Assembly: GCA_033763455.1 (NCBI GenBank)
Contig: JANRKO010000047.1
Location: 1 to 64,000, forward strand
From: Polyangiaceae bacterium
Lineage (GTDB): Bacteria > Myxococcota_A > Polyangia > Polyangiales > Polyangiaceae
DNA length: 64,000 bases
Direction: 5' to 3'
Part shown: positions 1 through 64,000 of the stretch, piece by piece
Layout of the letters: each line of letters starts with the position of its first letter
Numbering within the stretch: the first letter of the stretch is position 1
The notes under the pieces: model-generated
Databases searched by the model: none
What the model was told of the DNA's origin: nothing
What the model saw: the letters and a program-made list of their open reading frames with translations, nothing else
Made by a program: the position numbers and the translations under genes

Positions 1-196
1 GACAGCTCAACTCACACGAGCTCAACGCCCCACTTTGCTCCTTCACGATCCCAGCCCCACGACAGCTTCAATACGCTGGCCGCTAAGCCGCTAATAGATC
101 ACCGCGCGACCTCCAATGTGGGTTTCGTGAATCGTTTACGATGCTCCGTGCACCGCCAGAGCGAGCTCGCCACAGGTCACTCGCCTCCAAAGGGTG

Positions 197-919
197 TTAT
201 ACAAGAGGACTCTCGCCTTGGAGTCTCGTAACGACCTCTTGGAGCAAGAGTTCGAAGCCAGGCTTTGAGGGCTCGAGTTGGTTCTTTGTAGGAAGGTGTT
301 CCGTCTTACGCATCACCTGGTGAGTGTGAATATCTGCGACGGGGCGGGCCTCATTCTGCAGCCTTTCGAACATTCCCTTGAGAGTTCTTCCGACCTGGGA
401 AACCACTTGTTCAAAGTTTTCTTGTCCGAAAACAGGAGGGATATGGTTCATGATCGCCCGGACTAAGAGGGCCGTTGAAATGTAGTTGGCACGTGCATAG
501 GCTTCATTGAGTTCCTCACACATGCGAATCAGTTTCTTGGGATCTAATGGCACCTGCGGGAGAGCTCTTAGCTGTTCGATCAAATCTGGACAGAGAAACG
601 CACCTCGCGCTGCACCACAGGTGGCAAAGTCAGGATCCGCGGCCGACTCCGCAAGAGCATCGCAGACAACGAGTAGCTCGGCTCGTAGTTCATGGGCGTC
701 GCTGATGAGATGAGCTGTGATATTCGGATTGGGAAGTTGCTCAGAAAGATCTGGATCGCCGACCCTTTTCACCGCAGCGACAAAGCGTACCGCCAAATCG
801 CGAAATTGGGCCGCGTAGGCATACTGCATGTCAGTGTCGTCGCTCGGGCCGCACTCGCCGAGTGGGAATGACTTTACCTCGGAAGCGAGCTCAAGCGAGA
901 GTTCCAACGGAGTCTTCAC
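197..919 (-). CDS. HEPN/Abi-like domain protein, possible integron cassette gene
   Basis: C-terminal helical region LIRMCEELN..Y..TALLVRAIMNHIPPVFG..R-x5-H (RPVADIH) resembles HEPN-type domains. GTG start at 919 sits 3 nt after an attC-like site, and the TAA stop lies in GTATAAC. Confidence 0.55.
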   Translation of the reverse strand: MKTPLELSLELASEVKSFPLGECGPSDDTDMQYAYAAQFRDLAVRFVAAVKRVGDPDLSEQLPNPNITAHLISDAHELRAELLVVCDALAESAADPDFATCGAARGAFLCPDLIEQLRALPQVPLDPKKLIRMCEELNEAYARANYISTALLVRAIMNHIPPVFGQENFEQVVSQVGRTLKGMFERLQNEARPVADIHTHQVMRKTEHLPTKNQLEPSKPGFELLLQEVVTRLQGESPLV

Positions 920-922
920 GGG

Positions 923-1001
923 TCTGGTCAAGGTACCGGCGTTCAGCTGCGAGCGCCAGGGGAGCGCGACCGACAGCTTCAGCGCCGCCCGGTCGGCCAG
1001 A
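923..1001 (-). other. Degenerate attC-like recombination site
   Basis: Imperfect palindrome on +: tctggtcaag-N5-ggcgttcagctg...cagcttcagcgcc-N5-gtcggccaga, with one extra base in the inner arm. The core reads CTTGACC instead of GTTRRRY. Confidence 0.5.
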
Positions 1002-1066
1002 CGCTGCGTCGCTGCACGAAGCGGAGGCGTCTGTCGCTCGCGAGGGTCGTGATATCGTTTGCCTCT

Positions 1067-1420
1067 ATGCGTGACGGCGGGCCGGGGTTCAAGCGTTGCC
1101 CAGCTTGCGATGGGCTAGCTCGCTCCCAGCAACTAGCCTGTGATTGCGGCCACGTGTTCCGAGACGCTGGGACGCGCTCGAAAGTGGTACCCGGGCGAGT
1201 CGAGAACCCTCCGGATGATCGAGACAACCTGATCGACGCGGCTCGTAGTAGCAAAGCGGCAACTCCGCCCAACGCCTCCCAATCGGGCGGATGCCTTGTT
1301 GGGATTCTCGCGCTTGGCGGGATCGCGGTGGTGATCACCGGGATCGTGTCGTACCCCCTGGAAACAATCGCTCTCTGCGCTGTTATACTCGTAGTCGTAA
1401 TAGCCTTACGCGCCCGCTGA
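1067..1420 (+). CDS. Small membrane protein with N-terminal Cys motifs
   Basis: CPAC...CDCGH followed by two C-terminal hydrophobic helices. Confidence 0.55.
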   Translation: MRDGGPGFKRCPACDGLARSQQLACDCGHVFRDAGTRSKVVPGRVENPPDDRDNLIDAARSSKAATPPNASQSGGCLVGILALGGIAVVITGIVSYPLETIALCAVILVVVIALRAR

Positions 1421-1473
1421 AAACGCGCCGCTCCCAGGCTTGACGCCAACGCACCCCCGTTCTACCAACTCCC

Positions 1474-1518
1474 GCCCCGTGGCCCAGACTTCCCCCCAGT
1501 CCGCCACGGGGCACTTTT
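1474..1518 (+). terminator. GC-rich hairpin with short T tract, shared with 25277-25316
   Basis: gccccgtggc...gccacggggc followed by actttt. Confidence 0.5.
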
Positions 1519-1539
1519 GCCCTGAACGCCCGCTCTGGA

Positions 1540-1569
1540 CTTGATCAAACATCAAGCCGGCCGTAGACA
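1540..1569 (+). promoter_or_regulatory. TA promoter/operator
   Basis: Palindrome cttgat-N5-atcaag overlaps TTGATC-17bp-TAGACA. Identical to 25219-25248 on the minus strand. Confidence 0.55.
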
Positions 1570-1647
1570 AGGGACCTCGACGGGGACGAACTGTCCCTCG
1601 GTATCGCCGTGGAGGGGACAACCATTTGGATCTGCACCGTGTTCTAG
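1570..1647 (+). pseudogene. 3' remnant of DUF4258-type toxin
   Basis: Encodes RDLDGDELSLGIAVEGTTIWICTVF*, matching the C-terminus of 24924..25208. About 217 bp including the start are missing. Confidence 0.8.
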
Positions 1648-1660
1648 AAAGCGAGAAGGC

Positions 1661-2110
1661 GTGACGAGCGGAACGAAGTCAAAGGCTAGAAAGTGTCCCG
1701 AATGTGGTGGGTTACTCAGCCAACGGAGTCTGAAGCGGACCATCATTGTGGGAGCTTCGAAAGTGAGGGACAACGGCCGCTTTCGCGTGCCCATGTGTGC
1801 CGCTTGCGGTTACTACGAGCTCACGCAGAAGCAGCTTTCAGATTCCGAGCTGAGCGCTGCCCTTGTGGTGTTCTGCGAGGCTTCAAAGGTGGACGGTGGA
1901 GCGCTGAAGTACGCTCGCAAGGCTCTCGGGCTGACACAGTCAGAGCTGGGGCGTGAGCTTGGTGTTGAATCCGAGACGGTTTCGAGGTGGGAGACCGGAA
2001 AAATGCCCATCACACGGATGGTCCAAGTAGCCATGGCCGGCCTACTCAAAGGCAACAAGGCTAACACCGCCCAGACGCTCGAACCGGCTCCAGTTTCGCG
2101 CACGGGCTGA
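1661..2110 (+). CDS. MqsA/YgiT-type zinc-finger plus XRE HTH antitoxin (orphan)
   Basis: CPEC...CAAC plus HTH LTQSELGRELGVESETVSRWETGK. 149 aa, about 83% identical by manual alignment to 24461..24910. Confidence 0.85.
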   Translation: MTSGTKSKARKCPECGGLLSQRSLKRTIIVGASKVRDNGRFRVPMCAACGYYELTQKQLSDSELSAALVVFCEASKVDGGALKYARKALGLTQSELGRELGVESETVSRWETGKMPITRMVQVAMAGLLKGNKANTAQTLEPAPVSRTG

Positions 2111-2158
2111 ACGGAGCGGGCACGCCCACTGGCGGGGCGTTTTTCTGTTTGGGGCTAG

Positions 2159-2494
2159 CTAACGCTTCTTGTCAGCCCCCGCGAGGGCAACCTTGTGTCC
2201 CTTTGGAAAGCTCGCTACGAGCTCCAGCTTGCCGCCAAGTGCTTCGACGTATCGGCGCAGGGTCGCCACCTCGAAGCCATCCAAGCTTTCGCGTTGCTCA
2301 AGCTTCGAAACGTCACCCTGGGAGATCCCGGTCGCGGCCGCGACCTCAAGTTGCGTTTGCGCCACGGCAGCGCGGAGCGCACGAAGTGGGAGCCGCGCCT
2401 CCCGACGCGGCCCGCGACGGACCAGGCGCGCTCTCGACAAGTCGAACTCGTCCGCGTTGATGCTAATTCGTTCGCTTCCAGCTGCTCGTGTCAT
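2159..2494 (-). CDS. XRE-family HTH antitoxin
   Basis: TQLEVAAATGISQGDVSKLEQ..TLRRYVEALGGKL. Overlaps the toxin stop (ATGA). Confidence 0.8.
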   Translation of the reverse strand: MTRAAGSERISINADEFDLSRARLVRRGPRREARLPLRALRAAVAQTQLEVAAATGISQGDVSKLEQRESLDGFEVATLRRYVEALGGKLELVASFPKGHKVALAGADKKR

Positions 2495-2781
2495 ACGCTC
2501 TCTCCTTTGACGTACAGGCTCTCTTCCGCTCGCGTGGCTTCTCGGGCGCTCACAATCCGATCCAGCTCACCACGCTCAACATAGATGACCGCGAGCAGCC
2601 GGCCTCGCAGACTGAACCCAAGCGCCAGAAGGCGGCCACTGCTCGACCCATCATCATAGATCTGGACGCCAGGCGCCTCGATGACGGTAATCGCTTCCTC
2701 AAAGCTGACGCCATGTTTGGCCGCGTTTTGCTCGGCCTTGTCAGTATCCCACTCGAAGCTGCCCTCCCTGGCTGTCGGCAC
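2491..2781 (-). CDS. brnT: BrnT-family (DUF497) ribonuclease toxin
   Basis: FEWDxxKAxxNxxKHGVSFEEA...RIVSAREATRAE motif. Confidence 0.85.
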   Translation of the reverse strand: MPTAREGSFEWDTDKAEQNAAKHGVSFEEAITVIEAPGVQIYDDGSSSGRLLALGFSLRGRLLAVIYVERGELDRIVSAREATRAEESLYVKGESV

Positions 2782-2788
2782 ATGAATT

Positions 2789-2817
2789 ACTATAGGTTTG
2801 AACCCATGATGATGCAA
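2789..2817 (-). promoter_or_regulatory. Sigma70-type promoter of brnT, likely leaderless mRNA
   Basis: TTGCAT-17bp-TATAGT, 7 nt upstream of GTG 2781. Confidence 0.65.
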
Positions 2818-3191
2818 GAACTTTCGGGAGCATTCACGTAAGTATGCGCTTTACCCGCGCAGCGCTTCAGGTCACGCGCGTTTGCGGCGCCCAACCGTGC
2901 GACCTCGTCGATGGTTGCTTGAAGCGTGCGGCCAGTGCCCTACATCCAGCGCTCAGCACCCCTTAACGCTCACCGTGAGCCACGGCCTATTTTAGGAATT
3001 GCTCGCGATGATCGCCATCATGAGAGCGAGCGCAGTATTGCAGGCTGCTTGCTCCGCGGATTGGACACGGACCTCCTCCGCCTGCAGGTAGTCACGCCAG
3101 CACCTCTCGCATCAATGCCCGATCCAGCCCACGGCCCCCCAACCCCAGAGGCGGTTGGCACATGCAAACAGCTTGGTATAAAGTGACGTCC

Positions 3192-3368
3192 ATGGCCGAG
3201 CCCCTACGAGGCGAACCTCCCGCGACGCCACCAAGTTTGGCCGACATCGCTCTTTTGCCACCGCATGCACCGGAGCTCGATCGACCTCTGCCGCAGGGGG
3301 TCACTGACGCCCATTTGCGCTATTTGGAAACGGGCGAGGGCCAGGCGTGGGGCGGATTCTTCAGTTGA
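3192..3368 (+). CDS. Small hypothetical protein
   Basis: 58-aa ORF preceded by TATAAA. Confidence 0.35.
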   Translation: MAEPLRGEPPATPPSLADIALLPPHAPELDRPLPQGVTDAHLRYLETGEGQAWGGFFS

Positions 3369-3497
3369 GCCAGGGTTACCGCCTCCTGGGCACGGCGAGT
3401 GTTGTCCCTGCCGCTGTGGGTTCTTTTCAGCTTCGACGCTAACCGGGTGACGGTGTTGGAGCTGCGCACGCGAGAGCCAATCAGGGTCGATTAGCCA

Positions 3498-5126
3498 CTA
3501 CCACTTAATCACGCCATAATCCTTAAAGAATAGCCCAGAAGGGTGTTCCCCCGTTTGGTACCCCACGAAGATCGGATCGCAGACACGAGCGGCCCCGTCA
3601 ATCGCATCAAGCGGGGGATGAAAATCGTAGTCGGTGCGTTTCCTCACCTGGTGCTGATGCGGATCTTCATCGGTGACCCAACCCGTATCCACAGAGTTCA
3701 TATGGATACCGCTTTCAAGATAATCCTGCGCCGAAGTGCGCGTTAGCATGTTGAGCGAAGCTTTGGCCATGTTGGTGTGCGGGTGGCGGTCCGTCTTCAT
3801 GCGGCGCGAAAAACAGCCTTCCATGGCGGAGACGTTCACGATGTGCTTGTCGCGATTATCGGTACGTTCCATCAGTGATTTTAAGCGCGACACCAGGATG
3901 AACGGAGCTATCGCATTCACCAGGTGAACCTCGATGAGTTCGGGCGTATCTACATCTTGGGCCTTCATGCGCCAGCTGTTGACACTGCGAAGATCGACCT
4001 GCTGACCGTCGGCGTCGAAACGGTTTGGAGGGAATTGTTCTTCATCTAGCTCGGCGGGGATGAGCCCGAGCGTGAGCGCCAGCGGTGTCATGCTTTGACG
4101 CGACAGCGTTTGATGCGGCTCAGTGGTTAATGCATCCTTAGCGGCGGCCAGGCGTCTCCCAGCACCGGCCTCCGCCAGCATGAGTTCTTTGAGGTCCGCG
4201 TAACGCCGCAACAGGTCACGCTCGGCGGCGGGCAACGCTTGCGGATCCATTTCTTCCCGCGCCCGCAAGTGCTCATAGAACCCAAGCGGTCGATGGACCG
4301 TTTGTGCAGCGTTATTGATCAAAAAGTCGAGACGATCAGTAGTCTTTTGGAGATGTTCTGCCAAAAGCTCAACACTCGGGCAATGCCTTAGGTCCAGACC
4401 ATAAATGGAGAGGCGGTCTTTGAAAGCTTCAAAATCCGGCTCTTTTGCATAGCGCTGGGCGGCATCCTGCGGAAACCTTGTGGTGGCGATTACCGTAGCC
4501 CCTGCCCGGAGCAGCATGAGCGAGGTACAAAAGCCGATCTTGATGCGCGCCCCAGTTATCAACGCTACGCGCCCCCGGAGGTCAGCTGTCTGCGAGCGTT
4601 TAGCCCAGTTGAGCTCCGCACACCCCGGACACAGGCAATCGTAGAAAAAGTGGAGCACCGTGTACGGCGCCTTGCACACGTAGCAAGCTTGCGGCTCCCG
4701 TAGCACGCGAGCTTCTGGCGCTTCAATGTTCGCTCCTGGCAGCCGTGGCGCGGGAAACACTTGAGTGCCGTCTCGGTCGAGAAGCGGCCCGCGCTCTTCG
4801 CGGATCTTGGTGGTGCCCCGCACCTTGAGATCCACTTCGAGCTGAGTCTTCTTGCGAAAGCGACGCATGGCTTTGGTGCGTTGCCGCCGTTCATCGCGAT
4901 TCGGGCGCGACAACTGCCCCGCCAACACGAGCAGTTCTTTCCACTCGGGGATCGGTACTGCCGCCAGCGCGTTAGGGTCACGCACCAGTGCTTCAAGGGT
5001 CGAAAGCGTTGTCTTCAGGCTTTCGGGAGAAACTCGGATCACTGAGCTCGAATCACCCGTGCCTGTCGGGGTGCCCTGGGCACTCGATGTAATCGGCGAT
5101 TCCGGGTTGTGGGCTGGGTCTGTCAT
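3498..5126 (-). CDS. SDR-family oxidoreductase with N-terminal Cys/His (Zn-binding-like) extension
   Basis: ALITGARIKIG, LINNAAQT, HTNMAKASLN. CYVC..H..CLCPGC lies upstream. Confidence 0.85.
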   Translation of the reverse strand: MTDPAHNPESPITSSAQGTPTGTGDSSSVIRVSPESLKTTLSTLEALVRDPNALAAVPIPEWKELLVLAGQLSRPNRDERRQRTKAMRRFRKKTQLEVDLKVRGTTKIREERGPLLDRDGTQVFPAPRLPGANIEAPEARVLREPQACYVCKAPYTVLHFFYDCLCPGCAELNWAKRSQTADLRGRVALITGARIKIGFCTSLMLLRAGATVIATTRFPQDAAQRYAKEPDFEAFKDRLSIYGLDLRHCPSVELLAEHLQKTTDRLDFLINNAAQTVHRPLGFYEHLRAREEMDPQALPAAERDLLRRYADLKELMLAEAGAGRRLAAAKDALTTEPHQTLSRQSMTPLALTLGLIPAELDEEQFPPNRFDADGQQVDLRSVNSWRMKAQDVDTPELIEVHLVNAIAPFILVSRLKSLMERTDNRDKHIVNVSAMEGCFSRRMKTDRHPHTNMAKASLNMLTRTSAQDYLESGIHMNSVDTGWVTDEDPHQHQVRKRTDYDFHPPLDAIDGAARVCDPIFVGYQTGEHPSGLFFKDYGVIKW

Positions 5127-5656
5127 CTTATTAGGCGGCGGCTTGTAGCCCCTGAGGCCTGAGGGAGCCACGCTTTGGCGAGTCCGCCCAGGCTGAATTG
5201 GGGTCTTTGCCCCTTGCGTGCCCGAAGACCCTCCGCTAATAACCGCGCCTCTACATGAGTAACCGAGCCCTTTGGAACGTCCGACTCCGCCACGAGTCGC
5301 TGAGCAAACCCCACAAGAAGAAGCGCATCAAGCTCCGCCAGCGCCTGCGAATCGGCCTGGAGCAAGCCCTTCAGCGTCGCGCGGGGAAGAGCTCCGCTAC
5401 CGCGAGCGACGCTTCCCCCGAAGCCTGAGACCCCGCGTATCAGCTGAGGCCCCGTCCTTTTTTAGGCTGGTCGGGGCTTTCCGCACAGGAACCGATTCCT
5501 TTTTGTCGCCCTTCTTGGTTGGCAGCTGGATTTTCTTTGTGCTAAGCTCTGAACGTACGCGCAGGAAGGACATTCGTCCCGGAATTGTCCGACGAAAGGT
5601 TACTTGCGTTTCCTGCGTAGGGCGCGATTCCTTTTATGAAACGCCCAGCACCAAAT

Positions 5657-5695
5657 AGCCCCTCAGGTGAGCGTAGCTCCCGGCGGGGCTTTTTT
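5657..5695 (+). terminator. Intrinsic terminator-like hairpin
   Basis: agcccc...gagc-gta-gctc...ggggct followed by TTTTT. Confidence 0.5.
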
Positions 5696-5739
5696 ATTGG
5701 GCGTCCGGTCAGCGTGCCGGTGGAGGTTAAGGACGATGC

Positions 5740-5914
5740 AGAGAAGCTATTATCCCTTGAACCTGGAGGCTTTCCCCAGGTGATGGAGAGCTCGTCCGAG
5801 ACGCGGCTTAGTGCCGTGCCCCTAGCCCTAGGACTTATGCGCACGAGTCAGGCCCAGGCTAACTGAAACCTGAGGTGTGCCTTTGGCCCATTCAAAATAG
5901 GGCGAGGGTTCTCT
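5740..5914 (+). ncRNA. Candidate structured ncRNA (6S-like rod)
   Basis: Ends pair (agagaa/ttctct, ccct/aggg, tgaa/ttca, caggt/acctg). About 175 nt, immediately followed by a strong terminator. Confidence 0.35.
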
Positions 5915-5916
5915 CT

Positions 5917-5956
5917 AACAAGCCGGGTGGCGAAAGCTGCCCGGCTTGTTCTTTTT
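5917..5956 (+). terminator. Intrinsic terminator
   Basis: aacaagccgggtggc-GAAA-gctgcccggcttgtt followed by cTTTTT. Confidence 0.75.
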
Positions 5957-6048
5957 GGTTTTGGGGTGACTTTGTCCACAGTGTCGATAGCCTCCGCCGG
6001 GACAACGGTTGACCCCTCGTCATTGATGGATTGCTGAGCTCAGCGCGC

Positions 6049-8049
6049 ATGGAATTTCTAAGCTTGTTTCACACTGTCGCCGCCACCACCCCCGACGTCA
6101 TTGTCCCCATCTTGCCCAACACCGTCTGGGACTCGATGTGCAAGAGTTCCGACTGGACGAGCGGCGATCTGAGCAGCCCCATGAACGTGCTGCGTATCAC
6201 CCTTTTGGTGCTTACGGGGCTTGTTTTTCTTAGCGCTGAGCGCGCACGGCGCCGCGAAGATTACGACAACGCACAGATCCAGAAGTGGCTTGGCGTGGGG
6301 CTCGGGGTCATCGCCGGCATCGCGCTATTCGTCGCGCCCGAATCCGTGTTCGATGTCGTCAACAAGCAGCTATGCGCCAAAGATAAGTTTGAGCTCTTCT
6401 TGTTGCGTGTGCGAGTCGGCCTGCCCGTTACCGCCGCGGTATTGCTGATCTTGGCTGAGCGAGCCCGCCGCCTCGGTACCAAGGTTCCCCGCGCGACGCA
6501 GAAGCGCGTAGCCATTGTCTTCAGCATCATTGCGTTTTTCGCTTACTTTGACTTTTTTAACCCCAGCACGCGCTACCGCGAGTACTACCACCGCCACGAA
6601 TTTTATCACTATTACCTAGGCTCTAAGTACTTCAAGGAGATCAACTACAGCCTCCTCTACGAGTGCACGCTAGTGGCCGAAGTGGATCTCGGGCGAAGAG
6701 AAGCTGTTGCTAAGCGAGAGCTACGCGACCTCACCCGGGCCAACCTAATTACTCCGGTGTCGAAGAGTCGCGTCCTCAGCAACCCCGACTTCTGCAAGAA
6801 GAACTTCACTCCTGAACGTTGGGAAGCTTGGAAGCAGGATGTGGATTGGTTCCAGCGGTCTGCTGCCGGTGAATATTGGGAAAACATGCAGAAAGACCAC
6901 GGCTACAATCCGCCGCCGGTCTGGACCATGGCGGGCAAATTCTTCGCTGATTTAGCGCCGGCCAGTGATCGGTTCTTCAAGCTCCTTTCGCTGCTCGATG
7001 TGGGCTTCCATCTGGGTATTGTGTTGATGTTGGGGTGGGCGTTCGGATTTCGAGTAATGGCCATTGCTACCGTTTGGTGGGGCTGCAACTCGCCGGCCAA
7101 TTTCTATTGGACCGGCGGCGCCTTCATGCGGCAGGATTGGATCTTCTTGCTGGTGGCCTCCGTGTGCCTGGCCAAAAAGCAGAAGTTCGCACTCTCAGGC
7201 GCGGCGCTCACCTGGTCCGCGTTGTTACGAATATTCCCGGGGATCTTGTTTGCAGGCTGGATTGCGCTGATCGCAAGCTACATCTTCCAGCAAATCATCA
7301 AGCAGCGACGCTCGGGTGGTCCGATTAACATCAGCACACTGCTTCACTCGTCACACAAGCGGCTCATCGTGGGCTGTGCCGTGGCGGGCGCGATCTTGAT
7401 CCCGGCCAGCATGGTCTCGGCGGGCACACAGTCCTACTCGGACTTCGTGCACCATATTGCCGTGCACAAAAGCACCCCGCTCACCAACCACATGGGCCTG
7501 GAAACCATCCTTTCCCACAACTGGGAGGGTCGAATGCGCTTCGCGCGGGACGACAACAGGGACGACCCATTTGAAGGTTGGAAGGATGGGCGCCTGGAAC
7601 GCTTCGATCGTATGAAGCCCCTCGCCTTCGCGATCATCGGCTTGTGCGTGTTCTCGATCTGGTGGGCGTTGAAGCGCACGCGGCTGCTGTGGGTTGCTCC
7701 CGCGCTCAGTGTTCCCTTGGTCGTCTGCCTGCTGAACCTTACTTGCTACTACTACTCGATGTTCATTCTGGTAGCAGTGTTGGCGAGGCAACGCCCGCAG
7801 CTCATGCCGGTGTTTCTCGCCGTAAGCGGCGCCAGCCAGATCCTTTTGTCCGAGTACTATTGGTTCGACGACAAATTCAATGCCATCTCTTGGTTGTTTT
7901 TGATCTTCTCGTTCCTGCTGCTGATATCTTATTGTCGCCCCTTCAGCGCTGCCCGCCTCAAAGCTTGGCTTCAGGGCAAGCCCGAGCCGCGCCGCCTGGC
8001 GGCGCCACAACCATCAGCGCCGCCTGAAGCAATCAAGCAACAGGCTTAA
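6049..8049 (+). CDS. Polytopic membrane protein, GT-C (GT87-like) glycosyltransferase-like
   Basis: Many TM helices, periplasmic loop with DHGYNPPPVW, RQDW and LRIFP motifs. Confidence 0.6.
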   Translation: MEFLSLFHTVAATTPDVIVPILPNTVWDSMCKSSDWTSGDLSSPMNVLRITLLVLTGLVFLSAERARRREDYDNAQIQKWLGVGLGVIAGIALFVAPESVFDVVNKQLCAKDKFELFLLRVRVGLPVTAAVLLILAERARRLGTKVPRATQKRVAIVFSIIAFFAYFDFFNPSTRYREYYHRHEFYHYYLGSKYFKEINYSLLYECTLVAEVDLGRREAVAKRELRDLTRANLITPVSKSRVLSNPDFCKKNFTPERWEAWKQDVDWFQRSAAGEYWENMQKDHGYNPPPVWTMAGKFFADLAPASDRFFKLLSLLDVGFHLGIVLMLGWAFGFRVMAIATVWWGCNSPANFYWTGGAFMRQDWIFLLVASVCLAKKQKFALSGAALTWSALLRIFPGILFAGWIALIASYIFQQIIKQRRSGGPINISTLLHSSHKRLIVGCAVAGAILIPASMVSAGTQSYSDFVHHIAVHKSTPLTNHMGLETILSHNWEGRMRFARDDNRDDPFEGWKDGRLERFDRMKPLAFAIIGLCVFSIWWALKRTRLLWVAPALSVPLVVCLLNLTCYYYSMFILVAVLARQRPQLMPVFLAVSGASQILLSEYYWFDDKFNAISWLFLIFSFLLLISYCRPFSAARLKAWLQGKPEPRRLAAPQPSAPPEAIKQQA

Positions 8050-8700
8050 CTACAGGCGCGATCGAATCAGTTGCACCACATTGCCGATCCCGTGAGGGAA
8101 CGGCCGAAATTCAACATCCAAGTGTTCGGCTGAGTCCGTGTGAATGCCACCCACCGTGACCAACGGTTGGAGCAGCGCCACTGCTTTTCGCATTCGTGCG
8201 CTCTTGGCAACCTTCGGGAGCTTGAACAGATCAACCACCACGCGATCCCCTTTTGCTTCGACCAAGAGCGGGGGCCGCTTGGGCATGTAGGCCACTAGGT
8301 TGCCGGGCTTGCTCAGATCGAGCGCCCCGGAACGCAGCAGTGCGGCTACAGGACTTTCCACGGTGTCGTCCAGCACCTTCATCTTTACGTCGGCAACTCT
8401 GACAGCCACGCGAAATTCAACGTCGCTAAGGTCGATGCTCTCTATAAAGATGGTGGCACCCGCTCGAACGGGCGTTCCCATCAGATCTATACTGGCGGCA
8501 ACCCGAATGCCGGGCGGAACAGCCTCTATCTCCACGGCTTGAGGGCCCTTCCGGCGCGGCTGAGCCGCAAACCAACGGAGAGCGGCGAGTGGGACGCCGA
8601 GCCGGAGTGCTATTAGATTCTTCAAGGCGCGCAGGATTTCTTCGGGATGTTCTCGAAGGTAGCCGAACACGGCTCCTGCGATCGCTTTAGGGTCAGCCAT
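8050..8700 (-). CDS. Hypothetical protein
   Basis: 216-aa ORF abutting the convergent gene. Confidence 0.7.
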   Translation of the reverse strand: MADPKAIAGAVFGYLREHPEEILRALKNLIALRLGVPLAALRWFAAQPRRKGPQAVEIEAVPPGIRVAASIDLMGTPVRAGATIFIESIDLSDVEFRVAVRVADVKMKVLDDTVESPVAALLRSGALDLSKPGNLVAYMPKRPPLLVEAKGDRVVVDLFKLPKVAKSARMRKAVALLQPLVTVGGIHTDSAEHLDVEFRPFPHGIGNVVQLIRSRL

Positions 8701-8804
8701 GGAGCGCGAGTATAAACTCGGGCGTGGCGCGCGGGCAAAGGCCCCGTAGACTTAAATGTTGGGAAGCTGCCCTCGTTCACCCATAAACCCTGCCGGGAGT
8801 CCCT

Positions 8805-10142
8805 ATGCTGAAACGCTCCGCAATCGCCCCCGAAGACGTTCACAGCACGCTCGCCCAACACCTCTTGGTGGACGGCTACCCGATTGTGATCGACTTCGAA
8901 CACAGCCGAGGCTCTTACCTCCGAGATGCCATCAGCGGCCGAGAGTATCTCGATTTTTTCTCCTTCTTCGCCTCCAACCCCATCGGCTTCAATCACCCAT
9001 CGATGGTGGAGCCAGAAACCCAAGCGCGCTTGGCTCGGGTAGCTACCACTAAGGTGTCGAATGCCGACTACTACAGCACGTACATGGCGGAGTTTGTGGA
9101 CACCTTCGCCAGGAGCGCGGCACCTCCGGAGCTACCTCATTACTTCTTCATTGATGGCGGAGCGCTGGCTGTTGAGAACGCCATGAAAGCGGCGTTCGAC
9201 TGGAAGGTGCGGAAGAACCTCGCGAGAGGTTTGGGCGAGAAAGGACATCAGATCTTGCACCTTGAGCATGCTTTTCATGGGCGCTCAGGTTACACGCTGA
9301 GCGTCACCAACACCGACCCCACCAAAACGCTTCACTACCCAAAGTTCGACTGGCCGCGAATTCCCTCTCCCAAGCTCGACTTCCCGAGTAATGCCCTCAA
9401 CCTAGAGCGCGCCGAAATCGCGGAAAATTCCGCAATTTCTGCGGCAAAGCGCTATTTTGAAGAACGCCCAGACGACATTGCAGCCATCTTGATCGAGCCC
9501 ATCCAAGGAGAAGGTGGCGACCAACACTTTCGACCAGAATTTTTCCGCAAGTTGCGCACCCTTGCCGATGAGCACGAAGCCCTGCTCATCTACGATGAGG
9601 TACAAACCGGGCTCGGCATAACTGGCAAGTGGTGGGCGTATCAGCACCACGGTGTGAGCCCGGATATTCTATGCTTTGCCAAGAAGATGCAAGTTGGTGG
9701 AATTGCAGTGTCCCGCCGTATTGATGAGGTTGCGGAAAATGTCTTCAAGGTGCCAAGCCGCATCAACAGCACTTGGGGAGCATCCCTTGTAGACATGGTG
9801 CGTTGCACTCGCATTTTGGAGATCATCGAAAACGAGAATCTATTGGAGAATGCAGCACTCCGAGGGCAACAACTGCAAGCGGGGCTCAATGAGCTTCAGA
9901 CACGTTTCCCAGAGCATCTTTCCAACGCACGCGGTTCGGGGCTGATGTGCGCCATCGACGTATCGAGCACCGAACTTCGTAATCGCATTATCCGTCAGTG
10001 CTTCGAAGATCAGGTCATCGTGCTCGCAAGCGGGCGCCGCGCCATTCGCTTTCGCCCGACGCTCGCCGTACCGAGCGAGGCGATTGCTCTCGGGCTTTCG
10101 CGCCTTCAAATTGCTGTCGGCCGCGCGATCGACGCGGGGTAA
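8805..10142 (+). CDS. lat: L-lysine 6-transaminase (class III aminotransferase)
   Basis: GALAVENAMKAAFDWK, AFHGRSGYTLS, EPIQGEGGD, DEVQTG, SRINSTWG. Confidence 0.9.
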   Translation: MLKRSAIAPEDVHSTLAQHLLVDGYPIVIDFEHSRGSYLRDAISGREYLDFFSFFASNPIGFNHPSMVEPETQARLARVATTKVSNADYYSTYMAEFVDTFARSAAPPELPHYFFIDGGALAVENAMKAAFDWKVRKNLARGLGEKGHQILHLEHAFHGRSGYTLSVTNTDPTKTLHYPKFDWPRIPSPKLDFPSNALNLERAEIAENSAISAAKRYFEERPDDIAAILIEPIQGEGGDQHFRPEFFRKLRTLADEHEALLIYDEVQTGLGITGKWWAYQHHGVSPDILCFAKKMQVGGIAVSRRIDEVAENVFKVPSRINSTWGASLVDMVRCTRILEIIENENLLENAALRGQQLQAGLNELQTRFPEHLSNARGSGLMCAIDVSSTELRNRIIRQCFEDQVIVLASGRRAIRFRPTLAVPSEAIALGLSRLQIAVGRAIDAG

Positions 10143-10158
10143 CTTGGTCTGACGCGAG

Positions 10159-10638
10159 CTAGGTTGGCTTCTTCCCTAGGCGAGCTGCGGCATCCGCCGT
10201 GAGCCGCTCGGTTTCGCTGCCCCCGGTCACAGCGGGGCTATAGGCTCGAAGCTCATGGCTCACCCGATCTCCAAGGGCACGGGCGACCTTGGCCATCATA
10301 TCGGGGACCTCTTCTATCAACTGAGACCAAGAGGGGCCGGCATCCGCATCCACACTAAGAAGCTGGGCTTGGCCGTTGCGATCCACTGTGATCGCAGCCA
10401 CCGGATCGAGCTCAATTGCGCCGCCCGCACCTGCCGCACCCGTATTGCCACCCAGCTTCGCACCCTGTGCGCCGGCACTCGCATTGGCGGCGCCAAAGGC
10501 AACCTTAAGGCGATGAACCGCGATCACGGTGGCGTCCCCCACTTGCTGAGGTTTGCCCACAACCGTTTGGCTGCGCGAGATGCCGTGGACACCATCGAGC
10601 AAGCTGCTCACAATCTCTGTCAATTTATCGTCGCTCAT
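10159..10638 (-). CDS. GerW/YtfJ-family protein
   Basis: VVGKP..VGDATVIAVHRLKVAFG..GAGGAIELDPVA. Confidence 0.7.
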   Translation of the reverse strand: MSDDKLTEIVSSLLDGVHGISRSQTVVGKPQQVGDATVIAVHRLKVAFGAANASAGAQGAKLGGNTGAAGAGGAIELDPVAAITVDRNGQAQLLSVDADAGPSWSQLIEEVPDMMAKVARALGDRVSHELRAYSPAVTGGSETERLTADAAARLGKKPT

Positions 10639-11290
10639 GGGACTCCGGATCGGGTGCGGTGAGGCTTTCGGGATTGGGTGCCTGAGCCGAGGGGCGCTTG
10701 CGGGAGCTCAGCATGAACTTTGCGGTGTCCCACAGCAAGGCCAAAAGAAAGACTTTTATTGAGCCTACTCCGCTAAATTCAGCGCGATCCTCCGCAACCC
10801 ATGCAGGGTGGTGTTGCAGCCGAATCGGTGCGGGCAACACCCCAGAAAGCGCGTACAAAGCAGCGGCCACCTTGCCAGTAAGGGCGACGTTGGAAAAACC
10901 ATAGCTGAGATCTAGATCCAGCTTTTTGACCTGAATTCGGCGCCTCTCGGTGATTAAGAATAGTAGCCAATCCATCACCTTCGCGGCGAGCCCTGCTAGA
11001 TCTTTCGGTGTCTGTGTCTGCGACTCGGACTTTCGCTCGGTGGGTTGTTCAACCTTCGCCCGCGGCCAGATTTTGCGATCTTTGCCCAATATACGGAGCG
11101 TCACGCGTGCGGGCACCTCCGCAGCTTGTACGAAACTCGTGACGAGCGGCCCTACCTGAAGTGCGCCCGCGAGAGCCCATGCTCCATCCGGCCGGCCACG
11201 TCCCTGCACGTGCAGCCGGATCTCAAAGGACCACAAAGCCAGGCCAACGGCAAAAACGACCGCGACGCTAACTAGTAGTAACAGCCACAC
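10625..11290 (-). CDS. DUF2953 (YtfI-like) domain protein
   Basis: N-terminal TM, L.L.YGF.N.ALTG...AALYAL motif, located between two YtfJ-like genes. Confidence 0.6.
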   Translation of the reverse strand: MWLLLLVSVAVVFAVGLALWSFEIRLHVQGRGRPDGAWALAGALQVGPLVTSFVQAAEVPARVTLRILGKDRKIWPRAKVEQPTERKSESQTQTPKDLAGLAAKVMDWLLFLITERRRIQVKKLDLDLSYGFSNVALTGKVAAALYALSGVLPAPIRLQHHPAWVAEDRAEFSGVGSIKVFLLALLWDTAKFMLSSRKRPSAQAPNPESLTAPDPESHERR

Positions 11291-11302
11291 AAGCTTACGC
11301 GC

Positions 11303-11719
11303 TTAGGACTCGCCGCTCGAAGCACCATTTGCGGTTAACTCACCACGTGCTTGAGCTACAAGCAACGCCGCTTCCGCGTCGGGCCCGATCGCCACGCCAC
11401 GCCGTATGACGGCGGCCTTCCCCTTTTTGAGGGCCATCATGTAGGGATGCCCATCTTCGCCAACGATCACAAAGGCTCGCGGCTCGACCACAATAGCCCC
11501 ACCTACGCCACCCGCTTCCGCATTTCCCCCGCCCTCGCTCTCACCACCCTGTGAACGCCCTCCGAGTTGCCCGGTGCCAGAACCAAAACCGATGCTGATC
11601 CGGCTGAGCGGAACAACCGTGGCCTTGCCCGCGTCCCTCGGAGCCCCTACCACGGCGTCGCTTTCGCTCACCTTCTGGAGCTCTGAAAGTAGCCCTTCTA
11701 CCAAGCCTTTCAGGTTCAT
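11303..11719 (-). CDS. GerW/YtfJ-family protein
   Basis: VVGAP...TVVPLSRISIGFGSG...GGVGGAIVVEPRAFVIV. Confidence 0.8.
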   Translation of the reverse strand: MNLKGLVEGLLSELQKVSESDAVVGAPRDAGKATVVPLSRISIGFGSGTGQLGGRSQGGESEGGGNAEAGGVGGAIVVEPRAFVIVGEDGHPYMMALKKGKAAVIRRGVAIGPDAEAALLVAQARGELTANGASSGES

Positions 11720-11790
11720 CGTAGGCGGAGGCAACCACGGAGTGGAGGCGCCGTCAAATAGACCCTTTCGTGGTAGGCTCCGCCCCCAAA

Positions 11791-12528
11791 ATGCGCACCG
11801 AACACTACGGCGGACTCACGGTTCGAATCACTGGCGGCACGGACAGAAACGGAGGCGGAACCGGTCCATTGATCGTGCTTTTGCATGGGTATGGCGCACC
11901 GGGTACGGATCTGGTCGGCCTCTGGCGCGAGGTAAATGTCCCGAGCTCCGTGCGTTTTGCGTTTCCTGAGGCCCCCATCGCGCTCAACCTGGGGTTTGGT
12001 GAACCCGGGCGAGCTTGGTGGAATATCGACATGGCCGCGCTGCAGCGCGTCAGCATCACCAGAGACTACGAGGCTCTCGCCAACAACGTACCCGAAGGCC
12101 TCGTGGAGGCCCGAGAACAGCTGAGCTTGCACCTTGAGCTCCTCAAGGAACAACTCCAAGTTCCAGACGCACAGCTCTTGCTCGGAGGGTTTTCGCAAGG
12201 TGCCATGTTAAGTTGTGAACTTGCGTTTGAGACACCATTGCCGCTCGCCGGGCTTTGCGTATTGAGCGGGACGCTCATCCACCGCTCGGCCTGGCAGCCC
12301 CATATGGCCGCTCGTAAGGGCCTTGCCGTCCTGCAAAGCCATGGGCGCGCTGATCCCATCCTACCCTTTGCTCTGGCCGAACGCTTGCGGGACGACATGC
12401 TCGGCGCCGGCCTACAAGTGCAGTTCATCCCCTTCAACGGTGGGCATGGCATCGGGGGCAGCGTGCTTGACGGCCTCCAGTCCCTCATCACTCGCACATT
12501 GGTCAAGCCTGTGGTTGGCGGGGCTTGA
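11791..12528 (+). CDS. Phospholipase/carboxylesterase (alpha/beta hydrolase)
   Basis: LLHGYGA, GGFSQGAM, SHGRADPILP, GGHGI. Confidence 0.9.
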   Translation: MRTEHYGGLTVRITGGTDRNGGGTGPLIVLLHGYGAPGTDLVGLWREVNVPSSVRFAFPEAPIALNLGFGEPGRAWWNIDMAALQRVSITRDYEALANNVPEGLVEAREQLSLHLELLKEQLQVPDAQLLLGGFSQGAMLSCELAFETPLPLAGLCVLSGTLIHRSAWQPHMAARKGLAVLQSHGRADPILPFALAERLRDDMLGAGLQVQFIPFNGGHGIGGSVLDGLQSLITRTLVKPVVGGA

Positions 12529-12560
12529 TCCGTGCTACGCGAACGGATCCCCAAAGGCCA

Positions 12561-15026
12561 ATGACAAAATCGACCGAGGACAACGCAACACCCCAGAACG
12601 ATCCCGACTGCGATCGCCTCGTGCGCGAGGAAGAAGCCTGCCTGACGCGAGTGTTGAACCACGTGGCGGCGCGGGCACAAGAGCCCGCTGAGGTGAAGGC
12701 CAACTACGACGTGGAGCTTCTTGCCCTGCGTGACGAAATCGCGACGGCACGCCAGGAAGATCTGGCTCCTTTGGTCGAGGAAATGACCCGCATGCAAGCG
12801 CTCGCTGCTCGTCGCGGGCAAGCAGCGCAGGGCACGGTAGACGCTCGTTCTCCGTATTTCGGGCATCTGGTTCTGCAAGAGAACAAGAAGGAACGCGAGG
12901 TCTTGATCGGTCGCTCCACGTATCTGGATACCAAGGCCGGTGTCCGCATCGTGGATTGGCGGGACGCGCCGGTGAGCCGCATCTATTATCGCTACGACGA
13001 GGGGGACGACTACGAGGAATCCTTCGGAGCTCGTGAGGTATTGGGCGTCGTCAAAACGCGCCGCGCCGTTACGATTACCAATTCCGTGCTCCGGCGCATC
13101 GTGGCACCGCAGGGCTCATTCGTGCGGGGGAAATCGGGCTGGCGAAAGCTAGATGCGCAAAGTGCTCGGCTCAAGGGCGGCGAAGGCGCGGCCCCACGCC
13201 CCGAGCGCCAAAAAGGGCGTCTCGGCATCGGTGAGGAGGGCGAAAGCAGCGACGATAAGCGCCTGCGCGAGATCACCCCTCTCATCGATCCCCGTCAATT
13301 TGAGCTTATTACGCGGCCAGATTCCGGAGTGGTGGTGATTCAGGGAGGAGCCGGTAGCGGGAAGACCACCGTAGGTCTTCACCGGATGGCGTACCTAGCC
13401 TTCCACGACAAGCACCGTTTCAGCCCTGACCGCATGATGGTCATCGTCTTCAACGATGCCCTAGCGCGTTACATGTCGCAGCTGCTTCCCGAGCTCGGCG
13501 TCGGCGGTGTTGCCATCCGCACCTACGAGGATTGGGCCGGCCGCTTGCGTGGCCAGCACCTCCCTCACCTGCCCCAAGCATACAACGAGTTTACGCCCGG
13601 CGAAGTCACCAAGGTGAAAAAGCACCCGGTGATGCTGCAGATGATCGACAGCTACGTAGCCACGCTCGCCGATCGGCTGGAAGGCGAAATTGTCAGTGCT
13701 TTGCAGCGTGGAGGTGCAGAAGATCGCACGGCGGCGTTCGTGCAGCACTGGCGCGAAGGCAAAAATAAGCCCCTCTACCACCGTGTGATGGCACTGAAAG
13801 CAGCCGTAGAACGCCAGCTGCTCGAAGATCTACCCACCAACGCCCGGGTGGGCTTGGAAAGGGTTATCCGGGATGGCTCCACCCTCTCCCGGGATATCCT
13901 CTCCGCCTGGGCGGATTTGCTGACGGATCTACCGCGGCTCAAGCAGAGCTTCGCCGAGTGGGGCGACGGCAAGCTCTCTACAGATGAATTAAAGCGTGCG
14001 CATGAGTGGTGCGTTCTACACTGCCCCGCAGTTGTTACATTTCAGGAAGAGGCGCTTGAGGACGAAGCCGCCGCTGAAGAAGCGGAGCCCGAGCCGAAGA
14101 ACACAAAGAAGTCAAAGAGCTCCAAAGAAGAGGATTCGAACGAGGACGAAAGCTCGGAAGACGACCGCTCACAGGGTATCGACGGGCGCGCCGTGGAGGA
14201 CCACGTTACCCTCGATCGCGAAGACGACGCCTTGCTTTTGCGCTTAGGCCAACGCCTACGGGGCCCTCTTCGCAAGCACCTAAGAAGCAAAGAAGCGATC
14301 ATCTATGAGCATGTTTTCATCGATGAAACGCAGGATTTGAGCCCGGTAGAGCTCGCGGTGGTGCTCGATTGTGTGAGCCCGGCCAAGTGCGTCACCTTTG
14401 CAGGCGACGTGGCCCAGCGCCTTCTGCTCGATAACGGCTTCTCCAATTGGAAAGATGTGCTTGGGCAGTTAGGCCTCAATCACGTAGAAGTGGAGCCACT
14501 CAAGTTGAGCTATCGCTCCACACATCAGATCATCGATCTTGCACAGCATGTGCTGGGGGATCTCGCTCCGACAGATCCTCCCGTGGCCACGCGCGATGGC
14601 GCGCCGGTGGAGCTATTTTGCTTCTCTCACACGGGGGATGCCGCAAGCTTCTTGGCGGAGGCTCTGCGGGAGTTGTTAGTGGAAGAGCCACGAGCCTCGG
14701 TGGCCGTGATTGCGCGCTACCCCGAACACGCAGACGCCTACTTCCACGCACTCAAACAGGCAGAAATCCCGCTCGTGCGACGCATCGCCGACCAAGATTT
14801 CCCGTTCAAGCCAGGGGTGGACGTCACCGATGTTCGCCAGGTGAAGGGCCTCGAATTCGACTACGTGGTCGTGGTGGAAGCCTCGGAAGCCGGATATCCA
14901 ACAGACGATGAATCGCGTCACTTGCTCCACATTGCGGCCACGCGCGCCGCACACCAACTGTGGCTACTGAGCTCAGGCAGGCCCAGCCTGCTTCTTCCGA
15001 GCGCACTCACCGAAGACGCGTTCTAG
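12561..15026 (+). CDS. Superfamily I helicase, HelD/UvrD-like
   Basis: SPYFG..IVDWRDAPVS, QGGAGSGKTT, IDETQD, GDVAQ, SYRS, KGLEFD, AATRA. Confidence 0.85.
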   Translation: MTKSTEDNATPQNDPDCDRLVREEEACLTRVLNHVAARAQEPAEVKANYDVELLALRDEIATARQEDLAPLVEEMTRMQALAARRGQAAQGTVDARSPYFGHLVLQENKKEREVLIGRSTYLDTKAGVRIVDWRDAPVSRIYYRYDEGDDYEESFGAREVLGVVKTRRAVTITNSVLRRIVAPQGSFVRGKSGWRKLDAQSARLKGGEGAAPRPERQKGRLGIGEEGESSDDKRLREITPLIDPRQFELITRPDSGVVVIQGGAGSGKTTVGLHRMAYLAFHDKHRFSPDRMMVIVFNDALARYMSQLLPELGVGGVAIRTYEDWAGRLRGQHLPHLPQAYNEFTPGEVTKVKKHPVMLQMIDSYVATLADRLEGEIVSALQRGGAEDRTAAFVQHWREGKNKPLYHRVMALKAAVERQLLEDLPTNARVGLERVIRDGSTLSRDILSAWADLLTDLPRLKQSFAEWGDGKLSTDELKRAHEWCVLHCPAVVTFQEEALEDEAAAEEAEPEPKNTKKSKSSKEEDSNEDESSEDDRSQGIDGRAVEDHVTLDREDDALLLRLGQRLRGPLRKHLRSKEAIIYEHVFIDETQDLSPVELAVVLDCVSPAKCVTFAGDVAQRLLLDNGFSNWKDVLGQLGLNHVEVEPLKLSYRSTHQIIDLAQHVLGDLAPTDPPVATRDGAPVELFCFSHTGDAASFLAEALRELLVEEPRASVAVIARYPEHADAYFHALKQAEIPLVRRIADQDFPFKPGVDVTDVRQVKGLEFDYVVVVEASEAGYPTDDESRHLLHIAATRAAHQLWLLSSGRPSLLLPSALTEDAF

Positions 15027-15060
15027 TTCGCAAAGGTGAGTGGGGTGGTTAGGGGGTGAG

Positions 15061-15137
15061 TGCCCACCCCCGCCGCCGCTTTCGCGGCGGCTGGCCCCTC
15101 GCCAAATGTCTCCCGAAGCGGGAGCCATGGGAGGGGC
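15061..15137 (+). repeat. Left arm of about 77-bp imperfect inverted repeat
   Basis: Matches the reverse complement of 15592-15669. Confidence 0.8.
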
Positions 15138-15591
15138 ATTGCGACGCCGTGAGCGTGATGCGTATTTTCGCGAGCGCAGAATGTTAATCCGGCTCCGCGC
15201 CCGCAAAGGCTCGCCGCGTTGAGGTGTCCGGGCGGGCGCGGAGCTCGATCTTCTGAGGCGAGGCGCGCGCCAGGGCTCCGCTGCTAAAGAATAGTCAAAG
15301 CTTCGCCTCGCCTCAGAAAATCGAGCCCAGTTGAAGGGTGACCACGACAAACAGCGTGGGCCACGCGTCGCCGATCCTGGGCCGCCACCGAGTGCACCTT
15401 AGATTAACCGCAAACTGCTGTTACCCCTTCCCGCAACCCTCCAATTAGGCTCGTTTTTGGGATTGGGCATTTGCGTGGTCCCCGCCGTCCCTTTCGCTGT
15501 ATTTCTCCCCAATCTCAAAAACGAGCAGCCGCGCTGCCCAAGGCTTTTCCGGTTGCCAGCCCTGGCTGCGGCGCGGAGCAGCCAGGCACAC

Positions 15592-15669
15592 GCCCCTCCC
15601 GTGGCTCCCGCCTAGGCAGACACTTGGCGAGGGGCAAGCGGCCGCTTCGAGCGGCAGCGGGGGTGGGCA
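15592..15669 (-). repeat. Right arm of about 77-bp imperfect inverted repeat
   Basis: Reverse complement aligns with 15061-15137. Confidence 0.8.
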
Positions 15670-15689
15670 TCCAACCAATTCGGTGAACG

Positions 15690-15724
15690 CTCAATACTCA
15701 ATACTCAATACTCAACACTCAATG
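15690..15724 (+). repeat. Heptamer tandem repeat (CTCAATA)x5, last two degenerate
   Basis: ctcaata ctcaata ctcaata ctcaaca ctcaatg. Confidence 0.85.
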
Positions 15725-16633
15725 CAACACCGGCAAATGTACTTGATCGATGTGCGTGCGAGATAACCGCATGCGCCAATCAACACCCACCATGTCCCCC
15801 GGCTTCAGCGGTTCCCAGACGTTTTCACCTTGAAGCGGTTCACTCGAAAGGATCAGGTGATTGACGTGACCAACGTCCGTCGGCGTTTCGCAGGCAGCCG
15901 ACAAGCTGGGGCATTCGTCCCGCTCGGGACAGCGATTCTTGTAGGTGGAGAGAAAGAGGCCCCGCCCGCCGTGCGTGGCAACAAGCGTTTCTCCGTCGGT
16001 CACAATCACCGTGAGGGCACAGCCGGGGGCCAAGCCATTGACACTTTCCGCCGTTGGGATCAGCACGGAGCTCGCCGCACCTGGGACCTGTAGCTCAGGC
16101 GCCGCCGCAATTCGGCGCACAGCGCTCAGGGCACTTGCCAAACAGCGAGACACCTCTTCGGTGGAGTAGCGCCGCGAAAGTGGCCCCAACGTTTGCAGGC
16201 GGCTCAAGAACACGAAGAACACCACTTCGCTGTCCGTCTCTCCCAGGATAAAGCGCCGCAGGTTGGGGGCAACTTCAGCCAAAAGCGCCTCCCGACACAC
16301 TGAGAAATTCGAGATATCTCCATTGTGAGCAAACACCCATTTTCCGTATTGAAATGGGTGGCAGTTAAGCAGCGTCTTCGGGCCCTGAGTCGCTTTTCGG
16401 ACGTGAGCAAGAACCGTCTCCGAGGAGACGACGCCGCTCAGCCGATGAAACAGCGCATCTCCCACCGCCGTTAGGGGGCTTCTCGTCAAATGCGGCGTAC
16501 CGTCGATGTAATACGCTACTCCCCAACCATCGGGATGCGCGTTACTCTGTACGCCGAGAGCATTTTCTGCCGCCAAGAGCGAACTGTGAACTTGACTGGC
16601 GATGACACTGCGAAAGCCAAAAAGCCGACACAT
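15719..16633 (-). CDS. Class II glutamine amidotransferase (YafJ/EgtC-like)
   Basis: N-terminal MCRLFG, HPDGWG, AHVRKAT, NCHPF, AHNG, GETDSE. Confidence 0.9.
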   Translation of the reverse strand: MCRLFGFRSVIASQVHSSLLAAENALGVQSNAHPDGWGVAYYIDGTPHLTRSPLTAVGDALFHRLSGVVSSETVLAHVRKATQGPKTLLNCHPFQYGKWVFAHNGDISNFSVCREALLAEVAPNLRRFILGETDSEVVFFVFLSRLQTLGPLSRRYSTEEVSRCLASALSAVRRIAAAPELQVPGAASSVLIPTAESVNGLAPGCALTVIVTDGETLVATHGGRGLFLSTYKNRCPERDECPSLSAACETPTDVGHVNHLILSSEPLQGENVWEPLKPGDMVGVDWRMRLSRTHIDQVHLPVLH

Positions 16634-16737
16634 GGAGCTTGTAACCGATCAACGAGGGCTGGCGTAAAGCTTGCCATAGACCGACATAAGCTGCACCTCC
16701 CGAGGTAGATGTTTCAGGGAATGCGAGAAGAGATCCC

Positions 16738-17463
16738 ATGAAAGACGGCATATTCACCTACAGCGTTTCACCCGAGCTTGAGAAGCTACGCGCACGCCGG
16801 CGTTTCATCGCACAGGCTGCAGCTGGAACAGTCGTCACAGTCCTAGGTGGTGCGTATTACCTGAGTGACGATCTCACCCGAGCCGCGCAGGGGGAAAAGC
16901 GTAAAGATGGCCGCCCAAGGCTTCCCCCGGGGCAGCGCGTGCTCAGCCAGTTGAAGCCCATGGGTGGCCAGCCAGGCAATCCGAACCCTTCGCAATTCAA
17001 GCTTCACGTCCACGGCGAAGTAGAGCAGCCGTTTGAGATCGGCTTCGCCGATCTATTGAAGCTGCCGCAGAGCAAGCAAGCGCTGGATGTGCATTGCGTT
17101 ACCGGCTGGAGCGTGCTCGGTGCGAAATTTGAAGGAGTGTTGGTGAAGACACTGGCCGAAAAGGCGAAACTCAAGCCAAAAGCAAGGTTTGTCGTGTTCG
17201 AGGCAGCCCATGGCTACACGGCCAATGTCTCGCTCAAGGAAGCGCTCAAGCCGGAAGTGATGGTGGCGCATCGCCTTGATGGCGAACCACTCGGCCGCGC
17301 ACACGGAGCTCCCGTGCGCAACATCGTTCCGGATCGGTACTTCTGGAAGAGCGCCAAGTGGCTCACCGGCATTCGTTTCGTTGAACACGATGAACCCGGC
17401 TACTGGGAAACCCGCGGCTACAACAATCACGCTGATCCTTGGCTCGAAGAACGTTATAGCTGA
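16738..17463 (+). CDS. Molybdopterin-dependent oxidoreductase (sulfite oxidase-like)
   Basis: RLPPGQ, DVHCVTGWS, HGAPVR..YFWKSAKW, GYWE.RGY. Confidence 0.9.
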   Translation: MKDGIFTYSVSPELEKLRARRRFIAQAAAGTVVTVLGGAYYLSDDLTRAAQGEKRKDGRPRLPPGQRVLSQLKPMGGQPGNPNPSQFKLHVHGEVEQPFEIGFADLLKLPQSKQALDVHCVTGWSVLGAKFEGVLVKTLAEKAKLKPKARFVVFEAAHGYTANVSLKEALKPEVMVAHRLDGEPLGRAHGAPVRNIVPDRYFWKSAKWLTGIRFVEHDEPGYWETRGYNNHADPWLEERYS

Positions 17464-17505
17464 TCTCGCAGGCCCCCGTCTCCGTTCATCCCCCTGCCGC
17501 ACCTC

Positions 17506-18096
17506 ATGGCCGACCCAGCACAGCCCACAAAAAAGCGCCCGTTTTTGCTTCGCCCCTGGGTACGCGCCATTCACCGAGACGCGGGCTACCTCGTGGTGGG
17601 GCTAACCTTCGTTTACGCGCTTTCCGGTTTAGCCGTGAACCACATCGCGGACTGGGATCCGAACTTTCACCAAGTAGCGCAAACCCACAAGCTCCCGGGC
17701 CCGTTCCCCGCCGATGATCAAGCGGCGGCTAACAAAGTATTGCAGGCGCTGGGCATCACGGAGAAGCCCACGGATGTTTACCGTGTCTCTCCCGAACGCT
17801 TGGACATCACACTCGAACACCGCACCCTGCACCTCGACACCAAGGCGCAACAGGTGCTCGAAGAAGGCCAGAAGCCACGCTTCTTCTTGCGCCTCGCAAA
17901 CTGGTTACATCTGAATCGCGGCAAGAAGGCCTGGAGCTACGTAGCGGACGCCTATGCGGTGATTTTGCTCTACCTTGCGACCTCCGGGCTCTTCATGATC
18001 CCGGGGAAAAAGGGGCTTTGGGGCCGAGGCCTCGTGATTGCACTCATCGGAGCCAGTGTGCCGGTGGGCTACGTGGTTCTCTCGGGAGGGCCTTAG
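17506..18096 (+). CDS. PepSY-associated TM helix protein
   Basis: R.IHRD.GY..YALSGLAVNH and N.LHLNR..W...D. Confidence 0.8.
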   Translation: MADPAQPTKKRPFLLRPWVRAIHRDAGYLVVGLTFVYALSGLAVNHIADWDPNFHQVAQTHKLPGPFPADDQAAANKVLQALGITEKPTDVYRVSPERLDITLEHRTLHLDTKAQQVLEEGQKPRFFLRLANWLHLNRGKKAWSYVADAYAVILLYLATSGLFMIPGKKGLWGRGLVIALIGASVPVGYVVLSGGP

Positions 18097-18108
18097 CGCG
18101 CGAGCGCC

Positions 18109-19278
18109 CTACACGACTTCTTCGCGAGCGCCCGCGCCCGCCTGCGTTACGAACACGTCCGGCACTTTGCCAAACTCAGCTCGGTAAGCTTCCCTGAGGG
18201 AACCCGTAACCGCTTCGAGCGTGTCCTTTTCGACAAGATTCACGGTGCAACCACCAAAGCCACCACCCGTCATCCTTGCGCCCAAAACGCCCGCTTGCTC
18301 GCGCGCCTTGGCCACCAAAAAATCGAGCTCCTTGCAGCTCACCGCATAATCATCGCGCAAAGAAGCGTGCGATTCGAACATCAATTGACCAAACGTGCGA
18401 AGATCCCCGCCTTCAAGCGCCTTCACAGCGCGAAGGGTGCGATCATCCTCGGAGATAACGTGTCGGCACCGGGCTCGTGTGAGCTCTGGCAGCACGCCCG
18501 CATGCTCGTTGAACTGGGCCAAGGTCACGTCGCGAAGGGCGCGAATCCCAGGCAATTTAGCTCCCAAGAGCTTCACCCCTGCTTCGCACTCCGCTCGGCG
18601 CAGGTTGTACTCCGAGGAAGCCAATTCATGGTGAACGAGCGTATTGATGATCACCACAGCGGCGTCTTTGAGCACTATGGGTACGGGCTTGGCTTCGAGG
18701 CTTCGACAATCGATGAGCAACGCATGCCCCTCTTGCCCGAGCGACGAAATGAATTGATCCATGATCCCGCACATCGTGCCCACGTATTGGTGCTCTGCCG
18801 TTTGCCCAGCCAGCGCTAGCTGAATGCGATCGGGAGCCGCATCCGACGAAAGCTTGGCCAGCGTGAACGCGACCGACACTTCTAACGCGGCGGACGACGA
18901 AAGCCCCGCCCCGAGCGGCACCGTGCTCGTCAGCGTGAGGTCCGCACCGCGCAACGAGAAGCCGCGCCCCATTAGGGCCACGGCCGTACCCTCCACGTAA
19001 TCCAACCAGCTCCCTCGCCGCTTGGGCCCTGGGTTATCCAAGTCAAATTCGCGAGACTCCCCAAGATCCAACGCGGTAACCCGCACGCGCCTATCCGTAC
19101 GTACCGCCGCGGCCACGTACGTCCGGTGCTCAAGCGCCATCGGCAGCACGAAGCCGTCATTGTAATCGGTGTGTTCGCCGATCAAGTTAACGCGCCCGGG
19201 TGCCGAAAACACACGGGGCTCACGCTGATATTCATTCCTAAATGCCTGGATCAGAGGCTTCAAATCGGCGGCTGGCAT
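18109..19278 (-). CDS. galK: Galactokinase
   Basis: APGRVNLIGEHTDYNDG, GAGLSSSAA, CGIMDQ, GARMTGGGFGGC. Confidence 0.95.
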   Translation of the reverse strand: MPAADLKPLIQAFRNEYQREPRVFSAPGRVNLIGEHTDYNDGFVLPMALEHRTYVAAAVRTDRRVRVTALDLGESREFDLDNPGPKRRGSWLDYVEGTAVALMGRGFSLRGADLTLTSTVPLGAGLSSSAALEVSVAFTLAKLSSDAAPDRIQLALAGQTAEHQYVGTMCGIMDQFISSLGQEGHALLIDCRSLEAKPVPIVLKDAAVVIINTLVHHELASSEYNLRRAECEAGVKLLGAKLPGIRALRDVTLAQFNEHAGVLPELTRARCRHVISEDDRTLRAVKALEGGDLRTFGQLMFESHASLRDDYAVSCKELDFLVAKAREQAGVLGARMTGGGFGGCTVNLVEKDTLEAVTGSLREAYRAEFGKVPDVFVTQAGAGAREEVV

Positions 19279-19506
19279 GGCCCGCTTGTAGCAGCGTGGC
19301 CGGGAAAACGTCCACCTGGCAGAGGCTCGTGCGAGGCTCTTGTGTGGATGGTTCGCGTGTCGGCTCAGGTGTACGGATGCCGGCGCTCCAAGTGACCGAT
19401 CTGCACGCGGGTGCATACGGAAACCATCGAGCACCAGGGAGCCCCTCTCGGCGCACAACAGGTACTTGTTATGCTAAGTACCTCGCGCGCAGAAAAACAC
19501 CCCTCA

Positions 19507-19608
19507 CCCGAGACGCAGACGCGCAGAAGGTTCACCCGCGTGCCGGGTCCCAGAACGCCACCATGTTGGGGACTCACCCCGAGACGCAGACGCGCAGAAG
19601 GTTCACCC
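19507..19608 (+). repeat. Two identical 31-bp direct repeats
   Basis: cccgagacgcagacgcgcagaaggttcaccc at 19507 and 19578, 40-bp spacer. Confidence 0.85.
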
Positions 19609-19684
19609 TCTGCGCGTGGATCCAACGCGCATCTGGGAGGTTCGCGCTATGCGACTTTAAGCGGTTGCTGGCGGATGTTCGTGC

Positions 19685-19942
19685 TTATGCAGCTGTTTCA
19701 GCGGAAGCAGGGCGCCACGCCAACGCACCGCGATAGAAGGAGCGCAGCGTATTTCGACCACAGAACGGACATAGCCACCCAACGTCGAAATATTCGTCCT
19801 CGCTATTGAGGGCGTTCACAGGCGCTCCGAGTGTTTGGCCTCTGACAACCGCACGCCCCGCGGACGCCAGGCCCCCAACATCCACGTCCGCCAAAAGCCT
19901 TGCTTGGCACTCACAAACCGAACGAATCGTTGCCAATTTCAT
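19685..19942 (-). CDS. Small Cys-containing hypothetical protein
   Basis: CEC...WLCPFCGRN, 85 aa. Confidence 0.55.
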   Translation of the reverse strand: MKLATIRSVCECQARLLADVDVGGLASAGRAVVRGQTLGAPVNALNSEDEYFDVGWLCPFCGRNTLRSFYRGALAWRPASAETAA

Positions 19943-20085
19943 GCTGACTCAAGGCTTACCGGCGTTCCCGTCCTCGGGTCAAGCACCGACAGAATCCAGG
20001 CGCCCGGCTCTGTGCCCATCCCAGCACCCAGTCGAAAAACCCCCTGGTGCAAACCAATTTCCTGACTATGCTCAGCTCGTCCTCT

Positions 20086-20158
20086 GCGGGAGTAGCTCAG
20101 TTGGTAGAGCACAAGCTTCCCATGCTTGGGGTCGTGGGTTCGAATCCCATTTCCCGCT
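20086..20158 (+). tRNA. tRNA-Gly(CCC), integration target
   Basis: Cloverleaf GCGGGAG/TTCCCGC, anticodon arm caagc-ttCCCat-gcttg, GTTCGAATC T-loop, U73 discriminator. Confidence 0.95.
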
Positions 20159-21428
20159 CAGAATGATTCCGAATAGTTAACTCAGTTTCAGAACCCAGCA
20201 CGGCCCGATTTCTTGCACGGGCCGTGCTTAAAAGCTGGGGCTGGGCAGCAAGGGGCAATTCCTTTGCCGTTCCCGTGTCCCGTAGGTAACGATCATGCGC
20301 TTCGTGGGTGGAGTGCCCGGTGAGCTCCATCGCGGTCTGTGAGTTGGTTCCGGAGCGCGCCAGGGCCTGAGCGTACATCCGGCGCCAGCTGTGGAAGTCC
20401 ACGGGGAAGTAATCCTCGCTCCCTTCGAGCAAGTCCCGCTCACGGCTGGTGAGTTTCCGCACGGGTTTAAATGTACTGGTGGCCGGGTCCCAAACATCGA
20501 CACCGAAGGCCCTTCGGAGGTCCCGCCGAAGGTGCCGGGCGTGGCTGTAGGGCTTGCGCCCTTCCCCTGCCCGCTTGCCCTTTCGAACGGGGAAAACCAA
20601 CCCATCCTTGGGGCTCTCGTGGAGCTCCCACCAATCTTTGAGGATCGGCCGGAGCATCTCAGGGATGGCCAGTTTCTGTGCCTTTCCCGTCTTGAGCCGT
20701 GGCGCCCGGCCTTCAACGAAGTTCCCGGCGTCCAGGTTTTCCCATCGGATGGCGTGAAGGTCTTGGGTGCGAAGGCCACCGAACAGGCGCGCAATGCATG
20801 CCATTGTTTGCCGCTCCAACACCGGCATGCGGTATTGAGGCAACGGGTGCTCCCAACCAAGATAGATGTTCAGCTCTTCATCGGTGAGAACGGCGCGCTC
20901 TCGCGTATCGATCTTGGCCTCCTCTGGGATATCAAGCAGATCCATCAGCTGGGGGATTCGTGGATCTTCTTTCCGAAGCCGCTTCCAGACTGAACCGATA
21001 TCGCCGCGAATGTGGACGCACATTTGTCGGCTCAGCTTGAGCTTGGCTGCCGCGTCCAAGACGTCTTGAAGCTCCCCAACCCCGATACGGTTGATAGGTT
21101 CGGCTCCAATGTGCGGGAACACGTACTTCTCAAGCCGCTTGAGCCGGGCCCCTTTCGTCTTGATAAGGCGTTTTTCAACGGCACGGCGTGCCGCTTCCTC
21201 GAATGTCTCCGAAGTTCGCTCAGCGATCGCCTTCACCTTTTCGGGTGAGTCGGTTTCCCGGAGCATTCGGGCCAGCTTTGCCCGTGCGGCGGCCTTGTGG
21301 ATGGTATTGAGGTTGTAGGCCTTCTGCACAGATTCGCCGCTGACGTAGATGGTTAGGCGTGCGCGCCATCCTGACTTGGCCCAGTAGAGTGAGCCGGTGC
21401 GCGGCCGTCCGCGTGATTCAGTTGCCAT
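20097..21428 (-). CDS. int: Tyrosine recombinase/integrase (integrated-state allele reads through att into the tRNA)
   Basis: Catalytic motifs GLRTQD, RLKTG, FHSWRR, LTGHS, DRYL. Confidence 0.9.
   Translation of the reverse strand: MATESRGRPRTGSLYWAKSGWRARLTIYVSGESVQKAYNLNTIHKAAARAKLARMLRETDSPEKVKAIAERTSETFEEAARRAVEKRLIKTKGARLKRLEKYVFPHIGAEPINRIGVGELQDVLDAAAKLKLSRQMCVHIRGDIGSVWKRLRKEDPRIPQLMDLLDIPEEAKIDTRERAVLTDEELNIYLGWEHPLPQYRMPVLERQTMACIARLFGGLRTQDLHAIRWENLDAGNFVEGRAPRLKTGKAQKLAIPEMLRPILKDWWELHESPKDGLVFPVRKGKRAGEGRKPYSHARHLRRDLRRAFGVDVWDPATSTFKPVRKLTSRERDLLEGSEDYFPVDFHSWRRMYAQALARSGTNSQTAMELTGHSTHEAHDRYLRDTGTAKELPLAAQPQLLSTARARNRAVLGSETELTIRNHSEREMGFEPTTPSMGSLCSTN
20114..20162 (+). repeat. 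attL core (49 bp)
   Basis: Identical to 37922..37970. Confidence 0.95.
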
Positions 21429-22278
21429 GTGACTGTCTCCTTGAACGCCGATCGCGCTTCCGCTGGTTCTTACTCTTGCTTAACCCTGTCCCCTGAAAGA
21501 CCCGCGTGGCATGCGAGAGCGCCGCCGCGTCCCCCATTTTCATTCGGGTATCTTGGATCGCCCTGAAGCCCTGTCGGTCGCTTTCGTCGGACGGGAGTTC
21601 GGCAGCATCGAAGACCATTTCACCGTTCGCCCACCGCTCCGCCGCGTTAGGCTCTGTGAGCGCGACGTGCAGCGCGTTTGCGAGCTCAAAAACACGCCCA
21701 TCTCTAAATGCTTTCGTTAAGCCGTCGCTCTGCCCTTTGTTGGTTGCCTCACCCAACCCCAGGATAATTGGATTCACGGGAATGGCGTCGAGCGCCAGAG
21801 TGTCAAAGAACTTGCCACAAGCTGCCCGGCTGAGCGAGGCGTAAGACCTACATGTTAAAGGGCGTTCGTCATACACGGTACATGTCCCGCTTTCCTCATG
21901 CAACAAGGGGCATGGGAGGCGTGCGGTAGCTCGTTCCGTAGCTCGCAGCCCACGAAAACGCAGAGCCGCTTGAGCTACTTTTTCACGCATCCTGAGGAAC
22001 TGGGAATCCGGGAGCGACTCCTTGAGGTACCAGGCAATGAGAATAGCCTCGGAGGCGAGAACCTCCGTTTTCATGTGACAGCAGTAGGAGCACCCCTTGT
22101 GGCACTCCGGAACGCCGTGGGCGTTGATTGTCTCACCGTATATCGTGAACCGGCGCTGGATACGCTCGTGAGCGCCCATCGCAATCCTTAGTGGACTCTC
22201 CGCGTTCGCGTTCTCCAATTCCTGGGCGACGTAAGGAAGCTCCTCGCGATACGCGCCCAGCATAAGATCATCAAGCAT
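21418..22278 (-). CDS. YkgJ/CxxCxxCC-family cysteine cluster protein
   Basis: CHKGCSYCC...CPLL...CTVYDERPLTCR. Confidence 0.85.
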   Translation of the reverse strand: MLDDLMLGAYREELPYVAQELENANAESPLRIAMGAHERIQRRFTIYGETINAHGVPECHKGCSYCCHMKTEVLASEAILIAWYLKESLPDSQFLRMREKVAQAALRFRGLRATERATARLPCPLLHEESGTCTVYDERPLTCRSYASLSRAACGKFFDTLALDAIPVNPIILGLGEATNKGQSDGLTKAFRDGRVFELANALHVALTEPNAAERWANGEMVFDAAELPSDESDRQGFRAIQDTRMKMGDAAALSHATRVFQGTGLSKSKNQRKRDRRSRRQSHGN

Positions 22279-22516
22279 TGTTCCTACTCCCTTCGAGCTT
22301 CCCGAGCTTCATTGCGATCGCCAAAATAAGCTGGGCGAGCCGCAATAAACCTGCATAGACGCTGGCTTGCGTTTGCGCCCGCGAGTTCGGGTCAACGCTC
22401 ACTACCTCTTTGTTCGCATGGCGACGCATCTCGATACCGATGGTTTGGACCTCGTGGCAGGCATCGGCTATCTGCATCGCGAGGTTCTGCCTGGGTGAAC
22501 CTGTAAAGGCGTTCAT
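22271..22516 (-). CDS. Hypothetical protein
   Basis: Overlaps both neighbours, GGGAGG RBS. Confidence 0.6.
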   Translation of the reverse strand: MNAFTGSPRQNLAMQIADACHEVQTIGIEMRRHANKEVVSVDPNSRAQTQASVYAGLLRLAQLILAIAMKLGKLEGSRNNA

Positions 22517-22902
22517 AGCGGCACCCTCCCGCCGAAGCGTGGATCGCCGCCACACTTGGGATCAGTGACCGAGGGAAGAAGGCCCCCAAAGCTGGTGTAT
22601 CCAAAGTCACCACGCGCGCGCATTCGTGCTATATCGATGGGCCTCCCAAAGCTATGCGGTCGATAATCGCTGAGCTGAACCACACGGCTTTCCAGTGCCT
22701 TGGCTTCGCGAAGCTGGCATCGATGGCTGGTGACACCGATGGTGAGACCTCGGAGGAGCGACACGGTAACGCAATCGATGCTTTGGGGTGGCACCCATAG
22801 GCCGGGATTGTCGAGCTCCCTTTTTGTTTTGCAGGTGAGGATCTTCTCAAGTTCGCGCCTGGCTTCCTCGTAGCCCGGGAGGTCCCTTAGCTGGCGGCTC
22901 AT
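22513..22902 (-). CDS. Hypothetical protein
   Basis: ATGA overlaps on both sides. Confidence 0.55.
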   Translation of the reverse strand: MSRQLRDLPGYEEARRELEKILTCKTKRELDNPGLWVPPQSIDCVTVSLLRGLTIGVTSHRCQLREAKALESRVVQLSDYRPHSFGRPIDIARMRARGDFGYTSFGGLLPSVTDPKCGGDPRFGGRVPL

Positions 22903-23117
22903 TGGGGCACCTCTACAAGCTGAACGTCTTCGCGGCCGTCGAGCGCATCGTGCGCGGACACGAGCTCCACCGATAAGTCTAGGAGCTTCTCCAAGAGGTC
23001 ACGCTTATTCGTTTCGATGCTCTGCATGTGCGCCATCGAAATGGCGTCCAAGAGCATCTTGCGGCACACGTCCAAGTAATGAAAGGTGGAGCCGATCGCG
23101 TCATCGCTCATATTCAT
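22899..23117 (-). CDS. Hypothetical protein
   Basis: ATGA overlaps on both sides. Confidence 0.6.
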   Translation of the reverse strand: MNMSDDAIGSTFHYLDVCRKMLLDAISMAHMQSIETNKRDLLEKLLDLSVELVSAHDALDGREDVQLVEVPQ

Positions 23118-23395
23118 TGCGCACCGCCCTTCGGCGCGAAGTCCCCGCGCAAGATGTCAACGAAGGTGAACGCCTCGTAGGCCCCCTTGCAGGCCGCTTC
23201 GAGAGCCTCGTGGAACTCGGAGTCGTCCCCGTTCGCGAGCCCCATGACGTCGGAAAGGCTCGCTCTGAGGCGAGTGAGCGACTCGTGCGCCCCCTCCAAG
23301 TTGTCGATGTGGTGTCGCCAGCGCTCGTGGAGCTCTGCGGGTGCTTCGGCTGGCGGTGTGGGGTGCTTTTTTGCTGTGTTTTGTGTAGGATTCAT
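23114..23395 (-). CDS. Hypothetical protein
   Basis: Helical ORF ending KGGAQ, coupled to the next gene. Confidence 0.6.
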   Translation of the reverse strand: MNPTQNTAKKHPTPPAEAPAELHERWRHHIDNLEGAHESLTRLRASLSDVMGLANGDDSEFHEALEAACKGAYEAFTFVDILRGDFAPKGGAQ

Positions 23396-23470
23396 TTCGC
23401 TTAGTTCCTTCTTCGGAGGAGCTAGGCCATGTGGCTCGGCTGCTAGTAACAGCGCGGGCCACACTCATGG

Positions 23471-23665
23471 CTAGCGGGTTGTTTTGGGTTTGGTTGTCTT
23501 GGGCTTTACCTTGGGCTGAAGCCCGTTGGCTTGGGAGTACTGCCGAAGCACGTAGCGCAGCGCATCGGCGCGGGTCACTAGACCCATCTTCTGCTTCACG
23601 GCATCAAGAATAGCGAGGTCGTCGCTACCAAGCCGGAAAGCTGTTTGAATTAGTAAATCTTTCAC
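23471..23665 (-). CDS. Ribbon-helix-helix (CopG-like) regulator
   Basis: TAFRL..DDLAILDAVKQKMGLVTRADALRYVL. Confidence 0.65.
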   Translation of the reverse strand: MKDLLIQTAFRLGSDDLAILDAVKQKMGLVTRADALRYVLRQYSQANGLQPKVKPKTTKPKTTR

Positions 23666-23795
23666 GTTCAGTATGTATAACGGTCGGTTGACTCTTTCGG
23701 CAACCAAATTCAACCCAACCCCCTCACTTTTCCGTAAGCTCGCGAGATCATTCCATATTCCACACCCCGCACGGTTCTACCACTTCGGACAACGC

Positions 23796-24152
23796 CTAGA
23801 GGGTGACTACCTCGGTAGTTATCTTGCGTACGTGGGTACACGGGGATAGGCGCGGTTTGGAGCTCAGGAGGCCGTAACCGGCTCCGCTTCGTTCCCGCCG
23901 CTGGAACGCTCCAAAGCTCGCTAAAGCACCTCCGGAGCCAGCGTCCTTCACTACGTCTGGCGCGCGGGTTACGGCGCGTAGGCGTTCTGCCTTGGCGTGC
24001 GGGATAGGTTGCCCCTCATCATGAGGGCTAACCTCCTTGGGCTTGCTGTGCTGGTTCTTTCCAGCTGGGTTTGGCGTGGTTGCCGCCTCCGGCACGGTCT
24101 CAATCTGCAGGACTCTTTCAATCTCGTCCGCCGGCTTCCCGCGCTTGGCCAT
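23796..24152 (-). CDS. Hypothetical protein, possibly truncated
   Basis: ORF with GKNQHSK motif. The C-terminal part is unconvincing. Confidence 0.35.
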   Translation of the reverse strand: MAKRGKPADEIERVLQIETVPEAATTPNPAGKNQHSKPKEVSPHDEGQPIPHAKAERLRAVTRAPDVVKDAGSGGALASFGAFQRRERSGAGYGLLSSKPRLSPCTHVRKITTEVVTL

Positions 24153-24460
24153 GCCGGCAACGAGGAAGGGGCGCGCCAGAGAAGCTAACAGCTGCCACCC
24201 AGCGGGCAGGTAGCAGGCCGAAAACACGCTGAATTCGACGGGCCCGAAGATGGCATTTCGGGTGCTCTGGCAGTGTGTTTCGGGCAGGAATCATGCTGTT
24301 TGGTCGACGGACTCGGTTTCTCTAGAGCTGCTCCACACGGTCGAAAGGCTGGCTTTCGTGAGTTTTGCATGCTAGTGCACGTCCCGCTGCACTAGGCGGG
24401 AATCGTCCAGTTTCGTTGCTCCGCGGGCACTAATCCTGCCCCCGGCGGACCGCGATATTC

Positions 24461-24910
24461 TCAACCGGTGCGGGAAATTGGAGCGGGTTCGAGCGTCTCA
24501 ACCGTGTTCGGCTTGTCGCCTTTGAGTAGGCCGGCGATGGCTACTTGGGCCATCCGTGTGACGGGCATCTTGCCGGTCTCCCACCGCGAAACCGTCTCGG
24601 GTTCAACGCCAAGCTCTCGCGCCAGATCGGCCTGTGTCAGTCGGAGAGCCTTGCGAGCGTACTTCAGAGCTCCGCCGTCAATATTCTGAGCATCGCAGAA
24701 CACCACAAGGGCGGCGCCCAGCTCGGACTCTGAAAGCTGTTTCTGTGTGAGCTCATAGTAACCGCAAGCCGCGCATGTGGGCACGCGCAAGCGACCGTTG
24801 TCGTTCACCTTCGAAGCTCCCACCATGATGGTTTGCTTCAGACTTCGCTGGCTAAGGGGCCCACCACATTCGGGGCACTTTCTAGCTTTAGACTTGGTTC
24901 CCGTCGTCAT
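24461..24910 (-). CDS. MqsA/YgiT-type zinc-finger plus HTH antitoxin
   Basis: CPEC..CAAC plus XRE HTH, AGGAG RBS. Confidence 0.85.
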   Translation of the reverse strand: MTTGTKSKARKCPECGGPLSQRSLKQTIMVGASKVNDNGRLRVPTCAACGYYELTQKQLSESELGAALVVFCDAQNIDGGALKYARKALRLTQADLARELGVEPETVSRWETGKMPVTRMAQVAIAGLLKGDKPNTVETLEPAPISRTG

Positions 24911-24923
24911 GCTCCTGCCTTTC

Positions 24924-25208
24924 CTAGAACACGGTGCAGATCCAAACCGTTGCCCCGTCCACGGCGATACCGAGCGAAAGATCGTCCCCGTCGAAGTCCC
25001 TTCCGCCTGAGAGTTTCCAGTTCTCTTCCTTGGCGCGCCACGTTGCGCGGGTGCAACTCAGCACCGCGAGTTCCACATCCACGTCCGAAACGTTGCGCTG
25101 CGCCATTCGGAGATGGGCATGCCGACGATAGCGGAGCTGCCTCAGGCCGGCGGCCCGCTTGGCCAGCTCTAGGACCTCGGAGCTCGGAAGGGGCTGTTTG
25201 CTCGGCAC
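24924..25208 (-). CDS. DUF4258-type toxin (RelE/MqsR-like partner)
   Basis: RHAHLRMAQRNVS..DV...W.L.G.D.DG..L...I.V.....ICTVF, located upstream of the antitoxin. Confidence 0.75.
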   Translation of the reverse strand: MPSKQPLPSSEVLELAKRAAGLRQLRYRRHAHLRMAQRNVSDVDVELAVLSCTRATWRAKEENWKLSGGRDFDGDDLSLGIAVDGATVWICTVF

Positions 25209-25218
25209 TCACGAGCAG

Positions 25219-25248
25219 TGTCTACGGCCGGCTTGATGTTTGATCAAG
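25219..25248 (-). promoter_or_regulatory. TA promoter/operator
   Basis: cttgat-N5-atcaag palindrome, identical to 1540-1569. Confidence 0.55.
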
Positions 25249-25359
25249 TCCCCCACGTCTGTTCAGCGGCAAAAGTGCCCCGTGGCGGACTGGGGGGGAA
25301 GTCTGGGCCACGGGGCAGGGGTTGTGTAGGACGCCTTCACGAGGGACGCAAGCTAGGGC

Positions 25360-25596
25360 TCAAAGCCGCTCCCTTGGCACGCCGGCCGCCAGGCAGGCAG
25401 CCCGGGCCGCATTCGCCGCCAGCGCAATCTCAACCTTCAGGAGCTGGGGCACCCGAGGGTCGCGGGCAGTCTCATGTTCACGCACGGAGGCGCGATCGTA
25501 GGCGTCAAGGAGCTCTAGCTGCTCCGGCGTGAGGCTTTCCCGACGGCGCTCCTCTGCCTCGTTGAAGATGGCGCTGATGCGTTGGCCGGGCGTCAC
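25360..25596 (-). CDS. Small helical protein, paralog of 27791..28057
   Basis: LTPEQLELL...AAGVPRERL, GTGA overlap with the tape-measure-like gene stop. Confidence 0.6.
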   Translation of the reverse strand: MTPGQRISAIFNEAEERRRESLTPEQLELLDAYDRASVREHETARDPRVPQLLKVEIALAANAARAACLAAGVPRERL

Positions 25597-27779
25597 GGTT
25601 TCACCGGGCTAGGCTTGTTCCCGCGGTTCGGCGCCGTTGCGCTGGTGTTTCCCGATATCTTCTCCAGGGAGGTCACGGCTTGCTTTAGCAACGCGTTCGC
25701 CTCGGTAGCCGCTCGGATTTGCTCGGCACGCCCCGCCTCACGTTCGGATTGTGTGATCGCGCCAGTCACACTAGGCCCGCCGCCGGTAACGAAACCACCG
25801 ATCGCCTGTTGGATCACAGACGCTACGCCACCCGTCACGCCACCACCGGTTAACCCGCCCGTGATGGTGTTGCCGGTCATGCCCTTAAGGAAGGTGCTCA
25901 GAAACTCTTGGCGGTCTCGTGGGGCCGAACCCGCGGCAGCGTCGCCTTGGGCGATGATAGCTTGGAGCTCCTTTTTTCGGGCGTCCGAAAGCCCACCGCG
26001 GGCTAGCTCGCCACGTGCGCCGGTCATTGTGTTGAAGTTTTCGGCGCTCTGCCGGATGTTATTCTTGCTCGCGGTGCTGATGGCATCGAAGCCAAGGTCA
26101 ATGATGGCGGAACCCACAGTAAAGGCACCAGCTGCAACCGCAATCACGCCCCCAGCTTTGCCTAGTTGGGTGCTGAGGCTCTCACTTAGAACCTTGCCAA
26201 GGCTTGCCGCTGCTACGTCTTTCGCAACGGATGCGGTCATGGCGAGCATGACGCCGCGCAAGGGGTTTTGGAGTAGGTATTCGGCCAGGTTAGCGGCGCC
26301 TTCGCTCAATTTGGTCACGACGGGAATAAGCTCCACGAACTTCGGAATCATTTTCTGAATTGCGGGCAAGAGGTGCGTGCCAACTTCGATGTTGAACTTC
26401 TTCATCGCCTCTTGGAACTGCATGTCCGCGTCTCCCATGCGGGAGTCGGTTCTCGCTTTGATCGATTCGGCCGAAGTTGACGCGCCGGTAAGCTCACCGA
26501 GGCCAGCTTTAAGGGCGTCTATCCCTGTCCCCTTCTTAACGCCTTCGGCATCTTTGTAAAGCTTGGCGAGTCCTTCAAACACCTTGATTGATTCGCCACC
26601 AAAGAGGCCCGAGACCTGAGTGATGTCGCCCTTCGTCTTCTCAAGGACATCAATCATGATGGCCGAGGCATCGCGAAGCTTCGATGGATCGGTTGCGCTC
26701 TGTACCGTCACACCTCCGCCCGGTAGCGCGGCGAACTTCTTGCGATTCGTCACAATATCGGTTGAGAGGCGAGCCACAGCGGTGGCTGCTTCTTCAGGTG
26801 AAGATGCCCCGCCGCCTGCCACTGCCAACTGAGCAAGCGCGCCCATCTGCTTCATCAGGGCCGGTGCCCCACCTTCGAAACGAGAGGTTGCAGAACCGAG
26901 CTTGCCGAAGATGGTGGCAAGGTTATTCATCTCAACGGCGCCCATGCTGCCTTGCTGGGCCAACGTGCCCATGATGTCTTTGAGCTGCTTCATGCGCTCC
27001 GCCGGGTCTTTGATTTGACCCTTGAGCACGTTGAAGACTTGGCCGGCGGTCGCTCCTAGGTCGCCTAAGTCGGTGTCGGTAGCCAGAGCGAGATCGCCCA
27101 AACTACCAATCAGTTCGCGAGCTGTTTTCAGGTCGCCCGTCTTGGTGACGAAGGCCGACATCCCTTCAAGCGCTTGCGAGCCGGTGAAACCACGAACGCC
27201 ACGCGCGTCGGCTAGGATCTGTTTTTTCTCACCCGGGACCTGGGCTTGGTTGGCGAGCTTGGAGGCCCTCGCCTCCTCTGACATCTGGTTCTCAATGGCG
27301 CCCGCCACCGCGAACCCGCCACCTATGCCCAGGGCGGCACCAGCGAGCCTTCCGACGCCGCCGATACTGTTAGTGACAGAACGGCCAATGGCGCGCCCTG
27401 TGCGGACCTGGGAAGCCTGTGCGGCCTTTGCGGCCCGCTTGGCTTCGCGCTCTTGGGCAGCCGCGATGCGTTTGGCTGAGCTGATAGCCTGACGCTCGGT
27501 CCGCTGAATTGTTTGTAATTCCATCCGTTCGCGGGTGGCCTGAGCCCGCGCTACGATCGCCGCAACCTTTCCTTCGGCGCGAATGCGAGCCAAGGCGAGC
27601 TTGTCGACGCCAGCGGCTGCAGAAGTAGAGGCGGCCCCGGCTGACGGTGTGCGCGCACCCTGCCCAAGCGTCTTAGCTACGCGCTGATTGTGGACCACCA
27701 CGCGCCGCTCGATACCCGCTAGGGCTCGCTCGACCACGGCTGCGTTCGTTACACGAAAATCCCATTCAAGTGTTGCCAT
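25593..27779 (-). CDS. Phage tail tape-measure-like protein
   Basis: 728 aa, Ala/Gly-rich helical, TP901-type core pattern (..LALAT.TDL.DLG..A...L..LAQQG..GAVEM.NLA..FGKL). Confidence 0.7.
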   Translation of the reverse strand: MATLEWDFRVTNAAVVERALAGIERRVVVHNQRVAKTLGQGARTPSAGAASTSAAAGVDKLALARIRAEGKVAAIVARAQATRERMELQTIQRTERQAISSAKRIAAAQEREAKRAAKAAQASQVRTGRAIGRSVTNSIGGVGRLAGAALGIGGGFAVAGAIENQMSEEARASKLANQAQVPGEKKQILADARGVRGFTGSQALEGMSAFVTKTGDLKTARELIGSLGDLALATDTDLGDLGATAGQVFNVLKGQIKDPAERMKQLKDIMGTLAQQGSMGAVEMNNLATIFGKLGSATSRFEGGAPALMKQMGALAQLAVAGGGASSPEEAATAVARLSTDIVTNRKKFAALPGGGVTVQSATDPSKLRDASAIMIDVLEKTKGDITQVSGLFGGESIKVFEGLAKLYKDAEGVKKGTGIDALKAGLGELTGASTSAESIKARTDSRMGDADMQFQEAMKKFNIEVGTHLLPAIQKMIPKFVELIPVVTKLSEGAANLAEYLLQNPLRGVMLAMTASVAKDVAAASLGKVLSESLSTQLGKAGGVIAVAAGAFTVGSAIIDLGFDAISTASKNNIRQSAENFNTMTGARGELARGGLSDARKKELQAIIAQGDAAAGSAPRDRQEFLSTFLKGMTGNTITGGLTGGGVTGGVASVIQQAIGGFVTGGGPSVTGAITQSEREAGRAEQIRAATEANALLKQAVTSLEKISGNTSATAPNRGNKPSPVKP

Positions 27780-27790
27780 GGTAGTTTCCC

Positions 27791-28057
27791 TTAGAGGCTT
27801 AGTCTTTCGCGAGCAACGCCCGCGGCTATGGCCGTCGCAACGGCCTGTTCGTACTTCTCAACGAGAATGTGGGCCTCTGGCTCTCCAGAGACGATCGCTG
27901 CATTGGCGGCCGTGCGGGTGCCATCGGCTTCGGCCAAGAGGTTCATTTGTTCCGCCGTTAACCCACGGTAGCGCGCAAAGAGGAAACGGACCGTAGCGCA
28001 GGCTATGCGCGTGGATTCTGCCTCAAGTTCATCGATGTTTTCGGGGGTGATGTGCAT
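27791..28057 (-). CDS. Small helical protein, paralog of 25360..25596
   Basis: LTAEQMNLL...AAGVARERL. Confidence 0.6.
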   Translation of the reverse strand: MHITPENIDELEAESTRIACATVRFLFARYRGLTAEQMNLLAEADGTRTAANAAIVSGEPEAHILVEKYEQAVATAIAAGVARERLSL

Positions 28058-28058
28058 A

Positions 28059-28190
28059 CTAGTTGACCTCCACATCATCGGGCTCGGGCTCATACTTGGC
28101 GGGCTCCGGAGCGGGAACGGGCTCGGGGTATTCGATGGGAGGCCTCTCCGACGGGTACAAAACTGGAACGGGAGGGCGTGAATCTGTCAT
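28059..28190 (-). CDS. Pro/Glu-rich small ORF
   Basis: 43 aa, ends just before the next ATG. Confidence 0.35.
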   Translation of the reverse strand: MTDSRPPVPVLYPSERPPIEYPEPVPAPEPAKYEPEPDDVEVN

Positions 28191-28362
28191 TAGGAAACCT
28201 GTAATTGTGGAAGAGAGAAAACCAAGCGAGCCGCCCCAGGGGGAATCAACACCATCAACAAACCCTGGGGGGCTCAAGCTCGGCGCGGTATTTGGTAAAG
28301 ACTGCCGACTGCCAGCCAGGGCGCGTGGTGAAGAAAGGAGGAAACACGCGCCCCCAAAGTCT

Positions 28363-28704
28363 TTACGCCGCTTTTGGCGGCTCGGGTTGCTCCATCCCGT
28401 TCATTTGGGCGAAGAGATAATGCGCAGTTGTTCGAGGTGGGTGGGGGTTTTCAACCTGCCGAAGCTTGGGCAGTGCTGCAGCCTCTTCGGCCTGTCTGGC
28501 GATATCCAAAGCGCGTCGCTCGAAGTCGAGCGCGGCAATGTTGGTTTGCTGGAAAAGGACCGCCTCATCGCCAATGGCCCTCAGCTCACGTTGGAGCTGT
28601 GAGACACGGGCGTAGTCCCGCGCCTCGTTCGCCTTGTCGATTTCGTCTTGTTTCGCGCGGTGCGTGTTTCGCAGGCCAGCAAGGTGTTCTGTTTTTGTGG
28701 TCAT
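28363..28704 (-). CDS. Hypothetical coiled-coil protein
   Basis: ATGA overlap with the upstream gene. Confidence 0.65.
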   Translation of the reverse strand: MTTKTEHLAGLRNTHRAKQDEIDKANEARDYARVSQLQRELRAIGDEAVLFQQTNIAALDFERRALDIARQAEEAAALPKLRQVENPHPPRTTAHYLFAQMNGMEQPEPPKAA

Positions 28705-29099
28705 GGAAAGCGCGGCCCCTCGGTAAATGCGATCACTACAGAGAACGGCCTGTCTTGGCTGGGGAGTGTGCCGTCCGCGATCTCACTACCACCGTTATCC
28801 ATTACGGCGAATGTGAGATCCGTTCCTCCAACCACGGTCACCGGACCCAAGGACATTTGTTGCGTTGGATTTGATGCCTTGGTGGCGGGGATGCCGCACA
28901 TCGCATGCAATATTGTTGCTTTTTTGCCGTCGCGGCGTTGGAGCGCGATGCCGGTGGGGACGGCTGTTAAGGTGGCGTTGTCCGCCTGCGCGTACGTGCC
29001 CGCTAAAGTGAAGGTGACTAGCGCCAGGTTGTACCCTGCCACGTCCTTGTCGACCCTGAGGTGCTGTATTCCTGTAAATACGCCTGAGATTGTAGCCAT
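28701..29099 (-). CDS. Beta-rich putative virion structural protein
   Basis: Thr/Val/Gly-rich 132 aa starting MAT, downstream of terL. Function inferred from composition only. Confidence 0.5.
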   Translation of the reverse strand: MATISGVFTGIQHLRVDKDVAGYNLALVTFTLAGTYAQADNATLTAVPTGIALQRRDGKKATILHAMCGIPATKASNPTQQMSLGPVTVVGGTDLTFAVMDNGGSEIADGTLPSQDRPFSVVIAFTEGPRFP

Positions 29100-29146
29100 T
29101 AGTTAATGTCTTTCTGTTGGGGGTTAGCTCCGCCGGTCGTGCGGCG

Positions 29147-29698
29147 TTAGACGAAGTTTCGCTGGTCAGAGGGGTGCACCGGGGCGGCACAGCTTACGCG
29201 ATTCTGAACGAAGTCGGATCGGAAGTTGTTCCGGAGGTAATTGGCGAGTGCCCCCTCATAGTCATCGAATCGACATGATAGGGCGTGATCGCGAATCACT
29301 TTCCCGGCTAGAGCGGTTTGTCCAAAGCAAATATGATGATGGATTTGGTATTTGGCTCTCCAGGCGGTGCTGAAGTGCGGGAACCTATCTTCAAGCGTTG
29401 AAGGGAGGGAGGTCCAAGAATCTATGATATCGCCCGAAGCGTTGAGCTCCGGAGCGAGGCACTTGCCGTCTATTTCTCGCTTACTTCCGGTTTCGCGGAA
29501 CGAGACAAATTCGCTAGTCTTTAGCAGGCTCGGATCGGCCAGGAGTGCGGCCCGAAGGGTAGGCGCCTGCGATGGCGTACAGACAAAGCCCCCTCGGGTG
29601 AGGATTCTCAGCGCTTCGATCCAATCCTCGCTTTCTATTGCTGCATTGAATGCCTCAAGGGCTTTCGGATCTTGATTGATGTTAGTGTGCGTTTGCAT
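29147..29698 (-). CDS. Hypothetical protein
   Basis: 183-aa ORF with AAGG RBS after terL. Confidence 0.6.
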   Translation of the reverse strand: MQTHTNINQDPKALEAFNAAIESEDWIEALRILTRGGFVCTPSQAPTLRAALLADPSLLKTSEFVSFRETGSKREIDGKCLAPELNASGDIIDSWTSLPSTLEDRFPHFSTAWRAKYQIHHHICFGQTALAGKVIRDHALSCRFDDYEGALANYLRNNFRSDFVQNRVSCAAPVHPSDQRNFV

Positions 29699-29711
29699 TG
29701 TGTGCCTTTCT

Positions 29712-31232
29712 TTATGTGAAGATTGCCGCCATGTGGGCGTTGGTTTCAGGGCTTCGGCGCCCCGATATCTTGATGGGCGAGCCAGGAATGAGCCCTTCGG
29801 CGTCAGCTATCATGGAGAGGATGACGGTAGCGGCGCGGTCGTCCCTTCCCTGGCTCTTGCCAGAGAATTTGAGCACGCCACTACTGCGAATTATCTCTGA
29901 ATATCGCTTTAACTGCAACCGCAATTCGGTGTCCCCAGGATGGAAGATAACCTGGCGGTCCGCGAGCAATCGGCGCAGCCGCACAACCGCTTGTTCTTTC
30001 TGAGGCGCCGTTACGTCGACAGGGCGGAACTGGATCTGAAAGCGGCGAAAGTGGGAGGCAAACCCGTTGGCTCCGAATTGATCACCCACGACCCGGCAAG
30101 CGTTCCAATCCCACGCCGTGCGGTAGATTGAAGCCGCAACGTCTTCTTCACGTTCATAGAAGTTCGTACCTTGAAAAGGGCCAAACTCCAGGTAAGGGGC
30201 GGTGAAGTGTTCAGCCCCGGGCTTGAGCAGGGGGCGGGCGTTGTGGTCTCGAAGAACCTTGCCGTTAGCTTGCTGGTAGAGCTCCTCAACAATGTTCCCT
30301 TCGCTATCAGTGAGGGGCCGCGTAAAATCAAGCGGCTCACCAAGGAAGTGTTGGCGCCAGACGCATGGAGCCCATGCCGTTTCGTCGCGACCCAACCCGC
30401 GGGAGGCATCCATCACCACGATCGGGTAATCGAGGGCTTTGCCCTGGCGGTTGTGCTTGAATGCCGCATCGATCAAATCGGCATCGAAGGCCGCGCTAAT
30501 GCTCGCCTGTGGGATTGCTGCATACTCGCGTGCCCATACACGTTCGTCCGGTTCAAGCCGTTTGGTCTGCTCTTTGGTGATGCTGGGATTCGCTACCCAC
30601 GTAGCCGCTTCGCAGAAATATTGAGATTCATCCGTGCCAAGGGCGCACCGATCGAAGTGGTAATCTGTTGTCCCGAGTGGACTGCTCACCAAGATGCGAC
30701 GGGCGCCCGGGTGGGTGACTGTCATCGCGTTCAAGGAGGCGCACACTTCGGCGGCTGGATTGGCTAGGTCAGACTGAGAGCGCCACTTGCTGAGCTCATC
30801 GGCGCTGTATCCGAAGCAGCGGAAGCCGGACACCGCGCCCACCTGGCACGCAAACACCCGCCAACCCCGGGGCATGTGGCGCAAGATGATCTCGTCACCG
30901 TTGCGATCGAAGGCAATCGAGAGGTCTGAAAGCAGGCGCTCGATAAGGCGAAGCCGTTGGGAAGCCTCATCCTTGTTCTGGCTGACGTAGGCCCAGAAGT
31001 GGATCTCACCGGGTGGAATGCTCCAATCGGCAAAGAGAACTTCGTTCACGCTGAGCTTGGTTTGGCTGTGGCTCTTAACGCCACCCCGTCCAACGCGAGC
31101 AACGAACGTCCTAGCCGTTGGGTGCTGATAGAACGCGCGGTAGTGGCCCTGCCACCACTCGGGAAGCGGCTGGTGTCCACGGGATACCCACTTGGAATCC
31201 AGGCCCATGAGGCTTTCGAAGGTGGCGGTCAC
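29712..31232 (-). CDS. terL: Terminase large subunit-like protein
   Basis: Walker A-like RVGRGGVKS, Walker B YSADE, motif III VSSP, W.REY.A linker, nuclease VMDAS...DETA and RDD. Confidence 0.8.
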   Translation of the reverse strand: MTATFESLMGLDSKWVSRGHQPLPEWWQGHYRAFYQHPTARTFVARVGRGGVKSHSQTKLSVNEVLFADWSIPPGEIHFWAYVSQNKDEASQRLRLIERLLSDLSIAFDRNGDEIILRHMPRGWRVFACQVGAVSGFRCFGYSADELSKWRSQSDLANPAAEVCASLNAMTVTHPGARRILVSSPLGTTDYHFDRCALGTDESQYFCEAATWVANPSITKEQTKRLEPDERVWAREYAAIPQASISAAFDADLIDAAFKHNRQGKALDYPIVVMDASRGLGRDETAWAPCVWRQHFLGEPLDFTRPLTDSEGNIVEELYQQANGKVLRDHNARPLLKPGAEHFTAPYLEFGPFQGTNFYEREEDVAASIYRTAWDWNACRVVGDQFGANGFASHFRRFQIQFRPVDVTAPQKEQAVVRLRRLLADRQVIFHPGDTELRLQLKRYSEIIRSSGVLKFSGKSQGRDDRAATVILSMIADAEGLIPGSPIKISGRRSPETNAHMAAIFT

Positions 31233-31762
31233 GGCTTGGCCCCGATCGCGGCGTTGATCTCGTCCAGAACCCGTTGGGTTGAGTTTTGCTGTGGGCGGGA
31301 CCGATGGATGCGCTCGGCCTCATCTCTCGCGGTGACGGCAAGGCGCTCGGCCCTAGCGTCCAGCTTGAGCGACATGTCTAGGAGCTTTGACCCCTGCTCA
31401 TCGAACAGCCCCTGTTCCACCGCCTTGGCTGCGAACCTGGCAGAGAGCACGGACCACCGTGCCCGGCGGGCAATGAGATCTTGAACCTCGGGTGAGTCGT
31501 TCGAAGGTAGGCTTGTGAGCAGCTTGCGGAACAGCTGAAGGGAATCCTTGTACAGCTGGGCTACTTCTTCGGTGCCCGCACTGGGGCCGAGCTGCTTCCG
31601 GATGATGGCTTTGATGGCACGCTCCTCCGCGGCTCGGTTGCCCGGGGCGAAACGACCTCCCGCAACCCGATTACCGTCCGGTTTGGGCGCCGAATACTCG
31701 GGAAGGTTCTTGCGCCGGGGAGGCTGGGGCCTGAGGCGCTTGTGTTCATTGACGCGGGCCAT
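31229..31762 (-). CDS. Putative terminase small subunit
   Basis: GRFAPGN motif, helical, GTGA-coupled directly upstream of terL. Confidence 0.5.
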   Translation of the reverse strand: MARVNEHKRLRPQPPRRKNLPEYSAPKPDGNRVAGGRFAPGNRAAEERAIKAIIRKQLGPSAGTEEVAQLYKDSLQLFRKLLTSLPSNDSPEVQDLIARRARWSVLSARFAAKAVEQGLFDEQGSKLLDMSLKLDARAERLAVTARDEAERIHRSRPQQNSTQRVLDEINAAIGAKP

Positions 31763-32055
31763 TACGCAACCCCTCCCGTGCGCGCGTGCGTATTGGTTAG
31801 TTCCCAATCCAGCGTCTGCCCGGTGGTAACGTCCAGAACCTCGCCGCTGTTGTCCCGGACGGTAACCCGCCACCTAGCGCCATTGGTGGGTTGGGCGCTG
31901 AACACTTGGGGCTGAACACCAGAGGCCTCAGGAGCGACCGCGGAGAGAAGCAGCGTGCCTAGCGCGGTCCGGCGGGTGAAACGCAGTCCTGGGCCATCCT
32001 GGCGAAAGCGCGGGGCGGAAATGGTGGGGTTCGGTGAGGGGGTAGTATCAGGCAT
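31762..32055 (-). CDS. Hypothetical protein
   Basis: GGAGGAG RBS, TAATG overlap with the next gene. Confidence 0.55.
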   Translation of the reverse strand: MPDTTPSPNPTISAPRFRQDGPGLRFTRRTALGTLLLSAVAPEASGVQPQVFSAQPTNGARWRVTVRDNSGEVLDVTTGQTLDWELTNTHARTGGVA

Positions 32056-32482
32056 GGGTGTGCTCCTCCGGCTCGGGCCGGGGTGGAAGGTGGACGGGAA
32101 GCCCGCCAACAAAACGCGGCATTTCGTGGGTGTTTTCGCTCCGTGCAGAAAATCCCGCGCAAGAAAGCAATCTCTGCCCAACAGAGAGTAAGCGGGAATC
32201 ATGCTGTTTTCGTGCGCCAAGCCCTAAGCTGCCTACGCTTGTGTTCGTTGGGTCGGATGGATGATTGCCGGCGTTGGCGGCGTCAGCTCCGATCAACGTC
32301 GCGAACGAGGGGCGCAGACCACTCGCTAGAAGGCCCCGTGCTGCTCCTGAGCGCCTCTGTGGCTTCGTTTCACGAGGTGCACCCAAGATGCCCAGGCCTG
32401 CCAGGGGGGCAAATGCCGGGTCTGAGATTCCGGGTTTCGGTGCCCACGTGTGTGGCGCTGGTATATCCAATGGCCCCCAGAC

Positions 32483-32648
32483 CGTGTGCTGACTCTCTCT
32501 GGCTAACCAGTGCTGAAGGCCGTCGTGTTCGGACCGTGTGTCGTGTGCTGGCCCCCCTAGTACCCCCCGTGCGTGAGCACACGACACGCTGGGAGCGTGT
32601 GTCGGTGCACACACACGTGTGCTGGCACACTCAACACACGGCACACGC
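32483..32648. repeat. Cluster of GTGTGCTG-type direct and inverted repeats, candidate replication origin
   Basis: gtgtcgtgtgct (32538) and agcacacgacac (32576) are inverted; cgtgtgctggc occurs at 32542 and 32616. Confidence 0.55.
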
Positions 32649-32649
32649 C

Positions 32650-34407
32650 TCATGATTGCACCTCAGCTTTTGCCCACTGCCTGGCGCTCCTTTGGCGACC
32701 GTCGCTCAGGTCAACGGCTCGCCCTGTTTCCAGAAGCTCAGCCATGGTGTTTAGGATCCGGTGGGCTCCCCACTTGTGCCCCCGCTTCTCCAGAGCCACT
32801 TCGAGCGCTCCCCGGCTGAACGTGTTCGGCTGCTCAGGCAGAAGGCTTTCCACCAAGTCGCAGTCCGCCCTGAACCCAACCTGAACCCGGGCCTGTTTGG
32901 CTTCCGCCTTCACTTCGGGCGACGCATGCTCACGGAGACCCGAAGCCGCTCGGAGCTCCTCGGCTTCCTCGGGCGTTGCAGCCCTAAGGACACCCGAGGT
33001 GCGGAGCCAACCGCCACCCGGGAGTTGTTCGTCTTGCATGCGGACCAGCCACAAGGGGTCAGCCTCGGGCGCCAGGTTGTTCTTCGAGTTTTCGAGCAAC
33101 ACGCCCTGAAGCTCAGCCGTCCGAACCTTGCTCAGTGTGAAGGCCGCCCTGAAACCGTTGCGTAACCCCGTTACACCTCGAACATCGGCCCCGCCAGCCC
33201 TGCCACTCGTCTTTGAGCTGTGGTGCGTCACCATGACGCCGGGCTCACCCGTGACACGAATAGCAATCGATTCGACGGCCTGAACAAAGGCGGTTGCAAG
33301 CCCGTTGTCTGATTCAGCGTTGCCTGAAGCGAACCTAGCAAGCGGATCGATTGCAACGAACGCCCATTCGAACCCACCCTTTTCGGCTTCATCGTTCAGC
33401 CGCTGAACTATCGCCTCCAAGAATTCGGTGCGCCGGGGATTGTGCGCTTGATCCACTGACAAGAAAGAAACCTCGTGCCCCGTCAATAGGAATAACAAGA
33501 TCTTCTCTTGGACCTGAAGCCTCTCCTCTGCACCCAAGCCGAGCGCGTTGCAGATCCGATAGAGCCGATCCTGACATTCTTCGGCGTCATCCTCACCCAT
33601 GAGGAGCGCAATGCGTCCGCAGTTAACCTCCGGTTGAAAGGCATCAAACAGCTTGCGCCCGAGGCCCAGGCAGACAGCCATCAAAAGAGCAATGAACGAC
33701 TTGCCCACGCCGCCATCGGCTGCAAGTACGAACACTTTCCCGCGGCGGAGTAGCGGCACGGGCTTGCCTGAGCGGACGTCGTTAAACAACCAACGGCGCT
33801 TGGGCGGTTCGGTAGCTAGATCTAAACTGCTCAGCCAAATTGCTGGCAATTCCATTGGCTTCTGTCGTTCGAGAAGGAGCAAGAGAGCGGCGGCTTTGGG
33901 CCATTCCTTTTGCTCTATGAGTTCCAGAATCTCAGCGATCAGGGTCGCCGTTTCGGCTGATTCCTCTTCCGTGCTCGCCTCGCCAGACTCCGGAGCATCG
34001 TCGGAATCATGCGCTGAACCATTCGTTCCCCTGCCGTTGGTGTGCGGCCTCTCGGCTCTTGGTGGCGCCTGCCTCGGCTGCTTCTCGCCGGCACCAAATG
34101 CACTATTGAGCGTGGCCCTAATCTCCCCATCTCCAAGCCCGCATTGCTTGGCCGCATGGTGTAAAGCCGCGCGGGCCTCGGCTTCACCGAGCTGGCCACC
34201 TGATACAAGTTGCGCGACCGAAAAGGCCGACGTGTTCAGCTGATTATTTCGTTCGCCTTCGGCTGCCGAGGCTACCGCGGAGCATTCGCGCTCAAGTGCC
34301 GCCCTACCGTACGGCGTGCCTCCGTCGACGGCCTTGGCCCGCGGCGTTGAATCATTCGCCGGCTCCGGCCGTTTGCGGTTCTTGCCGATTGCTTCTTCCC
34401 AGCTCAC
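32650..34407 (-). CDS. RecA-like replicative helicase (AAA_25/RepA type) with N-terminal primase-accessory-like region
   Basis: GERNNQLN..AF, Walker A ADGGVGKS, FVAIDPL, VTHHSSK, RG...L, KNN. Confidence 0.8.
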   Translation of the reverse strand: MSWEEAIGKNRKRPEPANDSTPRAKAVDGGTPYGRAALERECSAVASAAEGERNNQLNTSAFSVAQLVSGGQLGEAEARAALHHAAKQCGLGDGEIRATLNSAFGAGEKQPRQAPPRAERPHTNGRGTNGSAHDSDDAPESGEASTEEESAETATLIAEILELIEQKEWPKAAALLLLLERQKPMELPAIWLSSLDLATEPPKRRWLFNDVRSGKPVPLLRRGKVFVLAADGGVGKSFIALLMAVCLGLGRKLFDAFQPEVNCGRIALLMGEDDAEECQDRLYRICNALGLGAEERLQVQEKILLFLLTGHEVSFLSVDQAHNPRRTEFLEAIVQRLNDEAEKGGFEWAFVAIDPLARFASGNAESDNGLATAFVQAVESIAIRVTGEPGVMVTHHSSKTSGRAGGADVRGVTGLRNGFRAAFTLSKVRTAELQGVLLENSKNNLAPEADPLWLVRMQDEQLPGGGWLRTSGVLRAATPEEAEELRAASGLREHASPEVKAEAKQARVQVGFRADCDLVESLLPEQPNTFSRGALEVALEKRGHKWGAHRILNTMAELLETGRAVDLSDGRQRSARQWAKAEVQS

Positions 34408-35042
34408 GGAAGCACCGCCGGTTCCTGGCAGTTGACCCACCGGTACGTTGCGCCGCTGGCATGCCTGCTCGGACCCACAACGATTTGACCGCCACGGCTC
34501 CGAACGTCGATGCCCGGTGCTATCCGTACCGCATTGCCGAAGTTGGCTGAATCTGAAACTCGAAATAACAAGTGAAAGCCTTTGGCCGTCTTGGCCGTGA
34601 GAGTTTGCGGGAGTTTCCCGTGCTCAGCTTCGAGCGGAGCTAAGAGTTCAAGCGCGCCATCCACATCGATCGCGATCACATCGAACCCACCAGGCTGCGG
34701 CCCCATGCGGAGACCAACGTTCAAGCGCCAGTCTTTCTCCAAGCCAGCAAGCAACGCCGGAACGTCGAGCGCTGCAGACTGCCATCCCTGCGCAACGGGA
34801 TGTTTGCCGGCTGCCCCACAACCAGGCCGGCCACAGGTGCACGAACCATCGGCGGCAATGCCGTGTAGCAAGATCGGATGTAGCCCAAGCTTGGCGTAAA
34901 TGCGGATGGCGTCGAGCTTGTCTGTTTGGGCGATCCATTGAAGCCGATCCCACCCCTGCAACTGCAACGGGGAAGCCGAATCCATCAGCCGCTGAACCTC
35001 AGCCTCTGGAACAATCGCATAGGGATCGGGCTTGGTGCTCAT
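34404..35042 (-). CDS. Bifunctional DNA primase/polymerase (Prim-Pol)
   Basis: CTCG..C..GKHP, NVGLRMG, IDVD, T.KG.HLLF, DVRSRGGQIVVGPSRH.SG..YRW. Confidence 0.9.
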   Translation of the reverse strand: MSTKPDPYAIVPEAEVQRLMDSASPLQLQGWDRLQWIAQTDKLDAIRIYAKLGLHPILLHGIAADGSCTCGRPGCGAAGKHPVAQGWQSAALDVPALLAGLEKDWRLNVGLRMGPQPGGFDVIAIDVDGALELLAPLEAEHGKLPQTLTAKTAKGFHLLFRVSDSANFGNAVRIAPGIDVRSRGGQIVVGPSRHASGATYRWVNCQEPAVLP

Positions 35043-35356
35043 GCTTCGCCCCTGCACTGCCGACACACGACGCCTTGGCCCTTGGTCCACCACACGCGAT
35101 CGCCGACATCAATGGCCCGGGCGCAATCGCGACAAAAGCTGTTGAACCGCGAATCAATCCACCGCCCAGGTGATGCCGGTTGGCTCGCCCGCGCAGCTGG
35201 AGCGAGTGCTTGGCACTGACCGGGCTCGTGGAGCTGCAAGCCATGTTCAGCGATCATTTTCGCTAGGATGACGCCACAGGTTCGCGCCTCTTCGGGAGGG
35301 GTGCCAGAGTGCGCGGCACGACTGACTAGCGCCAGGGCGCGTGCCGCGATGCTCAC
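35039..35356 (-). CDS. DUF2786-like N-terminus plus C-terminal zinc finger
   Basis: AL...A...TPPEEART......KMI..HGL and CRDC...CRQC. Confidence 0.55.
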   Translation of the reverse strand: MSIAARALALVSRAAHSGTPPEEARTCGVILAKMIAEHGLQLHEPGQCQALAPAARASQPASPGRWIDSRFNSFCRDCARAIDVGDRVWWTKGQGVVCRQCRGEA

Positions 35357-35799
35357 CTGGAACCCCGCGGAGCTGGCTTGCCACAGCCAAGATGTGCAGA
35401 CTTTTTCAGCTCGCGATGATAGACAATCGAGTCGCCAACCTGGTACCCATTGCCACAAACCACGCACTTGCCGGCATATTTTGATTCCATCGGGATTCCC
35501 ACGAACGGGCTCGGCACCGACATATCGGGCTCACCGCGGGTAGCCTGTGCTTGTGCCGCCGCGGGCTGGCTAGCCACCTCGGAGCGCAGCTTGGTGAGCT
35601 CCTCGATTACCTGAGGAAGCTCCCTATCCCGAAGTGTGCAGCCCTTCTTGGTGGGCAAAAGCTGCCCCGAATCCCCTCGAAAGAAGATCCGCAGGTCCGT
35701 GAACGGCTTACCGTTGTAGGTTTTGCGTGAGATCCGGAGTGTATCGGTGCCACGCTCAAACTCCAAAAGCACCACTCCGTCGGAGTCGTTTTCGCTCAT
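35353..35799 (-). CDS. PC4/YdbC-family ssDNA-binding protein plus zinc finger
   Basis: LRISRKTYNGKPFTDLRIFF..G.LLPTKKG.TL and CVVC...H..C. Confidence 0.8.
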   Translation of the reverse strand: MSENDSDGVVLLEFERGTDTLRISRKTYNGKPFTDLRIFFRGDSGQLLPTKKGCTLRDRELPQVIEELTKLRSEVASQPAAAQAQATRGEPDMSVPSPFVGIPMESKYAGKCVVCGNGYQVGDSIVYHRELKKSAHLGCGKPAPRGSR

Positions 35800-35975
35800 T
35801 GTGCCGCCTCGCTCACCCAAAACTCAGGAGTAAGAATGCAGCGCAATTCCCACCCTTGGGAGCGCCGAAGCTCGGAGGCGTCAATCTTCCCACGCGCTGC
35901 GGACAAGGCCTGAGCAACTTCGTACTCGCCATTTTCAATGGCACGCCGGATCTCGCGATCAAGTGCGGCGCTCAT
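35796..35975 (-). CDS. Small hypothetical protein (59 aa, below the ORF-track cutoff)
   Basis: MSAALDREIRRAIENGEYEVAQ..., ATGA overlaps on both sides. Confidence 0.55.
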   Translation of the reverse strand: MSAALDREIRRAIENGEYEVAQALSAARGKIDASELRRSQGWELRCILTPEFWVSEAAQ

Positions 35976-36133
35976 CGGGTCCGCCTCCCAGCCTTCGCGG
36001 CCTCGCGAAACAGCCCGGCAACCTCGCGTGAAATGGACCGGTGCCGGCGCGCCTGTTGGATCGCCAGGATGCGTTGGCGTTGCGATTCCCGGGCGTTTGC
36101 CGTGGTAGTGGGCTCAACGTGAACGGCGCTCAT
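35972..36133 (-). CDS. Small hypothetical protein
   Basis: ATGA overlaps on both sides. Confidence 0.5.
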   Translation of the reverse strand: MSAVHVEPTTTANARESQRQRILAIQQARRHRSISREVAGLFREAAKAGRRTR

Positions 36134-36432
36134 TTTCCGCCGCTCCCGGTTGCGGCCAAAACTTCCGACCACAGGTATCGAGGCGAGTCGCCGACCTTAC
36201 GGACTGGCAATTTGCCTGCCTTTGTCATCTTGTGAACCGTGGTTGAGCTCACGCTCAACCGCTGTGCCAGCTCCGAAGCTGAGAGGAGTCTCTCAGCGTC
36301 TGAAACTTCATCGGCGAGAGTTGCCCCACCAAGCCGCTGAATTATCACGTCGGCCACAGCGCTGGCCAGTTCGCCGCAGGTCGCGTGAACTGCCAACTTG
36401 CTTTCTAATGAATCCTTGATTAAAGTGCTCAT
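36130..36432 (-). CDS. Excisionase-like winged HTH (HTH_17)
   Basis: LLSASELAQRLSVSSTTVHKMTKAGKLPVRKVG..RY. Confidence 0.8.
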   Translation of the reverse strand: MSTLIKDSLESKLAVHATCGELASAVADVIIQRLGGATLADEVSDAERLLSASELAQRLSVSSTTVHKMTKAGKLPVRKVGDSPRYLWSEVLAATGSGGK

Positions 36433-36514
36433 TGTCTCGATCCTTTGCGCCCCGCTGCTAGAAACAGTTGGGGCGCACGCTTTTCAGCGTCCGGAGCCCA
36501 AGGGGCATTGATGG

Positions 36515-36712
36515 TTATGCAGCCTTTGCAGCCGTTAAGCGCTGCTCAAGCAGTAAGATGGTCCCTGGTGTCACCGGCAAACCGGCAGCAAGACGCATGA
36601 CGGTAGTGTCTGAAATGCCCAGCAAAGCGCTGGTTTTTCGTACCGATCGTTCAGTGATCAGGTCACGGACCTGTTTGACTAGATATGGACTTGCGGAGAT
36701 TGGCTTGGCCAT
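36515..36712 (-). CDS. Small HTH (Cro-like) protein
   Basis: SVRKTSALLGISDTTVMRLAAG. Confidence 0.6.
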   Translation of the reverse strand: MAKPISASPYLVKQVRDLITERSVRKTSALLGISDTTVMRLAAGLPVTPGTILLLEQRLTAAKAA

Positions 36713-36762
36713 GTGGCACCTCTAATCAGGTGTGCCGCAATGGATTCGCTTCTATCTCCGCG

Positions 36763-37719
36763 CTACCGTTTGGCCTTTTTTCTGCGGGAATTATTTTTTT
36801 TGAGGCTCAAAGTGAAGTCCTCAACTAGAGCCCGTGCCGTACGCTTCGAACCACCCTTGTTGAGCCCTACCGATTCCCGCATCTTGTCGATCGCAGTGGC
36901 AGTGAGCTCCGGCGGGACTTCGAGATCCTGAGCTAGCAGGTAGGCCCGGATCTCCTCGCCACTCGCCGGGCCCCAAAACGAGCCAGTGGCGCTCTCCTCC
37001 CGCATTCGAACAAGCTTGGCTTCAACCTTGGCAAAGGCGGGATCCGGCGTCCGTTTAGTTTTGCCGTGTTCCTTTCGCAGGCGTTCCTCTTCCCGGTGCC
37101 TCGCGTCCATTTCCAGTTGTGCGGCTAGGGAGTCTGACCAAGAAGCTCGTTCGCCATAGCGGTAGCCAAAAAGTGCTTCGAAGGCTTGTTCCAGCGCCGA
37201 TGAGCGCTCGAACATCATCATTCCTCCGCGTGCACCACGGAGTAGCGGGGCAAGATCTACTTGCGCACCACCTGCGTGGAAGAGGTGGCCAAGGCTGACT
37301 AGCAGACTCTTGGCGATTGCCTCTGTGCGGGGCGACGGATCGCAAAAGACCTTCGTCGTCCGCCATAGCATTCCGTCGCGATACTCAAAGCCAGCCGGGG
37401 CCCGCTTCTTGTCGTGCCGCCCTTTCTGGTCACGCTGCAAGTGAACACCCGCCGCGTCTCGCTCGTGACGTGTGTTGAGGCCTCGGCTCTCAGGCTCTCC
37501 AGACTGACCTTGCAGGTTATCGAGGAGCGCCATGACTTTAGCCATCGTGGCTTGGACAGAAGGGTGCCCCGGGTGCTTCCGAATTACTTCGTCAAGCTCT
37601 CCCAGTGTCTCTATTAAACCGCTGCCGTCTTGACTCCTTCGCGGAGGCGGCACCACTTTTAGCTTGACCCTCTCAGGCTTCTTCGGTGGCACCTTCCCCA
37701 TCGCGGCGACGGCCATCAT
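36763..37719 (-). CDS. Hypothetical protein
   Basis: 318-aa ORF whose ATG overlaps the stop of the attP-form integrase tail. Confidence 0.6.
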   Translation of the reverse strand: MMAVAAMGKVPPKKPERVKLKVVPPPRRSQDGSGLIETLGELDEVIRKHPGHPSVQATMAKVMALLDNLQGQSGEPESRGLNTRHERDAAGVHLQRDQKGRHDKKRAPAGFEYRDGMLWRTTKVFCDPSPRTEAIAKSLLVSLGHLFHAGGAQVDLAPLLRGARGGMMMFERSSALEQAFEALFGYRYGERASWSDSLAAQLEMDARHREEERLRKEHGKTKRTPDPAFAKVEAKLVRMREESATGSFWGPASGEEIRAYLLAQDLEVPPELTATAIDKMRESVGLNKGGSKRTARALVEDFTLSLKKNNSRRKKAKR

Positions 37720-37921
37720 AGCGCCCAGCCTTGCTGCTGGACTAGGCTACCCAGCATGCTTCGGATGTACGCGCGGGCGGCGCAATCGGCGGCAATCCAG
37801 CGGTTTCTTTCTTGCACCGAATTCTTGCATGGAGATACAGAATCCGCGCTTTTATCACCTACCGCGTTTGAGCCCGGCCCACTGGACAAGCCAGAAACAT
37901 CCTGATTCGAACCAAAAGCAC
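37716..37921 (-). other. Detached 3' end of integrase (attP-form C-terminus)
   Basis: Open frame continuing MGFEPTTPSMGS from the att core for 68 codons. Confidence 0.65.
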
Positions 37922-37970
37922 AGCTTCCCATGCTTGGGGTCGTGGGTTCGAATCCCATTTCCCGCTCAGA
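37922..37970 (+). repeat. attR core (49 bp, duplicated tRNA-Gly 3' half)
   Basis: agcttcccatgcttggggtcgtgggttcgaatcccatttcccgctcaga. Confidence 0.95.
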
Positions 37971-38099
37971 GTAGTTCAGAATAGCAGAATGGGTTGGAGG
38001 GGGGCGGGGTGCGAAAGGGCACTCCGGTTGGCTGCCGCGCGAAATGAAGCCGGTCGTCTTTGCGCCGGAAGCTCGCGCTGAGCTTGACGCAGCGGCCCC

Positions 38100-39260
38100 T
38101 CAGCCACCGCAGGTATCAATAATTGAGGCTGTTACGTCCGGAGGGTCATTCGGGCGGGAAACATCGCAAACGCCCTTACGCCCAAGGGCAGAGGCCACGT
38201 TGGCGGCGCCGAAACACTTCATTTCTGGGTGCCCGCAATCAGCCGTGCAATCGCAGAGCTTCAGGCAAATCCCCGCGTCCCCCTGGCCTTCCCCGGTGCG
38301 CGCGGGAACGCACACAGCACTGAGCGTTGGGCTCCCCGTTGGATTGCAGCTGCCTTCTGCACCCACAGTGCAGCCGTCGGCACAGGCTCCGATCGTATTG
38401 GTGAACGGTAAACAGAGCCCGCGGCAAGGGTCCACCTTCGCGTTGGGATCGCACTTGGAGCCGGTGGGCAAGCCTGGCGGAGGCTCAGCCCTACACAGCC
38501 CCGCTGAGAGAATAGCCGTCGCGAAATCGCAGGAAGTGCCCGACTCACACTCCCCGCTGGCACCGTTGCATTGCGGCAAACACGCCGCCAGGTTCGACGG
38601 AGCGTCGAGCAAAGTGCACGCCATCTCCGGCCTGTTGCTGCACTTTGCCGCATTGCCAATGGGACTTCCAACCGCGCAGGCTTCAAAACAATAGGCTTGC
38701 TTTTCGCTGCCCACGCACACGCTCTTTGCGTTGAGCTGCTGGCAGAGGCGGGCATCTTCGCTGCAATCTGCGGTGCAAAGCCCCTCGGCCGGGCCCCCAC
38801 CGTCGAGGGCGGTTGACCCGCTAGTGAGGCAAATGAGCCTATCTTCGCAATCCGTTTCCGAATTGCAGCGCGCCCCAACGGGGCCCTTCACAGCATTCGG
38901 GCGCCCCCCGGAAGCATTGCTCCCTGGGGGAGAACCGCCAACAGACGTTAACCCACCACTCCCGATCAGACTGTTCCCGCCGGACGAACCATTGGGCCCT
39001 CCGCCAGCGGCCGAGGCATTGTTAAACCTCCCGCCCGTAGGCAGAAGGGGGAGATTATCTATCGACACCAAGCCCGCGCCACCACTGCCCAGCGCAGCCA
39101 ACGTTCCCCCCGTGGAGCCTGCGACGGCATCTGCTCCTCCCGAAGCATCCCCGCCTGTCGACTCGAACAGGCTATTGTCCGCCTGGCCGCACGCGGGCGC
39201 CAACCCAACACTCAACGAGAAAACCACACTCAAACTCAACCAACGCAGTGAGGGCTTCAT
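38100..39260 (-). CDS. Cys-rich lipoprotein with Gly-rich linker
   Basis: Signal peptide ending LAPAC, many Cys, paralog of 45837..47009. Confidence 0.75.
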   Translation of the reverse strand: MKPSLRWLSLSVVFSLSVGLAPACGQADNSLFESTGGDASGGADAVAGSTGGTLAALGSGGAGLVSIDNLPLLPTGGRFNNASAAGGGPNGSSGGNSLIGSGGLTSVGGSPPGSNASGGRPNAVKGPVGARCNSETDCEDRLICLTSGSTALDGGGPAEGLCTADCSEDARLCQQLNAKSVCVGSEKQAYCFEACAVGSPIGNAAKCSNRPEMACTLLDAPSNLAACLPQCNGASGECESGTSCDFATAILSAGLCRAEPPPGLPTGSKCDPNAKVDPCRGLCLPFTNTIGACADGCTVGAEGSCNPTGSPTLSAVCVPARTGEGQGDAGICLKLCDCTADCGHPEMKCFGAANVASALGRKGVCDVSRPNDPPDVTASIIDTCGG

Positions 39261-39350
39261 AGGTGGGTGACCTTTGCAGATATCGCTTTCATAGCAGGGT
39301 TACCGCTTGCCGCTCCGAATGCAACCCTCAGATCCGGCAAGGCGTTTGGT

Positions 39351-40313
39351 CTAAGGCGGCAAATCTCGCGCACAACGGATCCCAATGTAATCAATGTGAT
39401 TATCCGGGCTATGGTTGCTGCGATAATCTGTGGTGATGCGGCCAGAATCCGAGCCAAAATATCCGCCGCGAATGGAGCGAAGCGTGCTCTCCTTTGTTTC
39501 CGCGCAGTTCACGCACGTAGGTTGATAGGCCGCGTACCAATCGAAGTTCCACTCAAACACGCTGCCGCCAAGATCGGACTGACCAAACTTCCCGTCCCCT
39601 GCCGGAAGGGAACCAACATTGGCGGTATGGATCTGCTTACAGCTCTCCGGATCCGTCGCAGCGACGGTAAAATGGCAGCTAAAGACCGCCCTTAGCGGAG
39701 GGCCAGCAGGCGGGTCTTCACCCCAGGCGTACGACCGCTGCTCGGCGCCACCCGCAGCAGCGTAGTTCCACTCGGCTTCGGTGGGCAGCCTTCCACCATC
39801 CCATAAGCAAAACGCGAAAGCTTCGCTCGAAGCAATGCAATTCATGGGGAGGTTTTCGCCCGCGCCTGGCTCGTCCGTCCAGTGCTGAAAAGCAGCGTCG
39901 CACTTGGCTACTTTGCGCAAGGTTGCGGCATCTTTAGGCAAGGAGGCACTTCGGCTTGCCGTCCACCCCGTACCTGGAATGCGCGGGTGCGCCCCTTCCC
40001 CAACCATTGGGTGCCCGGCGCTCCGCCAGGAATCATAAGCTTCCACGAATTTCCGATAGCGCCCCACGGTTACCTCGAACTTATCGAGCGTAAAATCCGC
40101 AACTTCGGCCGGGAAAGCCGGATCATTGCTGCGATTGAAGGCTCCACCCGTAACCTTCGGGCTCGCGCAGCAGCTTTCATTGCCAAGAGCCCCGCACGTC
40201 TTAGGTAACGTTTGGCAGCTGAGGGGCTCCGCCACCAGGTTCTCCGCTGGCACAGCTTCGGAGCCGCACGCCAACACAAGCCCACACCCAGCACACAGTG
40301 CCAAGACACGCAT
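39351..40313 (-). CDS. FGE-sulfatase (SUMF1)-domain lipoprotein
   Basis: LDKFEVTVGRY, RLPTEAEWNYAA, DLGGSVFEW, RGG.F, IGIRCAR. Confidence 0.85.
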   Translation of the reverse strand: MRVLALCAGCGLVLACGSEAVPAENLVAEPLSCQTLPKTCGALGNESCCASPKVTGGAFNRSNDPAFPAEVADFTLDKFEVTVGRYRKFVEAYDSWRSAGHPMVGEGAHPRIPGTGWTASRSASLPKDAATLRKVAKCDAAFQHWTDEPGAGENLPMNCIASSEAFAFCLWDGGRLPTEAEWNYAAAGGAEQRSYAWGEDPPAGPPLRAVFSCHFTVAATDPESCKQIHTANVGSLPAGDGKFGQSDLGGSVFEWNFDWYAAYQPTCVNCAETKESTLRSIRGGYFGSDSGRITTDYRSNHSPDNHIDYIGIRCARDLPP

Positions 40314-40599
40314 AGCGCTGGCACCAAGCGCCGCGATGCGGCTACGGCCACATATTAACGTGCCGCTAATATGGGCGTAACGGCTAAGGCTTCGCGGTTC
40401 ATCGCTCCGAGGGATCACATTAGGCACTATAACCTCACGCGAGAAGGTTGTCCGCCCAGGTTGCAACGACACACCAGCGCGCACCCGAACGCAGCAATTC
40501 TCCGCGCCTACCCCTCGTGCAGCAGAACCTGGCTACAGCCGCGAATCACATCGCCCCTTTGCCGACGTGGCGGACTCAGAGGGTAGCACCCGTATTCAG

Positions 40600-40680
40600 G
40601 TGCCCCCTCTCGCTTCAGCCGCCCAAGGCGGCCTCAGCGGTCTCCCCCCTGCCAGTCGCTAACGCTCTGGCGGGGGAGAC
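40600..40680. repeat. REP-like double-hairpin intergenic element
   Basis: Similar to 45731-45820. Confidence 0.6.
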
Positions 40681-40701
40681 TGCTCATTGCCCTAGGTACA
40701 G

Positions 40702-41343
40702 TTACTCGGCGTCACCGCAGGTGATCGTAACGTCGTGAGAGTGGCCATCATTGCTGCTGGTGAGCGTCACCGTTCCCGTGGTCTTCAAAGTGGTGAAGTC
40801 CGCGGGCGTCACCATGAGCGTGTGGGTGTGCTCAGGTTCGCCCCCCAACTCAAGCGTGTAAGTTTTCGCTGTACCAGCGATCACGTCAGCAAGAGGCACT
40901 GTTATGGGGTGCTCATGACCTGTCACCGTCATCGCCGTGGGCTCTGCGCTGCACTTGCCGCCATCACCGCTCGACCCACCACCCGTGCCGCTGTTGGTCC
41001 CGCCGGTTTCGTCGTCTGCACCGCCGGTGTTGTTGTTATTCGCGCCACCGGTGTTGCTGGTGCCACCGGTAGCTTTGCCGCCGGTATTCGCGTTGGATGC
41101 ACCGCCGGAGTTGCTCGCCCCGCCCGTGGCTTTGCCGCCCGTGCCGCTCGCCGCTCCACCCGTGGCTTTGCCGCCGGTGCCGCTCGCCGCTCCACCGGTG
41201 CCAGGCTTGCCCCCAGTTGTGTTTCCTGCGCCGCCGCCGCCGCCGCCGGGGCTTGATTCGTCGTCGCTACAAGCGACGCCTACGAGGCCTGCTGCTGCGG
41301 ACACAAAGCCAACTTTGAGTAAGTCTTGTCGGGAAATTTTCAT
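40702..41343 (-). CDS. Secreted Gly-rich lipoprotein with C-terminal His-rich domain
   Basis: SRQDLLK..VAC signal, and GHEH, HTH, GHSH motifs. Confidence 0.7.
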   Translation of the reverse strand: MKISRQDLLKVGFVSAAAGLVGVACSDDESSPGGGGGGAGNTTGGKPGTGGAASGTGGKATGGAASGTGGKATGGASNSGGASNANTGGKATGGTSNTGGANNNNTGGADDETGGTNSGTGGGSSGDGGKCSAEPTAMTVTGHEHPITVPLADVIAGTAKTYTLELGGEPEHTHTLMVTPADFTTLKTTGTVTLTSSNDGHSHDVTITCGDAE

Positions 41344-41586
41344 GGGATTCTCCAATATGGACCAAGGAAGGAAAGAGCGTCGAGCAGCGGTGATTCCAAT
41401 GCTCAGGGCGCGCATGCTCTCACAAAAGCGCCCGCGGCTCACCTCCTAAGTTCAACCCAAGCCTGAATCCGAACCGGCGGCCGACAAGAAAGCCGGCCCC
41501 CAGCAACATCGGATTCCCGCCTGTCGGGATCTTAGCACTTCAGACGTAACGGCGGAGCAAAGACTCCCCCGTTTGCCGGCCCCTGC

Positions 41587-42723
41587 TCAATAGCTCGCTT
41601 CATAAAGCGCAAACATATCGTCTCGCGTACACGGCCGTGGGTTCTCGCGGTGGCACGCGTCTTCGAAGGCTAGATCGGCCAATTTTGGTAACAGATCCCG
41701 CGGCACACCCACTTCGCGCAGGCTGCTCGGAAGCTTGAGCGCCGTTCGCAAGTCTCGCAGAGCCTGCCGGCAGGCTCCGCGCTTCGCCTCGCTTCCTAGC
41801 AGCAATGCGATGTGAAACACGCGCTCTGGCACTGCTTCTTCGTTAAACGACACCACAGCCGGCAAACACAACGCATTGGCCAGGCCGTGGTGCAAGCCGC
41901 ACTCAGCTGAAAGCGGATGCGCGAGGGAATGGCAGGCCCCGAGCCCTTTTTGGAAAGCTACCGCCCCCATCATGGCGGCTTTCATCATGCCGCCGCGAGC
42001 TTCGAGATCAGTGCCCTGGCTCATAGCTGTTAATAGATGCTTGTGTACAAGCTCGATCCCTGAAAGAGCAATCGCATCCGCCATGGGGTGATCGCCCACT
42101 GCCAAATAGGCCTCCAGGCAGTGCGTGAGGGCGTCGAAACCAGTAGCGGCGGTGGTGGGCCCTGGCATAGAGAGCGTGAGCGTGGGATCCAAAATAGCCA
42201 CTTTTGCCAGCAAATACGGCGAAAAGATGACGGTCTTTTTGCCAGTGGCTTCCAGAGTTACCACGGCGGCGCGGCCCACTTCGCTACCGGTGCCAGCGGT
42301 AGTGGGGATTTGGATCATAGGCGGGATGCCGGGCATGATGTGTTTGCCACCGTTGATGGCGTCGTCAAAATCCGCCAAAGGGCGCTCGCTGCGCGTGCGT
42401 AGCGCTATCACTTTGGCCGCGTCCATAGGCGAGCCGCCGCCAATCGCAACGATGCCATTGGCGCCAAACTCTGAATAAGCTTTTGCACCCGCCTCTACGT
42501 TCGCCTCGGTGGGGTTGCCGTCAACGCCCGAAAATACGGACACCTTGATGTCCGCCGCCTCCAGCGACTCCACCACCTTGCCCACGATATTGGCCTTCAG
42601 AACGCCAGGGTCGGTCACAATCAAGACGCGTGACATTGCGAAGGACCTGGCTTCGGCGCCAACGCGCGACACCTCCCCGGCTCCAAACACGATTCTGGTG
42701 GGAAAACTCCAAATTGCAGTCAT
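41587..42723 (-). CDS. Iron-containing alcohol dehydrogenase
   Basis: GGGSPMD, PTTAGTGSE, DALTH.LE, HSLAH, HHGLAN. Confidence 0.92.
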   Translation of the reverse strand: MTAIWSFPTRIVFGAGEVSRVGAEARSFAMSRVLIVTDPGVLKANIVGKVVESLEAADIKVSVFSGVDGNPTEANVEAGAKAYSEFGANGIVAIGGGSPMDAAKVIALRTRSERPLADFDDAINGGKHIMPGIPPMIQIPTTAGTGSEVGRAAVVTLEATGKKTVIFSPYLLAKVAILDPTLTLSMPGPTTAATGFDALTHCLEAYLAVGDHPMADAIALSGIELVHKHLLTAMSQGTDLEARGGMMKAAMMGAVAFQKGLGACHSLAHPLSAECGLHHGLANALCLPAVVSFNEEAVPERVFHIALLLGSEAKRGACRQALRDLRTALKLPSSLREVGVPRDLLPKLADLAFEDACHRENPRPCTRDDMFALYEASY

Positions 42724-42800
42724 TTTTGCTCCTTGTGGGTGCTCACGGATGGACTTTTAGGAAAGAAATGAGGGCACTTCTAGCGGCAAGCGTAGGGCGC

Positions 42801-44198
42801 TCATGTGAGTTCGAAGTAACGACGCCGTTCCCAATCGGTGACAGCGCGTTCGGCGCAGCGGACTTCCCAATCACGCGTCCGGGAGTAGTGATTCACAAAA
42901 GCCTCGCCAAATACCTCGCGGGCCGCGCGGCTTTCTGAAAAAATCCGATTGGCGTCGCGAAGGTTCACCGGCAAGCGTTGGGATGCGTCGGTGCCCGGGT
43001 CCCCCTTGGTTTCGGGCGGCAATGAGAGCTCATGTTCGATGCCGTAGAGGCCGGCGCCGAGGCCCGCGGCCATGGCAACGTAGGGGTTGATGTCGGCTGC
43101 GCCCTGGCGGTGTTCCACGCGAATGGCACGAGGATCTTTGGTGCCGATAACCCGGAGCGCACAGGTTCTGTTTTCAATTCCCCAAGATGGCAAAAGCGGT
43201 GCCCAAAGCCCTGGCACGTAGCGCTTGTAGCTGTTGATGTTGGGCGAAACCATGGCCGTGAGCTCACGCAAAAGAGCCATTTGGCCGCCGATATAGTGCT
43301 GCATCACGCTTGACATGCCGCTCGGCTGCTGGGGATCGAAGAAGGCATTTTTGCCGTTTTTCCAGAGGCTTTGGTGAATGTGGCCTCCGCAGCCAGGCAA
43401 ATCCGCGTTCCATTTCGCCATGAAGGTAACGGAGAGCCCGTGGCGGTGAACGACCTGTTTGAGCGTTGTCTTGAAAAGCGCGGCTTGATCAGCGGCGTTC
43501 AAAATATCGTCGTAACGGATGGCCGCTTCGTAAACGCCTGGGCCCGTTTCTGTGTGGAGGCCTTCAAGTTCTATCCCAAAATCGCGACACGTATCCCAGA
43601 TATCGCGCATCAGCTCTTGATCTTGGCCCGTACGCACCCAGCTGTAACCCATCATCTGTGGGTCGAGCGGCGTGAGCCCGTGGAAGTTCTTTTCGTAGAG
43701 AGAATCCCGCGTTTCCCGGAAGATGAAAAACTCAAATTCGGCGGAGAATTTGGGCAAAAAACCCATACTTTCGGCACGCGCAAGTTGCGCCTTCAAGAGC
43801 GAGCGTGGGCATGCTGGGTGGGCTTCTCCCTGGCCATCCCGAAAATCGGCGAGAATGGCAACAACGCCCGGCTCCCACGGAATACGGCGCAGCGTGCTCG
43901 GGTCGAGCACGGCCTGCACATCAGGGTAGCCCGTATGCCAGCCGGTAACCTGCGCGTTATCGTACAGCGCATCGTTGATATCCCAGCCAAAAATCACATC
44001 ACAAAATCCGAACCCGCTGCCGAGAGCGGAGCGCAGCTTGTCGAGCGATACGTATTTCCCGCGGAGAACGCCATCCAGATCGAATCCCCCAATCTTTGCC
44101 CGCGAAATCCCCTCTTTATCGAGCTTATCCACCAGGGTTGCGAGCAATGGGCCGTCTGAGCCAGTCGGCGCTCGATCGCGCTTCTCCTTTTTCGCCAT
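42801..44198 (-). CDS. Glutamine synthetase family (gamma-glutamyl ligase-like)
   Basis: D.DGVLRGK, EFEFF, HTETGPGVYE, TFMAK..GCGGHIH, ENRT.ALR. Confidence 0.9.
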   Translation of the reverse strand: MAKKEKRDRAPTGSDGPLLATLVDKLDKEGISRAKIGGFDLDGVLRGKYVSLDKLRSALGSGFGFCDVIFGWDINDALYDNAQVTGWHTGYPDVQAVLDPSTLRRIPWEPGVVAILADFRDGQGEAHPACPRSLLKAQLARAESMGFLPKFSAEFEFFIFRETRDSLYEKNFHGLTPLDPQMMGYSWVRTGQDQELMRDIWDTCRDFGIELEGLHTETGPGVYEAAIRYDDILNAADQAALFKTTLKQVVHRHGLSVTFMAKWNADLPGCGGHIHQSLWKNGKNAFFDPQQPSGMSSVMQHYIGGQMALLRELTAMVSPNINSYKRYVPGLWAPLLPSWGIENRTCALRVIGTKDPRAIRVEHRQGAADINPYVAMAAGLGAGLYGIEHELSLPPETKGDPGTDASQRLPVNLRDANRIFSESRAAREVFGEAFVNHYSRTRDWEVRCAERAVTDWERRRYFELT

Positions 44199-44252
44199 CG
44201 CCCCATGATGGCAGGGAAGCCGTGTTTTCCGCAATGCGGAGCTCACCCAGCA

Positions 44253-45650
44253 TTAGTCCGTCTTCACAAGTTCACTGACGATCTGGGCCACGCCCAAAAG
44301 GCCCAGGGCCGCCGCCGCCCAGCTGGAGCGAACGGGCCCCACCATCAAGAGCTCTCCGGTGCTGGTCGCGTAGCCCACGCCAATGAGCGTGGCCACAAGA
44401 GCCGCTCCGAGCAGCAACAGGCCCGGCAGCAAACGTGTACCAAGCGGTCGGCGGCGTGGGCGCCCCCGTTCGATATTCACCGCCATGGCTCGGGACATAA
44501 CGATGGGTACTTGGCCGTGCGAGAAGCCGACGCCACTCGCCGGCGCGGGGGCCGACCTCCGAGAGTTTGGAATCTCGAATTCCTGCTCGCGCTCCATTTC
44601 TGCGCGCAACAAGGTCGGCGCGTCGGCAGGAACGCGCACCTGCCGGGCAGACACTGGGCCAGGCACGCTCCCTTCGATCCTCGGTTGGCTGCGAATAGAA
44701 ATGTTTGAACGGGCGGCCGCTTCAAGCGCATCCCAGAATTCGCCCGCCTCCTGGTAGCGGTGCCGCGGATCGAGAGCTAAAGCGCGCAAAAATACGGCTT
44801 CAACAGCATCGTTGATGGCCACCCCCTCGCTACGAGGCGTGGGACGGCGTTGAGGATCGAGCGTGGTGCCCATAATGGCCGCGTGGTCCCCCTCCAGCAC
44901 AGCATGACCGATTAACATCTCCACCAGCACGAGCGCCAAGCCGTACACGTCTGTCCACGGGCCCGTTTGGCCGTAGGTTTTCGGTACCCATTGCTCGGGA
45001 GCGCCGTATGCGGGCGTAAACGGGGAAAAGCCGGCCTGGGTCTGGCTTTGCCGGCCTGCGACTTGGCTCGCCACACTTTTGGCTTTGCCGATCCCAAAAT
45101 CCAAAATCTTCACCTGGCGTTGACCTGCGACGTTCGCCACGAAAATGTTCTCGGGCTTCAAATCGCGATGCACCACGGAAATGGGCCCCTCTGGCCCAAC
45201 GAAGTTGTGCGCTCGTTCCAGGGCGCGGGCGACGGGGGTGAGCAGATCGAGAACTTCTTGCAGCGAATACGGCCCCTCACCATTGGCGAAGCGCCGATTC
45301 ATCACCGCATCCAGCGTTTCACCCTCCAGCCATTCGAGCACAATATACGGGACAAAGTCGCCGTGCCGGCTGGTGAATGCGTCGACGTGCAGCGGCCTCA
45401 CCACCGTTGGGATACTCGCCGAAAGCTTGAACAGCAGTTCCGCTTCCCGCCGAAACTGCTCCAAGAATAGTGCGTGCTGCTCGCTCGAGAGCTGCTGCGG
45501 GATCTTCAAACATTTGAGCGCCACATCGGCCCGAAAACCTCGATGGTGGGCGCGATACACCACGCCGAAACCACCCTCAGCCACCGCGCGATCCACCTCA
45601 TACGCGCCAGCAATCTTCTTCCCCACAATACCGAAGACGTCGTCTGTCAT
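44253..45650 (-). CDS. Hanks-type Ser/Thr protein kinase with C-terminal TM helices
   Basis: GGFGVVY, ALK, HRDLKPEN, DFG, APE. Confidence 0.92.
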   Translation of the reverse strand: MTDDVFGIVGKKIAGAYEVDRAVAEGGFGVVYRAHHRGFRADVALKCLKIPQQLSSEQHALFLEQFRREAELLFKLSASIPTVVRPLHVDAFTSRHGDFVPYIVLEWLEGETLDAVMNRRFANGEGPYSLQEVLDLLTPVARALERAHNFVGPEGPISVVHRDLKPENIFVANVAGQRQVKILDFGIGKAKSVASQVAGRQSQTQAGFSPFTPAYGAPEQWVPKTYGQTGPWTDVYGLALVLVEMLIGHAVLEGDHAAIMGTTLDPQRRPTPRSEGVAINDAVEAVFLRALALDPRHRYQEAGEFWDALEAAARSNISIRSQPRIEGSVPGPVSARQVRVPADAPTLLRAEMEREQEFEIPNSRRSAPAPASGVGFSHGQVPIVMSRAMAVNIERGRPRRRPLGTRLLPGLLLLGAALVATLIGVGYATSTGELLMVGPVRSSWAAAALGLLGVAQIVSELVKTD

Positions 45651-45730
45651 GCGCTCACGGCCGAGGGAGGCTTTGCCCAAGCGTGGAACACTAACAGATT
45701 CTTGGCGCCTGGGAAGAGCGAGGCTTTTTC

Positions 45731-45820
45731 GTGCCCCCACTCGCCTTGCTCTCGCGCCAAGCGCGCTTCGCTCGGCGTTCTCCCCCCGGCCAGTCGCTTC
45801 GCTCTGGCAGGGGAGAGACC
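45731..45820. repeat. REP-like double-hairpin intergenic element
   Basis: Similar to 40600-40680. Confidence 0.6.
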
Positions 45821-45836
45821 TTACGTACGCCTACCG

Positions 45837-47009
45837 TTACCCGCCTGCGCCACCGCCGCCAGCGTTCACGCCACCGGTTGCTGCGGCTCCGCCCGCTGCG
45901 GGCGCTCCAGCCGAGCCCGACCCCCCAGTTGCCGCCGCACCACCTGCGCCTGCTCCACCGGCTCCGCCGCCAGCACAGGTATCGATGATGGAGGCAGTGG
46001 TAGCCGGTGTATCGGTTGCACGTTGGATATCACAAATGCCTTTACGCCCGAGGGCGGCTTCCGCGTTCGCATTCCCGAAGCACTTCATGTCCGGGTTCGC
46101 GCAGTCTGCCGAGCAATCGCACAGCTTGGTGCAAAGGCCTACGTCCCCTACGCCACCGTTTTGCAGGGCGGGCAAACAGAATCCATCTAGTTTCATCCCA
46201 CCTCCTGGATTGCAGGAGTCAGGCGACCCCACCGTACAGCCGTCTCCACAAGCGCCAATGGTTGCCGAAAAGGGTACGCACAACCCGCGGCAGGGATCCG
46301 TGGCCGCATTGGGATCACACTTGGCTCCTGTGGCAAGCCCTGCCGGGGGTGTCGCCTGGCAGAGCCCAAAGGATAAGAACGCCGAGGCGGCGCTGCAGGT
46401 TGTGCCATTCACGCACTCACCTACCGCTCCGTTGCATTGGGGTGCACAGAAATTGCCTAGGATGGCGCCTGTCGAATCGAACGCTGGGGCGCAAGCCACT
46501 TCAGGCCTACCGTGGCATTTGTTGTTGAGGTCAGCCTGGGTGGCAGGGGTGTCTGGCAAACACGTCTCAAGGCAGAAACCGTTGCCCTGCTGATCCAGAG
46601 AAATGCACGCAACGTTACGACCAAACTGCTGGCAAACTCCCGGATTTGCGGAGGTGCAAGGCGCGGTACAAAGACCACCCGGAGGGCCGCCGCCGCCCAA
46701 ATCAGTTGAACTACTGGTGAGGCACTTCAAGCCGGTACCGCAGGCGGCGTCGTTGGCGCAGCGCGCACCCACCGTTGTGCTTGCGTTGGCGCCACCACCG
46801 GTAGCTGTGTTGCCCCCAGTCACGGCCCCGTTGCCGCCAGTGTTGCCGCGCCCACCAGTACCCGGCAAAACTCCTCCCCCGCCAACACCAGCACCGCTTC
46901 CGCCAGCTCCCGAGTCGCTCGCTACTTCATTGCTCCCGCAGCCCGGCGCCGCACCAAAAGCCAACAAACACCCAACTCCGGCAGTCAACCATGGCAGCAG
47001 CTTTTTCAT
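45837..47009 (-). CDS. Cys-rich lipoprotein with Gly-rich linkers
   Basis: Signal peptide ending AAPGC, paralog of 38100..39260. Confidence 0.75.
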   Translation of the reverse strand: MKKLLPWLTAGVGCLLAFGAAPGCGSNEVASDSGAGGSGAGVGGGGVLPGTGGRGNTGGNGAVTGGNTATGGGANASTTVGARCANDAACGTGLKCLTSSSTDLGGGGPPGGLCTAPCTSANPGVCQQFGRNVACISLDQQGNGFCLETCLPDTPATQADLNNKCHGRPEVACAPAFDSTGAILGNFCAPQCNGAVGECVNGTTCSAASAFLSFGLCQATPPAGLATGAKCDPNAATDPCRGLCVPFSATIGACGDGCTVGSPDSCNPGGGMKLDGFCLPALQNGGVGDVGLCTKLCDCSADCANPDMKCFGNANAEAALGRKGICDIQRATDTPATTASIIDTCAGGGAGGAGAGGAAATGGSGSAGAPAAGGAAATGGVNAGGGGAGG

Positions 47010-47216
47010 GAAACGGGGGATCTCCTAGGGGTAGTCCAGTGACGCTAGAGTTCCTGGTTGTGTGAGGGAACGCAAGAACAAACGCCTCACCTTACTTCGC
47101 TGATCCGCGGCGGAGTGCTGGATTGCCCGAGCCGACACCTTCCCGAATGGATTTTTCCTAAAATTCCTGGTGGAGGTGCCTGGGGTTTCGATGTAAGGGA
47201 GCCGCTCGAAAATTCA

Positions 47217-47289
47217 GGGCCGATAGCTCAGTCGGTAGAGCAGTGGATTTTTAATCCATTGGTCGAGGGTTCGAATCCCTCTCGGCCCA
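47217..47289 (+). tRNA. tRNA-Lys(UUU)
   Basis: GGGCCGA/TCGGCCC acceptor stem, gtgga-ttTTTaa-tccat anticodon arm. Confidence 0.95.
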
Positions 47290-47365
47290 CTCAATACTTC
47301 CCCGCCTATCCCGCCTGTTTCCGAACCGGCCTGCCTAGCTCCCTAAAATTCTATATCCTGCGGCT

Positions 47366-47953
47366 ATGTCCGAACCTGCCAAGCGGCGAGCCATCTGGGA
47401 CGACCTTTTAGACGTCGCCGAAGGCTACGTGGGGGAAATCGTAGACGGGGAGCTCAACGTGGTTCCTCGACCCGCACCCCCACACGCGGAAACAGCCTCC
47501 GACCTCGGCGGCGTGCTAACTCCGCCCTTTCGGTTCGGGCGCGGTGGCCCCGGCGGCTGGGTGATCGTCGATGAACCTCGGCTTGCGGTCTTGAGGGATA
47601 TCCGCGTGCCGGATTTAGCGGGATGGAAGAAGGAGCGGTACGTCCGGCCGGAGCTTGGCCCGTACACCGTGGTTCCAGATTGGATCTGCGAAATCTTGTC
47701 GCCTTCCACTGCTGTGAGCGATCGGACTGAGAAATTGCCACTCTACGCCCGCGCAGGGGTACCATTTGTGTGGCTGATCGATCCGGTCGGATTTTCATTG
47801 GAAGTCTATGAGCTCGAAAGGGATCGATATTTCCTGGCGCTCACGGCTCAAGGGCGTGCCACACTCCGCGTTCCACCATTTGCTGCGATTGAGATCGAGC
47901 TTGAATTGCTCTGGGGCGACCGGCTCGCCGAAGCCGAGGCCTCAGACCGTTAG
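47366..47953 (+). CDS. Uma2 (DUF820) family endonuclease-fold protein
   Basis: EIVDGEL..PRP..H, VPDLAGW, PDWICEILSPST..DR..K...Y..GVP..WLIDP. Confidence 0.9.
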   Translation: MSEPAKRRAIWDDLLDVAEGYVGEIVDGELNVVPRPAPPHAETASDLGGVLTPPFRFGRGGPGGWVIVDEPRLAVLRDIRVPDLAGWKKERYVRPELGPYTVVPDWICEILSPSTAVSDRTEKLPLYARAGVPFVWLIDPVGFSLEVYELERDRYFLALTAQGRATLRVPPFAAIEIELELLWGDRLAEAEASDR

Positions 47954-49192
47954 AATTTCGTAGACGCGGACGCGCAATTGCTGCTCCACCGCCGGCCCGA
48001 GCAATGCCCCCGCGCTAAATAGCGCAAAGCTCACGTATTCCTGGAACATCTGTGCCAAAACGGCGTCGGGGGCCGCGCCCCCGGAGAGCAACAGCGCATT
48101 CTCTGCAACTTGATCGGGATCCAATTGGCCCCTTTCATCGGGCCCAGCTCCCCGAAAAAGGATGTCGTACATGCCCGCGCCGTTTGCGAAGCTGGCTAAG
48201 GCGTTAGCCAGCTCGGGCACTCTCTGCGCTTCCGCCAAGGCATAAAACACGACGCTGATAGCATTGTTGGCGCGTGCAACAATCGCCGTTGGCCCCCCTG
48301 AAACCGGCGGCGGTATTACCTCAACGTGCTTGGATTGCATGAGCGCGTAGATTTGCCGCGTTGTCTCAAATTCCCCTAGGCCCGTCTGACGGCCGATTTC
48401 TTCCACATTTCGTGCACCGTCGATCGCGGCGTACACAGTCGCAAACTCATCTGGCCCCTGGGCCATTAGGCTCGTTGGCTTTGGCACGTGAAGGTGCGAG
48501 GGCACCTTTTGTCGAAAATACTTGAGCTCATCCAACCGGGTAACGCCATCCATCAAGATGGAGTTCGCGCTTGCCGTGTGCCGGGAGCTCACCAGCGCGT
48601 CGTCAAATCCATCCAAAAAGAAGAAGGTTCCGTCGGCCACCATGAGGGTCGCAAACACCACCTCCCTCACCTGTTTGCCGATGTATTGGTACACAGCCTC
48701 TGGCTCTAGAAAGCCGAGCTCCACGGCCGCCTCACCAAACCGGCGCCCACCTTCAACGCGTGCCTCAATGGCTTGAAGCTGAGGCAATGTGAGCCCGCCG
48801 AAGTGGTAAATCACGGCGCCAAGGCGTTCTTCTTTCACGTTGGTGGCAACGCCAACAATGTTGCCTTGGTCGAAGAATATTGAACGCTCAGCGCCCTCTA
48901 ACGCGTCGGAGACGGTAAGCTCGCCCCTCCAACCCGATTGCGCCAAGAGCGCCAAAATATCACACATGGAGCCCGGCGCGGTGAGCTCTCCGCCGAGCCG
49001 GACGATGGCACCATCTTCGTCATCGCGCTGACCATCCTCCCCGGTGTACCGCATGAACACGACGTGTTTCGGTCCCGGCAGCATCCGAAAAGTACCCTCG
49101 CGGAAGCGGAGGCGTTGGCTGGCAAGTGTCCCAATGGGATGAGCTCCGCCTTGCGAGTCGATACGGACCAGTTCGTCGCGAACGTCCTTCAT
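47942..49192 (-). CDS. DUF4388/PATAN-domain protein
   Basis: L.G.L....DIL..L....W.G.L.V...IFF..G.IV.V..N...ERLG. Confidence 0.75.
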   Translation of the reverse strand: MKDVRDELVRIDSQGGAHPIGTLASQRLRFREGTFRMLPGPKHVVFMRYTGEDGQRDDEDGAIVRLGGELTAPGSMCDILALLAQSGWRGELTVSDALEGAERSIFFDQGNIVGVATNVKEERLGAVIYHFGGLTLPQLQAIEARVEGGRRFGEAAVELGFLEPEAVYQYIGKQVREVVFATLMVADGTFFFLDGFDDALVSSRHTASANSILMDGVTRLDELKYFRQKVPSHLHVPKPTSLMAQGPDEFATVYAAIDGARNVEEIGRQTGLGEFETTRQIYALMQSKHVEVIPPPVSGGPTAIVARANNAISVVFYALAEAQRVPELANALASFANGAGMYDILFRGAGPDERGQLDPDQVAENALLLSGGAAPDAVLAQMFQEYVSFALFSAGALLGPAVEQQLRVRVYEILTV

Positions 49193-49213
49193 GAGCCCGA
49201 AATCATACAGCGG

Positions 49214-52200
49214 CTACCTGAGCTCAGCTATACTTTGGCCAAACATCCGCTCCAGGCTCGCCAAGATGCCGTCGGTGGGAGTGATGCGAGCGCCCGGCAA
49301 ATCCAGGATCACCTGCGCACCATCCGGGAGCGCGAGCACCAACTCCACCGGGCAAGGCCCGGGGGACCCCTCAAGCAGCGCTTTTAGGCCCTCCAGCTGG
49401 CCCCGCTCCGCGCGCTCTGCATTGAGGCGCAAGCTCATAGAACGGGTGGTTTTCAATACCGCATCTGCCAAAGGCTCTACCGAATCCACGAGCAGAGTCG
49501 GCTCCGCCTCGGCGTCCGGTTCATCGGTGACCGGGAAGCTCACCTTGCCCGTAACGAGTACAGGCTCCCCGCGGTTCAGCAAGGCGCCGTAGGTTTCAAT
49601 GCGATCTTGGCGCAACTTGGCGTGCACGCGCCCCTCGGTATCCTCAAGCTCAAAAAAGGCCGCCTTTCCTCCCTTTCCACCCTTGAAGATCTTCTCTTGG
49701 TAGTTCTCCACCATGCCCGCGACCACGGCCATCGACCACGGCTTGGCCTCACCCAGCTTGGCGGTTGAAATCGCCCCCAACCGGCTTGATTTATTGCCGT
49801 AGCGATACAACGGGTGTCCTGAAACGTAGCAGCCAAGCGCGCTTTTCTCCCGACGCAGCAACTCGAAGCCATCCCATTCCGTTGGGCGGGGATATTCGTC
49901 GGCTGGTGCTGCGCGAACGGGATCTTTGGCGGCTGCTTGGTCGAACATTCCAAATAAAGTCGTCTGGCCGCGCTCACGATCCCGGGTCGCGTAACGAGAT
50001 CTTTCGAGAGCGCGATCGATTGCGGCAAATGCACGCGCTCGCGTGATGCCCTTGGGTTCGAGCGCTGAATCAAAAGCCCCGCACTGCACGAGGGACTCGA
50101 GCACGCCTTTATTCAGACGCTTTGCGTCCACGCGCGAGGCAAAATCAAACAGATCTTCGAATTTCCCGCCGGCTTCCCGAGCGTCAAACATGGTTTCCAG
50201 CGCGGCCTCGCCCACGCCCCGCACGGCTCCCAATCCGAAGCGCACCTGGGGACCAAAGCGATCCCGCACCTTACCTGGGCCACGGGCTGGCCCCTGGCCG
50301 CGTGGGAACTTGTAGACCACCGAAAAATCTGTCGCACTCGCGTTAATATCCGGCGGCAAAACACTCACGCCCCACGCACGCGCTTCGGCAATCGTGCGCA
50401 CCACTTTTTCGATTTTTTCGCGATCTGCAGTCATCACCCCGGCAAAAAACTCCGCTGGGTAGTGCGCCTTCAGATACGCCGTGTGGTACGTGACAAGTGC
50501 ATAAGCTGCCGAATGGCTCTTGTTGAAGCCGTAAGATGCAAAGCCCTCGATCTCGCGAAAAATGGACGAGGATTGCTCTTCGGAAACGCCGTTCTTGAGT
50601 GCCCCTTGCACAAAGAGTGCTTGCTGCTTCTGCATCTCTTCGGCTTTTTTCTTGCCCATTGCCCGTCGCAAGAGGTCAGCGCCGCCGAGCGAAAACCCGG
50701 CCAAGTGTTGAGCTATTTGCATTACCTGCTCTTGGTACACAGGCACGCCATAGGTAGGAGCTAACACCGCATCCACCAGTGGATGAAGCTTGCGGATAGC
50801 CTTACGCCCGTGTTTGCCGCCGACAAAATCGTCGATCATGCCGGTGCCAAGAGGGCCCGGCCGGTACAGGGCCACCGCGGCCACAATGTCTTCGAAACAA
50901 TCCGGCTTCAACTGACGCAAAAGGGTTTGCATGCCGCTCGATTCAAGCTGAAACACGTTCGTAGTTTCACCACTTGAGATGAGGGCGTAGGTGTCACGAT
51001 CTTCGAGGGAGATCTTCGACAGATCCAGCGGGGAGCCTTGGCGATCCGGCCGCGCGTTCACGAAACGCTGGACGATATCGATAACGGTGAGGGTTTTTAG
51101 GCCCAAAAAGTCGAATTTTACGAGGCCAGCAGCCTCGACGTCGTCTTTGTCGTATTGGGTAACGATCACATCCCCGTTGCGAAAACAGGGCACGTGGGTG
51201 ACGAGCGGGCCGTCGCTGATAACGACGCCGGCCGCGTGAGTGCCTGCGTGGCGCGTCAGATCTTCTAGCTTTTGGGCCTGTTTGATCAGCTCCGCCACGC
51301 GCGGCTCAGCTTCTACGCGCTGACGCAACTTGGGCTCCGCCACCAACGCTTCGGTGATGGTGCACATTTTTCCCTGGCCTTTGGAGGGGATGAGGCTGGC
51401 AATTCGCTGGGCTTCGGGGGCAGGAAAGCTCATCGCCCGCGCGACGTCTTTGATCACGCTTCGCGCTTTGAGATTTTGGAAGGTGGCAATCTGGCCCACG
51501 CTCTGTTGGCCATATTTTGCGGCAACGTACGTAATGACTTCATCGCGCCGCGCCATGCAAAAATCGACGTCGAAGTCAGGCATGCTGACGCGTTCTGGGT
51601 TTAAGAATCGCTCAAACAAGAGGTTGTACGGCAACGGATCGATTTCGGTAATGCCCATCGAATAAGCGACGAGCGACCCTGCACCCGAACCGCGGCCTGG
51701 CCCCACCGGAATCCCCCTCGCCTTCGCTTCCCGGATAAAATCCCAAACGATCAAGAAGTAGCCTGGGTACTTCATCTCGATGATAACACCGACCTCACGA
51801 TCCAAGCGTTCGCGGTAAATGGCCTCGTTGAACGAGCGACCTATCAGGCGAAAATCTGCGAACCTTTTCTCAAGCCCCTCCAAGGCGACGTGGCGGAAAT
51901 AGCTGGCATCGTTGTAGCCCTCGGGAATGGGAAACTCCGGCAGCATGGCCCCGCCGAGATCGAGCTTGAGGCCCGAGCACATCTCAGAAACCAGCATCGT
52001 ATTCTTGATGGCTGCTGGATAATCGCGAAATAACTCGGCCATCTCAGAGGGAGACTTGAGGTACATCTCGCTGCTCTGATGATGATGCCCGTGTGACTCA
52101 TCGAAAGTGCGCCCGAGCCGAATGCATTCCAGGTAACGCTGGGCTTCGGCGTCGTCGCGGTTCAAGAACTGCACGTCGTTGCTAGCGACCGTGGGCAAGC

Positions 52201-52774
52201 CAAGCCGGCCTGCGGCTTCGGCTAGAATCGAATTGACCAAAGGCTGTTCGGGGAATCCGTGATCTTGGAGTTCTACGAACAAGTGCCCGGGATCGAACAT
52301 GTCCCGGAGCTCCGCTAACATCGGCTCCCCGCGCTCGGGGCCGAACTCCAAGATGGTTTGAGCCATTACCCCGCCCAAACACCCCGTGAGGGCGACATTG
52401 CCCGCGGCGTGTTTGGCGACCTGATCGAGTGTAACACTGGGCGTATCGACGTTTGCCGAATCCAGATAACCCAGCGAAACGAGCTGTATCAGGTTCTTGT
52501 AGCCCTCAGCGTTCGAGGCCAACATTACTAAATGGTCAACAACCGAAGGGTTGTTGCGGCGAGCGACGTTCAGCTCACAGCCAAGGATCGGGCGAATTCC
52601 AGCCTTCTTGCAGGCATTGTAGTGCCGGATGGCCCCATACATGTTCGCGTGGTCAGTAATCGCCACAGCAGTCATTCCGCGGCGTTCCGCCTCCACGGCG
52701 AGCTCCCCCACTCGCACCATGCTGACGAGAAACGAGTATTGCGTGTGCGCGTGGAGGTGGACGAACTCTGCCAC
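49214..52774 (-). CDS. dnaE: DNA polymerase III alpha subunit
   Basis: FVHLHAHTQYS PHP domain, GPGRGSGAGS, MPDFDVDF, YGFNKSH. Confidence 0.97.
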   Translation of the reverse strand: MAEFVHLHAHTQYSFLVSMVRVGELAVEAERRGMTAVAITDHANMYGAIRHYNACKKAGIRPILGCELNVARRNNPSVVDHLVMLASNAEGYKNLIQLVSLGYLDSANVDTPSVTLDQVAKHAAGNVALTGCLGGVMAQTILEFGPERGEPMLAELRDMFDPGHLFVELQDHGFPEQPLVNSILAEAAGRLGLPTVASNDVQFLNRDDAEAQRYLECIRLGRTFDESHGHHHQSSEMYLKSPSEMAELFRDYPAAIKNTMLVSEMCSGLKLDLGGAMLPEFPIPEGYNDASYFRHVALEGLEKRFADFRLIGRSFNEAIYRERLDREVGVIIEMKYPGYFLIVWDFIREAKARGIPVGPGRGSGAGSLVAYSMGITEIDPLPYNLLFERFLNPERVSMPDFDVDFCMARRDEVITYVAAKYGQQSVGQIATFQNLKARSVIKDVARAMSFPAPEAQRIASLIPSKGQGKMCTITEALVAEPKLRQRVEAEPRVAELIKQAQKLEDLTRHAGTHAAGVVISDGPLVTHVPCFRNGDVIVTQYDKDDVEAAGLVKFDFLGLKTLTVIDIVQRFVNARPDRQGSPLDLSKISLEDRDTYALISSGETTNVFQLESSGMQTLLRQLKPDCFEDIVAAVALYRPGPLGTGMIDDFVGGKHGRKAIRKLHPLVDAVLAPTYGVPVYQEQVMQIAQHLAGFSLGGADLLRRAMGKKKAEEMQKQQALFVQGALKNGVSEEQSSSIFREIEGFASYGFNKSHSAAYALVTYHTAYLKAHYPAEFFAGVMTADREKIEKVVRTIAEARAWGVSVLPPDINASATDFSVVYKFPRGQGPARGPGKVRDRFGPQVRFGLGAVRGVGEAALETMFDAREAGGKFEDLFDFASRVDAKRLNKGVLESLVQCGAFDSALEPKGITRARAFAAIDRALERSRYATRDRERGQTTLFGMFDQAAAKDPVRAAPADEYPRPTEWDGFELLRREKSALGCYVSGHPLYRYGNKSSRLGAISTAKLGEAKPWSMAVVAGMVENYQEKIFKGGKGGKAAFFELEDTEGRVHAKLRQDRIETYGALLNRGEPVLVTGKVSFPVTDEPDAEAEPTLLVDSVEPLADAVLKTTRSMSLRLNAERAERGQLEGLKALLEGSPGPCPVELVLALPDGAQVILDLPGARITPTDGILASLERMFGQSIAELR

Positions 52775-52939
52775 TAGGCCTTTGGAGTACACCCGCGGTC
52801 ATCCTGGAGGAAGCCATCACCCACCTCGAGGCGTCCGTGCCGCAGGGTCAGGCCCGATGGCCGATGTAAAAAGGACTACCATGTGGGCCGTCATCCAATT
52901 GTAGGCTGCGGCCCGCGCTCGACGTGCTATGTGGCCCCC

Positions 52940-53452
52940 ATGCGCATCCCTGTCCTTGCGATGACGCTCGTGACCACCCTGGCGTTCGCCTGCGAGAAGC
53001 CCGCACCTGACCTCCGCGAATGGCGCGTCTCGGACCACGATCAGCCTCCATCACAGGGGCAGGTCGCACCCAGTGCCCCTCCTCCTGCCGAAACGGCAGC
53101 GGCGGGAGCTGCTGGGTTGCCGACAACCGTCAACCAAGCGTTGGCCCATCGCGGTCTCAATGAACAAATCCTGCAAGTGTGGGTTGAACGCTGTACAAGC
53201 TGCCACGGCACCATTGGCCGGGGAGATGGCCCGCAGGGCGCCATGTTTCGGGCGCGGGACCTGAGCGATCCAGGTTGGCAGCAATCGGTAACGGACGCGA
53301 GCATCGAGGTGAGCATCACCAAGGGCAAGGGAGCGATGCCAGGTTTCGCGCTGCCACCCGAGACGCTTGCAGGAATGGTTAGGCTGGTGCGGCTTTTTGC
53401 TCAGCGTAGTCCTGCACCCGGCACAGCGGTGCCCCAAGGAGCCGCCCCATGA
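52940..53452 (+). CDS. c-type cytochrome lipoprotein
   Basis: LAFAC lipobox-like, CTSCH, MPGF. Confidence 0.85.
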   Translation: MRIPVLAMTLVTTLAFACEKPAPDLREWRVSDHDQPPSQGQVAPSAPPPAETAAAGAAGLPTTVNQALAHRGLNEQILQVWVERCTSCHGTIGRGDGPQGAMFRARDLSDPGWQQSVTDASIEVSITKGKGAMPGFALPPETLAGMVRLVRLFAQRSPAPGTAVPQGAAP

Positions 53453-53862
53453 GCAAGCCCTGGTGGCGCTCGCTAGTGGGGCGAGCCTCTCTCCTTGGGG
53501 GCGTGCTCGCACTCGTCACCTTGATTGGGCCTCGTATGCCGCATGAGCAAGAGCTCGCTTTCAACCTCGGCAAGGCAGAAGCACAGCAGCTCGAAGTCAG
53601 TTGGACGCCCGAGTCGGAAGTGGAAGCGCAGGGCGGATTTTCCCTCAACCTTGCGGCTAAACCGTCGCGAATCGTCCGGCATACGGCCGAGCTCCCCAAT
53701 GGGAGCTATCGCTTCGATATCGTCGTCACCCCATCGCCGATCGCGCCCGCCGTAGAGGCAAAACAGGCGAGCAATTCGTCACCAACTCCTTCCGCTTCGA
53801 CAACCACCTATGTCCGTCGCGTAACGCTGGAGGGTGGCCCCACCACCATCCACCTACCGTAA
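53449..53862 (+). CDS. Hypothetical membrane-anchored protein
   Basis: N-terminal TM, ATGA overlap. Confidence 0.65.
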   Translation: MSKPWWRSLVGRASLLGGVLALVTLIGPRMPHEQELAFNLGKAEAQQLEVSWTPESEVEAQGGFSLNLAAKPSRIVRHTAELPNGSYRFDIVVTPSPIAPAVEAKQASNSSPTPSASTTTYVRRVTLEGGPTTIHLP

Positions 53863-53872
53863 GGCCCACCAA

Positions 53873-54802
53873 GTGACAGACCCAACGCGTCCCAACCCCG
53901 GTCCCACGCCCACCGCCAACCATCTGGTCGCTTTGAGCGAACCCATGCGGCAGCTTGCTTCCCAGGTTGACCGAGCAGCATCTGCAGCGGGAGCCGTCCT
54001 CATCCTGGGGGAACGCGGTGCGGGTCGTACCTTCGTCGCCCGCGCGCTCCACCACCGCAGCCCCCACGGCAAGGCGCCGTTTGTGGCACTGGATCTGTCC
54101 GAAGTTTCCCTCCAACACCAGCGCGACGTTCTCTTCGGGCGCGCGAGCCTGGTCGACTTAGATGGAACACTTTGTCTCAAAGAAATCGAGCATTTAGCGC
54201 CAGAACTTCAAGTGGAACTTTCTCAGAGAATTGGACGCACGGGCAGCCGAATCGTCGCAACCTCCGCCCGGCCGCTTGAGCAGTGGGCGGGTGCAGGTGC
54301 CTTTAGCGTGCAGCTCTTAGGGGTATTCAGTGACCGGCTTCGTGTTCCTGCCCTGAGGGAGCGGCAAGAGGATCTGGCGGAGTTGGTGCGAACCCTCACG
54401 CGGGAGGCGTGCGCCGCTGCACGACGGAACACCCTGACTCCCTCCGAAGCCTTCATCCTTGCGCTCTCCCGATACGATTTCCCCGGCAACATTACCCAGC
54501 TTCGAGCTGTATTGGATCGGGCCATCCAGCGAGTGGGCGTCGAAGAGGAGCTCGGAACTAGTGCCCTGAGCTCGATTAGCGAATTCCGAGAGCCGGGTGC
54601 ATTTTCGGCATCGCTTTCCTATCGCGACACGCGGACGCACTTCGAAAACGGGTTCGAAAAGGCTTACGTATCCTGGTTGCTCGAACGCCACCAAGACAAC
54701 ATCAGTGCGGCCGCCCGCGAGGCGCGCATGGACCGCAAGCACCTCTACGACCTCGCGCGCAAACACGGACTACGCCGGCCCCGAGGCCTAGAAGATGATT
54801 AA
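53873..54802 (+). CDS. Degenerate sigma54-activator-like AAA+ domain plus Fis-type HTH
   Basis: GERGAGRT, PALRER.ED, FPGN, NISAAAREARMDRKHLY. GAFTGA is absent. Confidence 0.8.
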   Translation: MTDPTRPNPGPTPTANHLVALSEPMRQLASQVDRAASAAGAVLILGERGAGRTFVARALHHRSPHGKAPFVALDLSEVSLQHQRDVLFGRASLVDLDGTLCLKEIEHLAPELQVELSQRIGRTGSRIVATSARPLEQWAGAGAFSVQLLGVFSDRLRVPALRERQEDLAELVRTLTREACAAARRNTLTPSEAFILALSRYDFPGNITQLRAVLDRAIQRVGVEEELGTSALSSISEFREPGAFSASLSYRDTRTHFENGFEKAYVSWLLERHQDNISAAAREARMDRKHLYDLARKHGLRRPRGLEDD

Positions 54803-55010
54803 GTGGCTGATTTTGAGGGATAGGACCGGTATGTGTTCCAATCCCCCTTGAAGCCAGCGACGCGGTGCGGCTATCTCTTGGCCATACGAGGCGCCGTGTG
54901 GCATCTTATCCTACATCAGATTACATTAGCTCTTAGCAACGTGGCCTCGCCGGTGTCGGCGTGAGGCCCTTGGGGGAAACCCTTGGTCTGTTATTGGAGT
55001 GACAATACGC

Positions 55011-55187
55011 ATGAAGTTTAACCTCTACCACCTGCTAGCTCTTGTTTGCCTCGGAGCGGCAGCGCTCGCTGGTTCGATCGGCATGCAGCTGGCCGTGTTG
55101 GGCGTGACGCTCGGCATTTTCTTTGGAACACTTTCCCTCCGTAGCCCTGCTGCTTCGGAAGCACCCAGCGCCAATACGGGTACCTAA
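55011..55187 (+). CDS. Small membrane peptide
   Basis: Two hydrophobic segments, GGAG upstream. Confidence 0.5.
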   Translation: MKFNLYHLLALVCLGAAALAGSIGMQLAVLGVTLGIFFGTLSLRSPAASEAPSANTGT

Positions 55188-55255
55188 CGGACCAGTTCGA
55201 TAGCACCCCACCGCGCTCGTCCCGCGAGCCCCGGGCGAGCGCGATCCCGCCGCCG

Positions 55256-56320
55256 ATGCTGAAGAGCATCCGCGATTTGCTGTTGCCCGAGGTCGAGGCT
55301 ATTCGGCTTATTCTCCGCGGCGGTTCGGTGGTCGATTGGCATCGGCTCCAGTTTACGAGTTCAACCGAAATTGAACGTTTCCTGGCCACACAGGAGCTTT
55401 CGCTCGAAAATCCCAGCGACCGCGCGTACCTGGACCACGTGCGGGAGGCGGCCATCGAGTACCTCCGCCGCAACTTCTCCTTCTCAATCCCCAAGCCCAT
55501 CGAGCGTGCGCCGGTCGATCAGCTAATGCTCATCGCCTCCGGACAGGCGGAATCGAATCATCGCCAGCTGTGCGCCTGCACGGTATTGAAGACGCTGCAC
55601 ATCATCCACCACATGTCCGGCCGCGAGCTTTTGTTTCGTTTGCCGGTGAGCGACCACGACCTCTTCCACTTGGTTGAAGAGAAGGTTTATCGCGTCGTTG
55701 GTACGATGCTAAGTGCTGGCTTTCCAATCACGGAGTTCATTGGCGGCCGCAAGAATCTCGACTCCACGTATACCAAGCTCTTATCCAAACGCGAGGCCAC
55801 GGCCTCGGCCCTTTACGATAAGCTCCGCTTTCGGATCGTGACGCGCACCCGGGAAGATCTCTTGCCCGTCTTGAACTACCTAACCGAACGGGTGGTTCCA
55901 TTTAACTATGTGGTGCCCCTGCAGAGCAGCAACACCATCCTCGATTTTGCCGAGCTCTGCCGTCAGCACCCGCATTTGGGGCAGATGGCACCACATTTTC
56001 AGGGCGATACGGACGATATGTTGAGCACTGGGGACAACCGCTTCAGCGCCCCAAGCTATCGGGTCATCCACTTCGTGGCGGACATTCCGGTCCGAGTGCC
56101 GGAACACGTGATGGAGCAGGCTCCCGACGGCTGCGAGGCCCTCGGGCCCATTGTCTTCATGCTTTGCGAATTTCAGCTTCTTGATGCCGACAGCGATGCC
56201 GCCAACGAAACGGGCGACGCGAGCCACGAATCCTACAAGCAACGGCAGAGAGCAGCTGTTTTCCGCCGGCTTCGTATGGGCGTACGGCCCGAGAAATCGC
56301 CCGGGGACGCTGACTCGTAG
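55256..56320 (+). CDS. TIGR04552-like protein with RelA/SpoT-like motifs
   Basis: LILRGGSVVDW N-terminus, GRK..S..TKLL, YDKLRFRIV, YRVIHF, EFQ, SH..YK. Confidence 0.7.
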   Translation: MLKSIRDLLLPEVEAIRLILRGGSVVDWHRLQFTSSTEIERFLATQELSLENPSDRAYLDHVREAAIEYLRRNFSFSIPKPIERAPVDQLMLIASGQAESNHRQLCACTVLKTLHIIHHMSGRELLFRLPVSDHDLFHLVEEKVYRVVGTMLSAGFPITEFIGGRKNLDSTYTKLLSKREATASALYDKLRFRIVTRTREDLLPVLNYLTERVVPFNYVVPLQSSNTILDFAELCRQHPHLGQMAPHFQGDTDDMLSTGDNRFSAPSYRVIHFVADIPVRVPEHVMEQAPDGCEALGPIVFMLCEFQLLDADSDAANETGDASHESYKQRQRAAVFRRLRMGVRPEKSPGDADS

Positions 56321-56419
56321 GGCATCCCGCCCAAGGGGGCGCTCAGAGCCGAAATACCGACGTGCTTTCAGCAGAATAGCGCTCCCTCGGGTCGCTTAAA
56401 TGCGCTACGAATCGAGGTC

Positions 56420-56929
56420 ATGCGGCTTGCAAGCTCCCGGGTGCCCGAAATCGTCCACGAAATGGTCGCCGCTCTTGTGGCCGGAGGGGACATCGAAACC
56501 GAGAGTCCCAAAGAGGTGGAACGCGACCTGGAGTCCGTCCTCAACCAATACATTGAGGACGAGCGGGAAATTACCGACCGCGCACGCGACATGATCGCAG
56601 CAAAAGGCCTCCCGCAGAGCGATATCGGCAAGATGCGACGCTCGCTCGCAGATCAACGTAAGCTCAAGCTCGACGACGAAGCGATCGACTACCTGCTCGA
56701 TCAGTTACTCGAAATGCTCATGCATTCGAATAACGTCGAAGAAATCTTCGCGGAAGACTTTCAGTTGCGAAAAAAAATGCGCGAGCCGCTCCGTAGGCAG
56801 GCCGACCTCGATGGGGAGCTTCAAGAAGCCGTGAGGAACCAGCTGAAGCACGTCAAAGAAGGCACCAGCACTTGGGAAATCGAGTACCGCCGAGTGATGG
56901 AGGATATCAAGCGTCGTAAGGGCCTTTAG
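56420..56929 (+). CDS. DUF507 family protein
   Basis: MRL...V..I...V..L...G.IE..., ends K...GL. Confidence 0.7.
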   Translation: MRLASSRVPEIVHEMVAALVAGGDIETESPKEVERDLESVLNQYIEDEREITDRARDMIAAKGLPQSDIGKMRRSLADQRKLKLDDEAIDYLLDQLLEMLMHSNNVEEIFAEDFQLRKKMREPLRRQADLDGELQEAVRNQLKHVKEGTSTWEIEYRRVMEDIKRRKGL

Positions 56930-56934
56930 GCGCA

Positions 56935-57807
56935 GTGCTCAGCATGACGGGTTTTGGGGTGGGTGTATCACCCTACGGAAGCGGCCGAATCCTGGCCGAA
57001 ATTCGTGCACTCAATCATCGCTTCACGGATGTGCGCGTGCGTACGCCCGATACTCTCAGCGGGGAAACGTTGTTCGTTGAACAGCTAGTGCGAACTCACC
57101 TGTCTCGCGGGCGCTTAGACGTGGGCATTCGCTTCGAAGGAGTGGAGCCCGCCTCGGTGGAGTTGGATCCAGGTCGAGTGCGGCGGCTGTATCAGCTGCT
57201 TTCCGCGCTCAAAGAAGAGTTAGCTCCCGAATCAGCGCTCACACTGGATGCGGTGCTAAGAGCGCCAGAATTAGTCACCGTGCACACCGGTCAAGACATT
57301 GACCAAATCCGCGCGGTGTTAACTAGCGCCGTAGAAGCGGCAATCTCGAACCTAAACGAAATGCGGACTCGCGAAGGGCAAACGTTGGCCGCTGAGCTCG
57401 CGGCTCGCCTGGAAAACGCTCGAAAGCTGCTGGGCGAGGTACGGAGCCGAACGGCCGAGGGTAAAAGCGCCTACCGGGAGCGGGTGCAGGCCCGCCTCCA
57501 GCACTTATTGCGGGAAGTGAAGGCCCCCATCGACGAAGGGCGGCTAGAGGTAGAGCTTGCGCTCTTGGCTGAGCGCTCCGACATCACCGAAGAAATGGTG
57601 CGGCTCGAAAGCCATTTTGAGCAATTTGGACGCGTGCTCAAGGAGCCCGGTGCGGTGGGGCGAAAGTTGGAATTTTTGCTCCAAGAAATGGCCCGGGAAG
57701 CCAATACCATCGGAGCCAAAAGCCAGAGTGCAAGTGTGAATCACCTAGCGCTTGAGATCAAAGTCGAGCTCGAGCGCATGCGGGAACAGGTACAAAATGT
57801 CGAATAA
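56935..57807 (+). CDS. yicC: YicC/YloC-family endoribonuclease
   Basis: SMTGFG, NHRF, DITEE..RL.SH, GRKLEFLLQEM.RE.NTIGAK, REQVQNVE. Confidence 0.93.
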   Translation: MLSMTGFGVGVSPYGSGRILAEIRALNHRFTDVRVRTPDTLSGETLFVEQLVRTHLSRGRLDVGIRFEGVEPASVELDPGRVRRLYQLLSALKEELAPESALTLDAVLRAPELVTVHTGQDIDQIRAVLTSAVEAAISNLNEMRTREGQTLAAELAARLENARKLLGEVRSRTAEGKSAYRERVQARLQHLLREVKAPIDEGRLEVELALLAERSDITEEMVRLESHFEQFGRVLKEPGAVGRKLEFLLQEMAREANTIGAKSQSASVNHLALEIKVELERMREQVQNVE

Positions 57808-58426
57808 CGGTCCGCTCTTGTTGATCGTCTCTTCCCCTTCCGGGGCAGGCAAAACAACGCTGACGGCGAGGTTGCTGAAAAGCATCGAAAACGTCCGCTT
57901 CAGCATTTCGCATACCACCCGGAAGCCTCGCGGCAACGAAGAAAATGGGCGCGAATACCACTTCGTAACGCGCCCTGAATTCGAACACCTCATAGCCCAA
58001 GAAGAATTCGTCGAATGGGCCGAGGTGCATGGCAACCTCTACGGAACCAGCAAGCGTGAACTAGAAAGCGCTTCGAGCGCTCGGGGGATCCTGTTTGATA
58101 TCGACCACCAAGGCGCGCGCCAGATCAAGAGTTCTCGCCCAGATGCAGTAGGTGTCTTCATCTTGCCCCCCAGCATGGATGTGCTTTTGAAGCGTCTGCG
58201 GGGGCGTGCAAGCGAGGACGAAGAGACGGTGCAGCGACGCTTCAATGTCGCACGCACCGAAATTGCTCATTATGGCCTCTTTGATTACGTGCTCGTAAAC
58301 GACGACCTCGATGAGGCCACCGACAAATTGCTCGGCATTTTTCGAGCCGAAGAGTGCAAAAGGGCCCGGGCAGCCAGATTCGCCGAACAGCTCCTGGCGA
58401 TGGGTCGCGAATTTGGCGGCGCATAA
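57797..58426 (+). CDS. gmk: Guanylate kinase
   Basis: SPSGAGKTT, SHTTRKPR..E.NG.EYHF, EWAEVHGNLYGT. Confidence 0.95.
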   Translation: MSNNGPLLLIVSSPSGAGKTTLTARLLKSIENVRFSISHTTRKPRGNEENGREYHFVTRPEFEHLIAQEEFVEWAEVHGNLYGTSKRELESASSARGILFDIDHQGARQIKSSRPDAVGVFILPPSMDVLLKRLRGRASEDEETVQRRFNVARTEIAHYGLFDYVLVNDDLDEATDKLLGIFRAEECKRARAARFAEQLLAMGREFGGA

Positions 58427-58491
58427 AGCGTGGTGATGCCAAGATTCTTGCTTGAACCTCAAGCTCCCCTGCGACAGAGTTGGGCACCCCG

Positions 58492-59415
58492 ATGACTCCT
58501 TCCCATAGCAAATCTGTTCTCATCATTGGTTCGATGGCGTTCGACGACCTCGAACTCCCGTCCGGCTCCTTCACGGATGTAGTGGGAGGCTCCGCAACCT
58601 ATTGCGCGTACGCCGCCAGCCTGTTCGCCAAGGCGAGCGTAGTCGCTGTCGTTGGGGCAGATTTCCCGAAAGCTACGCTTGATTCGCTCGGGCGGCGCGG
58701 CGTGAACACCGAGGGCATCGAACAAGTTCCCGGAAAAACCTTTCGATGGAAGGGCCGCTACGCGAGCAACCTAGCAAGCCGCACGACGCTCGACACGCAG
58801 CTGAATGTCTTCGCTGATTTTCGCCCGAAGCTCCCGAACAATGTCCGCAAGTGCACGCACCTTTTGCTCGGCAATATCCACCCCGCGCTTCAACTCGAGG
58901 TTCTGGATCAGGTAGAGAATCCCGAATTCGTCGCGGCCGATACGATGAATTTCTGGATCGAAGGCGAACGCGCAACCCTAGAGCGCGTGCTCAAACGCAT
59001 TGGCTGCTTGGTCGTAAACGACGAAGAGATCCGCCAGCTCTCGGGTGAACACAACATCAAGAAGGCTGCTGCACGCGTCCAACAGATGGGCCCCAAGCGC
59101 GTCATCGTAAAACGCGGCGAATATGGCGCTCTGCTCTTCGACGAACACGGCGTCTTTTTTGCCCCCGCCTATCCCCTAGAGGCTGAGGTAGATCCAACGG
59201 GTGCGGGTGATACCTTCGCCGGCGCATTCATGGGCTTTCTTGCCAGCGAGGGCGAATACGACCGCTCCTCGCTACGCCGTGCACTGATGATGGCCGCCAC
59301 GGTTGCGTCGTTTTGCGTCGAAAGTGTTGGTACCGAGCGCCTCGCTTCGCTCGGCCGTGACGATGTAGCGGCGCGGCTAGATTCGCTCCGAAGCCTCGTA
59401 CACTTCGGAGCTTAG
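58492..59415 (+). CDS. PfkB-family carbohydrate/nucleoside kinase
   Basis: GGSATY and DPTGAGDTFAG. Confidence 0.9.
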   Translation: MTPSHSKSVLIIGSMAFDDLELPSGSFTDVVGGSATYCAYAASLFAKASVVAVVGADFPKATLDSLGRRGVNTEGIEQVPGKTFRWKGRYASNLASRTTLDTQLNVFADFRPKLPNNVRKCTHLLLGNIHPALQLEVLDQVENPEFVAADTMNFWIEGERATLERVLKRIGCLVVNDEEIRQLSGEHNIKKAAARVQQMGPKRVIVKRGEYGALLFDEHGVFFAPAYPLEAEVDPTGAGDTFAGAFMGFLASEGEYDRSSLRRALMMAATVASFCVESVGTERLASLGRDDVAARLDSLRSLVHFGA

Positions 59416-59428
59416 GCAGCTTTGGCGT

Positions 59429-59719
59429 TCAGGCGGCCCGACCAATGGTCGCGTCGCCGCGCACTAGCGTTTCCGCCGAGGACGGCAGCACAACCTCAGC
59501 CACCGAGGGACCGTAGAATCGAGAACGCACGGTTGCGACCAGCGCCAAAAGCTCACGCTGGGTAGCGACCTTGCTGTCCATGAGCAGGCGCATGTAGCCG
59601 TCGGCATAGCCCTGGGCGTGTGCCAAACGGGCGTGTGGACCACCGGCTTCTTTAAGTTCCAGGACGTCAGTGAGTAAGGTCTCGAGAACGCGCAACTGGT
59701 CAGTGTTATTTGAGCTCAT
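59429..59719 (-). CDS. Hypothetical protein
   Basis: GGAGG RBS, A.GYADGYMR.L motif. Confidence 0.6.
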   Translation of the reverse strand: MSSNNTDQLRVLETLLTDVLELKEAGGPHARLAHAQGYADGYMRLLMDSKVATQRELLALVATVRSRFYGPSVAEVVLPSSAETLVRGDATIGRAA

Positions 59720-60010
59720 AGTGGCCTCCGGCAATGGGTCGCCCAGACCCGCCCTTGGTAACGGGCGCCCGCGATTAGGGCCAAGTTCGCGCAAAAAACA
59801 GGTAGCAGTACCGCGCCGGAAGTAGGTGCGTGGGAAGACCCAAGTCAGATTCGCCCAGTTCATCATGGGCGGTCAGGTCGCGGGCCGTGTGCCGAGCAGG
59901 CCGCTACCGCATGGGCCAATTGACTCAGAGCCAAACCGGCCTAAGGTTAAGTCATCCACAGTCCTGCAGGCAGACCCCAAAAAGGCCGCCATGTTTGAGG
60001 GCCAAAAAGC

Positions 60011-60409
60011 ATGAAACTGAATCTTTTCAAGTCCAAGATCCACCGCGCGACCGTCACCCACGCAGATCTGGAGTACGAGGGCAGCGTGAGCATCGACGCC
60101 GATCTTCTGCGCGAAGCCAACATCGTACCGTACGAAGCGGTACATATCTGGAACGTCTCTCGCGGCACGCGCCTGATGACCTACGCCCTTCCTGGGCCGT
60201 CCGGCTCGGGCGTAATCTGCATCAATGGCGCTGCCGCCCACCTCAATCAGCCCGGCGATCTGGTGATTTTGGCCACCTTTGCAGAGATGACGGCTGAGGA
60301 AGCTCAAACTCACAAGCCGCGCGTGGTCCGCGTAGATGCGCACAATCGCATCACCGATACCTCGGATGAGGTCCCGGGCCCCGCAATGCCCATGGCTCTA
60401 GTTTCGTAA
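60011..60409 (+). CDS. panD: Aspartate 1-decarboxylase
   Basis: [30 protein letters not shown]. Confidence 0.95.
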
Positions 60410-60449
60410 GTGCCCCTTTTGGGCCTGGGAAAGGTAAGGTTGGCCGCCG

Positions 60450-61481
60450 ATGACGGACCCAGCACCCGAGCTTACCCCAAGAGCGCTGCGCGCATCCATT
60501 GAGCTAGACTGCGTGTGCAGCGCATGGGCCCAGGAAATCTTGGGCCTAAGAGAGCACGACCCTGAGCAGAACTTTGCGACACCCTGGGGTGACCTCAACG
60601 AGCTCTTGAATTCGGAACATCGAACAACCGCTCAACGCCGCTTGCTAGCGCTGGCCCTCGCGGTTGGCGCCCAGTCGCTCCTTGAGGATAAAGAGTTAAC
60701 GTCAAAGATGATCATGGCGCGCTTCGTCGAGCTCGCGCACGCTGGAAAGATCAACGCTCTCGGGGTGGTCGACGAAGTGTTTGGCGCCGAGGCTGCGTCC
60801 CTCTGGCGCGCAATCCCGTTGCCTCCATCCAAGCCACTCAGGACAATTCTGGTGGACGGCCAGCTGTTGGATCCGCCACGGCCCGCATGGCTCACCGGGC
60901 TACTTGGGCTATCGGCAATCCTTCTGATTAGAAGGATCGGTTCAACCCTTGGCCGCTGGTTGCTCGGCTACCGTACGCCTGCGCGCTTGCGCGTCGTGGA
61001 AATGGGGCTTGAGCTCCGCTACCGTCGGCAATTTCTGGGGCGGACGCTGGCAGAGGTAACGTTCTTGGTGCCCATGGACGAACTTTCACGCCTCACACGC
61101 GAAGTTCGCTATCGGGGCGCGTTGCTGTACGCGGGGCTTTCGGCACTTGTGCTCGGGAGTTACCTGGGAGCTGGCATGGTGTTGGATGGGCTACGCGTTC
61201 CCAATGGTTCCCTGCCCCTCATCACCACGGGAGTGCTGGCGGTTTTGGCGGGCCTCGCCTTGGACTTCGTTAGCACCACCGCCTTCGACAGCTTCCGTGG
61301 GCGCAACCGCCTGTGCATTCAGTCGCGCTCTGGTTTTGCGTTTTCCTTGGGCGACGTTTCGCCAAAAGAAGCGGAGAGTTTGCTTGGCTACTTCCAGCTG
61401 GATGCTACTGCTGGCGTGGAGGCGCAGCCCAGCGCGCAACCTGGCTCCCAGGGCGAGAAACCTGAGACGGCACCAGGTTAA
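60450..61481 (+). CDS. Hypothetical membrane protein
   Basis: 343 aa with three TM segments. Confidence 0.65.
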   Translation: MTDPAPELTPRALRASIELDCVCSAWAQEILGLREHDPEQNFATPWGDLNELLNSEHRTTAQRRLLALALAVGAQSLLEDKELTSKMIMARFVELAHAGKINALGVVDEVFGAEAASLWRAIPLPPSKPLRTILVDGQLLDPPRPAWLTGLLGLSAILLIRRIGSTLGRWLLGYRTPARLRVVEMGLELRYRRQFLGRTLAEVTFLVPMDELSRLTREVRYRGALLYAGLSALVLGSYLGAGMVLDGLRVPNGSLPLITTGVLAVLAGLALDFVSTTAFDSFRGRNRLCIQSRSGFAFSLGDVSPKEAESLLGYFQLDATAGVEAQPSAQPGSQGEKPETAPG

Positions 61482-63040
61482 GGCGCCGAGGGTCGAGATG
61501 GAGCTCCGGTGGCGGGCGGCCCTTTCTTCGGAGCCACCTTCGGAGACGTGGGTGGTGGAGGTACCGGCGGGCGACGCGTGGAGCTCCGACCTTCGATTTG
61601 CGCCAGCCACGCGTCCACTAGATCAAGCCCCGCGCTTACCTGGGCGTCTGTAGCCAGAATCGTTCCAACAATCTTCTTTCCCTTAGCCTCAAAATGCGAA
61701 CTTTCGAGGAAGCGGTGTTGGCGTTGGCCCAGAAAAGCTCCGAACACTCCCAAATCAACGCTCGCGATCGACGCCACGGAGCGATCCATCAATGCCGCCG
61801 TGTCGACCGCGGAGGCTTCGGATCCTTCCTCCGCCTCGAGCTTAAGCATCACCCGGCCTCGTGGGAGCGTTTCCAACGTAACATTCACCCACTGTATGCT
61901 GTGTGGAATTCGGAACGGCATACCTTCGAAGGCGCGCCACGGAAGGACCAGCCGCGCCACCATCACCCGGTTAGGACCAGCCGCCCGCAAGCTAACATTC
62001 TTCTTCTTGGAAAGTGCGTCCGAAAGCGCACTCTGTGGGGCAACGATGACCAAATGGTCGTTCGGCAAGACGAAGTAGCGAGCAGCTCGATCAGCTCGGG
62101 CCCTGGCTACCGGGACTTCTGCTGGCAACCAGGCTCCCTCCGGATCACGTTTTACTAGTTGGTCGAGGGCTGCCCGAAGCGTGGCCTTCGGAATGTGATG
62201 ATGGAGCACTACCACGATATTTGAAGAATCGCGGAATTGTGGACCAGCAATCAAGATGCGGTCGATATCACGGATCGGATCTAGCCCGGTGGGACCGAAA
62301 AAATCTCGCCATTGATACAGCGAGGAAAGGATGCGCCCGATACGCGGCCCCAAGCTGTGGCTGCGAATGGTCTCGGTGTAGATGATCGCACTCACGTTAG
62401 CGTTGCTGTCGGCAACCGCTCCCGCGCTGCCGCTCAACGCCACCGGATCCCCACCGGCATCACCCGCATCGAGGAGCGCCGAGCCCGCTTCCGCATCCCC
62501 CGCGTCGGCGCCCGTAGCAGCGTCGGAAGCGGCTACCGCATCGCTTGCGTCACTGCCGGTCGCATCGGGCCCGGCGTCGGCCTGCGCTGCGTCCGCAATT
62601 TCCTCCCCTGCATCGGGCCCCGCATCCGCCTCGGCGTCACCCGAGTCGACCTCAGCATCGGTGCCCGCATCGACGTCCGCATCCACCGCGGCGTCGCTTT
62701 GTGCGTCTTCGGCACTCGCATCCTTCGGCTTCGGAGCGCCCGCGTCCTGCACGCGGAAGTCTTCCTCCGAGGGGGCTTCGGGCGCGGCGGTTGGCTCGGC
62801 TTCCGGAGGCGCCGATGCCGCACGCTCCGCACCCGGATCTGTGTCCAATAGCTCGACGGGGATGCCACGGATCTCGCCTAAATCAGGCACTGGCTCGGGC
62901 TGCTTTAGCAACGAGAACCAGCCGAGAAGGCCGAGGAGCGGAGTGAAAGGCAAGTGGAGGAGCAGCGAGAGCCAGACAAACTTCCCGAGCCCCCTGACGC
63001 GCGTGTGCTTGGGGCCACTCGGGCGCGTCAGGGTTTCCAC
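61478..63040 (-). CDS. Membrane-anchored protein with Asp/Ala-rich (DAG) low-complexity linker
   Basis: N-terminal TM with SLLLH, DAG repeats, globular C-terminal region. Confidence 0.7.
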   Translation of the reverse strand: METLTRPSGPKHTRVRGLGKFVWLSLLLHLPFTPLLGLLGWFSLLKQPEPVPDLGEIRGIPVELLDTDPGAERAASAPPEAEPTAAPEAPSEEDFRVQDAGAPKPKDASAEDAQSDAAVDADVDAGTDAEVDSGDAEADAGPDAGEEIADAAQADAGPDATGSDASDAVAASDAATGADAGDAEAGSALLDAGDAGGDPVALSGSAGAVADSNANVSAIIYTETIRSHSLGPRIGRILSSLYQWRDFFGPTGLDPIRDIDRILIAGPQFRDSSNIVVVLHHHIPKATLRAALDQLVKRDPEGAWLPAEVPVARARADRAARYFVLPNDHLVIVAPQSALSDALSKKKNVSLRAAGPNRVMVARLVLPWRAFEGMPFRIPHSIQWVNVTLETLPRGRVMLKLEAEEGSEASAVDTAALMDRSVASIASVDLGVFGAFLGQRQHRFLESSHFEAKGKKIVGTILATDAQVSAGLDLVDAWLAQIEGRSSTRRPPVPPPPTSPKVAPKKGPPATGAPSRPSAP

Positions 63041-63233
63041 GGGTGCACGATACCTCCGGGCGCCTTCTGCGCGAAGAACCGAGTGACAACTTCTGGCACG
63101 TTCCTAGCAGAACGTAGTGCGTTCGGGCACGCTTCAAGTAAGAGTCGAATGCCAAGCCCCAAAGTGTCATCTCGCCCCAAGCAGTGGATCCCTGGCCCCT
63201 GTCAGTAGTAAGCCAGACCAAAGCCGCCCCCAA

Positions 63234-64000
63234 ATGTCCGCCCATCACCTCAAATTCTTCGTCGCGTTTGCGCTGCTCTCCTCGGCTTGCGAGGAGCCGC
63301 CTCGCCCCACGCCGCAGCCTACCCAGGCCCCGCAAGCCCAGCCCACTCACGCTGTAGCTACGCCCGGGCCCAACGCCCCGGCCGAAGCACCCCCTAGCGC
63401 GGCTAGAGGTGGGGCGGCTTCGACCGAACCTGGCCCTCAACGTCCGGATGCCCACGTCAAGCTCGACTATCCTGGTCCGTGGTTCATCGTGACGGCGCGC
63501 GAAACCGGCGTTTACGCCGACACGAAAGCGGACCGAAACACCAAGCTTGCCTGGGCACGCAATGGGGGGCGTCTCGCCGTACTCCCGGATGTCACCAAGA
63601 GCGAAACTTGTTCGGCGGGTTGGTACCAACTCACCACCGGCGGTTACGTGTGCGGCAAAGATGGAGCCATCGAAGTAGAAGGCAAGAAAACCCGCTCAAC
63701 ACTCAAACAGCCCGCGCTCGAAGACATCCTGCCCTACAAGTACGCGCGCAACTCCAAACACGGCACCCCACTTTACCGCTCCATCCCCTCGCCTGAGCAG
63801 ATGCTGGAGTACGAGCCCTACTTGGCGGAAAAAAAGGCGAATAAAACCGCTGCAGGCAAAGAAAAAACTCCCGATGCCGACGCCGGTACCGAACAGATCG
63901 CGAGTGACGCCGGAAAACTAGCTCCAACAGCCAGTAGTGCCACGCCACGCACCCCTGTACCTGATGCCGGTGCTCCGGAGCCCGAGCTCGAGCTGAGCGA
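63234..64000 (+). CDS. Partial secreted lipoprotein, probably N-terminal part of an L,D-transpeptidase-family protein
   Basis: MSAHHLKFFVAFALLSSAC, C..GWY....GGYVC...LPYKY motifs. The frame is open to the window end and the catalytic domain is not seen. Confidence 0.55.
   Translation, partial: MSAHHLKFFVAFALLSSACEEPPRPTPQPTQAPQAQPTHAVATPGPNAPAEAPPSAARGGAASTEPGPQRPDAHVKLDYPGPWFIVTARETGVYADTKADRNTKLAWARNGGRLAVLPDVTKSETCSAGWYQLTTGGYVCGKDGAIEVEGKKTRSTLKQPALEDILPYKYARNSKHGTPLYRSIPSPEQMLEYEPYLAEKKANKTAAGKEKTPDADAGTEQIASDAGKLAPTASSATPRTPVPDAGAPEPELELS

What the first reader, a model, noticed from the sequence alone, without database searches (positions are those of the whole stretch)
20097..37970. 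att core inside the integrase gene: excision swaps the Int C-terminus
Seen: int has no stop before attL and ends ...MGFEPTTPSMGS-LCSTN* antisense within the tRNA (443 aa). At attR the same core peptide continues in frame as MGFEPTTPSMGS-CAFGSNQ...GWAL* (37958..37716). Circularisation would yield an Int of about 506 aa. That tail's TGA overlaps the ATG of 36763..37719 (ATGA), which argues it is genuinely translated in the excised form. Known: myxophage Mx8 has attP within int, and integration alters the C-terminus and activity. Inference: two Int isoforms control directionality or stability here.
Basis: partly seen in the sequence, partly recalled or inferred. Interest (0 to 1): 0.78.

Follow-up and report, generated by a model that had tools for sequence, protein, structure and literature searches.

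The report
Integrase gene split by its own attachment site
A 17.8-kb mobile element in a myxobacterial glycine tRNA gene has its recombination site inside its own integrase gene, so insertion swaps the enzyme's conserved helical tail for five residues, a trick already known from Myxococcus phage Mx8.

Summary
A tyrosine integrase gene (20097-21428, minus strand, 443 aa) runs antisense into an intact tRNA-Gly(CCC). A 49-nt exact copy of the tRNA's 3' part lies 17,808 bp away. There the same reading frame continues for 68 codons and stops in an ATGA overlap with the next gene. Excision would give a 506-aa integrase.

- Of the 120 listed homologues, 85 carry an antisense-tRNA peptide after the catalytic tyrosine. 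They fall into a short class (integrated form) and a long class (attP form).
- 17 long forms end in the same helix motif as the window's orphan tail (AADxALxAYL).
- Seven further orphan tails of this kind lie at attR-type junctions in other Polyangiaceae genomes.
- In an AlphaFold model of a 524-aa relative, the att-encoded peptide sits in a disordered linker beyond the canonical lambda-Int fold. A confident C-terminal helix follows it.

The principle is known from phages Mx8 and Mx9, and this scan has noted it before on other DNA. This is therefore a new member of a known kind, seen here in the integrated state. Different activity or stability of the two forms remains untested. No read evidence for excision was obtained.

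The parts
20086..20159 (+). tRNA-Gly(CCC), intact; integration target, regenerated at attL
   Evidence: ARAGORN. Same-genus genomes have the same tRNA with no element behind it.
20114..20162 (+). att core copy at attL: tRNA positions 29-74 plus 3 nt
   Evidence: 49-nt exact direct repeat.
20097..21428 (-). int, prophage form, 443 aa. A lambda-Int-type tyrosine recombinase; the last 17 codons are read antisense off the tRNA
   Evidence: PF00589 E 2.2e-10, 41 bits against a cut-off of 27.1; PF22022 at 25.5 bits, below its cut-off of 27. R220, K246, H346, R349, H378 and Y381 are invariant in alignment A1. The start overlaps the stop of ORF 21418-22278.
21418..22278 (-). CxxCxxCC-domain protein, upstream of int and overlapping it
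   Evidence: PF03692 E 5.2e-9.
24461..24910 (-). HTH_3 regulator (repressor-like)
   Evidence: PF01381 and PHROG transcriptional regulators.
25593..27779 (-). 728-aa protein, tape-measure-like (a lead only)
   Evidence: ESM Atlas features score 0.96 to PF10145-bearing clusters. No Pfam or PHROG hit.
32650..34440 (-). AAA_25 ATPase, primase/helicase-associated
   Evidence: PF13481 E 1.6e-26; PHROG primase/helicase families.
34404..35093 (-). Prim-Pol primase/polymerase
   Evidence: PF09250 E 7.7e-26.
35353..35820 (-). PC4-like single-strand DNA-binding protein
   Evidence: PF02229 E 5.4e-10.
36130..36432 (-). HTH_17 (MerR/Xis-type) protein, candidate excisionase
   Evidence: PF12728 E 5.9e-7; PHROG excisionase families.
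36763..37719 (-). ORF318, unknown function; its ATG overlaps the tail's TGA (ATGA)
   Evidence: Gene-like GC by codon position, 0.67/0.47/0.63. No family.
37716..37922 (-). Orphan C-terminal tail of the attP-form Int: 68 codons plus stop. A linker followed by a conserved helix (...NRWIAADCAARAYIRSMLGSLVQQQGW..)
   Evidence: AlphaFold on the tail alone gives a helix at residues 36-63.
37922..37970 (+). att core copy at attR: the displaced 3' part of the tRNA
   Evidence: ARAGORN finds no whole tRNA there.

Best explanation
A 17.8-kb integrative, phage-related element sits in the tRNA-Gly(CCC) gene of a Polyangiaceae bacterium. Its lambda-Int-type tyrosine integrase belongs to a large Polyangiaceae family in which the attachment site lies inside the 3' end of int. 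The site sits 33-50 codons after the catalytic tyrosine, in a disordered linker beyond the canonical recombinase fold. In the free (attP) form the gene encodes 506 aa and ends in a conserved amphipathic helix. Integration moves that helix and its linker to attR, and the gene instead ends after 5 residues read off the antisense tRNA, giving 443 aa. Both forms keep every catalytic residue. Shown here: the architecture, its conservation, and the two forms in nature. Inferred: only the 443-aa form can be made from the integrated element, so it must carry out excision, probably with the HTH_17 Xis-like protein (36130-36432). Only the excised circle can make the 506-aa form, which would be the efficient integrase. 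This follows what is reported for Mx8 Int and IntX. The helix probably acts on the enzyme itself, by docking or in assembly of the recombination complex. Excision also restores a continuous co-directional gene string from int through the tail into ORF318.
For: Anatomy.
Insertion: in 3 of 3 same-genus genomes the tRNA is followed about 100 bp later by the homologue of window 39363-40180, with no element.
Family trait, proteins: 85 of 120 listed homologues have an antisense-tRNA peptide after the catalytic Tyr. Controls gave 0 of 120 in the protein body and 1 of 120 in reversed tails. In 43 the protein ends within 8 aa of the match, and 32 continue for 42-105 aa.
Family trait, loci: in 44 of 79 related loci with a Tyr anchor the int ORF ends inside a whole antisense tRNA. 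That is 43 of 71 genome loci and 1 of 8 viral contigs, over 14 tRNA species. Five of the 8 viral loci (L085-L088, L091) are long forms without a whole tRNA and show tRNA-like core peptides by eye.
Tail conservation: 17 of the 120, all 488-531 aa, match the window's tail at their very C-terminus. The profile built without the window finds the attR frame at E 1.9e-7.
Orphan tails elsewhere: a tail profile hit 16 places in 13 of 200 other family genomes. In 7 places the frame has an antisense-tRNA peptide at E<=1e-6, then a linker, then the helix at the frame's end, with no Int body and no whole tRNA. Genome G001 (Int 48% identical, same tRNA-Gly) has an attR-type junction on another contig with an open 117-aa tail of another class.
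Structure: in the AlphaFold model of the 524-aa relative P0009, pLDDT is above 90 up to about residue 400 and 41-64 over about 410-495, which includes the core peptide. Helix 497-523 has pLDDT 86-95. Matches to lambda Int (Z 17.4), Tn1549 Int and Cre end at model residue 414-421, so the swapped part lies outside the known fold.
Precedent: Mx8.
Against: No direct evidence that this copy excises. The only runs found hold short low-depth contigs, and no attP or attB joint was seen.
The tail has no codon-position GC signal.
The element is small, and no capsid, portal or terminase was recognised, so it may be a remnant.
Activity differences between the forms are assumed from Mx8, whose Int is not detectably similar by BLASTP (E 0.67). 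It is related only remotely by profile: 96% probability, over the N-terminal and core-binding part and the first half of the catalytic domain.
Docking of the helix could not be checked.
ORF318 has no homologue behind the tails of the 88 related loci.
Confidence: 0.78

Rival explanations
1. Frozen remnant. The element is a deleted prophage that no longer excises, so the split int and orphan tail are relics and no isoform switching happens in this host.
For: It is only 17.8 kb. It has a tape-measure-like gene but no recognised capsid, portal or terminase. No joint was seen in the contigs laid.
Against: The att cores are 49 of 49 identical. The minus-strand ORFs of the element that were examined are open. 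The tail keeps the family motif and its stop. A primase/helicase module and an Xis-like gene are present. The read data were too thin to count as evidence of absence.
Confidence: 0.25
2. Neutral run-on. The extension past the core has no function; the frame merely stays open over the attP arm and the terminal motif reflects DNA-level constraints such as arm-type binding sites.
For: There is no codon-position GC signal in the tail. The opposite strand is also open there. Short words are shared by the two arms: an 11-mer at 37762 and 20371, and TTCTTGCA-type words.
Against: The motif is conserved at the protein level among integrases only 41-51% identical that use different tRNA cores. It always sits at the very C-terminus, followed by a stop. 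It is predicted as a confident helix. Three tail classes recur as modules.
Confidence: 0.08
3. Stability switch. The tail is a degradation signal, as in the integration-dependent immunity of mycobacteriophage BPs, so that the free-form Int is short-lived and the prophage form stable.
For: The analogy with C-terminally tagged Int and Rep in BPs-type phages (passages of PMC3694055). The tail is tethered by a disordered linker.
Against: The tails share an internal amphipathic helix, not a common C-terminal end. No ssrA-like ending was seen, but this was judged by eye only. In Mx8 the reported effect is on recombination activity and specificity.
Confidence: 0.12

Closest known systems
Myxococcus phage Mx8 Int (IntP) and its prophage form IntX
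   Same: attP lies inside the int coding sequence downstream of the catalytic residues. The target is a tRNA gene (recalled, not in the passages read). Integration gives int a new 3' end while leaving an active enzyme with altered properties. The host is in the phylum Myxococcota. Mx8 Int also carries a T-arm-like peptide (..STGLEP..) followed by a long tail.
   Different: There is no significant sequence similarity: BLASTP E 0.67, no tblastn hit in the phage collection, and only a remote profile match. Tail profiles do not recruit the Mx8 tail. Mx8 has its excisionase uoi directly upstream of int, whereas here the Xis-like gene is on the far side of attP. Mx8 is a 49.5-kb phage and this element is 17.8 kb.
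Myxococcus phage Mx9 Int
   Same: Said in the review to integrate by a similar principle, with a single int gene and two attB sites. That its attP is inside int and its target is tRNA-Gly is my recollection only.
   Different: No sequence was available here for comparison, and the primary paper is not held.
SSV-type (suicidal) integrases of archaeal viruses
   Same: The att site lies inside the integrase gene, so integration changes the gene (passage of PMC5861418; abstract start of PMC7253208 in the listing).
   Different: There the gene is split into two parts and disrupted. Here all catalytic residues stay in one ORF and only a tail beyond the fold is exchanged.
Integration-dependent immunity of mycobacteriophages (BPs type)
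   Same: attP lies inside a coding sequence, so viral and prophage forms of a protein differ at the C-terminus, and integration itself is the switch.
   Different: There the gene crossed is the repressor, and the tail is a degradation tag. Here it is the integrase, and the tail is a conserved helix.
Lambda integrase (fold)
   Same: Three-domain tyrosine recombinase. The model of relative P0009 aligns to lambda Int with Z 17.4, rmsd 3.4 over 269 residues, and to full-length 1z1b from model residue 34.
   Different: Lambda Int ends where this family's canonical fold ends (model residue about 414). The roughly 100-residue linker plus helix has no counterpart.

Membership tests
Tyrosine recombinase, phage integrase family (PF00589) | Match to the family profile above the curated cut-off | tested here: met
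   41 bits against a cut-off of 27.1, E 2.2e-10.
Tyrosine recombinase, phage integrase family (PF00589) | Catalytic R-K-H-R-H/W-Y residues present | tested here: met
   R220, K246, H346, R349, H378 and Y381 are invariant in the 28-sequence alignment A1. All lie upstream of the att core. The assignment of roles is from general knowledge of the family.
Tyrosine recombinase, phage integrase family (PF00589) | Lambda-Int-like fold with core-binding and catalytic domains | tested here: met
   Tested on relative P0009 (46% identical to the window's Int), not on the window's protein. Z 17.4 to 1z19_B and 17.2 to Tn1549 Int.
Mx8-type arrangement (attP inside int) | att core inside the int ORF, downstream of the catalytic Tyr | tested here: met
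   The core occupies codons 423-439 of 443, and Tyr is at 381.
Mx8-type arrangement (attP inside int) | Integration gives int a different C-terminus, with the alternative end in frame at the other junction | tested here: met
   LCSTN* at attL; 68 residues in the same frame at attR.
Mx8-type arrangement (attP inside int) | The two forms differ in recombination activity or specificity | not testable with these tools
   Needs recombination assays. For Mx8 this is stated in the review.
Mx8-type arrangement (attP inside int) | Sequence kinship with Mx8 Int | tested here: not met
   BLASTP E 0.67. No tblastn match in 50,697 phage records. hhalign gives 96% probability over residues 68-285 only, as expected between any two tyrosine recombinases of this type. 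It is therefore the same arrangement but not the same subfamily.
SSV-type split integrases | Integration disrupts the gene into two parts, leaving no complete enzyme | tested here: not met
   The complete catalytic domain is retained in the 443-aa form.
Integration-dependent immunity | attP inside the repressor gene; the C-terminal tag is removed on integration | tested here: not met
   The gene crossed is int. The HTH_3 regulator at 24461-24910 is far from both junctions.

The most novel reading that the evidence does not exclude
The conserved terminal helix, which comes in at least three exchangeable classes, is a state sensor used throughout a large family of Polyangiaceae mobile elements. 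Tethered by a linker whose sequence is free to encode any tRNA core, it docks on the recombinase or its tetramer and makes the enzyme an integrase only when the element is free. Excision at the same time rebuilds a translationally coupled string from int into the downstream early genes. The element thus reads its own topology at both the protein and the operon level.
Probability: 0.3. Interest if true: 0.55.

Novelty: new member of a known kind. Interest (0 to 1): 0.32.

Why it matters
It gives a clean natural example of the integrated, "after" state of an Mx8-type integrase. Both halves sit in one window, in an uncultured Polyangiaceae lineage, and the integrase has no detectable sequence similarity to Mx8's. 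Together with the census it shows that the arrangement is the rule for a whole integrase family using at least 14 tRNA targets. It also shows that what is exchanged is a discrete, conserved helix on a disordered tether. That makes the old Mx8 idea, that an enzyme regulates itself by rewriting its own gene, testable by a simple helix deletion. It also flags these integrases for annotation pipelines, which will mis-call their ends, and for use as myxobacterial integration tools.

Tried and rejected
- Read evidence for excision. One search found three coded runs of one study, kept as contigs, sharing 0.11, 0.00 and 0.02 of the sampled words; no RNA holder was listed. Laid on 19500-38500 they gave short low-depth pieces and no joints. 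The rows with letters between the two sides are tRNA-like pieces of other organisms. Nothing can be said on excision or expression.
Docking of the helix is therefore unchecked.
- tblastn of Int against the phage collection gave no match.
- A resemblance seen by eye between the Mx8 tail (..QLVDASLMALERLAAAL..) and class B tails was not supported. jackhmmer seeded with a class B tail recruited 14 of the 121 proteins searched (the 120 homologues plus Mx8 Int) but not Mx8 Int.
- Codon-position GC gave no coding signal for the tail.
- The sigma-70-type promoter scan of 36000-38400 found one weak site, inside the Xis-like gene, and nothing near attR.
- ORF318 has no Pfam or PHROG family and no usable Atlas hit, and no homologue in the 88 related loci.
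- The primary Mx8 and Mx9 papers (Tojo 1996, Magrini 1999, Julien 2003) are not held. They are known to me only from the reference lists and passages of the review, and from recall.
- Searches for a description of this Polyangiaceae integrase family or its tail helix found only the Mx8-centred papers (terms such as Mx8, intP, attP, "within the integrase gene", "upon integration", myxo). This does not show that none exists.
- The scan's earlier notes, looked up by place and by sequence, returned nothing.
- The window's tail folded alone, as a single sequence, gave a helix at 36-63 with pLDDT only 55-72. This cannot be compared fairly with the 86-95 seen in the full-length relative, which had an alignment behind it.


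Full report
**1. What is in the sequence**

ARAGORN finds an intact tRNA-Gly(CCC) at 20086-20159 on the plus strand. A 443-aa ORF on the minus strand (20097-21428) runs into it from the right. It ends ...EREMGFEPTTPSMGSLCSTN*, with its TGA in the D-arm of the tRNA.

A direct repeat of 49 exact bases joins 20114-20162 to 37922-37970, and it is 94% identical over 63 bases. A 26-nt part of it occurs only at these two places in the window, with none expected by chance. The second copy is the 3' part of the tRNA only; no whole tRNA is called there.

On the minus strand at this second copy the same peptide, MGFEPTTPSMGS, is read in frame. It continues for 68 codons (CAFGSNQ...NRWIAADCAARAYIRSMLGSLVQQQGWAL*). 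The TGA overlaps the ATG of a 318-aa ORF, 36763-37719.

The two junctions diverge at codon 439. The excised form would have 438 + 68 = 506 aa.

**2. It is an insertion**

Three of three same-genus genomes have the upstream gene and the tRNA. About 100 bp later they have the homologue of window 39363-40180. The 17.8-kb element is therefore absent there. So is a further 1.4 kb (37971-39360); see the passing notes.

The ORFs of the element taken as its genes all lie on the minus strand. Recognised functions are:
- Int (PF00589) and a CxxCxxCC protein whose stop overlaps the int start;
- an HTH_3 regulator;
- an AAA_25 ATPase, a Prim-Pol primase and a PC4-like protein;
- an HTH_17 Xis-like protein.

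A 728-aa protein resembles tail tape-measure proteins in the Atlas feature search only. No capsid, portal or terminase was recognised. The element is phage-related but too small for a complete tailed phage. It may be a satellite-like element or a remnant.

**3. The arrangement is a family trait**

The integrase has 247 homologues at E<=0.001 among the 8000 candidates scored. The best 120 were listed, at 41-51% identity and 412-653 aa. Related loci come from Polyangiaceae, Polyangiales and other Myxococcota genome bins (79 loci) and from 9 viral contigs.

I built a library of antisense translations of 102 tRNA genes, taken from the window's genome and the loci.
- 85 of the 120 homologues carry such a peptide after the catalytic tyrosine.
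- The controls gave 0 of 120 in the protein body and 1 of 120 in reversed tails.

The 85 proteins fall into three groups:

| Group | Proteins | tRNA match | Interpretation |
|---|---|---|---|
| Protein ends within 8 aa of the match | 43 | mostly 17-25 aa (range 10-25; the whole tRNA read backwards) | integrated form |
| Protein continues 42-105 aa | 32 | mostly 12-18 aa (3' part of a tRNA only) | attP form |
| Protein continues 12-35 aa | 10 | 14-25 aa, seven of them 23-25 | mostly read-through of a whole tRNA |

At the DNA level, 79 of the 88 loci gave a usable tyrosine anchor. In 44 of these 79 the int ORF ends inside a whole antisense tRNA. That is 43 of 71 genome loci and 1 of 8 viral contigs, over 14 tRNA species, five of them Gly-CCC. 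Five of the 8 viral loci (L085-L088, L091) are long forms without a whole tRNA, as expected for free phage genomes.

**4. The tail is conserved**

A search seeded with the window's 68-aa tail converged on 17 of the 120 homologues. All are 488-531 aa, and each is matched at its very C-terminus. The shared motif is PC[KR]N..., then about 10 residues, then AA[DE]xALxAYLxxxAxxxA.

A profile of these 17 tails without the window's sequence picks the attR frame as the best of 1314 six-frame segments of the window (E 1.9e-7, next best 0.012). Recruitment was seeded with the window, so this is not fully independent.

A second tail class (LLDAxLADAxLxxALRGLAxR) is linked to the first by iterated search; the two together cover 23 of the 120. 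A third class (..QWDVVxxLAxELxARR..SLDAARKxGG) is separate.

With the tail profile I searched 200 other genomes of the same family. 13 had hits, at 16 places.
- In 7 places the frame carries an antisense-tRNA peptide (E<=1e-6), then a linker, then the helix at the end of the frame. There is no Int body and no whole tRNA nearby. These are orphan tails at attR-type junctions, like the window's.
- Two more are weaker (L110, L121).
- One is a full attP-form gene (L107).
- One has a tail without a recognisable core (L108).
- One is odd (L120).
- Four look spurious.

A further case lies in genome G001. Its Int is 48% identical and ends in the same tRNA-Gly(CCC). A second contig there has the partial tRNA followed in frame by an open 117-aa tail of the third class.

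**5. Where the swapped part sits in the protein**

The AlphaFold model of the 524-aa relative P0009 was built from a 77-sequence alignment (mean pLDDT 85.9, pTM 0.74).
- It is confident up to about residue 400.
- It drops to pLDDT 41-64 over about 410-495. By the positions this stretch contains the tRNA-encoded peptide.
- It ends in helix 497-523 with pLDDT 86-95.

Structural matches to lambda Int (Z 17.4, rmsd 3.4, 269 residues), Tn1549 Int (Z 17.2) and Cre (Z about 15-16) all end at model residue 414-421. That point corresponds to the last residues of those enzymes. The exchanged part is thus an appendage beyond the canonical fold: a tether whose amino-acid sequence can be dictated by a tRNA gene, plus a terminal helix.

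The window's own tail folded alone gives the same layout, with residues 1-35 disordered and a helix at 36-63, at low confidence.

**6. How it most likely works**

Shown: two gene forms exist, defined by topology. Both have all catalytic residues. The conserved helix is present only in the free form.

Inferred from topology: the integrated element can express only the 443-aa form. Self-excision must therefore be done by that form, presumably with the HTH_17 protein. The 506-aa form can be made only after excision or on entry, when integration is the relevant reaction.

Inferred from Mx8: the review states that integration creates a new 3' end of int, which does not inactivate the enzyme but modifies its specificity and efficiencies, as a switch. 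The long form here would then be the efficient integrase.

The ATGA overlap with ORF318 is compatible with translational coupling across attP. Similar 4-nt overlaps with downstream ORFs of 72 aa or more recur in L074/L107, L087, L086, L077, L078, L109, L110, L115 and L094. However, any TGA preceded by A, G or T gives such an overlap, the downstream genes differ between relatives, and ORF318 has no homologue behind related tails. I weight this lightly.

**7. Comparison with what is known**

The closest known system is Mx8 Int/IntX. Its attP lies within int, and Mx8 is cited together with SSV as an integrase that extends across attP. The Mx8 protein itself shows a T-arm-like peptide followed by a long tail.

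The window's Int is not detectably similar to it: BLASTP E 0.67, no tblastn hit in the phage collection, and only a remote profile match. It works like Mx8 Int without belonging to its subfamily.
- It is not an SSV-type split integrase, because the catalytic domain stays whole.
- It is not an integration-dependent immunity system, because the gene crossed is int and not the repressor.

This scan has noted the same arrangement before on other DNA, mostly in free phage genomes of myxobacteria, including a note that it is the rule in a large integrase family unlike Mx8's. I reached the same reading from my own calls before seeing those notes.

**8. Verdict**

This is a new member of a known kind, of moderate to low interest. 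Its value lies in showing the integrated state with both halves intact, and in defining the exchanged module as a conserved helix on a disordered tether.

Noticed in passing
window 37971-39360: This 1.4-kb stretch between attR and the next conserved host gene is also absent from the empty sites of the three same-genus genomes. It holds ORF 38100-39260 (-), 386 aa, Cys- and Gly-rich with a signal-like start. Likeness between the attL and attR sides runs about 17 nt (8 codons, ..NHSERE against ..NYSERE) beyond the 49-nt core. It may be the remnant of an older related element at the same tRNA.
   Followed up: partly
window 20197-20228: An 11-bp perfect inverted repeat (AGCACGGCCCG ... CGGGCCGTGCT) lies just behind the regenerated tRNA, inside the int coding sequence. 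The empty site of a relative has a different hairpin at the same place (L097 about 1925-1950). The element may supply a replacement tRNA terminator.
   Followed up: no
window 37762-37772 and 20371-20381; 37808-37817 and 20209-20218: Short words are shared by the two attP arms: an 11-mer, CGGATGTACGC, in inverted orientation, and a 10-mer, TTTCTTGCAC, in direct orientation. These are candidate arm-type Int binding sites lying in coding sequence on both sides of the core.
   Followed up: no
L118 (G184:C4) and L122 (G184:C83): One genome holds two orphan tails with the same last ~70 residues, but they sit behind different tRNA-derived core peptides (Val-like and Arg-like). This suggests tails and cores are exchanged as modules, or two sister elements lie in different tRNAs.
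   Followed up: no
L120 (G105:C814) 1249-1785: A tail-like helix (AAEAALDAYL) lies in a frame that reads through a whole tRNA-Cys in the sense direction, unlike all the other cases.
   Followed up: no
window 25593-27779: The 728-aa ORF resembles phage tail tape-measure proteins in the language-model feature search (0.96, 187 shared features), yet has no Pfam or PHROG hit.
   Followed up: partly
window 19457-19510 and 19507-19537 / 19578-19608: A 31-nt exact tandem-like repeat lies upstream of the tRNA. Nearby 26-53-nt stretches (within about 19443-19511) match at least 8 other contigs of the same genome at 80-97% identity, making this a short dispersed repeat.
   Followed up: no
G000:C19:2266-2709 (L002): A second, partial integrase match in the same genome: 35% identity to residues 296-441, in an open frame of 250 aa. 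It was not examined.
   Followed up: no

Follow-up and report, generated by a model that had tools for sequence, protein, structure and literature searches.

A tRNA-Gly-integrated island carrying terminase and tape measure genes and no recognisable capsid gene, a possible phage satellite of a Polyangiaceae-type myxobacterium

The stretch of DNA analysed (the window, 64,000 nt) contains an element at positions 20114–37984 that is bounded by a 63-nt direct repeat, 59 of 63 positions being identical and the first 49 nt exact, with a spacing of 17,808 bp between the two copies. It had initially been annotated as an att-bounded element of 17.8 kb, and the exact 49-nt att core together with the tRNA-Gly target bears this out. 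All 24 ORFs are located on the minus strand (Table 1), and transcription should therefore proceed leftwards across the element, from 37.9 to 20.1 kb. The genes are tightly packed, with a coding share of about 88%; of the 23 gene junctions, nine have overlaps of 4–43 nt (exactly 4 nt in five cases) and two more have overlaps of 55 and 115 nt, the start of the downstream gene being uncertain there. None of the recognisable genes is truncated, and the description of the ORFs as intact and in many cases coupled thus stands, as do the identities given to the int, xis-like, PC4, Prim-Pol, helicase, TerL and tape measure genes, now supported by Pfam and PHROGs matches, by fold or by homologues; the helicase is more exactly an AAA_25 ATPase of the RepA/DnaB type. 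The GC content of the element (0.598) equals that of the flanks (0.594 and 0.604), which both carry housekeeping genes, and no helper prophage was found within the 64-kb window. Eleven ORFs have no family match at E≤0.001 in the libraries searched, among these Pfam, PHROGs, NCBIfam and PADLOC.

Table 1. Features of the element and its integration site, in window coordinates.
Feature	Position	Strand	Evidence or remarks
tRNA-Gly(CCC)	20086–20159	+	Integration target, intact after integration; ARAGORN; Rfam RF00005, 67.8 bits
att repeat, left copy	20114–20176		3' 46 nt of tRNA-Gly plus bases downstream
Tyrosine integrase, 443 aa	20097–21428	-	PF00589 2.2e-10; phrog_1 1.1e-24
CxxCxxCC (YkgJ-type) Zn/Fe-chelating domain protein, 286 aa	21418–22278	-	Cargo; PF03692 5.2e-9
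Four small coupled ORFs (94, 129, 72, 116 aa)	22271–23464	-	Overlaps of 4–43 nt; no family match
80-aa ORF	23471–23713	-	Weak ribbon-helix-helix match, PF01402 E 0.0045, below curated cut-off
143-aa ORF	23796–24227	-	No match in family searches
18-nt motif, two copies	24284–24301, 24396–24413		Upstream of 143-aa ORF
Zn-ribbon and HTH protein, MqsA-antitoxin-like, 149 aa	24461–24910	-	HTH_3 3.7e-9; MqsA_antitoxin 1.1e-6
DUF4258 protein, 94 aa	24924–25208	-	PF14076 6e-6; 13-nt gap to HTH gene
78-aa ORF	25360–25596	-	Overlaps TMP stop by 4 nt; no family match
Tail tape measure protein (TMP), 728 aa	25593–27779	-	Homologues and synteny
100-aa ORF	27791–28093	-	11 nt upstream of TMP
113-aa helical ORF	28363–28704	-	Coupled to 132-aa ORF
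132-aa beta-sandwich protein	28701–29099	-	AF2 pLDDT 91.9; small family, 43 representatives including itself
183-aa orphan ORF	29147–29698	-	GC 0.547 for 29001–30000, the lowest-GC kilobase of the window
TerL, large terminase subunit, 506 aa	29712–31232	-	ATPase and RNase-H-like nuclease; fold and profile
TerS-like ORF, 214 aa	31229–31873	-	Position and weak family membership; overlaps TerL start by 4 nt
18-nt motif, third copy	32192–32209		About 320 nt upstream of TerS-like ORF
Candidate replication origin	32430–32660		CGTGTG/CACACG cluster and inverted repeats just past helicase stop
AAA_25 (RepA/DnaB-type) helicase-like protein, 596 aa	32650–34440	-	PF13481 1.6e-26; phrog_906/6012
Prim-Pol primase/polymerase domain protein, 229 aa	34404–35093	-	PF09250 7.7e-26
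142-aa ORF	35039–35467	-	Related to ORF in L001, phmmer 2.3e-7
PC4-like ssDNA-binding protein, 155 aa	35353–35820	-	PF02229 5.4e-10
HTH_17 (excisionase/AlpA-like) protein, 100 aa	36130–36432	-	PF12728 5.9e-7; phrog_66 and phrog_7735 excisionase
318-aa charged protein	36763–37719	-	First gene inside attR; no family match
att repeat, right copy	37922–37984		Second copy of the 63-nt direct repeat

The integrase gene is the last of the operon, its 3' end extending 63 nt into the tRNA-Gly gene, and its product shows 42% identity to the integrase of the relative L006, while the helicase is 40% identical to that of the same relative. Ten of the window's 44 CGTGTG/CACACG hexamers fall within the 230 nt of the repeat cluster, the densest spot of the window, and a role of this cluster as the origin is inferred from them. 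The 318-aa protein has no match in Pfam, PHROG, NCBIfam, PADLOC or PDB. The MqsA-like protein, which has a similar protein at the equivalent relative place in L001, is by its domains a putative antitoxin and/or regulator of the element, and the DUF4258 protein is the likely toxin partner. The YkgJ-type protein has no PADLOC match, and the element as a whole matches no PADLOC defence models except generic HTH models. The 18-nt motif is found three times in the window, always inside the element, against 0.08 matches expected, and the pair at 24284–24413 is a candidate operator upstream of the 143-aa ORF.

As a single sequence TerL matches no Pfam, PHROG or NCBIfam family, and its identity comes from fold and profile. 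The AF2 model (pLDDT 89.6) matches HK97 TerL (6z6d) with a Foldseek E of 1.9e-18, and also the Sf6, T4 and D6E proteins, and a profile built from 40 homologues matches the TerL nuclease domains in PDB at 8.9e-9. The island protein keeps the residue at each of the 22 invariant columns in the alignment of these 40 sequences, among them K53, D145/E146, S183/S184, D275, D384 and D465. Judged from alignment and model, this is a genuine large terminase with its catalytic residues retained. The ORF upstream, which probably starts at an internal Met giving about 177 aa, can be weakly assigned as TerS by its position and by a family found next to TerL. A family of about 197 aa occurs upstream of TerL, either adjacent to it or at no more than 2.5 kb, in five of the six genome loci that carry this TerL. 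In a small search space, the profile of this family places the ORF alone below the inclusion threshold (E 0.0016). The identity to the counterpart in A4 is 25%, and searches of PDB and PHROG gave no support.

The 728-aa protein likewise shows no family match as a single sequence. It is 39% identical over 764 columns (E 1.8e-110) to a 729-aa CDS of MW202476.1, a complete phage of 77 kb whose contractile tail is Mu-like; the homologue there occupies the tape measure slot between the sheath/tube genes and the Mu-type baseplate hub genes. It belongs to a family of 60 proteins including itself, seven of which carry a precomputed PF10145, and PF10145 is matched by 3 of 40 aligned members. Full-length homologues and synteny with MW202476.1 thus confirm its identity, and by this comparison it is a real tape measure. 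None of the remaining proteins of the element matches MW202476.1. A tail of altered length, for which about 110 nm had been proposed initially, is not indicated, since the protein is as long as its homologue in the complete phage and close to the family median of 736 aa.

It had been claimed that there is no room for a portal or capsid gene between terL and the tape measure gene, and indeed the longest ORF there on either strand encodes 183 aa. To our knowledge no portal is below about 300 aa, and HK97-fold capsid proteins are known to us only from roughly 230 aa upward. Searches of Pfam and PHROGs recognised no capsid, protease, sheath, tube, baseplate, fibre or lysis genes in the element, which in the lack of these and of any portal-sized gene cannot make a virion alone. 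That it is instead a self-sufficient minimal virus, with a capsid and portal too divergent or unusual to be recognised among the unassigned ORFs, is barely credible. The eleven ORFs without family match would leave some space for this, and TerL and TMP were themselves missed by the single-sequence searches, but the longest unassigned ORFs are that of 318 aa at the regulatory end followed by those of 183, 143 and 142 aa, with none above 183 aa in the structural block, and the absence of tube, sheath, baseplate, fibre and lysis genes would still have to be explained. The 132-aa ORF, the single small ORF modelled, does not have a capsid fold either. Its confidently modelled fold has no Foldseek match at E≤1e-3 in PDB or BFVD, by which a capsid, portal or tube is ruled out, and the initial concern that a small ORF might fold as capsid or portal is not borne out by it. 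The best BFVD match (5.5e-3) is to uncharacterised Caudovirales proteins; among the 30 Atlas clusters closest in features no Pfam family is shared, and the three of them listed are 85–100% viral (0.94), so that its look-alikes are mostly phage proteins.

The 100-aa and 113-aa ORFs are by position candidate tail assembly chaperones, but none is demonstrable among the small ORFs, family and PDB searches being uninformative. PDB and PHROG searches with the 100-aa ORF gave no match of note. The only PDB match of the 113-aa ORF, a coiled region of Paf1, was taken as compositional, and there is no open -1 frame into the next ORF for a G/GT-type product. The C-terminus of the 78-aa ORF resembles that of the 100-aa ORF (BLASTP E 0.031). 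The 183-aa ORF found only itself among 5.8 billion proteins and gave no Atlas lead; this low-GC orphan could be a remnant.

Three of the six loci are att-bounded relatives in Myxococcota MAGs (16,395, 15,064 and 13,677 bp) with a common layout of replication genes, TerS-like/TerL and an integrase at the tRNA end. None of the three has an ORF set able to give a portal plus capsid, and each carries one, different, virion-related gene (a DUF2213 head protease, a baseplate-wedge-like gene and a PF18352 domain). L003 encodes, after TerL, two small ORFs, two large ORFs (674 and 395 aa) and then a major head protein of 440 aa (phrog_14242, 5.9e-10); the TerL lineage is thus not restricted to capsid-less elements. 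L006, the closest relative by gene content, has both integrase and helicase split, by either decay or assembly error. In three further cases the TerL and TMP homologues agree in source, contig count and longest contig (24,475, 15,241 and 3,792,860 bp), from which we infer that they lie on one contig. In the TerL tree the TMP-associated rows need two changes, and 71 of 500 shuffles are as low, so the clustering is not significant.

These relatives bear on whether the element is a defective prophage, with head and most tail genes deleted and the rest intact by chance or recently orphaned, without a life cycle of its own. The tape measure is a close full-length copy of that of a complete phage and stands without its usual neighbours (tube, sheath, hub), the orphan low-GC ORF occupies the position of a portal, L003 has capsid genes after TerL, and L006 has its split genes; all this would suit a remnant. 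The reduction by a single clean deletion considered initially is supported in part by the capsid gene of L003 but weakened by the three further att-bounded elements of 13.7–16.4 kb, which share the TerS-like/TerL core without portal and capsid, and repeated independent deletions with the same outcome are unlikely. A remnant would also have to account for full-length genes throughout, a TerL that keeps 22 of 22 invariant columns, tight operon packing without pseudogene scars besides two intergenic gaps, an att core exact over 49 nt, and TerL/TMP pairs that appear to recur on other contigs, one of 15.2 kb. We regard this explanation as rather unlikely, though deserving of weight.

We favour, with somewhat better than even confidence, a phage satellite that depends on a helper, in the form of a PICI-like integrative island in a Polyangiaceae-type myxobacterium. 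Upon helper infection or induction the island would excise and replicate from its own origin, the helper probably being a phage whose tail is long, contractile and Mu-like and whose tape measure falls in the same length class. The island's own TerS-like/TerL would recognise and cut island DNA and pump it into helper procapsids, giving packaging specificity without any capsid gene; the TerL must in that case dock on a foreign portal. The island TMP would take the place of the helper TMP in tails otherwise built of helper parts, and the small ORFs beside it might be chaperones in tail assembly. The island might thereby evade interference or immunity directed against the helper TMP, or control how DNA is ejected. 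Its other small genes, the toxin-antitoxin-like pair included, would be cargo or regulators.

TerL and TMP might also serve an integrative element that moves rarely or never to poison or titrate superinfecting phages as an abortive defence. Assembly-interference defences are known in satellites and prophages, the respective reports stating that Rta of PLE11 targets the TMP of the helper (PMC12987554) and that Tai systems block tail assembly (PMC11364771), and the cargo region has its toxin-antitoxin-like pair. Such a role is nevertheless improbable, as the conserved ATPase and nuclease residues of TerL and its conserved, coupled TerS-like partner exceed the needs of a decoy, the genes for excision and replication are complete in the island, and PADLOC defence models other than generic HTH are unmatched.

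For the satellite reading there are precedents. According to PMC12987554 (Nature 2026), the PLEs of Vibrio cholerae encode tmp and tac, and the PLE TMP enters chimeric tails and is required for transduction. A TMP is also present in EPIP satellites, as stated in PMC12822802, and satellite-encoded tape measures are thus already known. Putative tmp genes are present in some cf-PICIs (PMC12987554, legend to Extended Data Fig. 10), which makes outdated the initial statement that these lack tail genes. The strategy proposed initially, in which a satellite would supply a component of the tail core and borrow the remaining tail parts, finds its experimental precedent among the PLEs. In the satellite literature we found no description of TerL and TMP without capsid or portal, and what appears to be new in the island is a TerL without capsid genes, combined with a tape measure.

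The island (20114-37984) is bounded by a 63-nt direct repeat with 59 of 63 positions identical and the first 49 nt exact, and the left copy constitutes the 3' part of an intact tRNA-Gly(CCC) gene (67.8 bits), the sole match in the Rfam search. The flanking genes are housekeeping genes (galactokinase, DnaE, guanylate kinase, glutamine synthetase and Ser/Thr kinases); no phage genes were found in the flanks and no helper prophage in the 64-kb window, the helper being the hypothetical phage whose heads and tails the island would use. In GC content the island (0.598) matches its flanks (0.594 and 0.604). All 24 ORFs are located on the minus strand, and the coding density is about 88%. Of the 23 gene-to-gene junctions, 9 are overlaps of 4-43 nt, and in five of these the overlap is exactly 4 nt.

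The integrase ORF has its 3' end 63 nt inside the tRNA gene (20097-20159), on the opposite strand. At the other end of the island an 80-aa ORF begins with the peptide MGFEPTTPSMGS, which it shares with the integrase because it runs through an att copy, and it is probably not a gene. Outside the island, an exact 31-nt direct repeat with a spacing of 71 nt is located upstream of tRNA-Gly, and a Gly/Ser- and Cys-rich ORF of 386 aa, with no Pfam match at E<=1e-5, adjoins the right att copy.

Features of the island and its borders, with positions in the window and the basis of each assignment
Feature	Position	Strand	Basis
Exact 31-nt direct repeat, two copies	19507-19537; 19578-19608
tRNA-Gly(CCC)	20086-20159		Rfam
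63-nt direct repeat, left copy	20114-20176
Tyrosine integrase	20097-21428	minus	family search (Pfam/PHROGs)
CxxCxxCC protein	21418-22278	minus	Pfam/PHROGs
Ribbon-helix-helix ORF, weak match	23471-23713	minus	Pfam/PHROGs
18-nt motif, three copies	24284-24301; 24396-24413; 32192-32209		motif count
MqsA-like (Zn-ribbon + HTH) protein	24461-24910	minus	Pfam/PHROGs
DUF4258 protein	24924-25208	minus	Pfam/PHROGs
Tape measure protein (TMP), 728 aa	25593-27779	minus	full-length homology
183-aa ORF	29147-29698	minus
TerL, 506 aa	29712-31232	minus	profile and fold
TerS-like ORF	31229-31873	minus	position and family
Candidate replication origin	32430-32660		hexamer cluster
AAA_25 RepA/DnaB-type helicase	32650-34440	minus	Pfam/PHROGs
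Prim-Pol	34404-35093	minus	Pfam/PHROGs
PC4-like protein	35353-35820	minus	Pfam/PHROGs
HTH_17 excisionase/AlpA-like protein	36130-36432	minus	Pfam/PHROGs
80-aa ORF, probably not a gene	37716-37958
63-nt direct repeat, right copy	37922-37984
386-aa ORF outside the island	38100-39260	minus

CGTGTG/CACACG hexamers are more densely clustered just past the stop codon of the helicase gene than anywhere else in the window, with 10 out of 44 there, and several inverted repeats accompany them. The origin of PICIs adjoins the replicase gene, and by analogy this stretch is a candidate replication origin. An 18-nt motif of the GCRGGAATCATGCTGTTT type is found in three copies in the window, against 0.08 expected by chance, and all are confined to intergenic positions in the island, two upstream of the ORF at 23796-24227 and one upstream of the TerS-like ORF, which suggests a shared operator. 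It is perhaps bound by the MqsA-like HTH protein, which is encoded beside two of the copies and forms a pair with the DUF4258 protein. A gene for an MqsA-like protein is also present at the equivalent place in the related locus L001 (12608-13237), and besides an antitoxin the protein may be a conserved regulator of such islands. PADLOC reported generic HTH models only.

Single-sequence searches against Pfam, PHROGs and NCBIfam gave no match for TerL, the TerS-like protein, the TMP or the small ORFs, and identification required profile and fold methods. At least 228 homologues of TerL were found; of the 120 listed not one has a precomputed Pfam domain, those named by their source are called hypothetical, and those with organism names come from Polyangiaceae, Myxococcales or other MAGs. 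When 40 homologues were combined into a profile, it matched the nuclease domains of TerL from Thermus phages G20c and P74-26 (E 8.9e-9). The AlphaFold (AF2) model, with a pLDDT of 89.6, gives full-length Foldseek matches to TerL of HK97 (E 1.9e-18), Sf6, T4 and D6E, ranging from 1.9e-18 to 1e-14, and separate matches to the P74-26 ATPase and G20c nuclease domains (target-normalised TM 0.63-0.75), and it has the two-domain fold of an N-terminal ASCE ATPase and a C-terminal RNase-H-like nuclease. G48, R49, K53, D145, E146, S183, S184, D275, D384 and D465 are invariant in an alignment of 40 sequences including that of the island, and are read as the putative Walker A, Walker B, coupling motif and nuclease acidic triad. 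Judged by these profile and fold matches and the invariant residues, the terminase proposed in the initial annotation is real, and it looks competent for catalysis. With tblastn, TerL gave one weak match (E 0.03) in 50,697 phage records and none in 72,556 plasmids.

The TerS-like ORF overlaps the start of the TerL gene by 4 nt. A family of about 197-aa proteins is encoded upstream of TerL in five of the six related loci, adjacent in three and up to 2.5 kb off in two, and of all six-frame ORFs of the island only the TerS-like ORF matched a five-member profile of this family below the inclusion threshold (E 0.0016). The aligned proteins are 25% identical and have in common a G-(G/K)-R-F-x-x-G-N stretch and a motif at the C-terminus. 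The earlier TerS-like designation has thus gained a conserved family upstream of TerL but found no backing in PDB or PHROG searches, a PDB profile search of the family included, and position and family together point weakly to a TerS.

The largest ORF between TerL and the TMP gene, on either strand, is 183 aa, which bears out the earlier remark that a portal or capsid gene has no room there. No Pfam or PHROGs match to a major capsid, portal, protease, head-tail adaptor or connector was found in the island, and genes for portal, major capsid, tail tube or sheath, major tail, baseplate or tip, and lysis proteins were neither detected nor have coding room in it; the island is not a complete temperate tailed phage. 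The 183-aa ORF is located directly past TerL, in the usual place of a portal gene, and in the kilobase with the lowest GC content of the window (0.547). It is an orphan, matching itself alone among 5.8 billion proteins, an Atlas search with it gave no lead, and it may be an interference gene that evolves fast, a remnant or no gene at all.

The 132-aa ORF belongs to a family of 43 representatives including itself. The 30 Atlas clusters closest to it in features do not share a Pfam family, and the three shown are 85-100% viral (0.94). The model is a confident beta sandwich (pLDDT 91.9) that has no Foldseek match in PDB or BFVD at E<=1e-3; the closest it comes is to uncharacterised Caudovirales proteins of 112-115 aa (E 5.5e-3, TM 0.46-0.52). 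Neither tblastn against phages nor a PDB profile search of the family gave a relevant match. A tail tube was considered, as one of 39 family members matches a tail-tube PHROG (E 0.0094), and was rejected, the model having no tube, Hcp, capsid or portal match. Going by its predicted fold, the protein is not a capsid, portal or tube. The 113-, 100- and 78-aa ORFs have no informative family match, and PDB searches with the first two gave nothing useful. The largest unassigned ORF outside this block, a highly charged protein of 318 aa at the regulatory end, has no match in family or PDB searches. Fold evidence covers TerL and the 132-aa ORF, and the remaining ORFs are excluded as capsid or portal genes by size and position.

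A single scan of species-representative genomes matched the pattern 23 times, and in 6 of these matches a relative is encoded; the six loci, designated L001-L006, are all in Myxococcota-type MAGs. TerL is the only protein common to all six, and the integrase and helicase of the island are shared with L006 alone. The relatives at the DNA level are 36-53% identical in protein, and synonymous sites are therefore saturated. L001 is an island of 16,395 bp at a tRNA-Leu gene, bounded by an exact 40-nt repeat, and encodes ERCC4, Prim-Pol, VapE, a TerS-like ORF, a 223-aa PF18352 ORF, TerL, the MqsA-like protein and an integrase; its largest ORF with no assigned function is 245 aa. The 223-aa ORF (9330-10001, PF18352 with E 1.6e-12) is located directly upstream of TerL, its stop codon overlapping the TerL start by 4 nt. 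PF18352 is presumably the N-terminal domain of a phage central-spike protein, which would make this ORF an odd neighbour of a terminase. L004 has a 25-nt repeat and 15,064 bp, with a DnaB-type helicase, a TerS-like ORF, a DUF2213 head maturation protease (phrog_530, 1.8e-49), TerL, a Schlafen-AlbA gene and an integrase; outside its left att site there is a 90-nt tandem duplication (675-874, 98% identical, spacing 110). L006 is located at a tRNA-Thr gene, has a 49-nt repeat and 13,677 bp, and encodes a helicase, a TerS-like ORF, TerL, a 359-aa ORF with weak matches to tape-measure PHROGs (E 0.012-0.25), a 450-aa baseplate-wedge-like protein (phrog_6, 7.3e-10) and an integrase.

None of these three islands has coding room for a portal and a capsid gene. 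L003, on a 20.5-kb contig, is different in that TerL is followed by ORFs of 125, 85, 674 and 395 aa and then by a 440-aa major head protein (phrog_14242, 5.9e-10); a PDB search with the 674-aa ORF gave nothing useful. Contig ends truncate L002 and L005. At least one capsid-bearing element thus shares this TerL lineage with several islands that lack a capsid gene. The initial annotation had proposed to look in Myxococcota for int, Prim-Pol, TerL and TMP loci of 15-20 kb lacking portal and major capsid genes; among the relatives, three att-bounded islands of 13,677-16,395 bp have the TerL and no room for portal plus capsid, whereas L003 has a capsid gene. These loci bear on the alternative that the island is a defective prophage, which would have lost its head genes and which we consider rather unlikely. 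On the one side stand the capsid gene of L003 and the state of L006, where two integrase-bearing elements lie in tandem at one tRNA-Thr site (4812-6071 and 6072-19748) and in the inner, TerL-bearing one the integrase is broken into three or four pieces and the helicase into two, from either decay or MAG assembly error; on the other, the capsid-less state recurs with intact att sites.

The best-supported reading is that the island is a helper-dependent satellite. The search with the TMP gave 60 proteins including the query, of which 7 have a precomputed PF10145 domain; 3 of 40 aligned family members match PF10145 directly (best 7e-8), the island protein itself has no family match, and a PDB profile search of the family gave nothing relevant. 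It is homologous over its full length to the first CDS (729 aa) of the circular, 77,056-bp phage genome MW202476.1 (39% identity over 764 columns, E 1.8e-110). That gene is preceded by a Mu-like tail sheath gene (gpL), a 125-aa CDS and two small CDSs, and followed by genes for a 'DNA circularization protein N-terminus', Mu gpP and baseplate J, and it occupies the tape-measure slot of a Mu-type contractile tail. The tape-measure assignment made initially is thereby confirmed through the phage homologue, for which the slot position holds; beside the island copy of the same full-length protein the corresponding neighbours (sheath/tube and baseplate hub) are missing. No other island protein matches MW202476.1, and the island is therefore a mosaic.

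Lengths of the 59 TMP homologues range from 658 to 891 aa around a median of 736, and the 728 aa of the island protein are therefore ordinary. With 0.15 nm of tail per TMP residue as a rough rule, it would specify a tail of about 109 nm, the same as its homologue in MW202476.1, which gives no sign of an altered tail length. By their position upstream of the TMP gene the 100- and 113-aa ORFs are chaperone candidates; the idea of a G/GT-type -1 frameshift linking them was rejected, there being no open -1 frame, and a +1-frame ORF overlaps. The small ORFs flanking the TMP gene (27791-28093 and 25360-25596) share an ...AAGV(A/P)RERL-like C-terminus (BLASTP E 0.031) and may be distant paralogues that bracket it like a cassette. 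In three cases a TerL and a TMP homologue agree in source, contig count and longest contig (24,475, 15,241 and 3,792,860 bp), and these pairs presumably reside on the same contigs. On the TerL tree the TMP-associated rows need two changes, a number as low in 71 of 500 shuffles, and the clustering is not significant.

The analysis establishes the identity of the genes, the absence of capsid and portal genes and the recurring architecture; we infer a helper, a role for the TMP and the following life cycle. The island would integrate, excise and replicate on its own; its private TerS-like/TerL pair would recognise island DNA and package it into procapsids made by the helper, and its TMP would be placed in tails otherwise consisting of helper parts. 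To our knowledge the known satellites form two groups, those that borrow the helper terminase, redirected by TerS or cos mimicry, and the cf-PICIs, which carry TerL together with a whole capsid module. It is possible, although we put it forward tentatively, that the island represents a widespread, undescribed family of Myxococcota satellites that are capsid-less, have a private and complete terminase and one swappable slot for a substitute of a helper part, take over procapsids by means of the motor and form chimeric virions. The terminase would consist of the TerS-like partner and a TerL from a deeply diverged lineage that numbers at least 228 members, the slot would hold the TMP and chaperones in the island and the baseplate-wedge-like, spike-domain and head-protease genes in the relatives, and the takeover would act via the motor and not by capsid remodelling, with satellite parts inside helper tails. 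An island with the complete motor but no shell would show that in nature a foreign TerL can dock on the portal of a helper, and that packaging specificity alone can sustain a satellite life style. Tail-core substitution, so far shown only in Vibrio PLEs, would reach a distant phylum and a different architecture, supporting tail manipulation as a general satellite strategy, and the phage satellites of Polyangiaceae-type myxobacteria would become open to study for the first time.

Judged mostly on titles and abstract openings, the literature searches gave no description of satellites with TerL but without capsid genes and none of phage satellites of Myxococcota. VEIMEs reportedly carry TerS and 'motor-like ATPases' (PMC9618062). 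Small satellites that encode TerS and a TMP and depend on a helper prophage are reported from Mycolicibacterium as EPIPs (Extracellular Prophage-Inducing Particles), with the proposal that their TMP changes how tails assemble (PMC12822802, a 2025 preprint). Compared by description, they differ from the island in having a serine integrase, a head-to-tail adaptor and stopper and scaffold/capsid-type genes, in a host of another phylum, and the available part of the preprint lists no TerL.

The island was compared with cf-PICIs and PICIs by the SatelliteFinder definitions as far as given in the accessible text of PMC10085698, where TerL is the component that separates cf-PICIs (median size 14 kb) from PICIs, tail and holin genes are forbidden in the cf-PICI model and tail genes also in that of PICIs. 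It resembles cf-PICIs as a small integrative island of comparable size with an integrase, an AlpA/excisionase-type HTH regulator, a primase-replicase, a weakly supported TerS and its own TerL, and L003 of the same TerL lineage has a capsid gene as cf-PICIs do. Unlike them, the island lacks a capsid module of its own, with capsid, portal, protease, head-tail adaptor and connector all missing, has a tail gene, and belongs to a Myxococcota host; the missing capsid module and the tail gene place it outside the cf-PICI definition. The initial statement that cf-PICIs have no tail genes is too strict, since some of them, and also PLE-like elements, have putative tmp genes (PMC12987554, Extended Data Fig. 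10 legend for cf-PICIs). Classical PICIs (SaPI-type and Gram-negative) are likewise att-bounded islands of about 15 kb with an integrase, excision and regulation genes, pri-rep with an adjacent origin, a TerS packaging module and cargo. The island has int, an AlpA/Stl-type regulator and pri-rep, with terS weakly supported, but unlike these elements it encodes both TerL and TMP, which places it outside the PICI definition.

PLEs, the satellites of Vibrio cholerae, reportedly depend on the packaging machinery of the helper. They all encode tmp and tac and some a baseplate hub, capsid genes are absent, the PLE TMP enters tails whose other parts come from the helper, PLE11 virions contain the PLE TMP with the helper TMP excluded, and deletion of tmp in PLE1 and PLE4 lowers transduction by 96-99% (PMC12987554). 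Compared by description, the island being known from its genes, they are like it in being capsid-less elements that encode their own TMP, and by this analogy PLEs offer the most suitable model of mechanism for the 728-aa gene and the small ORFs beside it, and a direct precedent for the proposed tape-measure substitution. The differences are that the island has a complete TerL, no terminase gene being listed for PLEs in the available part of PMC12987554, and that its TMP has the length of the phage homologue, whereas that of PLE11 differs by 95 aa (PMC12987554). In its proposed mode of action the island is most like a cf-PICI in packaging and most like a PLE in the tail.
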